Source of the DNA: Phoronis australis
Lineage: Eukaryota; Animalia; Phoronida
Reading direction: 5' to 3'
NCBI GenBank assembly: GCA_002633005.1
Contig: NMRA01000097.1
Span: 322,686 to 386,685, forward strand
DNA: 64,000 nucleotides
In this document: piece by piece, positions 1-64,000 of the stretch
Numbering within the stretch: the first letter of the stretch is position 1
Layout of the letters: the number at the start of each line of letters is the position of its first letter
The notes under the pieces: generated by a model
What the model was told of the DNA's origin: nothing
What the model saw: only the letters and a program-made list of their open reading frames with translations
Databases searched by the model: none
Position numbers and translations under genes: made by a program

Positions 1-755
1 GTCGTGCACATCAGCCCAAAACAGAGAAGAGAACTGACAAATTCTCCTCTTCCTTTGCACCAGCAAAAATTTGTTCTGTTTGCTGGTATCAAAATTCTAA
101 AACTCTTTTATGTACTGAAATCAACTCCGATAATTTGTTGTGAAGTGTACGCAACCTGGTGAAAGAAAAACATTTGATTAAAGAATCGACGAAAAAGAAA
201 CTGGTTAATAGGTGACGCAATATTTCACGGTGCCGAAAGCAGACGCAACTATCGTACCACAATTTTAGCAGCAGATTAACAGTAGATTACTAATTTCTCC
301 AACACATTTAAGGATTTAGTTTACTCAAGGAAAAGTGTAGTTTTTTAGTGACACTAATTTTGTGTCAGATTTTATCTGGTCAGTTCCGTACCCACATCAG
401 CGCAAAACAGTATGTTTAGTATGCAGATTTGCTCTAAGTCACAGTGGCATGAAGCTGTATTCTGAAAAATGTTTTCATGCAGCTAGCTGGCTAGCTACTC
501 CACTGCATAAAGTTAAACCAATATCTTAGATCTAAATGCAGAATCAGCTATCATTATCGGCATAAATTAAGACAATCATTTAACCTAACATTGGTCAAAT
601 CAATTAACCTCTTTCGCCAGGAATTTCCGACGGTAACAAATACTGCAAACACTTCCTATGTATCAGAATTGAGCAAAACAGACTCACCTATCAACATAAT
701 TGATGTAAGATATGTTTACGTTTGGCCTACCATTGATTGAATGAACGCTCAATAA

Positions 756-3700
756 CCCTTACAAAAGTGAACTTAAGTTTTTCGCTGGAAACTTAAGTTT
801 TTGGCTATTTTGACTGATTTGCTCAGGTTTGTCAGGATGGTCTAGGTTATTGAATGCGAAAGGACATTCCGAATCAGATCCCATTACTAGTACCCTATCT
901 GGAATACCCCCCCCCCCNNNNNNCCCCCGGCATAGGTCACAATGTATCCAAGTGAACTCTCACCAGTCAAGATGTTAACTATTGTTTTGCACAGTGAAAC
1001 TTGCATAATTCCTATCTAATTGCACCAAATAATTCAATGCAAACAAGAAAAATCTGTATGATTTGTGGTGGGGCGGTCATGTCTTAGGTGCACCAGTCCC
1101 ATTTTCTGGTGCGGCGGTCCCATTTGATCCCCGGAGGTCCTGTTTAGAGGACTAGCGGTCATGTTGTTTCTCACCTGTGAAAACCCTACTCTGCCCAACT
1201 CAAAATCCTACATCCGCCCGACCGCCCCTGATCTTTACATGGATAACATTCCCTGTAAATGGGTTATGTCTGCATTCTTAAGAAGCTATCACATACTGTT
1301 ATGTTTGCTAATATCTCATTGTTTTCAGGTCTCCATTAACTTGGCGGAGTACTTGGCAGAACTGGACATCCAAACATTTGCATCGAAACACTCACCCAGG
1401 GGTGGTATTGGGCTGTTAACACCCACGTGGCAGGTAGAGCTTCATATGTTTCATTGTTGAGTTAAAAATAGTGCCGCTATCAGGGTTTGAATTTGAAACA
1501 ATATGAAATATGTCCTTGGTTTAGCCAATGGGCTTATAATCTTTAATAAGCTCACTGATTCTTGTAGCCATTTGGTCAAGTCAATGTAAAGCTTCTTGGT
1601 TTTGCTATAAGTTTCAAAAAGTACACGCGCAAGTATACATGTGAGATTAAACTTTCAGTTCTAACCCTGGTTGTGCCGGCTAAATGTCCATGAATCATCA
1701 GTAAGAAGTTCTATGCTGGCTGGAGACTTCTAGTTAGAATACAACTAGCTTTGCTCATTATGTAGAGTTGTGCATTTTCTTATCAGATTAACGAATTAAA
1801 CAATGAAAAGTTCATAAAATAATGGGAATTTAAGTTTATTGCAGTTGCCAACAGTTTCATCATTTGATAAAAATATTAATTAATTTGTCATAGAACTTGA
1901 ACTAAAAAGTTACAGAACACGATTCCTGGTTAGCCTGAAGTCCAACTTTTATTAACACATTAAGTTTTGTCATATGCACGGTTTGATCTCCATTGTGATA
2001 GCATAATAGGTGACCATGTGCATGTTTTGTATTCAAGTTGTATAGAATAAATTTGTTTTGAATGTCGCGAATCCAGGATTAAAACTTCATTCAAAACAGT
2101 ATGTGGAAAACTGACCCACTGCAGTGCATGCTTGAAGTAAACTTGCAGACTAGTCTTGCACTTGAATTCTGGAGAGTGATTGGTTAAATTTTGAGTTTGA
2201 AGACTATTTTCTAGGCTCTGTATATAAGTCAGGAAGTTTTACAAATCAGTGTTGTATTAAGAGCACGGTAAATGTCCGGTAAGTTAAGTTGTCTTATACT
2301 GATAGCTTTTACCCGTCTATTATAATTTGTTGTCTTTACTGCAGAGTGTGCCTTCATCAATCGTTGAATAAGGAAGTCTACCCAGACAACACAACGTACG
2401 CACTTACGAACTGCAGCTCATGAACCTATGAATTCAGTTATCTGAGCTCAAAAACGCGCGTTTGTAGTCACAAAACATGGATTATTTGCCTGTGAAGCTA
2501 AGCGAGCAGATGCAGCTAAAGAAGATTAAGTGGCTTGTGGTCTACCATAGGGCCCTTTCACATTGACTTAACTCTTCTCTGAGCGGAGCATCGGCGCATA
2601 CTGCGAAGTTAACTGGACCGTTCATTCTGGCTTCGGTAGTTAATGAACTTCGAAGTAAACAGTAGGTGACGCTGTCGTGATCGAAGGTATCGCAAGGAAG
2701 CACTGCATGCTAAGATGTGACAACTTAAGAACATTTACATGTGTTAATTGACTTAAAACGTATTTTTAAATTGATTGGTGATTATTAGAGCAATGAATAA
2801 GCAACTACTAGCCATCACATTACTATGCAATTGTTAATGATAACAGTGGCCCCTGGCAATAACTTCGATAGGACCGAAGTTGATGGTTTATACTGCGTGG
2901 CAGCGTTGATGCTAGGCAATTAAATCCACCTGTTTAGTGCAAAGTTAACTGGTTCTGTTAACTTCCTTCTACTGACATTAACTCCCAAAAGCTTTGACGC
3001 GTCGATGTTATTAAATGAAAAAAATTATTTTTGTGGTCAAAGGTCTAAGTTTTCTAATTTCCATCTCGTATAACCAGGTTGTACTTAGGGTTACTTTTAG
3101 TGAAACTTGTTCGCACCATGGAGTGTATTGGATTTACTGTTATTATGATGGTCAACAAAACGAAACTTTGACTTTTAAATTGATATTTTAAAGGTTGAAA
3201 ACAATTATAGGTGATTCTATGCACTATTTCTAGCATAAGGATTGTACTTCCCAAAATCAGACCTGTGGCCATTGTCGATAAACTTTTAGTTACCTGTTAC
3301 GTTTTATGTTATGCTTTTGTCTCTGCGGATATTGTTGAATTTTGCATATTAACTGATTTGGTATTCTTGGTGTCATTGCTGTAATTTTAGTTGAAAAAGT
3401 TTCCTGTTGAAACGTAGACTTTTGTTGTATTCCTTCCTGGCTATGTAATCGCATTTTCTTTGGTTGTGTTTCATGATTTGGTAGTGATTTCTCCGTCTGT
3501 ACATTCCATTTTGCTCCCTCAGTTATCTCATAATTGTCATAGACTGAGAAGGATGCAAATGTGAATATATTATTAGCCTCATTTAGTTTTCACTACATTG
3601 TATGCATGACACTTGATGAACTGATTTTTGAAATGTTTCTGGTTTTGAAGATTTTGATATTTCTCTCATGTTCACTTATTTTAAGGAACTAGTGTATTTT

Positions 3701-4233
3701 AGGAAGTGCATTTTATTTTCTGCAATTAATCACTGTTAATGAAATGTTAATAGAACTCTAGTTTGTTAAATCTTGATGAGAATCATTAAATTTGTTACTG
3801 TACTCCACTCTTGTTTTAGTGAAAGTCGAAATTTTTGAATGCCTGTCCTATTGAAACATATTGCTTTTATAAAACTAGAGTTTTCAAAAGTTAGTTCGTT
3901 GAAAACTTATGTTCGGAAAACTTAGTTTTCAAAAACTCAAGTTTTGATGACCTATGTTTGTTACTAAAAACTTGTTCCCAAACTTAAGTATTTCAAAAAC
4001 TTAAGTTTCTTAAACTTAAGTTTTCCAAAACTTAAGTATTTTGGAACAAGTTTTTTGGAACGAAGTTAAGTTTTTGAAAACTTAAGTTATAAAAACTTAA
4101 GTTCGTTCCAAAAACTTGTTCCAAAATACTTAAGTTTTCGCCAAAAACTTAAGTTTTCGTGATTGAAAACTTAAGTTTTTCAGACCAAAAGCTTAAGTTT
4201 TTCGATGAAAACTTAAGTTCATTTTTGTAAGGG
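756..4233. mobile_element. Non-autonomous CACTA/EnSpm-like DNA transposon (CCC..GGG ends)
   Basis: TIRs CCCTTACAAAAGTGAACTTAAGTTT and AAACTTAAGTTCATTTTTGTAAGGG; 2-bp AA flanking duplication; dense subterminal AAACTTAAGTTT repeats at 770-802 and about 3870-4220; no intact transposase. Confidence 0.7.
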
Positions 4234-4237
4234 AACA

Positions 4238-5073
4238 GATTGTTCTAAAACCCCTCGTCCCCCACACTCCACGACCTCTCCATCCACAACCCCCGCGACC
4301 CACAACCCTTTCCACCCACGACCTTTGGCAATAGATTATCTTTGCGCTTTTTACACAGCTCATTATAATATAACGTCACTGAGTGGCTATCCCATGAGAC
4401 TTACCTACACGCGAATCTGCTCTAGCTCTAGTCTGTTGGTTAAAAACAGAAAGTGGCGTAAGAACATGACCTGAAATAGCGAATTCTAAGCGTCGTATCG
4501 TTATCACGGAAATACTTCCACGAACAGCTAACAATGGCCTGTTCTACTAAAATTAGAGAGAGAGAGTACATTAACGTGAATGGACACAATTTTACACTTC
4601 ATTATTTGGTTTCTGTTGTATACTCCTTTACAATATACTCCATGTAACGCTGCGATACATTTTAGTTAACATTCTGTTTTTGCAAAAGATATTTACTTAA
4701 TAAATAATATATTTTTCGGTTCCTGGCACTCTCCCAAAAACCTTGAATCTGCCTTTCACTAAAGAGAAGACGAGACCATTACAATTTGTCGGGAACGACA
4801 TTTGAAACGTTGGTAGTCCTTTGCTTTGATTGGAGGCATTGTTTTTTCTGTTTTTTATTGGCTTTCAAACTTGCCAAATAGACACTCTGGATTGCAAGAC
4901 AAACACGAAAAAGCCAACCGAGCTCACGGCCCGAAACGTTCTATGCTCAGATTGAGTTGAGGGGTTGTGGGCGATAGGTCGAGGGGTCGTAAGTCATGAA
5001 TAGAGGGGGGCTTTGGGTCGCGACGGTCGTAGGCTGTGGGGGTCGAGGGATACAAGTGGTTTTAGAACGATCC
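4238..5073. mobile_element. TIR element family B (MITE-like), copy 1
   Basis: Ends GATTGTTCTAAAACC and GGTTTTAGAACGATCC; C-rich left and G-rich right subterminal repeats; inverted copy at 24532-25240. Confidence 0.7.
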
Positions 5074-5974
5074 TTCAATAACATCTTCATCATCGACACT
5101 TGGTTTAAATGATTGGAGTTTGTTTAAAAAGTCGTAAATGGTGACCCACACTATTGTATATATGGTGAAAAAGGTCATTTGACTGTTGATGATATTCTAG
5201 GTGTTGGTAGAGCATCATCTGCAAAGCACAGAATCCGTGGTCTAACAATATACTGTTGGTACGAAAGAGTATGGCAATCTGAGCATACGTGTAGATTGAT
5301 CTTCTCCGGCTGAATGCTCACTGCACCGCAGGTTGGGCGCCATAAGATGTAATATATTCAGGCGAGAAAAAACCCGATAGTAACTTTAATGTCGTCGAAG
5401 CTACTTAACGCCATTGTGACAAGTGTGATATTACTGAACGTCAAGTCAAATCTTTAACTCTAAAGCAATGACCTGCATGTACATGTAAATGTACATACCT
5501 CCCAAACTAATTGGCGCGATTCTCTCAAAAAAACTACGCTCTCTGTGAACACGTGAAAAGACTAAAATCGCTACATAATCACATAAAAACCAAACAGAAA
5601 CACAGTCAAAATTGTGCAGGGTTAAAACATTGGGCAACAATCAGAGTTACAAACAATGACCCGCCGTTCAAAATCGGAAAAACAAAAAAATCCTTCATTT
5701 TAATTGAATAAATAAACCAAATCACAACAGCGTATATAGAACACAAGGCAATTACAAAAAAGAAAATATACAACTATCACATATGCTTAATAACGTACAT
5801 GTACAGTGCATTCCGTCAAGATTACGTAAGTTTTCACGAAATTTCGATGTTAAACCAATTGCTCGATCCCACAGTCTAATTTTCACCGGCAAAGTTTTGC
5901 GTTATGCAATGAGCCTTGGTAGGTTTTGTATCTCATTTCTCGCAAAGAGTGTACTTATACGAATACCATCAAAG

Positions 5975-6023
5975 TTTATTAGTAAAGACAGCGAAAATTG
6001 CGAGTACATACCCGAAATTTATT
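5975..6023 (-). terminator. Candidate polyadenylation signals (AATAAA twice)
   Basis: TTTATT on the plus strand at 5975-5980 and 6018-6023, about 260-300 nt after the stop codon. Confidence 0.3.
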
Positions 6024-6281
6024 AATCGACCGAGCTCTATATTCACCTATTGTGTCCTCCTTAGTTTTGTCAGCTCTTACAAAATGAGAACAATTTCCCA
6101 GATTTTGGTCACAATTGGCAACTACAAAGACAATCCCAAAATAGGAAATCGTTTGAATATTAAAAAGGTAAAGAAACGTTTTTTGAATAACGCGCTCAAT
6201 TCTGTAGAGCACTGAAGCAACTCTTGCGTTTACGTGATCAAACAGTGTGGGTTGCGGTTAGAGCGAGTAAGCACACGTGTT

Positions 6282-6427
6282 CTAGTCTACAGGGAATACT
6301 TCGTTGGCCATCAGACGACTATTCGACTCGTAGCCGGTGTAAGCGTCGTTCTCGGTTTGTCCAGGACACGTCTGTACGTGCAGTTTAATGTTGTAGTCCG
6401 CTGCTGGAAGTTTGCAGTATCCGCCAA
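6282..6427 (-). CDS. Exon 12 (terminal): end of CTHRC1-like domain 3 with stop codon
   Basis: GGYCKLPAADYNIKLHVQTCPGQTENDAYTGYESNSRLMANEVFPVD*; ttacttacag acceptor, phase 1. Confidence 0.85.
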
Positions 6428-9278
6428 CTGTAAGTAAAGGGCACAAAATATATTCATACGAAACCGCGGACAATTTCATAAAAGTAGCTGTTCGCCTCGT
6501 AAGAAGGCTGTAACAGTTGAAAGTCATTTACCCAAACGCCCGAGCTGTTTCCAGTTGACGAAGACACCGGCAAAGTACACGCAACTGTCCGGTTATGGAA
6601 CGGGAACAGTAAATTCCAAGCCACAATTCAACATTCCAGTTTCATCGACCAGTTATCGAATTAACCTCTCACTTGCGTCATTTTATATAATGTTGCATGA
6701 CCTTGTTTTTCTGACTTTCTCGCCTCTAGGAACGCATCCTTGAGCTTGGCACTAGCTAGTACTGTAGGTACACTGTACATGTAACACTGTGATAATTTGG
6801 GGGTAAATATCATGACTTCTGAAGAAGCAATGGTATCGATGCCTCATTCAGGCAACTCAAAGTAAGGTTTCAATTTTCTGAAAGGTGTCCGTGACACCGT
6901 TTAGTCTTGATGACTACAATGTGAATGCAGCCGTTTGTATTCAAAAGGCAGGAAATGTCGCCATTGAACGCTTTGCACTATTTTATGGTCTCAAAATTTA
7001 TTTCCACTTGATATGTCTTAGGCTATGTGCAATTTTGTTACCGACGACTAGTCTAACTAGTCTCCCGTGAGAAATGACTGTCGTTGATACGCGGAGTGCA
7101 GGTTGGTCTCACGTGAAAGTGTCGTTTTCTAGAACACACTTACATAGTGAAACATGGTGTTGGTCATCGCCCACAATTTCCGTCCTGTGGAACAGACTTT
7201 GATAAACTACTGTTGAAATAGGTCCAGGCGTTGAACATTCGGCTCCGTTAAAGGTCAGGTACCATCGGGAACGTCCGGGGGTGGCGTTCTGTCGCAGATC
7301 TCCGTTGAACTGTACCGCTAGCAAACTCTGAGATGACTTTTTGGTGTATGTGGCCGACTGCAGATGACATGAAATAGAAAAGCCATAAGAACACATAGCT
7401 TAAGGTGCAGTAACGGGTGCATTGTGTTGCTCCTGTTTACAAATCATTGGCTAGCACTGGCTATCTGATATACGCAGTTTAAGCTCACTTTTAGGATTAT
7501 AATTTGGACACTGTTGCAGCATTTTTCTGTCTGTCAAATATTTTTTTTCAAAGGGACTTGACAGATTCTGGTGAAACTTCGCAGTATAGTACTTGTCCAA
7601 AGTTACGGTGAACATGACTTAACAGTGTTTCACGAAACATGACGCCGACATATATGGAGGGGATGAATCGCTTTTTGGTCAATTTTGACTGCAGTTCGAG
7701 GTGCACATTTATTTCCTGTCATGGTATGGACTTCAGTGCATAATAAATTTTAATTTTATGGTTTGGCACCCTGCTTGATAATTTGCTATAAAACTGTTGA
7801 ACGAAAAACTGTTCTTTTAAAGACATATTAAGCCCTACATGGTGGGTACTTCGGTAGTATGTGTATTACATTGGAAACCCCGTTACGCTCAGTGCCTATG
7901 TCGTTTGTTCACGTGTTGGTTTTGACACGGGTCTTAAAACATCAAGTCAGGAAATGAAGTGTCCTAATCTTAGTTACGTTTAAGTTGGCCATTTTTACAT
8001 ACCGATGTAGGCTGAATATGCCTTTAAGTAACTACTCATAAATAACACGTCTATGGTTTAAGAGAGATGAAAAGCATCGTAAAAATGCTACCCTAAATGG
8101 ATTGTGTATCCAATAGGCATCTTGGCTGCTTTGGGAGGGATACAAGGCAGGTTTACTGGACAGCAGGCGGGAATTCCATCTCTTACTGGTTGTCAGTCCC
8201 CTTCTCCTGTTGTACCCAGTTCCATTCAACACAACCCACACCCTATTCACTAAGCATTTCTGTTCCCATCAAACACGATTCCGGGGTGTCCAGTGCCTGG
8301 TTGCATGACACAGTCAGATAAGTGGCGACTCCGCCATGTTCCATAAATGAGTAGTTGTGTTTTCTACGTTGGATTCTCAAAATTATGCAACGCCCCTAAT
8401 TTAAGGACTGATTCCCTAAATGTTTTGACAGACTAGCGCGCAGTTTTTAGTTATATTATTAGAAAACGTCATAAGTTAAAAGAGGAAGTCGTCAGTAAAG
8501 ATAAAATGATAGAAAACTATAACAGCGGAGAGGAAAGAAAAAAACAAATTCGCAAAAGATTGAGACAACACAGTTGAGCACAGGCGGATCGATGGGGAAC
8601 CAAAGGGGTCCAGCCCCCTATTTTGCTTTGAGAATAGTGATATCATTTAGACCACGCTTTTAAAAAATCTTTAATCCGAACCCCCTCCCCTTTAAACAAA
8701 TCCCTGGATCTGCCTTTCTGAACCCGTGTCTGGATGGCGTAAGATGACTGTTTTTGAAAAATGGCGTACTGAACATTTGATGGCTGGGGGACGAGAGTCT
8801 GTTAATTTTTCACTTTTATTTTAAAACCAAGTTTGTGTGTTGAAAGTTTTAATTATTAATTGTTAATTAATTGATATCAACGCCTGGAATATTGAGGGGC
8901 AGAAAGCTACCTTTTGGTTGAGGGGCGCCAATCGTTTTTGCTTCTACCTCTTCGTCAGTTACCATATCTCAAGTTTATTACTTCCCTGGACCCCTTTACA
9001 AAAATCATTCAGGTTCTGTAGCTGCCGACCCTCCAATCACCTCTTTCACCAGCTCACCTCTGGTTACTGAGTCTCCCTCTTGCTTATGATATGTATTTCT
9101 CGTCATTTTTATTTTTGCTGCACAAATTTTTATTGATTTACTTTTTATTTGCCTAGGAAATTTTCCATTATATTGCTCATATTTTTTTCTCATTATTGTA
9201 AACAAAGACTTCTCACAATTTTGAATTTGACAAAATAAAATCGACCATGGCAATCGACGCCTCGCTTACTTCGTCGGT

Positions 9279-9331
<53 letters not shown>

Positions 9332-12300
9332 CACACACAAACGCTAAGTGTCGCCTCGGTCCAAGACACACTAATAGCGGTGGTCAACGTAAATAGTCCT
9401 GTAACGTCTTTGTCTTTTCCTTCGCTAGCGATAACCACTAAGTAGTTCAACTGACGCCACGTGAGTTAGGCAAGGACTAGCGCGAAACTGAGCGAAGCGC
9501 GTTACCTGGCGTGTGGCAGTTGCAAAATAGCATGGGAAGGTGTAGCTTTGGCGCAAAGCTTTATACTAATACACAACTTTGCTCTAATGTCGGCAGAAAA
9601 AACGACCAGATAAAAGCTGACACAAAATTAGTGTCATTAAAACTACGCGCTTCCTTCAGTACACTAAATTATTTATTGTTTTTGGAAAAATTGGCGTTTT
9701 ACCGTTCTTCTGTTGTTAAAATTGCTGTACGATCTTTTGCGTTGGCTTTCGGGGCAATGAATTATTGCGTCTCCTGTTGGCCAATTTCTTTTTCAACGAT
9801 TATTCAGTGCCGGGTTGCATGATAGAGTCCCATATAGGGACTAAGTTCCCTAAATCTTTCGCCTATTTGTGTCTTTGTTCACTCGCAGATATAATCTTTT
9901 TTATTATTTCATCCTAATTATGATCCCCTCTTTGACTAACGACATTTTCTAATAACATTAACTAAAAAGTGAGCCCTGAGTTCAATACAAATAAATAGGG
10001 ATTAAGTCTTTAATTAGGAGTTTTGCATGAAATGATCGCTCTAAATTTTCGGTAACATTGAGAACTCAGCGTCAAGTTCGCTCTGGATTTGTATCAAAGC
10101 CACAAATCGACTGAGTGATGATACTGAAAGAGCATCATAAAGGACAATCAGTGTTTTCACAAGTCCACAAATACGCCGTGGATTTAGGGAATTTAATTGA
10201 GTCCCTATTTGGGACTGTTTCATGCAACCAGCCACAGGAGTTTGGTGCACGTCACAACAAATTATCGGTGTTAGTTTTACTCCATACTAAGTTTTTAGCA
10301 TTCTAATGCCAAAAAAACAATTTCTGAACAAATTTTGCTGGTGTGAAGATGTCATCATCTCCCGAGAGATGTAGCAAAATTTAGTAAATGGCGCGTGCGA
10401 GTCTCAGGAGCGAAACTGTTTTCAAAACGGCGACATGCTCTTCTTTGTTACAGATAACGTGCCGGTTGACTCTCAGATTGTGCATGCATTTCCCATGTCT
10501 TTAGCTCTGCATGTTGATACTAGTTTTACGTCGAAGTGACGCACAGAGGTACCCTAGCTGTGTGCAAATTCGAGGTCTTTCGGTGCTCAACACCCAGTGT
10601 TACCTAGCTGCAATTTGACAATAGTCTTCATAAAATTAGCTGGCTGGCTAGGGGAGCTGAGGTGTAGTTTGTAAGATTTGTGTGCCTTGTACTTTTTGTT
10701 CATCAATAGGCGTAATTCCACGTAACTTCTCAAAATGGCAAGCGGATAGGGAAGCTCGAGCGAACTGCTAAAGATTTTCATTGATATGTTCAAGTTACGT
10801 TTGATTAATTATATCCACAGTCATGGTATATATTAATTAGAACTCCATGTGCATATATTTGTGTTCAATTCGATTTTATTCCCTTTATATTCATTAACTG
10901 TATGGGGGTGTACTATCGCCCTTGATGCCTGCGGCATTCAGGGCGATATACATTAATTGCGTAGTCGTGCTCAGGTTTACATGTACAACGCTACTCTTGT
11001 TTCAAAACTGCAGGTCTTATATTTTATTAACTAGGAAGGAAATGGCATGTGCGTTGCAGCACTTCTCTTTCAGAGATACACGCCAGATTATAACCAAAAT
11101 TTTTGAAGGATTGCAAAATGACATACACATTTTTGAGAAGTTCGTTACAATTAAACAGATAGCCGACCTGCTTGCGGGATTCTAAACATTCCTCGCCCCC
11201 CTCTCTGCTAAAGCAGCATTGGCAGTTGTAATAAAAGCAGGTTTCAACTAAAAACCATGCTTACTGTGTCAAAGTGGGATATTGTGATTCTTGGTGGGTG
11301 AGCTTTCCCCACAATTGTGGTGCAACTTGCCAGAAGCAGAGGTTAAACACTTACCGATATGCAGCAGCCTTACATGTATAGAGGACCTTTCAGAATTTGC
11401 TGGCTCCAAATGTTTGAGAGTTGACGGGGGTACAAAATCTGTGGGCCCTCGACTGTATAGGAAAATTTCGTGAGTACCTTCACCTGTCAATTTATTTTTC
11501 CTCTGTCATTGAGTAAAATACTTCTAATTCATTCTTTAAAAAGTTACCAAGATTTGAGTTAGACATTGCACATAAAAACGATGTTTTTATGGCTTAAACT
11601 ATCAAATATGTTGAACAGTAGAATGCCTTGTGACAGAAATTTTGACCAATCACAAACTGAGAAACCAATTTCTGGATCCCGTGGTAGACAGAAGTAATAC
11701 ATCTAAGTACTCAGGCAAAATACCGTTAAAACGGCTTAACCCAAGTTTCCTTCACTACATTTTAAAAATACTTTACTTGCTTAAGATGTTTCTTTAAATT
11801 GACATCTAACATTCAAATTAGTCCGGTAAGATGCATGCGACAGTCTTTTGCTCAATAATAACGCAGTGCACACGAACTCCGAATTTCACCATTTTTTCAA
11901 TTTCTCTAGCAAATTACACGAAGACGTCCAAATTAAAAGCGGCGACGTCTTACATTTGAAAAGTACACATTTGCATGAGGTGGGACTCATTAAGGTACCC
12001 AGGAAACACATTTAAGGTCCTACAACACAGGGCTCACTAACTAGGTAACATGGCATTACGTCGTTTTTAGGCAGTGGGCGAGATCTCGTAGCATTCATTG
12101 TTGTGAGTACTTTGGGGAACGACATATTTTTTTCTTTGCGGGTAGAGTATACACCCATAAATCAATTTCCAAAAAGTTCCCACGGCAACATTTGCATATT
12201 TTTTAAAAAAGGTCTTTTTAGTGCACGGAATATTATGCACACTCCGGCCACTTGGTTGCGCTTTTCTATTAAATTTACCAATCAAAGAGCCAGATTGTGT

Positions 12301-15300
12301 CGTTGTTCTTAGAAACTTCAATATGGCAGCTCTTGATGCCTGTATAATTCAAGGGTTATCAAACAGCACTAAATTGTGATAACCAGAACTTGAAGTAGCT
12401 TACAGAAGCAACCTGAAAAAGCTGATGGACTGTGGATCAGTATAGATGGGAAATAAGAGGTGTCACAAACGTTTGTGCTGGAAAACATCTGCTTTGCCCA
12501 ACTGGCTTATAACATGTCCTGATACACTGCTGTAGAAGATCAAGTGCCAGATAAAAAAATGAATGGACATACATGTAGCAACGCATACCAATGTTTCAAG
12601 ACACGAGCAGTAGTACTAATGCTGAAGTTATTATAAGTGTCACAGATTGTACCAAAGATGTACAAAGAAAACGAATTAGACTTCCAAAATCTGGAACACC
12701 AATTTAACCTTAAAACATTGGAACATTCTGACACATGAGTGCATCTTTTGTGAACAGGAAAAGTATATTGTGGATCGCAATTCAAGAAGAAGTAAGATTT
12801 TGATAGCTTTGAAAATTAGGTTATGTTTTTGAAAGGTACATCCCAGTGTTTTCCTAGTGTGTTCAATATTATCACCAGTTGCTTTTTAGCTTGTTCAGCT
12901 CCTTTACTGACCAGGCCTAAGACAATACCACTGGCTCCGTAGAGATGATGATCATACCACATGTCTTCCGTATGTTAGGTGCCTTTCGGCAAATGGGGCT
13001 ATTTACAAAATTTACATTAACTAGTGGGCGCGCGTGTACTAGTGGTGATAGATTAAGCAGCGTTGATTTCGCCACCCCTTTAAATACATGGTGAAATGGC
13101 TTGCAGCGGTGTCAACTGAATCTGAGATTGTGTGAAAAGGGTGCTTTTGTGAGAGGAAGTAAGCACGACCTTATACACTGTAAAATGGTAAGGTTTGTTA
13201 TTATTTGAACGATTATTCCATGTTTATTCTACTGATGCCTGTTAACTGAGGTATTCGCCGGTGTCGAGTTTGCGGCAGTCGCCAGTCGGGTTAGTCTTTG
13301 TTGTGATGTGTGTTATGATACTTGACGTAGCACTCGGGATATTTTCGTACACCAAAGCAGCATTATTGTTTGAATGATTTCTAACAGGTTTACCAGTGGC
13401 AGTTACATCAACCAATGCTGAATGTTTATGCTGTCAACTCGATATTGGTTAGTGAGTTAAGATTACAATTCAAGCCCAATGGCAAAGGGTACGTGACAAA
13501 TATCAATTAGACTATTTGTTTACTCCCTACCCTATGTCTTCCGGAAATCTATTACACGTTGAAATGGAAATCTATCTGTCTGTTTTCACGTGACCTTTGG
13601 GTTTTAGGTTTGAGGGCTTGTACTGGGTAGAGAAGATATGCATCGCACCAGAGCATTCCCACACACCAGCAGTGTTGCACGGCACAATGTACAAGTCAGT
13701 GGCCCCGGAGAAATGTGATCCAAAGTACTAAGTTACCACAAGACCATATGCCAGTGGATTGTTTGTGTATGAGGATGAACTGCATGTATGTGTGACTGCT
13801 ACACAAGTCAGCCTCGTTGGGGGAAATGACGATTGTCTTTATTGTCAGTAGAAGGCCCGTTCATGTTACACTTTGATGATCGAATTCGTGTTTCACCAAC
13901 AGGCAAGTTTGTCACTAATTATTGAAACCACGGAATCTCTTCAGTTTTGAAGCCCCATACATTGCAATGCTGCTTATTCTTGATAAATCCGAAATGATTA
14001 CCAAATACGCTTGCAAATTTTTTTTTTCCTGTTGACCTATAGATATGTGCAGCGATCAAAATGGAATACTCCATTTGTTTCCATTTGATTTGTTTGTGCG
14101 TCTAATTTTTTTGGAGCTTTCTTAAGAAGGCCTTTGAAAAATTTTAAGTTTTGTTTTAACCTGCCTATGAACAAAGGTTCCACATGCGAGAATAGTATGT
14201 TTTCAATTGTAGCTAGCTGGATAAGAATCTGCTATGCACAAAATTCAAGAATAAGCAATTATCAGTGTATTTAAAAACAAAATGGCAAACTGAACAACCA
14301 CACACATACAAAGGAACAGCATTGTTGAAAACAACTGTAATTTTCCCAATGCAACGCAGTCTATAATCAGGCATATCAAGTGCAGGATTTCTGAATTAGG
14401 TTCAATTCTCTCGGGTTATTGCTTTTCACTTGGCCCAAAGGTAAAATAGACGTTCAGGCGGAAGGTTTCAGTCGTTTTCTCTCACCTGTAATAGAATACG
14501 TAGAAAAATATTAGCAAATTATAAAAAAATACAAGACAAACTACTTTTGTAGGGCAGAACATACATGAAGTTTCATCTTCATGTTTACATGCAGAAAATA
14601 ATAACCGTTCTACCAAAGTCTTATTTAAGATCTGAATTAAAATATGTGAACCATGCTAAAAGTGTTTTAACAATGTGTATTTTTCATGACAACTAATACG
14701 TGCTTCTAAATTCAACAAGTAAAATTCATTCTAAATGTCAATTTTAGTCCAATATAATGTGACGACATTTACTGAATACTGCTTATTCATGTTAAATCGG
14801 TAAATAATTTGGTAGTCCTGGGGGTGGGGTCCGCTACAAAATAAGGAAACTTACACACCTAGAGAATTTTATTAGACATAGCATAGTTTTGAAGAGAAAC
14901 TGCTGTGAAAAAGTCACCCTTGACTTCTGAGCGTCACGTACCATACGCCTCTTATATTTGGCGCAATCCCACCCAGGACAAAGTGTGAATATGTGCTGCA
15001 AGCCTACAAGGAATCCGAGTCCCTGGTGAGTTTCCGAAAAGAAACTCTTAGTTCCACTCAATAAACCCGTTACTCATTGGGGTAAACGGTGGGGATAACA
15101 TCAAAGAACGATGTCGACAGATTGCTAAAACTTACCAAGCAACGTTATGTAGTCTTCCAAACACACATAGAACACACACGGGGCTTCGGCATAGTCACAC
15201 TTTTTGTCAGTTGGTTGACCTCGTTGACCGCAATTCTCCATGGATGTAGTGACCTTAGGATTTTGGGAATTTGTAACAACCTGTCGAAGACTTGCACCCG

Positions 15301-18300
15301 GGAAAATAGCACTAATAAGGCTTAGCGCGACGACGTATTTTCGTAACAATTCCACCTTTTTACCAGCTATCTACATGCAGACAGCGACACATGCGCAATT
15401 CAATCACCACTAGTACAGCAGCGACACCGCCAAGAGAATTCACCGAATAGCCTCATTATGCATCACACTGATGAATCCATCAGTCAAGTTGCTATGAGTT
15501 TAAAAATACCTTTTTACTGTAGAGTGATGCCTCAGAAGGCCGTTAATGTTTTTGTATTTGTTCCCAGTATAAACAAATTCTTCTGCAATCATGTTTTTAG
15601 AACAATCCGTTGTTCAGTTGTCAAAATCGACACTGCTTGGGCCAGGGGACAACAATATGGCGTTATACTGTGGGTGCGGTTTTTAAAGAATTCCACTCAC
15701 TTTACCGTCTTAATCTGTCTATATCCGCATCACCTCACGATCGATTTTACTTTGCCAAGAGGTGTAGCATTAACGTGTGAGGAAGGTGATAAACGATGCA
15801 GCGACGTCAGTGGTTCTTCGGCAGAGTAAATGCCGCTATGGTCTTGTGTATCGTTTCCGCTTGTGCGAACTATGAAGCTGCGAGGAAAGCCGGTACATGC
15901 TTTTTTATGATTTTCTAGAGAGTCCATCATTCTTCGGAAGTGGATCGTGGTAGTGAAGAATCAAAACAGCGCCGTTAATAGCAAATATGAGTACGTAAAA
16001 TTTCTCTGTGTCTGTCATTGTCCTGCACTTCGTCAGATCGGTGGTTCATCAGTTTTTCATTATGGAGAATGGCAGTTGGCCATGAAAACATAAACAATTA
16101 CAAGTATAATTAATCCAAGGCGTGAGAACATAACGTTTTATATAAACTGTTTGATGACTGACTCGTTCGTTCGGCTTCTGTCTGGTCCTCCGAGCGTAGG
16201 ATATTAGCCGCAACTTCTTTTTCTCAGCCCTAAAAACGTCGTAAGCACACATTTTGTTAAATGCGGCGCAAAATCTGGATAATCCGTGAGACAGATCTGC
16301 CCTTTTCCATGAATTTGTTTCACTTGAGGAATTTCGTGGCAGCAAACGCCGTCAATCGGTCCATCATCGTGCAGTTACCTCACTGACACCATGACAAGTT
16401 CAAACGGTTTTCGGAACTATTCATATGTTCCGATGTCAGTGCACGTTCACGCACTCTCTCTGTGATTTCTTGATCCGAGTACTCCTGTGAAATCTAACAA
16501 TCGACCTGTGCAGTCTTCGTCGGATGAGCACTCGTCTAAGTCGGGATTGCGAGTTACCAAGTTGACGTTTATATGCGCGTTGGTTTCCGAAAAGACTAAT
16601 TCTCACCTTAACCAAGTACAATGTATGCTTATATCAAACTGAAACAAAGTCTGTCTCATTAGATACAATTTGTATACGTTGGAGTGTTCGTGAGTGCAAA
16701 TGAACAAGTCACTGCATTACCGGATTTAGATGTAATAAACGGCGGCTACTTACAGACCGTGGGCCGTGAATCCCGACGTGAGAGCATGTTAATTCAGTGT
16801 TTGCTGACAGAAAGCTGTTGCAAAATAATAACTCCATTTTATATCCTATTGTTAGATATTAGGGAAATCTTTATTTAGATATCCATATACATTATTCGTA
16901 TCATTGTTAATGTACAACTATTGCCCTGACGGTTCTGAGGAAGGGTAACCAGACTTCGCGGCCCCCGAAGAGCTAGTATGTAGATTTGCAGTTTTGTGGC
17001 TAATTCACCAAATTAATCAGCATGCACATATTTTCTTTGGTTCACTAGTATAGTTTTTTCGTAACTAGAAGTTTAGTTTCCAACTTTGGCTGCTTTATGT
17101 TCGTGATGTCTTCAGTCCAGCAGCGAGATTGGCCTGGTAGAGTTCCGATCCACTGCCAGGGATAGCAAGCGTTTTGTGTGTTTAGAACAGAAAAAATGCA
17201 AGTCTAAAATAACAACACGCAAATATGTTCTCCAGTCTGTATTTCACGGAAGAAGAATTTGAATTTATCACCAAACAGACCCTAAACTCCCGCGACCGAC
17301 CTTGCCGTAAATTGGTCTACCGAACTTTGTTTGGAACAATACGTTCAAATACCTTAGAAAATAAATCTGAAACTAAATAAGGCGATCCACATCCTTCCAA
17401 GGATACTATTGATTCACGAAATGTAGAATATAAATAGGTAAATAAAACAACAAGAATGGATCAACTGAAATTTTCGGATGTAATAGCATTCTTGGTCAAT
17501 AGAAACGGAGACCTAAATATGCAAATGTAATCCAAAGATAAATACCTTGAGGCTTGAGAATCCAAGTACCACATGTCATCACGTTATCAAAAGATATGAA
17601 GACAAAGCTTGTGGAGAGTGGAGAATCCACAGTTTTCAGAGATGTTTTTCTACAGTTTTGTTTGGAGTTCATTGAATGAAAGCTTCTAACATATGGAGTT
17701 GTCATTCGTCTTTCAAAACTAAAGCAAGCCGTGCCTCAGAAAGCTGGAGTGCACGAAGTTATTTGGACAGGCAATCTTACGAAACGACTGTTGAAGATAT
17801 TAACTGTTGCAGCCTGGGCCCAACTAAGAGAGACGAAAGTTAACTGAGGCTAGTGAACAGTAGTTCGCTTGCTGACACACTAAATAACACACATTACGGC
17901 GTCCTGTCGTTCAGTAACTTTTCCAGGCGTGAGGGGTGCTGAACGTGCGCTAATATCTGGCTTAACTTAACTTTCATTTTTATCAGCCCACCCCAGTAAG
18001 GCTAGATACGATCTGATCGGAGATTAGAGCAATTATAAAACAAAAGAGCGCAGGCCCTCCTACCATCAACGCCAGAATGGAGTTGATTGGCTACGGGGGT
18101 AAACTTCCCAACTTGTTGTTGAGCTATACAATGGAACAAGTTGGGAGCAACGGGATGTCGCCGTCATGAGCTCATTATGATATATTTTAAATCAAATATT
18201 TGCCCAAATCCTGCCTACATTCAAACAAGGACTCCGTGTTTGACCCTTCAGTGCATGTGGGCCAATCACCAGTTTGCAATGTTGTATCCTCTTTAATCGG

Positions 18301-21300
18301 TCGTAGTTGGCTCCTTTGGCGGTGGAGCTTTGCATTTAAAATGGATGGCAATGCCCAGAGCTCTATAAGCATTACTAAATGAAGTACGCTGTGAGTGCAA
18401 AAAGAACCTGTGAGCAGGGAAACTGAGTTTGTGCTGCAATGCTGAGTCAAACTGTGCAGAAATGTCCAGCTGTGACAACTGTAATAACATAAGCAACACT
18501 GACTGCATAATATTGGATAGTTCTTTGACAAGTCAACCGTAATAGACCGTCAATTTCTCTAACTCCGTTGTTTCATTTATTTTTGCAATAAAAAAGTGTG
18601 AACTGTGGATTTTAGTTGTTTATCTAGTCAAAGAAAAAAATACTTTCATCAATGTCATGTGTTTGTCCCATACTGCTTGCTAAACGCTGTCAGAATAACC
18701 TATTATTTTCACACAGTCGTGTGCACATTCACCCTTCATTCAATATTGTTTTTGTATAAAGTATCACTGGTGTTTTATGCAAACAAGCTATATTTTACGC
18801 TATTAGTCAAGGGTTCAGTCATTGAAGCACAAATTCTGCCCAGTCCCAAGTGTTCTGTGTTTTTTGTGTTTCCAGACAATGCCAGAATAACCTCCCAGTA
18901 ACATTCAGACTTAGTTCATATTTTTGTCAGCAGGTGTCACTTTACAATTTTTAACTTTCACAGATTACAATTAGTCTACAATAGCGAAACATGTAATGTG
19001 AATGTATTGTTGAATACAATGGCATTGACGGGGCCGCCTATTTAAAGAGCTAGAAGGGAATGTCGTTGATAATATCTGTTGAACCCGTTCATTATAGTTT
19101 CAACCATTTTTATTGTTGCACTTGACCCATTTGGCTACCGTTTTAAAGATCTCAAAAGTTCCGCACAACGGTTTGTAACAAATGTTCAATACGGGTTACA
19201 AAATTTCCGCCACTCGGTAGACTGGGAAAAATTGCTGTCTAGGGAAGAGCAAAAATCTTTTACATTCCACTAGGATTTAAGCAATTAGGTTAAAAATATT
19301 AATTTTCGGTGCATGTGGACCGCCTTTACGACTAGACCATTTACTCACTGCACGTCCGATATGCCCGCTGTCTGTTCCATCATTCAAGTTCCAGCTCCAC
19401 TGGTGAAAGTTGTACTCGGGCAATCTCTGTGTGCTCCCGTCATTTGTCACGACTGTTGGCAAATAAAATACCGCGTACTAGACATTCCCTAACAACCAGT
19501 ACTTAAACTAGAGACGCCTAACGATATAATATTATATTAAATACCACAGGATTCAGAAACCCACATCTAAGAACAGCGAAAAAGCCGTTCAAATTAGGCA
19601 GTAATATTTTTCTCTAATTATAAACACTAAATAAACAATATTTTGCCGTGTGTGACGGAATTGTACATGTCTTGACGAAACCATCAACAGTCAAAATGAG
19701 TACAAATAAGCACCTTAGAGCGTGAGTTTGTAAACTCCTTATCTTTTGAACAGCAGTACCTGCACTGATGTCAAGGTCATAGCGAATTTCTTCCACGATA
19801 ATTCTGCTTGCGGAGTTCCAGCCCGTATTGACGTCCATAGAGCCCTCTGTTCTGGCAATATGAATTTGAATGGATCTCAGTCCTGCTGCGATGTTGTCGC
19901 ACAAGCCTTCAACTTCGGGAAGAAAACAAATCCAACAATCTTGCGAGAAAGTGTTTTGTCTATTTGACAATCTCACTCGAGGTGTTCAAAAACTCGCTAC
20001 CCTAGGCAATTGCATCGCCAATGGACGCTATAGACGTGCACAGGCGACAGCATACCCCAGCTATTTTTTTTTTTCATAATGCTGCAAATGAGATCGAATG
20101 GAGTATGCTTATATAGGCAATGAGTTATAATTCAAGCACACTGAATCTGGAGACAATTTTGACCACCCAATATCAGGGTGCTCAATCGAAAACGGGAATC
20201 CCGGTGTAAAACTGATACCCTGGAGTCTTGAACAGACACCAGCACCTTCAAAACAGCTAACCAGCCCGAAAAACTCGAAGCCTGACCTTTAAAGCAGCAA
20301 CCCCAGCGATAGGACAGGTCACGGGCACCCAGAGACCGAAACACAACTCCTGCACTTTCTGCCAAACTTCGTTTGATGAAAAATAAAACCTACTTCAAAT
20401 ATTTGTTGTGATATGTTTAAACCTGACAATTTTAACCAATTTATTACGGATTAGCGTTCTAAGTTACTGCTGCAAAAGTTGTGGTGCGATCTTTTGCGTC
20501 GGCGTTCGGCGCCATGAAATATTGGGTCACCTAGAGGTCAGTTTCATTTTTCCCCAATTCGAAATTCAATCACTGTTCTTAGTCCACAAGGTTGCGTAGA
20601 TGTTACAACAAATTGTACAACAATAAAACTCGAAACTCGAAATACTATTTTTGCTAATAAAAAATTATTAACGGAAATAACGTGTTGAGATTGTCGGTAA
20701 AGATTTTGTTGGAATTCGCCAAACACAAGTTGAACGAGTTTTACCCATAAAAATCACATAACAGAGTCAGTATAAGATAATTTACGTTTCATTATTGGCA
20801 ATTTTAACACTTAAATGCTGAAAACAACTAGAAAGTACTTGAGGTTGCTTTAACTCAAAATCTGAGGCTAGTGACGACGGTCTCAGATAAAGGTTGGTGT
20901 TTCTGGGGGTGGTTAGGCGTTTTGAAGGTGCAGGCAACTGTTTCCGAGTCCGTGCTATTTATTTTACACCGAAGCTCCTGTATCAATGGAACACCCTGAA
21001 TTTAAACTAATCCAGTGAAATCTGCCGAGGGTCACTTGAGCTTCTCTTCCCTGGGAAAATTTTGAGGTAGTTACGCGAGATCACATTACTTAAAGAACAT
21101 TGTAGAAACGACATAATTCTTACAGCATTCCTCCGGACACGTGTACAGGAAAGGTACAACGTCAGTGATACTGGTTGAATCTCACTTTAAACGTAGGAAT
21201 TAGTAACACTATATTACATATCCCAGTCCTACATTTAAAAACCCGACCGAAATCTGATAGTGACGTGTTGTACAGTGTACCAGCCTACATGTAATCATTT

Positions 21301-24300
21301 CGTCACACGCTCACTTAACTCCCCCCCCCCCGGTATTTCCACCTTTCAGAGCGAAGTATCACCAAAGCCAAGGCATAGTACGGACGTAACTTTACTTCGG
21401 ATTAAAGGAAAATTTCACCCGATTTAATTAGTCATTTTTACCGTCTTAATCGGTCTATATACACATCGCCTCTTATACGGTGGACCTCACCTTCCCGAGA
21501 GGTGTCGCGTTATCCTGTGAGGAAGGTGAGAAACGACGCAGCGACGTCAGTGGTTCGTCTGCAGAGTGAATGCCGCTATAACGCGGTGCATCGTTCCCGC
21601 TTGTCTGAACTAAGAAGCTGCGAAGAAAGCGGGTATATCGTTTTTTTCGACTTCCTCGAGAGCCCAAGATGCTTAGGAAGTGGCTCGCTAATATCAAGTG
21701 TGAGGCCGTGAAACATCTCCGTGTCTGTGGCCGGCATTTCGTCGACAGTGATTTCTCTGACGAATTCCGGCTTACCAAACAACTATCCATACATGTATGT
21801 TACGTTGCCTGTGCACGTTCACGGCGCCTCTCTAGTATTTCCTGATCAAGGTATCCCGGTTCGAATTGGTAGCCTGTGAAACCTAACGATCCGATCCGTC
21901 GGATGAGCTCTTGACTAACTATGTCGGAATTGGCGCCGGGCGAGTTGCCATGTAGACGTTTATTATTCTGCGTTCTTTTTCAAAATGAATTATTCTCATC
22001 CTAACCAATGCTTGTATAAAACTGAAACAAGGTCTGTCTCGTTAGATACAATTTGTAATGCCTTTGCCGTACTCGTGAGTGCAAATGTGGAGAAGCCAGT
22101 AATGAATAAACCACTGCTTTACCGGCTTTTGGTGCCGGCAATAAAGGTAATTGACCGGGCACCGAGCCCGTGTCGTAAGCGCATGATGCTAGGGTGTTTG
22201 CTGCTGACAGAAAGATGTTGTGGAACAATAACTCGTTTTTATATCTATGGTCACATGTTAGGGGACTCTTTATTTAGAAATACAAATACGTGTACATTAT
22301 TCAAATCATTGTTACTGCACAACCTTTGCCCTGGCGGCCCTGTGGAAGTCGAACCCGACTTCGCGCCCCCCGACAGATGAGTAGATTTTCAGTTTCGTGG
22401 CTAATTCCCATTATTTCTTTGGCTCACTATTATAGTATTTTCATGACTGGAGGTTTAGTTTCCAACTCAAGCTGATTTATGTTCGTGCCAGTCCCGGCGA
22501 CCGCGACGGGCCTGATCGGGTTCCGAGCCACTGGCCGGCCGGATAACGAGTCAGTCCGGCCGCGACGGGCCTGATAGGGTTCAGAGCCACTGGTCGGGAT
22601 AATAATCGTGTTGTCTATTTTGAACTAAAAAAATCATATGTCTAAACAACACGGCTCTAGGTTTTCCGTTATGTATTTCACGGAGGAATACTTCGAATCT
22701 GTCTCCGAACAGACCCCAAACTCCTGCTATGGACCTTGGTAAATTGGCCTGACGAACTTTGTAGGCTACGGTGTGTCAAGATACCAATAAATCCGTAACA
22801 GCGAAATAAAACAACACGCTTCTATAAGAACTCGGTGTATTTTTAAGGGTTTTACATCGAAGTTTGATTATTAATTGGTGTTAAACAATGAATTCAAGCG
22901 ATAACCTGACATCAGTAACCCGTGTTTTGAACTGCTGAACAGACTGCTTGTGAAACCAATTACGTAATTGGATAATTTCAACACCTCCGTCTGCCGCCAG
23001 GTATCAGGTAACACAACTGAACATGCCGTTATCGAGTAGAACCACTCGACCTAAATTGATACAAAATGGGTTGTTCTTGGGTGGCATTCTCTTTAAACCG
23101 CATTGTGGATTAGGGCTAGCTTCGGTCCAACCGCGGTTTGGAGCAGACGCGGTTTAGCCGCGTTCGGTAGGAAGAGACTTTCGATCAGTACTGCACATGT
23201 GTTTTTACATGCTACATACTTTGTGTAAATGTCAGCCACCAGATCTTGCGTTTTTGGCCTAACTTGCGTGAACGTGAAATATTTTGTGGTAATGGCTCGC
23301 AGTGAATAAATTAACGGACATTGCAGGCCAAATGAGACATAGTCCGATTTATTACTGCAATAATTTGCGATTTATTCCAATATTATTACTTCACTCAATG
23401 AGATAATAACTAGAATATTGATGACGAATAAAATATTTATTCCAGTAATAAATAGTTATTACTGGAACATATCAGATGCCAGGAATAAATGCTGTAATAA
23501 ATGTTCATTACAATATCTATTCCTCGATTGTTTGGCTGAAGAATCAGTAATGGAATTAACAGGGGAGTTATTACTGTGATAAATCGGACTGGTGTCTTTG
23601 CCGTGTCCCACTTTGTCTGTCTCCAGGTTTTGCTCTGTTCCTGTATTACTGTGTCATTATGTTTCCACTTTAGAATGAAACAAGTAACTACTGTACATGT
23701 ATGTTACAAAAGGTCGTGACTTGTCTTTAATCTTGTCTCTTGGTCACTTGCTTCATCAATGTTCTGCTGAGTGTAGAATTTTTTTTCTAAGGATACGAAC
23801 GGAACGGAATAAAGATTGTTAATAACCACAATTAATATAATTTGCAAATACGCTTACAAGGTGGCGAGTCCTTTATCGTAACGCCGCTTTTGTGTTTGGT
23901 CGAAACACGATTCCTTTAAGAGTGCCGAACAAAGGGTGACTACCGGCTGATTCGCATGCTCCACACTGACATCCAACTTTTACGGCGTACACACCGTTGG
24001 CATTACTGTGTAACTTTCACGTCTTTAGGAATTTTGAATACACATACTTTCTCCGTCAATTTTCTTTTTCTACAGCCTCTATATTTGAAAAACGCAGCAT
24101 ATCACGAACTTTCCTAAGCATTGCGGTGGTAAAAACGACAATGACGGAGACGGTTTTCCATTAATTAGATGCAATCCCGATAACAAAAATATATTTTTGG
24201 ACTATTTAGCTTGCTTCTTAGCAACAGGTTTACTAAAGGCTATTAAATCTCTTAAGATGAATTAATGACATTCTTTTTGAGACATACATGTAGGTTCATG

Positions 24301-27300
24301 GTGGAAACTCTTTAATTAAAGCACTGTTCGACGGATCAGAACAAAGCACGTGTAATACCATGGCAGGGAAATGAAACATCCATCTGTGTTATTGACATGT
24401 CGTACGCACATGCCTTGCCATACTTTAAATTCACTATTTAGACAGATGGTAAATTTAAACAGTGATGGATTGTTAGGTCATTAAATGTTTTCATGGTTGA
24501 GGAGAATTTTGCGCTCAACATGATTTTATTTGGATTGTTCTGAAACAAAGTGGAACCCCTTGACCTCCACACTCCTCGGCTCCCTCGACCCACGAACCCC
24601 ACTACCTACAACCCCCTCGTCTCACAACTCTCGTTCCCCTCGACTCGCGCCACACAACCCCTCCGACCCAGTCTACACAAGCTTGACTCGATCTGAATAT
24701 AGAACAAGCGCTAAACTTGTAGGACCAATAAGTTGGACCGAGAGCTTGGCAGGCTTTTCCCTGTTATTTTGTCCAATTAAGGTATCGATTTGGCAAGTTT
24801 GAAAGCCAAAAACAGAAAAAAAACGCGGCCAAATCAAATCAAATGCCTACCAACCTTACAAATGTGTTTTCTGGCAAAGTGTAATCGTCTCGTCTGCTCT
24901 TCAGTGAATTGCAGATTTGACCTTTTTTGCGGAGAGTTCGCGGAACCGACACAACTGTAATTTCATTAGTAAAAAGAGTTTGAAAAAAAACAACTTTGAC
25001 CAAAAAGTATTTTAGCTAATCAGGACCACAGGCGTTCTCACGCCACTTTCTGTTTTTTAAAAACCAGACTTCAGCCAGAGCAGTCTCGCATATGGTATGT
25101 CTTATGGGAAAGTTTCCCAACGACGTAATAAGATTATGAAATGTGTAAAAAGAACACAGGTATCTCTTCTGCTAAAGGTTGTGGGTGGAGGGGGTCGTGG
25201 GTCAAGTGGATCGTGGGTTTAGTGGGTTTAAGAACAATCCCTTATATCTGTAACCGTTTTATGCAATCGTCTCCTTTGGGACGACAGGCGGTTCTAAATT
25301 GCAAATTCTCTCCACTAAAATCCATACGAGGCAATACCTTTAAGCGACATTGGGACATTGATGTTATGCATTTCTCAGATTTTCTCAGATATTACAAAAC
25401 AACCGATTTTAAGCACAATCGGAAGGTCTCCAATTTGCGGTTGCAGGAAACAGTCCCAAATAGGGACTGAACTAAGCTCCCTCGAGCTTTTGTGTACTTG
25501 TTTCCTTCTACACTTACAAATATAGTTATTTTTCTATCATTTTGTCATTATTATCAGCGCCTCCTTAACTGATGGCAATTTCTCATAGTTTAACTAAAGA
25601 CTGAGCCTTAAATTCAGTAGAATTAGTCAAGGACTTAGATTAGGCATGTTGCATGAAAAGATCCATATTCTTTTTAATAATCTTGAGAATTCAACCTGAA
25701 CTTCAATCTCGATTTGTATCAAAGTCACGCATTGACTTACTGATGAGATTCAAACAACAAAATAAAGAGGAATTAGTGTTCTCACAAACCCAGGAATACG
25801 CAGTAAATCTAGGGAACTTAGTTGAGTCCCTATTTAGGACTGTTTCATGCGACCATGCGCTGAAGCTCTCATCTAGACGCAAGAGCTTCATGGCAACTGT
25901 TCGACAAAGTAAGCTGCATTGTATATTCCCGTCCACTTACTTCCTCCGGTTCCATCATAGGTGGGGTCAACAACTTTGGGTTCAAGGCGGGTGTAAATAC
26001 CATCTATGACACCAGGGCTTGTACAATCATGGCCGTCAAAACGAATCAAGTAGCGCAGAGTGCCATATTGGTACAGGTAGATATTGGATTGAAACAGAAC
26101 GCGAATGGCAGAGTCCGCTGCTCTCTTAAAGTACTTGTACGTCTGGAATACAACAGAGACATTTTGAGGCAACAAACTCAGCAAAAGAATTCTCAAGTAG
26201 AGGATTACGTACAGTTACCCCAAAAAGCTACCTAAGCTTTTCTCCTTGACCATTATATCGGAAGAAACAGCTACAAAAACAAACATTTAAAAACTAGTGT
26301 GAATGGATGTCAGTTCAGCCAAAACAATAATGTTGCAGTATCATGGCGTTTTTAAATTCGCTCTAGTGTCAATTATTTCGCTGCAACAATGTTATTTACA
26401 GGCAGCTATCTAAGCTGTCAATCACTCGAGTACATTTGCCACTCGAGCTGCATGTTGCTTATGTTTGCAGTGGTTCCTCTGTTCAGTCCGCCAATGCTGT
26501 GCTAACTACAACCATGCTGTTCCAAATAACTGTGTAAATATATATTAAGCGGTTTTTGAATCCAAGGTGTATGCTATTCACTTTCCGCTGGGGGCATACA
26601 GCACAAACACCGACAGTCTGCCACGCCCAGTGGCATAGTGTGCAGAATCAAACTTCATCAAATGGCAATTCCTATAATGGAACGAACAAGTGCAAATTTT
26701 ATCATTTTTGACATGATTGTCTAATCTGGACATTTCGAAGAGTGCACGGTTATGCAAAACAGATAATTAGCAGTTGTTTTTCCCAAGAGGCACTGTTTAT
26801 TTAGGTGAAGTGGCAATGAAGCTTTACGCCGACAGACACCTTGGTCAACTTTAAGCAGGCAAAAAATAATATCAAACCACATTAAAGTTTTAGTTTGATT
26901 AAAACGTTATCTAGCAATTGGATTGCTATGGTTTGATAGTAATTTTTCGAAATGCATGTGCAATTCGTTCGGAAACCATATTTGGGTAACGTTTTTCGAT
27001 CAATTGACGACTCTCCTGTATTAATGCGTCTGGAACAAAGCGCGAAGCTTTGACAATGCAAGGAACACAACGAAGCAATTGACAGTAAGACCAAAAATGT
27101 TATCCAAATTTTTGTTTCTTAAATAGTTAGTTCTGAACACCCTTAACTTGTGGAAGTGAGACAATGGCAACTACTTTCGAGCAATATGTCCAAAATTGGT
27201 GACTTGAACTTAAGGTGATGAACGGATCTTAGCCAAACAACCGCAAACATTCGTGAGACTTGCATTACACTAACGTCACCGTGCACTCTGTATCCACTCG

Positions 27301-30300
27301 AAAGGTAGATTTTAGTATCAACGCTCCCTGTTTTACTTGATACTACTTTCGTCTTTTTAACTGTAGGTAACTGCACGGCATTCCAACACATGTTTTATTT
27401 ACCCATATGTTGAACAGAGAAACAATAATTGTTCATGAACACCAACTATATGTAGGCCTCCTGAATATCGAGTTGTCCATTTGCCCAGTTCGCTCGTTGT
27501 TTTAATTTATACATATTCTGTTTAACATCTCAATAGATCGAGTGCAAGTCTACGAACAGGAATCTTGTTAAACTATAGCCGCCAGCCAGCGAAGTTTAAG
27601 TAGCCCACACACCACACGAGACTTCGGTATGTGTAACTAGGTAGATTGAACACACCGATTCAAGTGCCTTCCCCCCAAAAATGTAAAGGAGAGTAAGAGC
27701 TGTCCAACACCATTGTTCTCGAAATGTATGGACTAGATTGTCGAAAGGTTGTTTGAATGTCATTTCAAATCAATTCAACATTAATAAGAGCTCATGTTTA
27801 TTCAAGAGAACCACCTGCGAGAGGTTTTGGGGGTATGTAAAAAATGCCAGAGACTTTAGTATTAGGTATGTTGAAAGGTCAGTCACGTGTTAATTAAGTC
27901 GACAACACGATCAGTATTCAATGAAAAGTGCATCTCTACATTAAAGCAAATTATTACATCTATTGCAATTGAAAATACTTGCTATCGACAATCATCCAAG
28001 CATCGACAGGCCAGCGAACACGAGGTTTGAGAAATAAACAACTTCCTTATCCGAGCAACCCAAATTATTCACTCACTCTTGACATCCTAGTGTACATGTA
28101 GTATTGAGTGCTGTTTTCGCCTAATGATAGCAACATGGTATTTTAAGAGAAATATGCATTTGATGGTCAAGTCCCTTAGAGCGCAATGCAACCTGTTTGT
28201 TCATTCTACCTAGTTTTACACCACGCGAGCGCGCACCAGCTGCGCATGCACAACTCGACACAGAGGACTCGTGTATTGAAAGAGCTGACGGCAAGATCGG
28301 ACATCTGTTGAAGTATTTTGACTCTTGACTCTTTGGCGTTAGCTGTCATTTCCACAATCGTTCACTTCAAGTAAACACCTAAGTTGGCAGCTCTCCATCT
28401 GCATAGTCCTTACCAAAATAAGACCGTTGCCCACTTCATTCGCACCAGTCCACAAGTATTGTTTGATGTTGAATCTGGATAGATTCGGACAGGTTCCTAA
28501 AGTGAAAAAGTACCTGCGTCATGTGCTGAAGAATTAAATTGCGCGGAAACGTTACTCTACCTAAATTACATTATCACATGCGAAATAAATTTTAGAAGCA
28601 AAGTCAAGTATAACTAAATGCCTAAGGGCATATAGACATGCACGTCACTAGAGGGGTACAGGGGCAGTTCTGCGTTTTCAGTAAGGGGGGGTTTAGGGTT
28701 CGCGCCAAGCCGAAGCGCGTAGCGGCGAACGGGGGAGGTCGGGAGATTGTTTCCCCCCGCTACTGTGGAAGATTTTTTTGGAAGTGATTTCATTTTCCCG
28801 GCAGCGATTTTTTAATTTTTATTTTTGATCCTGAACCAGGGGGGTTAAACTCTCGAAAACCCCACCCAGTGGATCCGCCAATGGCATAGGAAGGAAAAGG
28901 AGAAGAGGCCAGCTTGGGCGTGAAAGACGAAGGTCAGGACCAGGGTTGTAAGTAAGAGAGGAAGGGTAGCAGGCGGAGGTGCGCCAGGTAGGGACAAACA
29001 GCAAGTTTCGACGAGTGGACGGACGGTCCAATGATGAGAGAAATGCGAAATACGAAGGCCTTGGCGACGATGATGTAGAATGGAAAACTGTCCGTCAGCT
29101 TTGTTTCAAGTACTACGCACGAACACTACATGTATACCTGCAGCCCAGAGCATTCAATATAGATGGACGAGGTACATATACCAATTTCTCACATAACTGG
29201 AATGTGTTACGAAACGACTAGTTAATAACACCGCGTAAGTATTTTTATATCACATGGGTGAATCACAAAGTAGTGCAAAGTAGACATCCAAACGCCTTAC
29301 ATTTTATCGTCTGGAAAACACTAAAACAACCAAACCCGCACCAACGAAACGGTGCCGGAATTCCGAGAAGGTGACTAGATTATGATTGACAAAACCGATG
29401 TAGCAATTGTACGTACTCTCAGTCCGAAGGACATTTACACAACTTCTTAAACGGATCCATCTTCGGCGGCAAATTCTATATCTACCTTCATTCAAACGTA
29501 GAATCGACGAAACCCATCTCAAGAAACGCAGCGAGACTATCTAACTGTGCTGTGTCAAGGTCAATTCAGTGCTCACGCGCAGGGAAGCCCTGCTGACTGT
29601 TACTTATAAACACTTTTTAAGTTTTAATATTACAACTTTAAAGACTGTTATTAGATTGTTGCTTGAATGCAATTTACAATTGTTCCATTTGAACTTAAAC
29701 TATTAACAAAAAGTCACTGAATTACATAATATTGCGCCAGCGTGTTTTTTTATCAAAAAGTGCGTCTTATGGTTGAAAGTTTTAGAGACGTCGAGTTTTT
29801 CGTAAAAAAGATCGTTTTTACGGTTCATGTAACAAATTATAACCTACATGCGCCTTAGATTGATGACATGGGCAAAGACTCGGGATTTTGACGAAATTTC
29901 CAAGCAGTTTTGTCCATGTCATAAACCTGAGACTCGTGTAGGATTCTCTATGTCTGACCACAGCGCACTTAGATTATACCACAGTGCGTGTGGAAATGAA
30001 TGTATGCCGGAAACAGCACTCTGGTTATGATCATGGGACCACAAGTTGTGATAGATTAGATACGTGTATTGCCGGGTTGTAATCTTGAGAAACTTAAATA
30101 GTTTTAATTTGTAAATTTAAGCGGTCATGGTGCAGAATTCTGATTTTATTTGAAATTGGGTTGATTAATTTAAGTTTTGGTCAATGAATGCAATGGTGCT
30201 CTGTATATGATATAGGTTTCACGACGAAGTGACGTACAGAAATACCCGGGCGATGCGAAACTTTGAGGTTTGTATATAATTTCCACTCTTCGGTACCTAT

Positions 30301-33300
30301 ATTAATTTTGACTACACGTAGTTGCCCGGCGGGTTAACCAATGGAAACCTCCTGAATACAACAACTAAACCTGGGCTAAAATGAACAATAGCGGAACGAA
30401 GGCGAAGAAACAGGTAGCGTCCCCTTTGGTCGCCACCAGCTTCACCCCGACCTAAAAGGTCATGTAATTTTGCCGTCATTTCGGTTTTCAAATTAGCATC
30501 ACGGTAGATCATTGTTTCACTAAAACAGCAAACTTGTTAATTTATTCTACGTAGTTGCCAAATTTTCCCATCAGTCGGTCTTTTGATTGGTTTCACGCTA
30601 AAACCACTTTAACAAGAGGGTGCCCCCTACGCTCTTTCACAGTGCTACAAAAGGTGTCACTGTGCAATAACGTTTATAATGTATTCTGATTGGTTAAAGC
30701 CTATCTTCAACGGTAACACCTGAAATTTTGGTTCCTACAGTATGTTAAGAGCATTGCTCGGAGCCCACTGGTGCCATAAATTGAGAAATTTAACAAATTG
30801 TTAGGCGTATTGGCTTGCTTTTGCCTACATGACCTCGAGAATCACCGTTTAATTGATACAGCTGCGAGTAACAACCGCACGCAAAGGTGTTCTTTTAGGA
30901 CCCCTATTCAATACAAAACTTATTGTTTGTCCTGGGATCTCGCGGTGACGCAACACGGCACAAAAAGGCAACTTCACTTATCATTTGACGGCTTACATTT
31001 GCCTGACTGAACTCTGGTTTTATTTTTTTACTAAGGCTTTGCTAGGACTATCTGGTTAGTCTAATACATCTAAAGTATCAAAATTCCGTTGAAATTAGGC
31101 TTTAAAGTAGTGAAACTGACGTCATAACATTCAGTCATTCCCATTTGTTGAAACTGGGGAAACCTCATTCAGTTTACTGTTGCGTAATATGGTGACCACC
31201 CTTGGCTTGAATAGTTGCAATTTATTAAAATGGGCAGTGATCGAAGTAAACAAAATCAAGGGAACACCGATCCCGTGGCTAAGCCCAAAACAAGCACAAT
31301 GCATAGAAGGCGTTTGCAAGTGGTGGCGATGTGAATGATAAACTTTCAACCAACCATGCGCATTGAAGCCCACATACGGATTTCCCTGTGTCGTTCATCA
31401 TGTTTCCACGTGGCCACTTTTCAATACAGGTGGCGCTGTGTCAGAGAGTATGTGCCCTCCATAATTATTTGTAATCATTAGTTGAACACTCGTCTCTACT
31501 CCCTGTGTCTAGATTCCTGCGTCGGCATTTGATATTGAACGGGCATTTTCCTTCGAAGTGCTATGATGTGTCCGGAGGGACGCTGCCAATTTCAACCCCA
31601 TATCAGCTGTAGTCGGAACCTGCGGTGTCAACACTACTCATGATGTCATGAACGTTTTCATCGGACGAGAGAGCGACACCTTCATTAAACATCGTATTCG
31701 TATTCTGTTGCCACAGAATTACTTTGAGTGGATTGCTTAGTGTTCAGTTTTGCCACGCATAAAGCCTCTAGCTAAATCGAGTATTTCAGATTTTATGTAG
31801 AGTACAGCAAAACGCATTTTGACAAATCAACGCTGTTGTTAAACTTTCTTTACCTGGGCAATGTCCCCATTTCTGGTCGCTCTCGTAATTAGGGGTGGTC
31901 GCACACCACGGTTGTTTGCGATCCTCTTCAATGCACGCACTGTACGACAGGCCCTTGTAAACGAACGGGAACGTGCACGATGAACCACCGGCATTACCGC
32001 CATAAGTTGGCAGGTCAGTATCTGTGGAAAGTATTTTCTCAATACGTTTCATGAATTACCATAAATACACATCCACGAGTAGACCACACAAAAATGATCA
32101 AAGCTACATGTAAGTCACGGATTTTCTTGAGAATTTTACGATAGTAGTAGTATCCACTTTCATTCTTCAGAGTGCGCCATCTTGTGATTGCTAAGGCAAC
32201 AAGTTGCTTTTCTGCCAAATGCAAGCCCAATTGCAGCTACATTTTGGCACATTTTGGGATCTTACCTTGAAAGCAAGTATGCAAGATGAAACACTACCTC
32301 TATTAATACCACTGAGTTAAGCTATCTTTAATCTTTTCAACTATGGAAAATATTACATATGCCAGTCATATCGTAGCTGTTTTGAATGTTACAAATTTAG
32401 CTGTTCGATGGCGATTTTGAAATGTTGTGAATTGACCAAGTTCCTGCCTCCATATCTTAATGAAGCCAACTTTAAAACAACAAAACGACATTTGGTGTTT
32501 AGAGTGACTTTATCTCATTGAAAAACCTAAATTTTATAAGCACTTCTTCATATCGCATCGGACAATCGAAGTTGGGTACATGGACATCATCGCATTAGCA
32601 AGACTGGACAATATCTCTATACCAACGTATGTATATGTATGCAGGTGATTCAAAATAAAGCTTAGAAGTATTACATGTGATTCTGCCACTCCAAAAGTGT
32701 CAAATACATTATATTTCAGAAGCAACCAAATTCCCTGGGTTGACAGAAAAGAAGAAATGATAGCGCATCAAAGCGCGGTATTTTCCTCCGGCCTTGACGA
32801 TAATGCTGCCAGGAAGTCCATGCAATCCATTAAAATTGAATACCAGAAATGTTCATTGCATGTATATCTAGAACTTTACAATGATATAAATTCAGCTCTT
32901 AGCACTGTTGCTCTAGGAATATACAGCATCATATATTTAGTTCACAATGGTTACGGTTTTGAAATAATCTAACTACACAGGCATCTTCGGTCATATGCGT
33001 CTGCAAATTTCTGTGCGCATCACCAAGGACAGGTCAGTGACACAAAAGATAATTTCGTTTCCTGTTTGAATATTATTGCTTACTTCCGAAATTCTTTTAT
33101 CCTCGGTTAGAAGGTTGTGTATAAATCTAACAAATAGATATACAGTGTAAATGTGTCAAATACATGTAACTGGAAACTCGAATGAAACTTGAAGGCACAT
33201 GACTAATTGGTTAAAATTTTAATTTGATTAAGATAGTTGTTTGTTATTTTTTGCAAAGTCGGTTAATTTGGTCAGACCCACCTCATTTCAGTGTAGAATA

Positions 33301-36300
33301 AGAAGTGCTATATAGGGCTGGAAGAGGGCCAAACGTGATTCATTAGTAAAAACCAAAAATCAGGTGGCGGAACACTCCATATGGAATTGTTGGGGAGGGA
33401 CGCGGAAACATTTTGGTAAGAAAACCATTGTCACGGCTAATTCTCCTTATGCTTACCTTTCGGGCAAGCCTATTTCATTGGACAACCAAATGGCCAAGCC
33501 CTGAGATGCCTTGTATACCTGAATCCACTCGCGTTATGAAAACCAATATAATTATTTTGTTTTTACATACAACATGGAGCCGCGGATATGACGTCATATC
33601 CCATAGTGCGACCAGTGTAAAATTTCCAATTACCGATTGGGGCAAATGAAGGATGGATTGCTCGAAAAAAGTTGATAAAGGGAATGTTTGGGTTATGCCT
33701 GGATTCTTGTGAAGCTATAACCCACTGCTATGTTTGCTAATATTTTCACACTGTTTTACGCTCTAGTCCCTACAAGGACAGACCACGGGACTGCGTTACG
33801 CGGCAATAAGGACAACTGCCACTCACCAAATGAACGTCTCAGATCATTTTCTTCTATAGTCATGGACACACCGTTACCAATCCATCCCGTATGCGCGTCC
33901 CCAATATCAATGCCGTTGCATTCCCCCACATGGAATTTTACTATGACGTCGCCAGCTATTTGTAAATCACAAATGCCACCAACTGAAAGTGTGAATGAAA
34001 GATAGGCAGGCATTAAAATACAAACGGATGGGTACTTTTACATGTATGTTACCCATCACACTTCTGATGTAAGTCTCTTTAGGAGCATAGAACAATCAAA
34101 TTAATGCCAAGTATCACAATACATGCCCACATAAGACTCTCACCCTGGGCCGGACGATAATCATCCTTTTCTTTGCCCTTGTACCACACTATCTCAATTT
34201 TCCCAGGCGAGGAGCATTCTTCATCGTTGAAAGTGAAGTACCACCGATTGCAACAACTATCGCAGTTGTACGGAGCGCGAACAATACCTCGAAAACGCAC
34301 CCTCAGTGAAGTGAAAGAATACTGTTTTTTGAAAGTTTTTGTCTGAAACATAGAGCAAGTAGGGGTCTTAATATAGTCCAACACCGGTACGCTCAGTCAA
34401 TTTAGTTTCTGGGAAACCACGGGCAAATTCAACTACAGTATATGCCTACTTTGACAATGAGTGCAGCTAGAAAATTAGGATACTCACCCACTTAAAAATG
34501 AACCACTTGTCGAATTTTCCGTGTAATGACTGATAGGGTTTTCTCCTCGAAAGGCCACTCTTTACTTATTTCTTTGTCGAATATCGGCATAATTTCGGCG
34601 CACAAAACCGACACTAAATTAAAATTATATTGGACTACAACCCGTTTGAGTTGTAATCAAATCGCCGTAGGAGTTGCCAAATACTACTTGTCAAAATATC
34701 ATATACGTATCGCCAAGTTCAGTCATAAATATACAAATTAGTAGCTAGACGAAATAACGCCACATTAAACTGACAAAATTTTTACAAAAACGCTATGTTA
34801 TTGCTACAAAATTAAGGCTAGCTGAACAGCCAAACAATCTTGTGGTACAAAAGTTCTAAAGCTATAGATATCTTAAAAACCGTCAGTAAAATTGTGCAGT
34901 GGGACTTTTGCCGGGATCGCATCCCTTCATAAGGAAACAGGCCGTGAGTATGGCACCCTGCTGCGCGGCAAGTCCTGTAGCTCCTCCATGAAAGAACCGT
35001 CCCTCGTCTTCGCTGGACAGAAGTAACGTCAGACCCTTGACATTTTTGCAACGTAAATGAGATTCGTTCATACTGCCAGGACAACATTTCCGTGGAGTCC
35101 TCACACTGCTAATTAACTGTTTTTAACAGGTACATTACATGTATCTGTCCAACCGCTTTTAGTTTATGTATGGTGTGTGCTGATGGGGTCTTGAACTCTC
35201 TACCGAAACAAGATCACTCGTTTCACTAGCATGTCTTCGTCATCCCTCCGCTTGGAAATTTCCTGTGGGAACCTGGCCCAGTTTTACGTTGTACTTGGAT
35301 ACGTACTGAAACTCTTGATTGGTCCTCGAGATAATGTTTGACTTTAAAGCGGTATTATACACTCGCTTCCGGTCAAAGAACAAGGTTTGGATTAGAGCAG
35401 ACGCCGGTACAAAATGGTCTTATCGGATTCCTTGGAATCGATCTAAGTGCTCGGAAACCTCCGAGTGTCCATTATGTTTTACGGTGTATGTATCAAGCAA
35501 TATCATTCGTGTTCCTTCAATCAACTCAAATTTGACGAAAAAGAATAGAGACCAATTTCATGAAGATCGGTGTCATAAATCAAAACTTGATTTTTGACAG
35601 AGAGGAAGAATTTAATACCGCTTTAAAGGCGAATGCCACCCGAATTAAGTAGTCTTTTTTGCCGTCTTAATCGGTCTATTCCACATCGTCTCGCATACGG
35701 TCGACCTTACCTTGCCAAGAGGTGTCGCGTTAACCTGTGAGGAAGGTGAGAAACGACGCTAGCGACGTCAGTGGTTCATATGCAGAGTGAATGCCGCTAT
35801 GTTGCGGTGTATCGTTCCCGCTAGTCCAAACTAAGCAGCCGCGAGGAAAGCGAGTATATCGTTTTTTTGCTTCCTCGAGAGTCCAAAATGCTTAGGAAGT
35901 GTCTCATGGTAGAGACGAATGAAGTGTAGGCTGTAAATAGCAAGTGTGAGGCCGTAAAACATCTCCGTGTCTGTGGCCTGCAGACGACGTTGACAGTGCC
36001 TCACGAATGCCGGCTTACCAAATAACTCCATACGTTCCGTTGTCTGAGCTTGTTCACGGCGCCTCTCTAGTATATCTTCATCACTGTATTCCTGTACGAA
36101 TTGATAGCCTGTAAAACTTAACGATCCACCTGCGCGAAGTCGTGATTGATGAGCCGCACTAGCTCGTCCTAAGTCGGGATTGTGAGTTGTCATGTTGGCG
36201 TTCATTACTGAGCGTTCTGTTTCAAAATGAATTATTCTCACCCTAACCAATACTTAAATTTTAAACAAAATCTGTCTCATTAGATGCAATTTGTAATGCC

Positions 36301-39300
36301 TTCGGAGTGTTCGTGAGTGAACGAAATGATTTGAGAAGCCAGCAATTAATACTGTCATTGCCTTACCCGGTCCGGCTTTAGGTGCAATAAAACTAATTGA
36401 CGGGACACCGCGAGACCGTGTGAGCTCATGCTAATTTAGTGTTTGGTGGCAGAAACTGTTGTGAAACAACTCGATTTCCACCCCACGACCAGGCGTTAGG
36501 AGAATATTTATTTACATTAACATTACTCAGACAATGATTGTTACTGCAGACTGCAATGTTACGTTATGTTACGTTATGTTATTCCGATTGGGCGTACGAA
36601 TACACTTTTTTCCCGCCATGTAAGAGGACTTTCTACACTGTAGTTCTTGCGCCAGATGTCGCTCTCTCTCTGACTATTTATTCTGGTACCGCTCTATTTG
36701 AACGCCATTCCACAAACGTTTTATGGTGGATGAACGTCAATGTACATAGTTAGTTTCTTCGGAATTTTGGTTGGACTTGGGGCGATATTGGCGTGAGTAC
36801 TCATGTTTCTTACAATACAGTTTATTTGCATTCATTAGTATGTTAGTTTTTCATGTTCTCTCAGGTGTACTTAATGTTTTGAACGCTTGTCATTACTGTA
36901 TACCCTTTGCCAGTTATCATTTTACTTGGGCGTTGTCCTCCTAAATGTTACTGTATATACATGGTAGAGCCCTATGCATCATGTAAGCTTGAACATGGTT
37001 TTTTGGTTCTTTCAGTTTACCTACTACGAATACTACAACTACTACTACTATCACGCCTCCTACTACCGCAACATATTATGTAAATAAAGAGTAAAGCCCC
37101 CCGAACCTGTTTGTTTTGCTCCAACAATGATTGTTAATGCACAACTTCTGCCCTGACGGTGCTGTGGCCAAAGCGGAATCTAAATTCGCGGTCCCCGACG
37201 AGTAAGTAGATTTGCAGTTTCGTGGCTAATTCACTAACATAATCACGTGCACATTACTTTGGCTCACTAGTATAGTATTTTCTTGACTGGAAGTTTAGTT
37301 GCCACTGAACTTTGACTAGTTTATGTTCGTGATGTCTGGTAAGTTTCCGAGCCGCTCGGCCGGGATAACGAGTCAATCCGGCCGGCCGCGATCGGGCTCC
37401 GAGACACTGGCCAGGATAACAAGCGTTTTGTGTTTATAACTCAAAAAATCACAAGTCTAAACAACACAGATCTAGGCTCTCCTGTCTGTATCTCACGGAA
37501 AATACTTCGAAATTATCTCCGAACAGACCCCAAACTCCTGCTACGAACCTTATTGGCCTGCCGAACTTTGTAGGCTACGGTGTGTCCAAATACCAACAAA
37601 TCCGTAAGAGCGAAATAAAACAACCCTTTTTTATAAGAACTCGGTGTATTTTTAAGGGTTTTACATCGAAGTTTGATGATTCATTGGTGTTAAACGATGA
37701 CTTCAAGTGATGAGCTGACAACAGTAACTCGTGTTGTGAACTGCTGAACAGACTGCGTGTGAAACTGATAACGTCATTGGATAATTTCAACACCTCCGTC
37801 TTCCGTCTTCTTGTGTCTTGTAACGCAACCGTACGTGTCGTTATGGAGTAGAACTACTCGATCTAAATTGATACAGATTAGTGTATTTTTTGGGTGGCAT
37901 GCTCCTTTGAGAAGTGTGGCGATGAACGAGGCCACGTGCTTGCAAACATCCAAAGACTTACCAATAAAGTTCCGCTGTCGCTAATGGAAAGGTAGTTCTC
38001 GTAGTAGTAGTGTCTGATGTTAGCAACCGGGACTTCGTCACATTCTTTATATGGCGCTGTGTTTGGGAAGAAGATACTTTAATGCTAATATCCAATATTA
38101 AAGTGTAGGTCGCTGGTTTAGTAAATACTCATGAGTTGGCAGTATCAAGATATCTCTCCATGTAAGCATGTGTTCACATAGATTCGATAACATTGATACA
38201 AACTTGTCTACTTGTACTGATACTAGAATAGACAGCAAGAACCGGACATTGTGGCCGAAAAAAATAACTGTTATAGATGTTTTACAAGATACAGCGTTTC
38301 ACGCTCCCTCTCAGGCATGCCTAGAATCATTCACAACGGCACTTGTTTACTAGTGAATTCGTCTGCTAGGCAGAGGACGGGTCACAATTCGTTGCGTAGA
38401 CAATGTCTCCTTCTATCCTCGAAAGGTTTGACACTTGACAGACGCAGATACATGTGTCAGTTTCTCATGTTCTCCGTTTAGTAAGATGAGATATCAAACC
38501 TAACCAGCTTAAGTGTTTTAATTCTAGTGCATTGTGATATCTTGTAAAGAGTGTATACTTGTGCGGTCTGGCCATGCTCGCAGGAAACTTCAAGCTCCTG
38601 AGTAGTTAACTACAATTTTATGATAAACTTGCGTGCATATTTTCAGAGATTTGGCACATTTTTGATGGGAGCACTCGAGTGTTTTTGTTTGAGAATTAGT
38701 TATGTGGAAACTTAATGCCGCGCGCAACTCCCCATGGTCAGGAGGTGCTCTTGACCTACACTGTACATGTATCCAAGTTTTAAACAAAGGAGCTTTTACT
38801 CATTAGTGCTCGGTTGCTTGGAACAGTCCCAAATAGGGACTCAACCAAGTTCCCTAAATCTACTGCGTATTTTTGAACTTGTGAAAACATCGATTGCTCT
38901 TTCTTGTATTGTTTTAGTTTCATTACAAAGTCAATTTTTGACTTTGTTACAAATCGAGAATGAATTCGACGTTGAATTGTCTATGTTATCAAAAATAATT
39001 AGAGATCTTTTCCTGCAACACCCCCAATGTAAGGACTGAGTCCCTATTTTTTCATGGACTTTGGGCTCAGGTTTTAGTTACATTATTAGAAAATATCATC
39101 AATCAAAGAGGAGCTTATAATCGAATGCACAAAAAGACTTAGTTGAGTCCCTGTTTGGGACTGTTCCAAGGAACCGGGCACAGAACCGCTTACGAAACCA
39201 AAGTCTAAAATTTGTAATGGTATGAACGACTTACCCACGCAGACTCCCACGTTGTTAGCGCAGTCCTTCACACAAGCCTGGCTTCCGTCAGTGCAATTGG

Positions 39301-40536
39301 CGATCGTGCATTCGGTCTTCGAATTGTTCTGAAAAGAGCGATTGTATGTCTGGATCTAAAATTTTCATAAAAGGACAATTTTTGTGAAAATTTTTATCGC
39401 GTTTCATAATTCTAAACAAAATGTTACCAGTTTCCGAGTACCGACTTCGACTGTTCAACGTCACAATGTCATCCATTTAAGTGTTCAACGTCACAGTGTT
39501 ATCCATCCAAGTGCAAATACAAATGCAAAGTGAGTGTAATCAGACAGAAGATAGCAAAAAAGTTATTAAATAGTAGGGTCATACAACTGGGGCGTTGCCT
39601 TTTTGCTGTTATGTTACCATATAAACAAATGAAAGTTTAACGTTATGAAACTTTAAGGTGATTGTTTACGGTGCATACGGGTGTCACCTTGAAAACGTAT
39701 TGTCTGTGAAAAACCTATGTGGACATGAGTCCATTTGAACTTAAATGAGGCGGAAATGGTACGTTTAGAAATAAAAAAGAAACCAAGCCCGGTTTTTTGT
39801 TATAAAAATATTCAACTACTGAAAACAGCTTCCCCATACAATTCTCTGAAAAATTAATTCTCTTTATGATCATCAACCTACAGAAATTGGAGAGAATTCT
39901 GCTACACGGTAAAACTTTACCTACACTTTTAGCGACAAATGCCTGAAAATATCACCCGCGAAGAACCATAATCTCCAAAATGTAACATTGGAAGAATGCA
40001 TTTTTGATAGATTCCAATTTTTTGTTTCAATATTTACTCCAATGATCCATTGGCATGTGGCAGAACCTTTGTCAGAAATCATTAAAACATACTATTAGTT
40101 AAGTGTTATTTTAAGTGAGTTATAACCAAGTTTAAGTTATTGTTGGATTTGTCTAAGTATTTGTATTTTTGTATTTTGATGCTTTGCTGCTAAATATGAA
40201 AAATACAGCGGACACATGTTAATTTCTTCGTTATAGCCGTATAAACTGATGCACGTCTGGCAAAATATTAAATGCAAATCTTATAGGGTGATTATATTCC
40301 CTGTATCTCTCATTTCACTTTATGAATGCTAAATGAGCTGTATGTTGACACTTGCTGTCGTTTGTAAATTTTCATCCTGATGACGTTCAATGAATAGACG
40401 ACACGTTGATTGAACAAGAACTTTTTATTTGTGTGACGATTGTTCGGTTATAATCTTGTTATGGCCAAAAACTGATAGAATTACTTCAAACAATTATTGA
40501 AAACCTGTAGAAAACGGAGTAAGTTAATAGTAATTC

Positions 40537-40622
<86 letters not shown>

Positions 40623-43600
40623 GCATCAAATATAAAGTAGCATTTTCCGAGAGTAGCTACTGGTGGTTCTACATCGGCAGTCATACATTTTCATGAGTTT
40701 AGAAGCTTACAGTGTGATAAAAAAGACTTAAAGGGTGACTGTTCCAGACATGGGGGCTTGGTTTCTTGCGTCAGAGATACGATTAATATAACCAATATTG
40801 AAATATTTAATATTGAAAGACACATGGAGTTTAGTAATCAAAGTTAAAATGAGCACTGGTAAACATCTTACCATATTTAACATTGAGCACCGCCGAATGC
40901 TAAGAGACACTTCGATGACTTCATGTTTGACTTTATTTCAACGATCTCAAAGTTCATTGTTCATTGCTAAAAGGGTAACTTTTTGATAGCTTGTGATTTC
41001 ATTGTCTATTGACAAAAAATAACAATAATACAAAATTTGGTAATTTTTGACCATATGTTAAACCTTCCTCTTCTTCCTAACTCTCTTACTCGTCTCACCA
41101 ACAAATCGTGCACTAGTATTGATCAGATTCATATAAAATTCTCTCCAACCACGAACATCTTCGAGGCTGGTATTCTTTGAAAAAAATATTGAACCAGTCC
41201 CTCATGTTGTTTTCTCTAAATATTAATAACAAGAATAAACCTCATCAACCTAAATTAATTCAAAGTTACAGCCAAAAAATCTCATGCCAATTTTAAAACT
41301 GATTTGGCTTCAATTGACTGAGGCAACGATTTGTCTCAAAATGCTAACACCAATTATACTCAATAAAGAACAATTATTTGAGATTTGGTAAATAATCATG
41401 TTCAAAACCAAACGTATCAACTAGCATCAACATAAATTCAACGACTGGATTACATTTTGTATATTAAAATCAATAAATGTGCGAGACAAAATATAGTGCA
41501 AATAACAAACGCACCTCGTGATTCTATTTTTCTCTCATGTACTCAATAAAACTTCAAAAGTATAACAGTACAATTAAATCTGCAGTAAAAGAAGTCAAAC
41601 GTGTGTACTATGGAAAACAGCTCAAGCAGCACAAAATGATGTACACCAAACGTGGCCAGCCATCAAACACGTAATTTATGATTCATGCTTCAGAACTATT
41701 ATTAAATTTACTTATAGTACATTTGGACACATTACTGATGAACAGAAAATAGTCGATGAGTTCAACAACTGTTTTTTAACATTGGTAAGAATCTGGCTTC
41801 CCAAATACCGATATGCCGTGAACGATTCTAAAATTGTCTTCACGGTTCTCGACTCTATCTTTAAGTTGAGAATCGTTAGTGACGACGAAGTACTGAAGGT
41901 AATGAAACATCTAAAATCTAAATGCACTGCAGACACTGATGGCCTATCATGTTATCATAAAGTACTTGAACGTAATATGCAAACTGATTTCTATGATTAT
42001 AAACCAATACCTATGTACAGGTATTTTTTCTCGATGGTTTGATGGTAACTAAGGTAATCCCTATTGATAAAAGTAATGACACCTACAGTAACTCTCTTGT
42101 TAACTACAGTTCAATATCTATTGTACCTAAACTTTCCAAATTTTTTCAAAAAATTGTTCATGATCAATTTTATTCTTATTTGTCTCATAACAATTTTCTA
42201 TAAAAGTCCCAGAATGGTTAAAGACCCAAATACTAAACTGATTTTGCGGCTACTGAATTCGTTCACTCTCTTTACAAACATTTGACAAAGTTTTGAGCAC
42301 AGTTTCGCTATTCTTGGATATTTCTAAAGTCTTTGACACCATTGATCATGATATCCTCTTAAAAATGAATAAATTTTATTGTTTTCAAAGTTACCTTTAA
42401 AATAGAAAGCGGTTCGTCTGCCTGATACTGTTACTTCGTCCCCACTTGATATTTCTACGTGTGTTCCACGGCGATCTATTCTAGGACCTCTACCGTCCTT
42501 TTCTCCAGCAAGGCTTAGTTCATTGTGTACGCAGACGACACATGCCTGTTAATTCCTTTCCATGTTAAAAAATCTCATAGCCTCAGTGATCAGAATAAAT
42601 TAAACCCTACAAGATGTTTTTGATTGTTTATCGCTCAAAACAAGTAAATTAAATGTATTCTATTTTGATTTCCCCCAAAATCAGAAAATTCGATATCCCG
42701 ACAATGAACTTATTAACAGTGTTGGAAATTTCAAATGTTTAGGTACTTTTGTAGACAGACATCTTTTCTGAAACAAGCCTGTTCAGGAAATTTCTTTAAA
42801 ATTGCCAAAACTGTGGGCGTCCTCTCCATACTGAAACACTATTGCCCCAAACACACACTCCTGATGATTCACAATGCTCTTATACTATCACATTATGGGG
42901 GTTCAATAGCTGTAAAATATTAAAACTTCTTCAGAAAAAAGCTGTGAGAAATGTTACCGATTCTTTTTGTTTTTCAGACAGAGAACCAATTTGCAGGGAA
43001 ATCAAAATACTTTTTCTTGACAACATATTTAAGCAAGCTTGCCTATTTTTTACATATTCAAACAAAATCCATTTGCTGTACTTTTACGAAAACAATTTTT
43101 TCCAGTTCCATCAGTCACCAATATGTCTTCCTAAGATATGCAGTCAACATTTCATTCTAACCTGCCCACCTACAACAGAAAAAGCTATGAAAATTCATTA
43201 ATGTTCAAAGTACCGAATCTAATAAACAACTGTATTCCTCCGAGATATGTAGCAGACGAAATCGACACGCATAGTATACATGGGTCAACCTAATATATAA
43301 AAATACATATTAATCACTTATAACTCTCAGTTTAATGTTCTACATTGTTGTACATTTTCTAATTGAACTAACCATTAGATAATTTCTAACCGAGCGGTCT
43401 CCCTTGTATCAATAGTCTCGGTGTTTTATTCTTAGTAAAATACATTAATTTACATTTAGATCAATTTGCATTGTGTCTTATATTTCATTGTAAATGTACT
43501 TATTTCTGTTGTTATTGATATTGTTCTTCTTAACTCTGGATATCCATCTAATTTATTGTTACTGGGTGGTCAGTTTTTAGCGGCTCGTGCCTTTGCTAGC

Positions 43601-45112
43601 CACCCAGTCATATAACATTGTTAGTTTTATGAAATTCAAAGTTATAAAACTTTCTCTCTCTATGCTAAATATATATGATAGTATTGTCTGATTGAGAGGA
43701 TTTTGGGAAAATCAGACGCCCAAGAAGGGTTATTTGAGACGGAGGCTAGCCGTTCCCCCCTTCTGTTAACTAGCAATTTTACCATGTAGATTGGCGACAA
43801 CATTCACTTCAAATTAGTAGTGATGTGGCTGTAGCGCAATGGGTGTGCGGCAAGAGTGAAAGTGGTGATGACTGTGGATAGTCTCCGGAGGCGACTTTGG
43901 TCCCACAACAAATTACAACACGTCTTTGTACTCATACAGAGAGGTCTGCGTGTATTACACAGTGTTACTCGGATAAGTCCCTAAATAAACAATATCTGAG
44001 AGTAGCATGGAACTAGAGAAACTATAACATTTACATTAGCCTGTCCAGTTTTTATGCAAAAGTTACGTAATTAAAACAAACGTATGCAATCAAACAAGTT
44101 ATTTCATCAGTTTATATTCGTTACGAGTTACGAGTTAACTTGTGACATTGCCTAATGGTATAACTGAAAATATTTTCAACGAGAATGAAATTGAAAATTA
44201 TACCCAGTCATTCATTTAGCAATGGTGCACAGAAAGATCCATGATATTTATTTTCAAAAGAAGGATATAACGTAGAGTTCTCTCTACTTTTTATTAAAGC
44301 AAAATACTCGCTATAAACCTAAAATTGTTATCATAGAATCACAAATGCGCAAACTACTTAGGCACATTATTATATAATTTTTCATGCAGCGGGGTGCACA
44401 TCTCTTTCTAGACACTCTGATTACTCGTTATCCTACATAGTGCAGCGATTTTGTATGAAACAATCGCAGTGCGCAAAATTGAGTCGTTAACTGTATAATA
44501 CTTTCCCGAGTGGAACCATATTGGAGCAAATCGGAATGGTCTCTTTGAGACGACAAGATCGTAAAATTGTGTTGGAAAGCATGTAAACACGCGATTCAGT
44601 TGTACCAGACAATTGTATAGGAAATCGTAAGCAAAAAATCGGAATTGTAAACAGGGTTTGACGGGCACAAACTGTCGCAGCCTCAAATAACAACACGGTC
44701 TGTTCAACACAACAACTCACATGTTCCCACCACCTGATTCTAACCTGATTTGATGTAAAGTTGTAAATTCGTATCTGGCTTTCTATATTTTCTCCCTCTC
44801 TCCCAGCTTTTTCATGCGATTCCATATCGTGATAATGTTCCTGTGACAAGTAACATACTCCTGTATTGTCTTCGTAATAAGCCGAGGTGCAAGCTGCGTT
44901 TCTCCTGCAGTAAAGAGCGCATTCTATTTCACTTCTTGTGCCAGTGTGTTTCGAGAAGTATGATGGTGAAAACAACCTAGTTATTCTTGTAACAGAACAA
45001 GTGGTTCCCTTTGAAATGGCCGAGCACGTTTGGATTTGTTCTGCAAATAGTGTGTCTGACTGACAAAACTGAAGCAGGCTTAAAAAAACGCTGTCCAAAG
45101 GGACAAAAACAT
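6282..45112 (-). CDS. 12-exon gene for a predicted secreted multidomain protein: signal peptide, PAN/Apple, Cys-rich module, CTHRC1-C-like, FN2, CTHRC1-C-like, CTHRC1-C-like (about 660 aa)
   Basis: Manual splicing of 44721(or 44745)-45112, 39235-39328, 37962-38056, 34144-34342, 33827-33982, 31854-32021, 28414-28496, 25941-26142, 19760-19912, 19349-19452, 7144-7357 and 6282-6427. All introns are GT..AG with matching phases. Exons 2-12 total 1614 nt and are open to the TAG stop. The 5' end is uncertain (see the T7 finding). Confidence 0.8.
7144..7357 (-). CDS. Exon 11: core of CTHRC1-like domain 3
   Basis: SATYTKKSSQSLLAVQFNGDLRQ...[23 protein letters not shown]; ctgcag and GTAAGT boundaries; 214 nt, phase 0 to 1. 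Confidence 0.9.
7821..8023. mobile_element. Kolobok-like MITE of about 200 bp
   Basis: TTAA|AGACATATTAAGCC ... GGCTGAATATGCCT|TTAA; the equivalent copy lies at about 49949-50140 in the duplicate. Confidence 0.65.
8294..8580. mobile_element. Harbinger-like MITE family C, degenerate copy (also at about 50412-50706)
   Basis: CAG|TGCCTGGTTGCATGACACAGTC ... GTTGAGCA|CAG. Confidence 0.55.
8581..8716. mobile_element. Short hAT-like GGCGGATCC MITE
   Basis: caggcggatc ... ggatctgcct inverted ends with G-rich and C-rich interior; equivalent copy at 50707-50851. Confidence 0.45.
9280..9338. repeat. (CA)n microsatellite
   Basis: About 29 CA units with one interruption. Confidence 0.95.
9808..10234. 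mobile_element. Harbinger-like MITE family C
   Basis: TIRs of about 45 bp (TGCCGGGTTGCATGATAGAGTCCCATATAGGGACT and AGTCCCTATTTGGGACTGTTTCATGCAACCAGCCA) with a CAG 3-bp target duplication. Confidence 0.8.
15682..17385. mobile_element. Kolobok-like non-autonomous element D, truncated older copy
   Basis: Collinear with 21406-22810 (tttaccgtcttaatc, gcagcgacgtcagtggttc, tcattagatacaatttgta, aacagaccc.aaactcc); right TIR missing. Confidence 0.75.
19349..19452 (-). CDS. Exon 10: start of CTHRC1-like domain 3 (...YNFHQWSWNLNDGTDSGHIGRA)
   Basis: ttgccaacag acceptor and GTGAGT donor; 104 nt, phase 1 to 0; W-x-LNDGxDxGxI motif typical of this domain. Confidence 0.85.
19760..19912 (-). CDS. Exon 9: end of CTHRC1-like domain 2
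   Basis: EGLCDNIAAGLRSIQIHIARTEGSMDVNTGWNSASRIIVEEI; 153 nt, phase 1 to 1. The acceptor is ttcttcccgaag; the donor CAG|GTACTG is less certain. Confidence 0.85.
21406..23092. mobile_element. Kolobok-like non-autonomous element D, complete copy
   Basis: TTAA|AGGAAAATTTCACCC ... GGGTGGCATTCTCT|TTAA; RR..YY termini with TTAA duplication; three copies in the window. Confidence 0.8.
23330..23600. mobile_element. Foldback or MITE-like palindromic element
   Basis: AGACATAGTCCGATTTATTACTGCAATAA is inverted as TTATTACTGTGATAAATCGGACTGGTGTCT; internal TTATTACTG/CAGTAATAA repeats. Confidence 0.6.
24532..25240. mobile_element. TIR element family B, copy 2 (inverted relative to 4238-5073)
   Basis: GGATTGTTCT..AGAACAATCC ends; internal ttggcaagtttgaaagccaa is the reverse complement of 4859-4877. 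Confidence 0.75.
25434..25859. mobile_element. Harbinger-like MITE family C
   Basis: GGTTGCAGGAAACAGTCCCAAATAGGGACT ... AGTCCCTATTTAGGACTGTTTCATGCGACC; interior similar to 9808-10234. Confidence 0.8.
25941..26142 (-). CDS. Exon 8: core of CTHRC1-like domain 2
   Basis: TYKYFKRAADSAIRVLFQSNIYL...RYLIRFDGHDCTSPGVIDGIY; ttccag and GTAAGT boundaries; 202 nt, phase 0 to 1. Confidence 0.85.
28414..28496 (-). CDS. Exon 7: start of CTHRC1-like domain 2 (GTCPNLSRFNIKQYLWTGANEVGNGLIL)
   Basis: ttcactttag acceptor and TTG|GTAAGG donor; 83 nt, phase 1 to 0; N-x-KQ-x-x-W motif. Confidence 0.8.
28646..28883. mobile_element. hAT-like GGATCCGCC MITE remnant
   Basis: Right end AAAACCCCACCCAGTGGATCCGCCAATG; GC-rich interior with G and C tracts; left end degenerate. 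Confidence 0.4.
29170..29400 (+). repeat. Interspersed repeat, second copy at about 58190-58410
   Basis: Shared tgtgttacga.acgac, gaatcacaaagtagtgcaaa and tacattttatcgtctg.aaaacac. Confidence 0.7.
31854..32021 (-). CDS. Exon 6: fibronectin type II domain
   Basis: TYGGNAGGSSCTFPFVYKGLSYSACIEEDRKQPWCATTPNYESDQKWGHCP is the canonical FN2 signature; ttccacag and GTAAAG boundaries; 168 nt, phase 1 to 1. Confidence 0.95.
33827..33982 (-). CDS. Exon 5: end of CTHRC1-like domain 1
   Basis: VGGICDLQIAGDVIVKFHVGECNGIDIGDAHTGWIGNGVSMTIEE matches [39 protein letters not shown]; 156 nt, phase 1 to 1, GTGAGT donor. Confidence 0.9.
34144..34342 (-). CDS. Exon 4: core of CTHRC1 C-terminal-like domain 1
   Basis: TFKKQYSFTSLRVRFRGIVRAPYNCDSCCNRWYFTFNDEECSSPGKIEIVWY closely matches CTHRC1 [49 protein letters not shown]. 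tttcag and GTGAGA boundaries; 199 nt, phase 0 to 1. Confidence 0.9.
35348..35622. mobile_element. Kolobok-like MITE of about 275 bp abutting element D
   Basis: TTAA|AGCGGTATTA ... TAATACCGCT|TTAA; the right TTAA is shared with element D. Confidence 0.7.
35627..37906. mobile_element. Kolobok-like non-autonomous element D, complete copy with nested insertion
   Basis: TTAA|AGGCGAATGCCACCC ... GGGTGGCATGCTCCT|TTGA. Confidence 0.8.
36544..37123 (+). mobile_element. Insertion within element D, probably a 5'-truncated LINE 3' end
   Basis: Absent from the other two D copies; flanked by direct repeat ACAATGATTGTTA (36531-36543 and 37124-37136); frameshifted YSGTALF-NAIP resembles the CR1/L2 ORF2 terminal Y.G..LWN.LP motif; AATAAA near the end. 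Confidence 0.5.
37962..38056 (-). CDS. Exon 3: start of CTHRC1-like domain 1 (APYKECDEVPVANIRHYYYENYLSISDSGTLL)
   Basis: acacag acceptor and TTG|GTAAGT donor; 95 nt, phase 1 to 0; parallels the CTHRC1 segment NYKQCSWSSLNYGIDLGKI. Confidence 0.75.
38807..39180. mobile_element. Harbinger-like MITE family C (inverted)
   Basis: TAG|TGCTCGGTTGCTTGGAACAGTCCCAAATAGGGACTCAAC ... GTTGAGTCCCTGTTTGGGACTGTTCCAAGGAACCGGGCA|CAG. Confidence 0.8.
39235..39328 (-). CDS. Exon 2: Cys-rich module NNSKTECTIANCTDGSQACVKDCANNVGVCV
   Basis: ctcttttcag acceptor and G|GTAAGT donor; 94 nt, phase 0 to 1; five Cys. Confidence 0.75.
40538..40614. repeat. (CA)n microsatellite
   Basis: About 38 CA units with one interruption. 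Confidence 0.95.
40790..43660 (+). mobile_element. Decayed CR1-group (L2/Crack/Daphne-like) LINE ORF2: APE endonuclease and reverse transcriptase
   Basis: Frameshifted motifs in order: LKDTW, TRLTNKSCTSIDQI, DGLS, FLDISKVFDTIDHDIL (about 42312), VP..SILGPL (about 42465), YADDT (about 42527), KTVGVLSILKHYCP, LQKKAVRNV, EPICREIKIL; simple-repeat tail at about 43650. Confidence 0.9.
44721..45112 (-). CDS. Exon 1: signal peptide-like segment plus PAN/Apple-like domain
   Basis: SEIECALYCRRNAACTSAYYEDNTGVCYLS fits the PAN pattern C-x3-C-x5-C-x-S-x-x-Y-x5-C-x-L. Phase-0 donors at CAT|GTGAGT (exon end 44721) or CAG|GTTAGA (44745). The hydrophobic N-terminus is split by a T7 run. Confidence 0.7.
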
Positions 45113-48100
45113 GTCACTTGTCGTTATCATCAATGCTATTGCGCGACTGATCACCACGGACAGTTTCAAGGCTTCAATAATCAGAAAGTCAGTCGTAAAT
45201 CTCTAACGAACTCTCTCTATTATGTCTCAAATTTAATGACAATGATCAGGTGAGTTATTCCTAATCAATATCCATTGTGCCATATTCTAAAGGAAATTGA
45301 ATCGGGTGAACGGAAAACAAGCACACGGTTACGGGTACATATGTATAAATACATGTAAACAATACACTGGTGATTTTGACCACCCTCCTTTGTTACAATA
45401 TTCGTCAGATTCACTACGACGTAACCATATGCACAAGCAAATTTTAAGCTGGTGCAACGGATTTCCCGTGCTATCCTTGCAGGGCAATAGGTAGTAGGGG
45501 TCAACACTTCACCCCTTGATGAATTCAAAGAAAAACATTTCCCCTGTGTTGCATAGAAACCAACTTATAACCCACTACAAAAACAACTGCATTTCTGTTA
45601 ACTTTCTCTGTTCTTTTCAATTCAAATTGCGGGAATCACATGCTTGTTAGGATATTTTACCTAGAAAACAGCGTACAGAAAACTTGACCACATACAAATC
45701 AAGTGCATGCAAAAGCAGAACCTAGATGACAGGTACCAAACCACTACAGACACTGTTGATTAGTTAATTAGTTGAGCTACACATATTAAATGTGGACATA
45801 ACTATTTTACGAGAGAATAATAATACAAGTTGCTTGCGGAATTAACGTTTCTACAGGTACAGATTGTAACGTTGAGTATGGCATTGATGGTGGAAATCGC
45901 GCTTCTCTTAGAAAGCGCAACTTACAAAGCCATCGTACATGTAGCAATTTAAATGGTACGGGCATGGTTAACGATGATAATGACTTTGCCTGTCGGCAGC
46001 CTCGTTTTCGGAAACATTGGATTTCCTAAAAGCTCGATCTACACCACCGCCACATCCACCTAATATTTTAGAATGACAGGGGAGTTCAATCATTTTGAAT
46101 TCAGGCTCGCCTTCTCTTCTATTTTCACGTGTTTGGGATTTTAAATAAACGACTGTGGTATGCAATTTCACAAAAGAACGTTTAACGATAATGGCGAAGT
46201 AGGCACTTGTCAAAACAAGGTAATTGGTGGTGAAGTCTCATGCTGCAATTCCCAGATTTGGTTTTATCAATTCATTCAGTTCAACTTGTCTTTGACGGAT
46301 TTCCGTTAAGTACTTTATATGGAGGAAATGCACGTTGGAAATTAAAATTCGTCAAATATCGACCAGTAACAAAATTATGATCGTTGCTGGTATAACTCAA
46401 TTCATTTTGACCATTGTGTATTGAATAAGATGCTGACACGTTAAAGATGATGTAAGTTAAAAAGGCATTGACCTTTGATATGCTTTACACTCATCGAGAT
46501 TATGTGCATGCATGTGGTCATGGAAAATTTAAACACTCATTATAAACCAACATAAAGAAGACACTACTGTTCCGGTTGCTGTCGTCATTGAATTAATATA
46601 TGAAACAATAGGATTGTTCACTCAGCAGCTGGAAATCTAGATAAATGAATGATAGCAACCAGATTGTCATTCAGGACCTTATAAACAGCTCTGTGTGCTA
46701 TACCAAATATCTAGAAAATTATACTCAATTTGATTAACAGTCTGTCATCAGTTAGCTAAGAAGACCATACATGTAACTTGTTGGCTAAAATGTAACAAAA
46801 TAAAAGGAACATTAATATTAAGAAAACGGTATTCATAACTTGAACAGATTTAATTTGATACAAAACTCTAAAACTAGATCGCTAAAACGATGTAACAGTT
46901 AAGCTTAAGTACATTATTTTGTTTTCGGTTCATAAAACTTTTGTACGTGTATTTCCTTGCACATGTGTATCACAAAATTCCTCTTTTTATACCATACGCG
47001 TTGAAGTTGTCCAGGCAACTACGCCCAAGTTACAAATGTTTTCCGTATTCACCTCCCCCACTACTTCAACAGCGACCTCTGTGGGCGGTAGGTAATGAAT
47101 AGGAGGGGTGTCGCTGGTCGCGGCTATCGTGGGCTGTGGGGGTCGAGGGAGACACGTCGTTTTAGAACGATCCTTCAATAATATCTTCATCATCGACACT
47201 CGGCTTAAACGATTGGAATTTGGTTAAAAAAGTCGTAAATGGTGACCCACACTATGTATCTATGGTGAAATGATCATTTGAGTATTGACATTACTCTAAG
47301 TGTTAGTAGAGCATCATCTGCAAAGCACAGAGTCCGTGGTCTAACAATATACTTTTGGTACGAAAAAGTACGGCAATCTGAACATACGTGTAGATTGATC
47401 TCCGGCGGCTGATTGCTCACTGCACCGCAGGTTGGGCACCATAAATTGTAACACGTTGAGGTGAGGCAAAACCCGATAGTAACTTTAATGTCGTCGAACC
47501 TACTAAACGCCATTGTGACTAGAGTGATATTTATTAGTGGACGTCAAGTCAAATCTTCAACTCTGAAGCAATGACCTGCATGTACATGTGCATACCTTCC
47601 AAACTAATTGTGGCGATTCTCTCGAAAACAACTATGCTCTCTGAGAACAGGTTAGAAGACCAACATCGTTACATAATAACATAAAAGCCATACAGAAACA
47701 CAGTCAAAATTGTGCAGGGTTAGCACATTGGGCAACAACCAGACTTATAAATAATGACCCGCTGTTCAAATTCGGAAAAAAACAAAAATCCTTTTTTTTA
47801 TTCAATAAATAAAGCAAATCAGATCAACGTATATAGAAGACAAGGCACAGACAGAACGCTGAAAATATACAGCTATCACGTATGCTTCATAACGTACATG
47901 TACAGTTCATTGTGGATTAAAAAACAAGGTGTTCCGTCAAGATCACGCAAGTTTTCCCGAAACATCGATTTTCGACCTATTGCTCGATCCCAATGTCTAG
48001 TTTTCACCAGCTAAGCCTTGCGTTACGGAGTGAGACTTGATAGGTTTTGTATCTCATTTCCCGCAAAAAAGTGTACTTATACGAATATTATCAAAGTTCG

Positions 48101-48411
48101 TTCGGAGAGACAGCGAACATTGCGAGAACATACATGTACGCAAACTTTTTTAATCGACCGAGCTCTATATTCACCTAGTGTGTCCTTCTTAGTTTGCCAG
48201 CTTTCAAAAAAATGAGAACAGTTTCCTAGACTTTGGTCACAATTGGCAACTACGAAGACAATCCCGAAATAGGAAATTGTTCGAATACTTAAAATGTAAA
48301 GAAACGTTTTTCGAATAACGCGCTCAAGTATGTAGAGCACTCAAGCAGCTCTTGCGTTTACGTGATCAAAAAGTGTGGGCTGTGCTTAGAGCGTGAAATC
48401 ACACGTGCTCT

Positions 48412-49483
48412 ATTCTAAGGAATATTTCGTTGGCCATCGGACGACTAATCGACTCGTAGCCGGTGTAAGCGTCCTTCTCAGTTTGTCCAGGACACGTCCG
48501 TTCGTGTAGTTTTATGCTGTATTCCGCTACTGGAAGTTTGCAGTATCCGCCAACTGCAAGTAAAGAGCACAAAATATATTCATACGAAACCGGACAATTT
48601 CATAAAAATAGCGGTTCGCCTTGTAAGAATGCTGTAACAGGTGAAGTCATTTACCCAAACGCTCGAGCTGTTTACAGTTGAAGACGACACTGGCAAAGCA
48701 CTCGCAACTGTTCGGTTACTGAACGGGAACAATAAATTGCAAGCCACAATTCAAAATTCAATTTTCATCGACCAGTTACCTAATTAAGCTCTCACTTTTC
48801 GCTTGCGTTATTTTATATAATTTTACGTGACCTTGTTTTTCTGAATTTCTCGCGTCTAAGGAACGCATCCCTGAGCTTGGCGCTAGCCTAGTAGGTACAC
48901 TGTACATGTAACACTGTCACTTGGGGGTAAATATCATGACTTCTGAAGAAGCAATGCTATCGGTGCCTCGTTCAGGCAACTGAAACTAAGGTTTCAATTT
49001 TCTGAAAGATGTCTGTGATACCGTTTATTCTTCATGACTACAATGTCAATACAGCCGTTTGTGTTCAAAAGGCAGGAAATGTCGTCAATGAACGCCTTGC
49101 ACCATTTCATGGTCTCAAGTTTCATTTCCACTTGATATTTCCACAACATCTTAGGCTACGTGCAATTTTGTTACGACTCGTCTAATTCAAGTTAACATTT
49201 CTCCCGTCAGAAATGACTGTCGTTGATACGCAAAGAGCAGGTTGGTCACGCGTGAAAGTTTCCTTTTCGAGAAACATGGTGTTTGTTGGTCATCGCCCAC
49301 GTTTTCCGTCCTGTGGAATAGACTTTGATAAACTAGTGTTGAAATTGGTCCAGACGTTGAACGGTCGGCTCCGTTAAAGTTCAGGTACCATCGGGAACAT
49401 CCGGGGGTGCCGTTCTGTCGGAGATCACCGTTGAACTGTACCGCTAGCAAACTCTAAGATGACTCTTTGTGTATGTGGTCGAC
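48412..49483 (-). pseudogene. Pseudogenised duplicate of exons 11-12
   Basis: The exon 11 copy (about 49270-49483) has a 1-nt deletion near its start, an in-frame TAG, a further indel and no GTAAGT donor. The exon 12 copy (starts 48553; GGYCKLPVAEYSIKLHERTCPGQTEKDAYTGYES) is frameshifted at its end. Confidence 0.85.
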
Positions 49484-51509
49484 TTCAGACGACATGAAAC
49501 ATACAAGCAATAAAAACATATTGCTTAAGGTGCAGTAACGTGGGCATTGTGTTGCTACTGTTTAAATAATCATTGAATAGCACTGGTTATCTTATATACG
49601 CATTTTAAGCTCACTTATGTGATTATAATTTGGACACTGTTGCAGCAATTTGCTACCTGTCAAATATTTTTCAAAGATACTTGACAGATTCTGGTAAAAC
49701 TTCACAGTATAGCTTGTGCAAAGTTATGGTGAACATGGCTTAACAGGGTTTCATGAAACATGACGCAGAGATACACATATATATGGCGGAGAAGAATAGA
49801 TTTTTGGTCAATTTTGACTGCAGTTCGAGGTGCACATTTATTTTCATTCTTGGTATGGACTTCAGTGCATAATAAAAATCAATTCTATGGTTTGAAAACC
49901 TGATTGATAGTTTGCAACCGGAACTGTTGAACGAAAATGTCCGTTTAAAGGCATATTAAGAACTACATATGCGGGTACTTCGGTAGTATGTGTATAACCT
50001 TGAAAACTCCGTTACAATCAGTGGCTATGTCGCTTGTTTACATGTTGGTTTTGACACGGGCTTAAAACATTAAGTCAGGAAATAAGGTGTCCTTGTCTTA
50101 CTTACTTTGAAGTTGGCCATTTTTGCATACTGAATATACCTTTAATTAATTATTCATCAATACAACGTCTGTGGTTTAAGAGAGATGGAAAGCATCGTAA
50201 AAATGCTACCCTAAATGGATTGTGTATCCAATAGGCATCTTGGCTGCTTTAAGTAGGGATACAAGGCAGGTTTACTGGACAGCAGGCAGGAATTCCATCT
50301 CTTACTGGTTGTCAATCCCCTATTCCTGTTGCCAGCAGTTCCATTCAACACAACCCATCCCAATTCGCTACCCATTTCAGTTCCCATCAAGCACGAATGC
50401 TTGGGGTCCAGTGCCTGGTTGCATGAAACAGTCGGATAAGTGGCGATTCCGCCATGTTTCATAAATCTATTTCGTAGATTTGTTTTCTACGTTGAATTCG
50501 CAAAATTATGCAACGCCCCTATTTTAAGTACTAATTCCCTAAATGTTTTGTCACACTCAAGTGCGCAGTTCTTTAGTTATATTATTAAAAAATGCCATAA
50601 GTCAAAAGAGGAGCTCGTCAGTAAAGATAAAATGATAGAAAAATATAACAACGGAGAGTAAAGAAAGGAACATATTCGCAAAAGATTGGGGCTACTCAGT
50701 TGAGCACAGGCAGATCCATGGGGAATCAAAGGGGTCCGGCCCTTATTTTGTTTGATGTTAGTGATATCAAATGTAGATATAATTTCGACCACGCCTATTA
50801 AAAAACCTTTAACCCGGACCCCCTCACCTTTTAAAAATCCTGGATCTGCCTTTCTGAATTCGTGTTTGGATGGCGTAAGGTGACAGTTTTTGAACATTGG
50901 CGTACCGAACATATGACGGTTGGGGGAGGAGAGTCTGTTAATTTTTCACTATTATTTTAAAACCAAATTTGTGTGTTGAAAGTTTTAATTATTAATTGTG
51001 AATTAATTGATATCAACGCCTGGAATATTGAGGGTCAGAAAGCTACCTTTTGGTTGAGGAGCGCCAATCGTGTTTGCTCCTACCTCTCCTTCACTAAATT
51101 ACAAAAAATCCTTCAGGTTCTGCAGCTGCCGACCCTCCAATCATCTCTTTCACCTTCGCACCTCTGGTTAATGAGTCTCCCTCTTGCTTATGATATGTAT
51201 TTCTCGTAATTTATATTATCTTTGCTGCACAAATTTGTATCGATTTACTCTTCATTTGCCTAGTCATTTTTCCAATGCATTGCTTATAATTTTTCTCAAT
51301 TTTGAATTTTGCAAACCATGGTAATCAATGCCTCCTGTACTTCGTCGGCGAGCACACGCACACAGGCTAGGTGTCGCCACGGTCCAAGACACAATAATGG
51401 CGGTGGTCAAAGTGAATAGTTTTGTTAAAGTCTTTGTATTTTCCTTCGCTAGCAGATACAATAATAACCCATCAAGATATCTCACTAGTGAGATAACATT
51501 TTGACGTGA

Positions 51510-51579
51510 AACCGAGGCCGGATTCGAACCCGGGCCTCAACAGTTGCGAGTCGCCGACTTTACCACTACACCACTCAGC
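51510..51579 (-). repeat. tRNA-derived sequence (SINE head or tRNA pseudogene)
   Basis: Minus strand GCTGAGTGGTGTAGTGGTAAAG...GGGTTCGAATCCGGCCTCGGT with Pol III A and B boxes; poor D and anticodon stems; absent from the paralogous segment. Confidence 0.65.
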
Positions 51580-52869
51580 GGTGACGTCATCGAACGTGAA
51601 AACACAATACCTAAATGAGCACGCGCAACAATTGCATGTTCAGCAAAGGGCATTACACCGACAATTATACGCTACGAAAGCTAAGACGCATAATTTCCAT
51701 AAAAACGATATTTTAATTCAATGAAATGTTTCTCTCGTGTTCTCTCACATGTAAATCACCGATCTCCAATTTGAATGCATGTGTTGCGGTCGCGATCCTT
51801 TGACTTGAACATTATAGTCAGTTACTAGTGGTAACCTACTTTAGTAGACGATATACAGGTGTAATTGATTGAGCGATGAAACTAAAACAGCATTATAACG
51901 GATAATCAGTGTTTTCACAAGTCCACAAATACGCCATATATTAGGGATTTAGTTGAGTCCCTATTTCGGACTGTTTCATGCATCAAGTCACAGGAGTTTG
52001 CGTGCATGTCACTACAAACTATCGGAGTTGGTTTCACTCTATACTAAGTTTTTGCATTCTAATGCCAAAAAAACATTTTCCGAACCAAATTTGCTGGTGT
52101 GAAGATGTCATCCGAGAGATGTAGCAAAAGTTTAGGAAATGGCCCGTGCGGGTCTCAGGAACAAAACACTTTTCAAAACGGCGACATGCTCTTCTTTGTT
52201 ACAAAAGGCGGAGATTTACGAAAGACAATTACGTTTAAAATATTGTTTTTCACTTAAACGGCTGTAACAGGCAACGTGGCGGTTGACTCCCAGATTGTGC
52301 ATGCATTTCCCATGTCTTTAGCCCTGCATGTTGATACTAGACAGTTTCACGGTGAAGTGACGCACATAGGTACCGCAGCTGTATGCAAATTCGAGGTCTG
52401 TCGGAGATCAACACCCAGTGTTACCTACAGTAGCTGCAGTTTGACATTAGCTAAGGAAGCTGAGGTGGAGTTCGTAAGATTTGTGTGCCTTGTAATTTTT
52501 GTTCGTCAATAGGCGTAATTTCACGTAACTTCTCAAAATGGCAAGCGGATAGGGAACCTCGAGCGAACTGCCAAAGATTTTCATGGATATGTTCAAGTTA
52601 TGTTTACTAAAATAGATCCACAGTCATGATATGTGTTAATTATAACTCCATGTGCATATATGTGTGTTTTATTCGATTTTATTAGCTTTATATTGAGTAA
52701 CTGTACATGTATGGGGGTGTACTATCGCCCTTTACGCCTGCGGCATTCAGGGCCATATAACTGCCTAGTCGTGCTCAGGTTTACAACGCTACACCCATGT
52801 CAAAACTGTAGGTCTTATGATTAGGAACGAAAAGGCATATGCGTTGCAGCACTTCACTCTAACACTTAG

Positions 52870-54400
52870 GGTGGCATCAACGGCGATGACGACGACGACG
52901 GTGCGTCGAGTGCTGTGTCGCACTGGTCTACTTGGAGCAGTGGTGCGTCATCGACGAAATCTTCTGCGAAATGGAAATTGAAAAGGCAAAAAGCCTGGCA
53001 GGACAAGAGACACTTAAAGAAGAACTTGCTCTGAACAGAAAAAGCTTCATTTAGCACAGAGACTTGAGAATGAGAAGCGTAGCTGGGATCAAGAGACTGA
53101 GGAAGATCAGATTCTGTTAGAGGTACGTGAGCAAGAGATTAAACTAAAAACAGAAGTGTGACTTGCTGAGGCTCACGAGTATTTGTGTGATGAACATGGT
53201 TCCAGTTATGCCATGAAGGCTATGCTACATATTATGTCATCAGTAGTTCATACCCCTCCGAAGCCAAACGCTGTTCTACCAAATTCACATTCTATAGCGT
53301 TTCCAAAATGTGTGCTTTGTTCTGAATGCGACGTTATGCCCCCTGTTTTTGTCTCAGGTACAGCAGTCGATGTCGTTGCCAAGATTTTGAGAAGTTACAT
53401 GCACCTGACGTGAAAAATGCTATGCCATCAGAAGACTCGGCAGCCATCTGTTTCCCCCCTACATCTGAACCAGGTATTAAGAACAGCAATTCAGCCATCC
53501 CAGCCAACTGTGTTGTTTCAGAAAGAAGCATACACGGTAGGCCATTGAACCCTGGCGCTCATGTCTTCATACCAGCTTCTGCAGGTGCCAACTACGTGCT
53601 GGACGCTTATCAACAGCTTGCAAGCTCAGTGACATTACCGAAATTCAGTGGGGGCATACTTAGCTATACCGTGGCCTTTGACGCACGGGTGGTGTCTAGA
53701 GTTGCAGGAAGCTCCGACTTTCTGTACTATCTGGACCAACATCTTGTGTGTGAGCACAAGGACCTTATCGGCGGGTGCGTATACTGCCACCAGACTAGGG
53801 TTACTTTACGGCTAGGAAGCTTTTAGACATAGAATAGGGTGACCAGTATAAGATTTCTAACGCCTACATGAAGAAGCTGAGACAACGGCCTGCAGTCAAA
53901 GGTGATGACGCAGTGGGTCTGCGACAGCTAACTCATTTTCTTCAGAAGTGTCGCCACGCCATGTTTGGTGTTTCATCTTTAGATGTGCTTAATCACATCT
54001 CCAACCTACAGACTGTGATGCTCAAATTGCCACCATACCTGCAAAATAAGTGGAGAGACAAGGTTGCCCAACTGAAGTTTGCAGCCATCATCAAAACGTT
54101 TCTGGACATGGTCGACTTAATTCATCGAGCTCAGCAAGCTGCCAGTGATCCAGTGTTTGGAAGAGAAGCAGTGGCGGAGAGACCCTATCAGGACAAATTT
54201 CACGAATAATCGACGTACATGTATACAGAACTTTTCTACCGAAACTATGCGTTTTGATTGGTCAGTTACGACGTCACTCAAAATCCTGACAATGGGTCCA
54301 ATTATGAGAAAGCACAACTTGACGTAGTAGCATTTGGTTCTGGGCATGGTAACAATGATGATATCCTCACCTGACGGCAGCCTTGTTTGCAAAAACATTT
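52870..54400 (+). mobile_element. BEL/Pao LTR retrotransposon gag remnant (DUF1759-like)
   Basis: Coiled-coil segment, LNPGAHVFIP, LPKFSG, FLYYLDQHL, LRQLTHFLQKC, KLPPYLQNKW and ASDPVFG, with stops and frameshifts. Confidence 0.85.
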
Positions 54401-55779
54401 GATTTCCCAAAAGTGTGTTTTAGTCCCTTCAAATTTCGAAGCACACGTGCTCAAACAATTTATCCGCACTATAACTCCGCCACATGCGCATAACCTATTG
54501 GCACTGAGTAATTTCCTGGTGACGTTCACCTTAACGATTGAAAATTTAGTTCAGCCAAAAGAGAAAAAAATAGGTTAAGACAGAAAAATTATGGTAAACA
54601 AAGCCTTTCAAGAAGTTTCCAAATTTGAAACGCTTACAAAAGTGGTTTCATGTGAACTTTCTATCCGCCTGTGGTAGAATTATCTCGCACATAATTGTTT
54701 GTGTTCTTAGTATTATCATCCAAATTTATTGTAACTTGTGCCTTTCAATGAACATTTATCGCCTGTTCTTCTGGAAAAGTAAAAGAGTTATATCAGAATA
54801 TGAGCGTTATAGAAACTCGCGATTCATTACCGTGGCAACCAGTTCCAAATTAAAAACACCAAGGAACAACCCTACCACTCCATCATCTTTCAAATTGAAA
54901 CACATCAAACATGATATGGTTATAGATTAGCTGATCTGGTGTTACGGGCATTTCTTGGTAGATACAAGCTACGTACATGTAAAATATGGACGACCAATCG
55001 AGTCATGTTCCACTGTGGTTTGGTGTAAAAGATCGTCAGATATTGCTGCCTGTCTGCCCCTGGTGAACAAGGAATGTAACACGAAAGCTCGTCAAAATTA
55101 TTTTTAAATAATTTGTGACTAAAGTACCATCTTGCAAAGTCTAGTATAGTGTAATTCACTTTCCTATACGTAGAAATTTCTGGAGAAAATCACAAATTCA
55201 CGATTTTTTAAAATTATGTAGTTACCGCAGAGTATAATTCTCCACTTGTGATCAATCGAGAACATGCGCTCACAGTTGGTTACTTGAATTCGTTTATGGT
55301 CAAAGTTCACGTTTTCCGTATCAGGGAAATGTGCTACGTCTATGTTTTGCCATACGAAATAAAGAGACATGGGAGAAAAAATGACAAAATGTCGAGCAGT
55401 TGACATAGTTTCAGAAATTTGAAACTAAGCGTAAATGATTCGATAAAAACAGAGATGCAAAATCTTTACGCAAAACCCCTAAAAATATCCAATGAGCTTG
55501 TTGAATTCTGTCTCAGTTGCAGAGAACCACATTTATTACTAAAATTCAATAGTCTGGTTATCGCGTTCTAGGTCTCTTGAAAATGAAATCAAGAATGTCG
55601 AGGCGTTCCGTTTGTGGTAAATAAAGCAACGTAGTGTTTGACCTTGTTGTGGCTCTTTCGCTTTTCCACGGGATTTAGAAACAAGTTTGTACGTCAAGAA
55701 ACACGTATGTTGGTTGAAATGATACACAGACGCTGTGTAGTTGTGTACGCTACTCTCACGTCAATGTAGTTTAAACATT

Positions 55780-56455
55780 TTCAGTTGAGTTCCATTTTCT
55801 TCAATTTCCGCGTGTTTGGGATATCATAGTAATGAGTGCGATATACAATTTACATGGAAGAAATGCAATTTTAAAATTAAACAACAAATAACGATCAATA
55901 ACAGCATTACAGTATTTAATCGTATAACTGAATTGATTTTGTCCATGAGAAAGACGCTTAAACGATCAAGCTAATATAAATTAAAAATCATTGGCAAGTG
56001 CATTCATGTGCTCACGGAAAATTTAAACACTCATCACAATTGAACATAAAGAAGACAGTATCGTCACGGTTATTGTCGTCATGGAATTAATCTATGAAAC
56101 ACCATCACCTATCACTCACCACCTGGATGTCCACATCAATGCAAGCAACCAGTTTGTCATGCAGGTCCTTACAGACATCTCTGTATTTTATACAAAACAT
56201 CTAGAAAACTAAAGATTTTGACTTAGTAAAGTATATATTTTTTAATTTAATTGTTCACATTTAACAATCTGTCATCAATAAGTGCCTTATGCTACCATAT
56301 CATTTTTTAATATGTAGCAAAATCAGTGGAACATTAATATTGAAAAAACGGTATCCATAACTTGAACAAATTCCATTTCATATAAAATCTGAAAGACGAT
56401 TCCTAAAACGTTTTAACACTTCAACCTAACTACACCACTTTGTTTGCATTTCAAA
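55780..56455 (+). repeat. Duplicate of the upstream flank 46100-46935
   Basis: Shared strings ggaaaatttaaacactcat..aacataaagaagaca, ggaacattaatatt..aaaacggtat.cataacttgaaca and cgtgtttgggat. Confidence 0.8.
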
Positions 56456-59400
56456 AGTCCTATTTTATCCCGTCACGCAAAGAGGGACCAATTTAAAATC
56501 ATTGCATAGCACAACTTTTGAGAGTAGTGCATAATGCATAATGTCGAAAAGATTCATGTTATTCCAACTAGCCATTTCCGAGTTAAAATGCTTCCAAATT
56601 TGAACATTTTGTTTGGGTCTTACATGTACATGACCGTAAATTAGCATGTCCCGAGATTGGCCGATGAGACTGTTTAGTTTCGCATCAAATCGATTTTTGT
56701 ACGTGATACATCAAAAAATCCACAAGCGAACGTGTCGACTTATATTGTCGGAAAAAATTGCTGTCAAAATTTGTTTTTCCTTTAAAATAAACTTATTTGT
56801 AAAAACTCAAAATGATTATATTTCATAAAATCTTGTATTGAATTACAAATGATTAAAAACCTATCAAACTGAGTGAAAAACAAAGTCTTCGCATCTTTAA
56901 ACAAGCGGTGTAGTTGTTAAAAGAACAAAACGATTTCCAATCAGACTTGACTATAAGTCCCATGACCTTGAACGGATTAGTATTTTCATGAAACACGTTG
57001 CTGCGTCAAACACTGATGTCTTTGACTTTCATGCAAAATTGCCTGTTAGGTTTCAACGACGAGAACTGAAACACCAGAAGCCCTTGTATTCTTGCAACAA
57101 TAGAAATTAAAAATATAACTCAAGGAATGATATTCAATGAATTCAATGCCTAAGGAGTAATCTATGTACTGGAATCTAAACACGAAAGTCGACCAGTTTC
57201 TGGGCGTACTTCGAATAACATTAAGGAAGGATATTAACCCCTAGCTAGAGGAGTTAGGATGCAACGTCGAAATGGAAATGCTATTTCAAAGATTGTTGCG
57301 TCTATGATACAATGATTATGCAAATGCTTTTATATTAAACAATTGGATTAATCATATAGCTTGATAGAGTTGCTAATATGAAATTTCACTTTTATTCAAC
57401 TCTGGCGTTACTACCGTATTTTGCATCTAGTTATAGCCATGCTCAAGCGTCTATGGTCGAACTAAGTGAGAAAAACTATGCTTGAAATTCATTCGATATG
57501 TTTTCACCCCAGTCACAACTTTAAATATTCTCATCTTTTGAACCAAAATGCATGAACAAGTACATCATTTGTTTGTAATTTTAAACAGCTTTTGTTTTTC
57601 AGTGGAACAGTTGGTTTTTGTAGTGTGTGTGTATGTCAACCAAATATTTCGATAATTGCCTTTTGATTATTATCCAATGTTTAAATATTAAAGTAATTTT
57701 TTCATCAATTGCAAATTTGAAAACAATAAAACCAATGGCAACAGTTCTCAATGTTTGAAAACAATGAAATCGACTTGTTAACCAATTGTCCTGCTAACTC
57801 ACAGGAGCTTAGCAGGATGTCCTGATCTTTGTTATACACTAGGAGATGGGCTGTCAAACTAGGCGAAGAAATCTTATGCACAGGTGAAAGTGCACGCGTT
57901 TGGTAAGGAAATGTGCAAAGAACAGCAACCTGGCCTATAGACGATTAGACAAAGACACCTATATGTGAAATACTTGTGTAAACTTAACTAATTCCATTAT
58001 TTTGACTATAGACGTGTGGGACTAACTAAGGGGGTGTTTTTAAAGCTAGAATTGTCTGCTCTCACTCTCTTACAGTTTTTGGCGTACGAAAAGCGTTCTG
58101 TGAATTACCTCTGAAACCCTCCCCAGAAGGTAAAATTGATAGTTTCGCCCTGCCACTTGAATCCCAGAGGTATGTTCGGCATGCAAAGGTAACCGATATT
58201 CTTACATGTCTTGGGTGTGTTACGACACGACCGTTTAATAATATCAAGTACGTAATTTTTGATATTGCATTGGCGAATCACAAAGTAGTGCAAAAAATCC
58301 ACATGCCATACATTTTATCGTCTGCAAAACACGAATACCAACTACCAAACGCGCGCCAACCAAACAATGCCGGAATCCCGTGAGGATGACAAGGTTACGA
58401 TTCACATGACCTCATCGTCATCCTTGAAATTACTCGGTGAGGACACGTAGAGACTGCATCCACGCTATCACGCACATCAGTACAAAAACAGAGAATTCCT
58501 AAATCCCNCCCTCTCCCTCTCCCTGTCTCTCTCTCAACATTTGTTTGCGTTTACTGACGAAATTGGGAAACCTGTAAAATACATTTTTATTGTCAGTGTA
58601 CTGTTTTATAGTTGTTTAAATGGCAACGATCATGAGTGTTACACAGTGCGCCCAGTAAAGACGTGGTGTCACGGTGTGGCTCAGACGACCCCGTCGTTGC
58701 GTTTTTCAAGAAGGACTAGCTTCGCACGGTTACCACGTAAAGGCCGTGCTGTTATGAATACTTTTAAGTATGGTTTGCTATTATCATCCATTTTCGATGC
58801 AGGTCTCCGTGAAGCACGCGACCGCAGCATACGGCTTACGGCTACAAGGCGGCGAACGAATGCCCATAAATTACGGAGGCCGCTCATAGCTATACTCAAA
58901 TTCCGGAAAATTATTCAACGTTGACATTGCATCTATAATTTATCTCGCTAAGGAATGTCGAGTACGAGGACTAGTGGGCGTAGAGGGTAAAAATAGGCCG
59001 CTGACGAACACCCCCGAATTGTGTTTGGCTGCGAGAAAGTAGCGCGATCGCCACATAGACGAAGTCACGAATCTTTAAGGCAAGGAACAAAAAAAAAACT
59101 CGTCGAGGTTTACGGCTGCCGGACCTGGCGCTATTCCGTCGCGGGAACGAATGAGAATGAAGCGTTGTGCGGGAATGGATGTATTCGCTGCCGCTCTCGA
59201 GTTGTTTCTGTCCGACGGAGCCGAATGTCAACATCCGGGTCCGAAATAAGTGTTTAAATACATAGATAACAGCGTTGGGCAAAATCCCAAGGAAAAGACG
59301 TAATACGCACCCTACATGTACATGTAAGTTACAGAATAGCACTACTGTACATGTAGATTGGTATTCTTAGCAACGGTAACCACTTTAGTTTACTCGAGGA

Positions 59401-60299
59401 CGGGTGAAATTTTAGATGGCACGAGGTTTGTACCAGAATTGTTTGATCAAAGGTTTACCTACATCGGTGGAAAGTTAAGTCTTTGTATAGCTTTGCACCA
59501 AAACTACTTGTACTACATCCTATACTTCCAACTTACAGACTTCCAACACTGTTGGATTCATGATTGATTTAATGGTCACCATTAACAATGAGATTCCTTT
59601 GGGGTCACAAGTATTCTGATGGTCACTATCTCCGAACTTATGGAGAGGAAAACTTCTTACAAATTCTTTCGTGCGGCATGTAGTCTCCCAGAAAGTGTAG
59701 CGAGAAAACTTTTAGGAAGACGTCCGTATCTTTGAAAGCGACACAATACGAAAAAGTGAGCGGCAATCGAGAGTTCCTTTCAATAAGTTTATCAATTCAC
59801 CAACCAGCTCGTTGCACACGTATATAAATAAAATGTTGCATATCGTCACCTGCCATTAGACAGGTGGACCGAGTTTTGGGGTTTTTGCTCTCATTTTGCA
59901 CATATCAGGTCACGTGATGTGATAACAAAGATGGCGGATTGAACGAGATAAACTATTTCCAACAGCTTAATGATGTCCGTGAAATATCTAATCGACTGGA
60001 CGAGTAGCTAAATATATATCTCGATTTCGGTTTATTCTGTATACAGTGCTAAGAGCACGAAATATTCGTAGAAAATAGACATATGAGAGGTATAATATAC
60101 ATGTTGATTAACGTAAACCAAAAACTAAAAATGATAAGTAACTGAGATGGATGACGAAAACAACCACTATAACAACAGGATTACAAAATAAATTGATGCG
60201 CTGGTGGGCGACGAGAGGCCGAGTAATCAAAGAATCGTTAGGTTTGCAACATCGGATGAACTGACTTGAGCTTATATTGGGTACAACTGAATGTGCAAT

Positions 60300-61150
60300 T
60301 TATAAAATTCAAAATCCGCCTTCCACGAACCCCTCGACTCACGGTCAAAAACCCCTCGTATCAGACTACGGAAGGTTGACTCGATCTAAATTTGAAGCGA
60401 TGACTTGTAGGACCAACAAGTTGGACCTTAAGGTCGAATGGCTTTTCCTTGTTTTTGTAAAAAAGAGAATCGTATAGGCAAGTTTGAAAGCCGAAAACAG
60501 AACAAATTCCGCGACCAAACCAAATCAAAGACCTTCCAACCTTAAATGTGTCGTTCCGTAATCGTCTCGTCTGCTCTTCAGCAAACGTCAAGCATACCTT
60601 TTTGGGAGGGTGCGAGGAACCGACGAATATGCAATTCCTTCAGTAAATACATTTTGAAAAAACGAACCGTTAACTATCTTAACGTTACATAGATATAATG
60701 TGTAATGATGCCCAATCACTATCTACCTAAGTTTAGCGGAGAAGAGCCATTTGTAGCCTCCCGTGGACATACAAGTATCTGCATGATGACGATAGCACGC
60801 TTAAAGTTTGCTATTTGAGATAGAGTTCTGACAAGACTTTCTAGCTTGACCTTCATGATTGAGTCAGAGCAGATATGCATGCAGGTAAAACTTATGTAAA
60901 AGTCATTCAGTGATTTACCTAAACATCATTCAACAAAGAATGGACTCACCAGAGACAGCCCAAGAGTTGTTATCTCTGCCGTGAAAGATGTTAAAGTTGA
61001 GTCTCCGATGAGTTGCCAACAGTCATTAGTACGGTGCGGGGTTTTAGACGCTCTGCGGCTGGGTTAAAGATCTTTTATAGGCCTAACTATCTCCAATTCC
61101 CGTACCAGGATGAATTTGAGTCGAGGGGGTCGTGGAAGGTGGATTTTGAG
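60300..61150. mobile_element. TIR element family B, degenerate copy 3
   Basis: ttgactcgatct, ggcaagtttgaaagcc and taatcgtctcgtctgctcttcag match 24680-24905. Confidence 0.6.
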
Positions 61151-61346
61151 TTTTATAAATCATACGATATGTTTAAAAATGGTAAAGATACATCTGTTGC
61201 ATCAGGTTGTGTGTCAAGGGGGTTGTGCATCGAGGGGATCGTGTTAACATTTCTCCCTTTGAAATGACTGTCGTTGATCAATACAGTGCAGGTTGGTCTC
61301 GCGTGATTATACTTTCTGAAAGTGTCGTTTTCGAGAACACACTTAC

Positions 61347-61560
61347 ACAGTGAAACATGATGTTGGTTAATGGTCACGTTATCCGTCCTGTGGAACAGAT
61401 TTTGATAAACTAGTGTTGAAAAAGGTCCATTCGTTTAACATTCGGCTCCGTTAAAGGTCTGGTACAGTCGGGAACTTCCAGGTAAGCTATACTGTCGCAA
61501 ATCTTCGTTGAACTGTACCACTAGCAAATTCTGAGATGACCTCTTGGTGTATGTGTCCGA
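61347..61560 (-). pseudogene. Third copy of exon 11 with a premature stop
   Basis: SDTYTKRSSQNLLVVQFNEDLRQ...TFNGAEC* (TAA). Length of 214 nt and both splice sites are retained. No exon 12 copy was seen downstream. Confidence 0.85.
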
Positions 61561-61632
61561 CTGCGAACGACATGAAATAAACCACAACGTCTCATTGAAT
61601 AACAACCTGGACTTTATGCCATAGTGTGGAAG

Positions 61633-61659
61633 CAATGAGCTATACCAGATAGCTCATTG
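61633..61659. mobile_element. 27-bp hairpin insertion with 7-bp target duplication
   Basis: GTGGAAG|CAATGAGCTAT-ACCAG-ATAGCTCATTG|GTGGAAG. Confidence 0.7.
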
Positions 61660-62849
61660 GTGGAAGTGAGCAAAAGTAGGTTAAGCTTTAGGCAACACGT
61701 AGCCACTCAGTTGCCTGGATACGGGCTACATTACTCCCCTAAGCTTTCTGTACTAATGTCGTCCCGTCTATTTCAAACGGACGTTTGGCGAAATCCGCTT
61801 ACCTACTAAGAGGTCTCCACATCGTAAAAATGTTTGCTCTTTTAAAATATCCATTAAAAAGCGCACATTTTTTCAGAGATCCTTTCTTGTTCTATGCATA
61901 TCTTCAATAAAGCATCACTACGGGAATTAAGATGGCTAATTGACCTATCGCTTGGAGTTTGAGTGACGGCTTAACTGACCATTTAGAACGCAGCATTTTT
62001 GACACACGTTCGTTTCCAAGCCGCCATTTTACCCGACAAACTACACGTTGCCGAGTAAATTTATTGTTTCTTAGTCTACATTACGCAAGGGTGCGGAGTT
62101 TGAGGTTGGTCATTTGGCAAATAATTCAAATTCCGCATCTCCATTATGCTCACCGTTAACTTCTTTCGAGCGCGATAACCACAAAGTATTTCAACTGACG
62201 CCGCGTGATTAGGCAAAGTCGAATAGGGACAAAGTGAAGTGCGTGACCTGGAGCGTGACACTTGAATGAAGATGAGGTGGAGTTTGCAGGATGTGTGTCC
62301 CATGTACGTTTTTGTTCGTCACCTGGCGTGATTTCACGTAACTTCCTCAGAATGGCGCCCGTTGTGCGAAGCTCAAGACAAGTGCCAACGATTTTCATCT
62401 TTATGTTCGAGTTATCTTGACAAACTATTATCCAGAGTCATGTGTTAATTACAACCCCATGTTCATTTAAGCAGGTTACATTTAATGGTATTCGCTATAT
62501 TTCGACTTATCCTATGAGGGTGTACTATCGCCCCTGTATGCCAGCAGTATCCAGGGCTACATGTACAGTATGTACATGTAATTGCCTAGTCGTGCTCAGT
62601 TTTATAACCCTACATCTGTTCCAAAACTGCAGCTCTCATGACTAGGAACGAAAAGATATGTGCCTTACAGCACGCCAGTTTAGCACCTAATTAAGAGCTA
62701 CACGGCGGATTATGACTGAGATGTTTGATGGATTACAAGAATCACATACACTTTTTACAATTTTGAGAACCTTATAGCACTTAATTGAATACAGGACCTG
62801 CATGCGAGATTCCAAACAATCATTCCTTCTGCCACTCTGCTAATGCACC

Positions 62850-63304
62850 TGTAACGGGGGCGGTACGACCAAGGCGCCCCGATTTTACGAGCCCGGTGCG
62901 GACTGAGGGTGATATTGAAAACTAAAAGTTGGTGAATAATACATAAGTTTATTGTAAGAATATATGACTACAATATTTCACACTTACAAGCAATCCAGTT
63001 GTTCCATGATTTAGTATCGCAGCGTTGTGATTTATGCAGTTCTGATATACGGGCAAGCCAGTCGCTGATTAATACTTGTGTGTGCAAGAACGGGGCAATT
63101 TGGTTATTCAGATCCGAAAGGTGAGGTACAATCAAGCTCGGGAGGAGCCCGAGAATTGCTGGGGATAAACTATTGGCAACCAAGTTCGGGAGGAGCCCGA
63201 AAGCTGCACAAACAGTTGCAATTTGGTGTGAGTGAAGGTGTACATGTTTGCTTCTTGAGCTCTGCGACTGGACTCCTCGTGTCTGACAGAGACAAAGCTT
63301 AAGT
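62850..63304 (-). mobile_element. Probable LTR end running into the assembly gap
   Basis: Similarity to the paralogous segment stops at TGTAAC (62850); minus-strand AATAAA about 100 nt inside; internal duplicated motif CAAG(C/T)TCGGGAGGAGCCCGA. Confidence 0.5.
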
Positions 63305-63767
63305 NNNNNNNNNNNNNNNNNNNNNNNNNNNNNNNNNNNNNNNNNNNNNNNNNNNNNNNNNNNNNNNNNNNNNNNNNNNNNNNNNNNNNNNNNNNNNNNN
63401 NNNNNNNNNNNNNNNNNNNNNNNNNNNNNNNNNNNNNNNNNNNNNNNNNNNNNNNNNNNNNNNNNNNNNNNNNNNNNNNNNNNNNNNNNNNNNNNNNNNN
63501 NNNNNNNNNNNNNNNNNNNNNNNNNNNNNNNNNNNNNNNNNNNNNNNNNNNNNNNNNNNNNNNNNNNNNNNNNNNNNNNNNNNNNNNNNNNNNNNNNNNN
63601 NNNNNNNNNNNNNNNNNNNNNNNNNNNNNNNNNNNNNNNNNNNNNNNNNNNNNNNNNNNNNNNNNNNNNNNNNNNNNNNNNNNNNNNNNNNNNNNNNNNN
63701 NNNNNNNNNNNNNNNNNNNNNNNNNNNNNNNNNNNNNNNNNNNNNNNNNNNNNNNNNNNNNNNNNNT
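63305..63767. other. Assembly gap (N run)
   Basis: 463 N; smaller N at 918-922 and 58508. Confidence 1.
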
Positions 63768-64000
63768 ATATACAATTAAGTAGTATCTAAAATAAGTATT
63801 CCAATACTTAGACATGCTATTACAGATATATAAAAACAAAAATATTTACAGATTCAAGTAGGGAAATCAGATGCAACAATATTGATAAACGGTACATAAA
63901 AATTTGCTAACGTTGCTTAGGAGGAATTTGTTGAGAACAAAGTCAAGGTTAGGACTACCATTCAGTAATAATGTGACTCTAGTAGGGATATTATTACAAG

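Follow-up and report, generated by a model that had tools for sequence, protein, structure and literature searches.

The palindrome TACATGTA arises as gains of the six letters CATGTA at TA sites in the window (the whole analyzed stretch of 64,000 nucleotides of Phoronis australis DNA), and these scars were probably left by insertion and then excision of a Tc1/mariner/pogo-type transposon with CAG..CTG ends. The original prediction had counted about 30 copies by eye against about two expected, roughly one per 2 kb; both figures hold, with 32 copies in 63.5 kb compared with a mean of 1.58 and a maximum of 6 in 200 dinucleotide shuffles (1.6–2.4 under Markov models of order 1–3), or one per 2.0 kb, about 20 times chance. 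The motif recurs in the range first given, 10978..52711, but the field extends further, from 5480 to 62580. TACATGTA ranks top among 8-mers once N runs and (CA)n are set aside, and among TA-NNNN-TA words it alone is strongly enriched (19-fold; the runner-up reaches 3-fold). Its one-mismatch neighbors number 54 against 37 ± 5.7 expected. The spacing of the 32 words is indistinguishable from uniform (KS p 0.47), and no block structure was seen within the window. Pfam-matched exon (1,359 bp) holds no scars where 0.68 were expected, a sample without power. The CpG o/e of the window is 0.91; the scar count climbs with CpG o/e across 16 bins (rho 0.58, p 0.02), and no tie between scars and methylated-looking DNA was seen in the window.

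Duplicated segments allow each scar to be compared with its unscarred state. The four pairs originally quoted as TA against TACATGTA (10978/52782, 52704/10901, 48131/6009 and 21790/36031) are exact, letter for letter, and the three sites that have a third copy (10978, 52704 and 21790) are all polarized as net gains, not deletions, by three-way alignments. TA duplication was evident in the same four pairs and in a 5-letter gain at 52426, which all read TA against TA..TA. The scar-less state of 21790 fits 298 reads (about 152 starts) that jump from 21785 to 36027, and at 22287 the six letters are skipped by 728 of 1329 reads and by 17 contigs. The 5796 scar is shared with its paralog and is therefore older than the duplication. 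No clean allelic presence or absence of an intact scar was found in the 12 of 24 indel rows listed for 31750–35330, and no occupied allele was identified among the best-supported read rows, where depth is 2–3 in single-copy parts. A 6-letter gap at 34725 was considered and is no scar. Breaks in the alignment of divergent contigs at 32106 and 33167 coincide with scar edges, which is suggestive only.

Table 1. Positions of scars, variants and stacks in the window
Feature	Position	Strand	Remark
Field of 32 exact TACATGTA words	5480..62580	.	word count
TACATGTA starts, first third	5480, 5796, 6776, 10978, 11371, 12570, 21286, 21790, 23694, 24285, 28093	.	
TACATGTA starts, middle third	29127, 32105, 33161, 34039, 35136, 38764, 45350, 45936, 46768, 47895, 48131	.	
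TACATGTA starts, last third	48903, 52704, 54216, 54974, 56621, 59313, 59319, 59348, 62558, 62573	.	
Scar, +CATGTA gain	10978..10985	.	not in sister copy 52782 or more distant third copy at ~62602
Scar, +CATGTA gain	52704..52711	.	six letters not in 10901 copy or third copy at ~62510
Scar gained in one copy of a high-copy repeat	21790..21797	.	absent near 36031 and 16440
Scar here, plain TA at 6009	48131..48138	.	two copies only; direction not polarized
Scar common to paralog 47895	5796..5803	.	paralog comparison
Decayed scar TACGTGTA in high-copy repeat	22287..22294	.	six letters missing in other family copies
Decayed scar TACATGTG	32672..32679	.	~88% identical contig lacks six letters after TA
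5-letter variant TA-CTG-TA	6760..6766	.	absent in paralog near 48890; gap placement less clean, outside strict census
5-letter variant TA-CAG-TA	52426..52432	.	absent in paralog near 10604
7-letter TACACTGTA stacked on TACATGTA	6769..6783	.	common to paralog 48896-48910
TACACTGTA stacked on TACATGTA	38757..38771	.	
CTG+CATG stack	23689..23701	.	
Stacked scars	5480..5497	.	one 6-letter unit (one mismatch) beyond paralog 47583
Double scar 59313/59319 and CTG+CATG stack 59343-59355	59313..59355	.	
Two CATG scars stacked with a CAG scar	62558..62580	.	exceeds copy at 52753 by 17 letters

Clean indels between paralogs were counted in a strict census, in which 15701-17353 and 35658-37594 were compared through local pairs; its filter left out 21790 and 6760, which have neighboring gaps. 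The lengths obtained were 1 bp (42), 2 bp (14), 3 bp (6), 4 bp (10), 5 bp (8), 6 bp (7) and 7 bp (2). A spike of 6-bp CATGTA insertions had been anticipated, and the excess is present in that five of the seven 6-bp indels are the scar (four exact, one with one mismatch; null 0.5%, p 7e-11), but the class forms no large spike by length: it is notable for its sequence, not for its count. Three to four scar gains occurred per 5,020 aligned bp at a JC distance of 0.122, and on these 3–4 events the gain amounts to about one per 150–200 substitutions in duplicated segments, or, per TA, 7–9% of the per-base substitution rate. At balance this rate predicts one scar per 1.2–1.6 kb; the observed density is close to this prediction, and the process therefore looks long-running rather than a burst.

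Scars of other lengths were also evaluated. The words TACAGTGTA/TACACTGTA occur 7 times against 0.68 expected, a number reached in none of 200 shuffles, and rarer +CAGTA and +CTGTA indels separate paralogs; together, the CAG/CTG gains and the TACAGTGTA excess point to a putative element with CAG..CTG ends. The count of the 5-letter word is not enriched (13 vs 9.4; reached in 26 of 200 shuffles), nor is the +4 scar TACATA/TATGTA (50 vs 42; 50 reached in 22 of 200 shuffles), and none of the ten clean 4-bp indels is an exact +4 scar. Scars also stack on one another, at 6 of 28 independent loci (p 1.5e-4; 3.0% among other TA sites), mixed stacks alone accounting for 5 of 28 (p 1.3e-3), and stacking recurs in 15 scar-rich metagenome loci (18/87 vs 4.8%, query site omitted). 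The scar that paralog 47583 shares with 5480 has decayed by one letter, and where the 62558 stack lies, the copy at 10949 shows a separate 5-letter gain. Templated synthesis within one repair event could also produce stacks, and slippage could produce those of pure CATGTA. The flanks of the window scars are biased at ±2 (p 3e-4), weakly at ±3, and at ±1 unlike the Tc1 consensus; in the metagenome loci the ±2 bias is not repeated (p 0.5), and T is found at ±3 instead (p 0.002).

The original prediction had proposed an insertion/excision cycle or another site-specific process, and the 6-bp excess, the polarized gains and the Tc1 precedent support it. Each of the two outcomes that it had named as refuting, a lack of CATGTA excess among 6-bp indels and polarization as deletions, was contradicted by these data. 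The TA-CA-TG-TA footprint that it took as known is documented as a Tc1 excision product (passages of PMC4490562). Enrichment, gain, TA duplication, a mostly non-flank insert, the CAG/CTG and CAGTG variants, stacking and one-letter decay are direct observations, and we infer the insertion, cut, overhang fill-in, retargeting and balance steps as follows. Insertion of the element would duplicate TA, and the transposase would then cut each end 2 nt in from its tip, so that both flanks keep 3' overhangs reading CA that are not complementary. Germline end-joining that retains and fills both overhangs would yield TA-CA-TG-TA, and 3-nt cuts or mixed ends would give TA-CAG-TA and TA-CAG-TG-TA. Every scar would offer two new TA sites beside CATG, drawing further insertions and so building stacks. 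The cycle would be old enough for gain and decay to approach balance, and full elements would disappear much sooner than scars, through re-excision or selection.

The source element was sought in the window and in metagenome loci. The suggested search for abundant TA-flanked CA..TG families yielded none in the window by inverted-repeat search or TA-flanked scans; the hits turned out to be scar pairs or to lie within larger repeats, and none of the 240 window ORFs of at least 62 aa has a Tc1/pogo transposase domain (Pfam). The scar letters CA/TG and CAG/CTG agree with the termini of Tc1 and Sleeping Beauty and also with those of a 175-bp element in metagenome locus L049; this element has CAGTG..CACTG ends and a TA duplication and lies within a TACATGTA, at its second TA. 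L049 is one of 118 loci, belongs to another organism with unrelated DNA, and was picked by a query containing its end; its element has no match in phages, and the window lacks the end pattern of that element. A further locus, L040, carries several small CA..TG-ended elements, yet it is not significantly scar-rich. TACATGTA is enriched at p<1e-3 in 13 of the 118 loci, compared with no enrichment in 120 control loci of viral contigs (27 further motifs vs 22.8 expected). Scanning metagenomes with 22 letters of the high-copy repeat returned 0 loci, and 0 of the 118 match the window by blastn. The scar-rich loci have a lower CpG o/e (0.51 vs 0.75; 16 vs 45 loci of at least 2 kb; L015, a tandem array, omitted), a comparison confounded by species. 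Other element types were also considered as sources. P elements have CA..TG ends and a 7–8 bp duplication; they were rejected, since the net gain is six letters with just TA repeated and no 7–8 bp duplication. A hairpin-type footprint (hAT/Transib), with flank-mirrored letters, was likewise rejected on the 16 of 32 sites with neither TG nor CA beside TA. The THAP-bearing window repeat, a Kolobok with TTAA|AG ends, has two scars inside; Kolobok is defined by a TTAA target and RR termini (passages of PMC6004289), and it was rejected as the scar source because TA is what the scars duplicate and CA..TG what they retain.

The excision reading faces the discrepancy between 32 scars and no such element or transposase in the window, the unenriched +4 scar, and flanks that depart from the Tc1 target consensus at ±1. 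We regard it as unlikely that CATGTA comes from an enzyme of the transposase type, either free or domesticated by the host, that stamps these letters with no inherited occupied allele, through abortive or instantly reversed integration or the capture of tiny end fragments. Such stamping would suit the zero candidate elements in the window, a per-TA rate that is very high for a two-step process, the enrichment of the same word in unrelated DNA, and the dominance of one product, compared with 26 germline repair products in 103 Caenorhabditis elegans animals (passages of PMC4490562). Set against this, no such reaction was found described in the literature searched, L049 holds an ordinary element within a scar, ordinary overhangs are compatible with the CAG and CAGTG variants, and the scarcity of elements could be explained without new chemistry if full insertions were quickly re-excised or selected against. 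It also seems rather doubtful that one self-reinforcing process stamps CATGTA at TA at nearly one tenth of the point-mutation rate in many marine animal lineages, without an inherited transposon copy per scar. Transposon-independent templated insertion, turning TACA or TGTA into the palindrome by polymerase-theta, fold-back synthesis or hairpin-end opening (hAT/Transib/RAG-type enzymes), is quite improbable. TG before or CA after TA is found at 16 of 32 sites compared with 15% of other TA sites, and templated inserts make up 24% of Tc1-break repair products (passages of PMC4490562), but that excess is partly the stacking itself. The other 16 sites, including the polarized gain 21790 and sites 48131 and 32672, have neither letter pair, so the insert is not flank-copied there; general fold-back would also enrich other TA-NNNN-TA palindromes, and none is enriched.

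Selection keeping or gaining TACATGTA as a transcription-factor site is very improbable as the origin, even though in Phytophthora the word is the commonest promoter motif and is bound by PsMyb37 (passages of PMC11134190). The insertions are copy-specific and lie even inside transposon copies (21790, 22287), they decay by single substitutions and are evenly spread, and selection leaves the CAG variants and the stacking unexplained; scars may later be used as binding sites. Equally little probability is given to deletion of an ancestral motif via TA microhomology, CpG decay or an assembly artefact, a reading that is largely refuted. TA..TA microhomology eases precise deletion, a single TA was restored in 25 of 103 worm revertants (passages of PMC4490562), and 48131 is not polarized; against this, three sites are polarized as gains, and deletion leaves the excess unexplained. 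The other decay products of TACGCGTA show no marked excess (TACGCGTA 0, TATGCATA 1). TACATGTA is not an assembly error because short-read contigs cross seven sites ungapped (28093, 29127, 32105, 33161, 34039, 35136 and 38764); the underlying reads may be those from which the window was built and give no independent check.

Footprints are usually seen as rare single-locus curiosities, and here they look like a leading small-insertion class. If these are excision scars, they record a cut-and-paste history that repeat annotation wholly misses, and their number implies that nearly every inserted copy departs again. The +6 product preserves the reading frame, its decay allows dating, and its dominance over +4 bears on how this germline joins broken ends; motif searches would list the scar word as a regulatory site. 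If the element-free process were true, it would be a major signature of mutation that has gone unrecognized, a source of microsatellite-like stacks and of transcription-factor sites ready for use, among them perhaps the Phytophthora motif TACATGTA. No paper that treats TACATGTA insertion as a signature spread through animal genomes was found, within a coverage that excludes most subscription papers and bioRxiv supplements.

The Tc1 excision footprint was reportedly described by Eide and Anderson in 1988 (cited in PMC3520976 and PMC13148408). Tc1 of C. elegans gives the identical 8-letter product, with duplicated TA and a net gain of six, and this product is explained by two kept 2-nt overhangs, in agreement with the 2-nt non-complementary 3' overhangs of Tc1 excision (passages of PMC4490562). 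TACATGTA accounts for 24 of 103 germline revertants (class L; PMC4490562 Supplementary Data 3), a fraction that overstates the +6 share because the revertants were selected for reading frame. In the worm, +6 is one of the 26 germline products and is called rare, and +4 is typical of the soma, with 78% of somatic footprints (passages of PMC13148408); here, in contrast, +6 dominates, +4 is unenriched, scars occur once per 2 kb, and no element was seen in the window. The ±2 bias of the window scars agrees with part of the Tc1 target consensus CAYATATRTG (Y at -2, R at +2; passages of PMC9635669). Sleeping Beauty, ZB and Passer also target TA; the CAG footprint of Sleeping Beauty (passages of PMC8151067) equals the minor +CAGTA/+CTGTA class, whereas the main product here retains four letters, not three. 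The ZB footprint is 0–3 bp and that of the pogo element Passer 0–4 bp at AAGTACTT (passages of PMC8151067, PMC7913693 and PMC9976928); the 4-bp footprint falls within the latter range. The data on these three systems come from excision assays on single elements in cultured cells, and the scar flanks fully match neither ATATATAT nor AAGTACTT. In Phytophthora the same word, promoter motif-1 or AM-20, is likewise very abundant in non-coding DNA and was judged a factor site, not a footprint, owing to its abundance (passages of PMC3520976 and PMC11134190); there the binding factor is known, whereas in the window paralogs reveal that the word originates by insertion.

The eight-letter word TACATGTA, the scar that results when CATGTA is added at a TA site, was counted 32 times in the window, compared with 1.6–2.4 expected from Markov models and 1.58 in 200 shuffles (maximum 6). 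This bears out the excess in the original prediction, whose density of about one scar per 2 kb agrees with the observed one per 2.0 kb; the four pairs of scar and plain TA that it quoted were all exact. Enrichment of all remaining TA-NNNN-TA words was at most 3-fold. Assembly error was ruled out because short-read contigs cross seven scar sites without gaps, these runs possibly being the window's own source.

Paralog comparisons were drawn from gene duplicates (4989–11068 and 47088–52858, divergence 11%, with a partial third copy at 61.2–62.8 kb) and three copies of one high-copy repeat. In three-way alignments, the six letters of the scars at 10978, 52704 and 21790 were present in one copy and missing from two; the outgroup for 10978 and 52704 was the third copy, at a distance of 26–28% from its two relatives, themselves 13% apart in this alignment. 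This polarization identified the three as gains, as the insertion reading had supposed, and deletion or artefact is a poor fit and very improbable as the origin of the differences. A strict paralog indel census (10,745 aligned columns, 104 clean indels; the filter dropped 21790) contained seven six-letter clean indels, of which four were exact scars and one was a scar with one mismatch (0.5% at random places, p = 7e-11), and the anticipated excess of CATGTA among 6-bp indels was thus found in five of seven. Two scars common to both gene copies are therefore older than the duplication. Among decayed scars, that at 22287 lacks the six letters in 728 of 1329 repeat-family reads, and that at 32674 lacks them in one divergent contig.

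The window is repeat-rich animal DNA with a GC content of 39%, and its features are listed in the table. No homologue of the CTHRC1 cluster was found among longer proteins. The high-copy repeat carries TTAA/AG ends and a degenerate THAP domain (21609–21842, E = 1.8e-8), which together fit a non-autonomous Kolobok (PMC6004289). It serves the scars as a substrate and was rejected as their source. An inverted-repeat element of about 280 bp (35344–35626, TTAA/AG ends), a small element of Kolobok type, has its right TTAA in common with the large repeat starting at 35623. Another, at 27.6–28.2 kb, has TA/GG..CC/TA ends and contains the scar at 28093. Two broken reading frames on the plus strand matched no Pfam family; we take 53326–54209 to resemble a BEL/Pao-type gag and 41578–43201 a non-LTR reverse transcriptase region. 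A degenerate array of palindromic AACTTAAGTTTT units lies at 3866–4233, with an inverted 49-nt copy 3.4 kb upstream (756–804).

Genes and repeats of the window
Feature	Coordinates	Strand	Remarks
CTHRC1 C-terminal domain genes, tandem cluster	6285-7399, 19617-19985, 25891-26214, 33759-34396, 49190-49453, 61243-61579	minus	several copies degraded-looking
CTHRC1 exon pieces	near 6.3, 7.2, 19.9, 26.1, 33.9, 34.2, 49.4 kb	minus	
Fibronectin type II exon	31789-32055		within CTHRC1 cluster
PAN exon	44490-45113		within CTHRC1 cluster
High-copy repeat family	21402-23096, 35623-37910, about 15680-17350		ends TTAA/AG; reads about 2,500 deep (single-copy DNA, 2-3)
Other small inverted-repeat families	9807-10235, 25439-25854, 38806-39181; 60298-61160 + 24584-25206; 27630-28220		arms 40-58 nt, non-CA ends

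Variants of the scar were also detected. TACAGTGTA and its complement occurred 7 times (0.68 expected), and five-letter gains appeared as paralog indels (+CAGTA at 52426, +CTGTA at 6760); by count, the five-letter word was not enriched in the window (13 vs 9.4). Another scar-like word adjoined 9 of 32 scars. After merging paralogs and neighbours, 6 of 28 loci were stacked, whereas the share at other TA sites is 3.0% (p = 1.5e-4); mixed stacks alone made up five of the 28 (p = 1.3e-3). At 62558, a 17-letter gain comprised two CATG scars and one CAG scar, and the paralog at 10949 had an independent five-letter gain at the same spot. Unstacked scar sites showed a flank bias at ±2 (p = 3e-4). TA-GTG and TA-CAT precede scars at 28089–28100 and 35132–35143, possibly as further or decayed scar types, and TACACTA/TAGTGTA has a raw count of 7. 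TACGTGTA/TACACGTA were in excess (6 vs 1.8) and TATATGTA/TACATATA were not (3 vs 2.7), an unexplained decay asymmetry.

The scar field was probably left by the excision of elements from at least one TA-targeting family whose ends read CAG..CTG, because overhang repair of Tc1 and Sleeping Beauty yields such footprints. When Tc1 excises, the 3' overhangs left behind are 2 nt long and not complementary (PMC4490562), and keeping both gives TA-CA-TG-TA. This product accounted for 24 of 103 frame-selected germline Tc1 revertants; in lig-4 animals the figure was 10 of 36, and in polq-1 animals 3 of 39 (PMC4490562). End-joining of Tc1/mariner overhangs also gives footprints, CAG for Sleeping Beauty (PMC8151067). 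The scar half-site CATG-TA agrees in three of four letters with the Tc1 half-site CAYA-TA (PMC9635669), and existing scars may therefore attract new insertions.

A Tc1-like footprint, one of the processes first proposed, agrees with the TA duplication and the gain. Against it, no candidate source element or transposase was found in the window, and the +4 scar (net gain of four letters), typical of worm soma (78%; PMC13148408), was not enriched. Neither occupied alleles nor allelic scar polymorphism was seen among the best 12 of 24 indel rows (31750–35330), and the very high scar rate demanded does not fit excision well. Because of these four points, some probability stays with a transposase-like enzyme that stamps CATGTA without an element, which is unlikely, and with templated repair, which is less likely still: 16 of 32 sites have no TG or CA adjoining the TA, so the inserted letters could generally not be copied from the flank. 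That the word is a selected factor site fits poorly and is very doubtful.

A metagenome scan with the stacked 15-letter scar word returned at least 118 loci. With the query masked, the 118 loci listed contained 125 additional scar motifs (12.3 expected), and in 13 loci the enrichment reached p<1e-3. No comparable enrichment was seen in 120 viral loci chosen by the same procedure (27 vs 22.8). In 15 scar-rich loci, stacking was 18/87 vs 4.8%, and the ±2 flank bias was absent. At L049:1706–1892, a 175-bp element (ends CAGTG..CACTG, 18/20 terminal letters matching, TA duplicated), pogo-like in appearance, is inserted in a TACATGTA scar at its second TA. It is the intermediate predicted by re-targeting, in one query-selected case from another organism. 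A TA-flanked, CAG-ended small-element family (L028:4113–4559, L035:309–1106, L065:5605–6168) accounts for several scan matches, because its body carries the stacked word. L040:5562–15440 holds several TA-flanked elements with CAGGGTG-like ends, on a contig without significant scar enrichment.

The two gene copies give 3–4 gains in 5,020 aligned bases at a JC distance of 0.122, or one scar per 153–204 substitutions; from these few events, the gain per TA is 7–9% of the per-base substitution rate, and its balance against eight-letter decay predicts one intact scar per 1.2–1.6 kb (observed, one per 2.0 kb). One-mismatch neighbours are in excess (54 vs 37 ± 5.7) and fit activity over roughly 0.17 substitutions/site (0.04–0.45 with other excess values; few events). 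Read depth of 2.4–3.1 and 1,938 million letters suggest a genome of 0.6–0.8 Gb, which by extrapolation would hold some 300,000–400,000 scars, provided that the window density holds throughout.

The scar itself is already known. In Phytophthora, a footprint origin of the same word was rejected by Seidl et al. because it is so abundant (PMC3520976). In the literature searched, nothing described the scar as an insertion class that dominates, runs over a long time and stacks on itself. The scars behave like Tc1 footprints but, with their element missing, are not firmly assigned to them; unlike Tc1 itself, the window scars do not show the somatic +4 feature. Like Tc1 footprints, they show TA duplication and net gain, the two testable defining features. 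To this the window adds the lack of any association with low CpG, the outgroup-polarized gains, a rate consistent with balance and quantified stacking.
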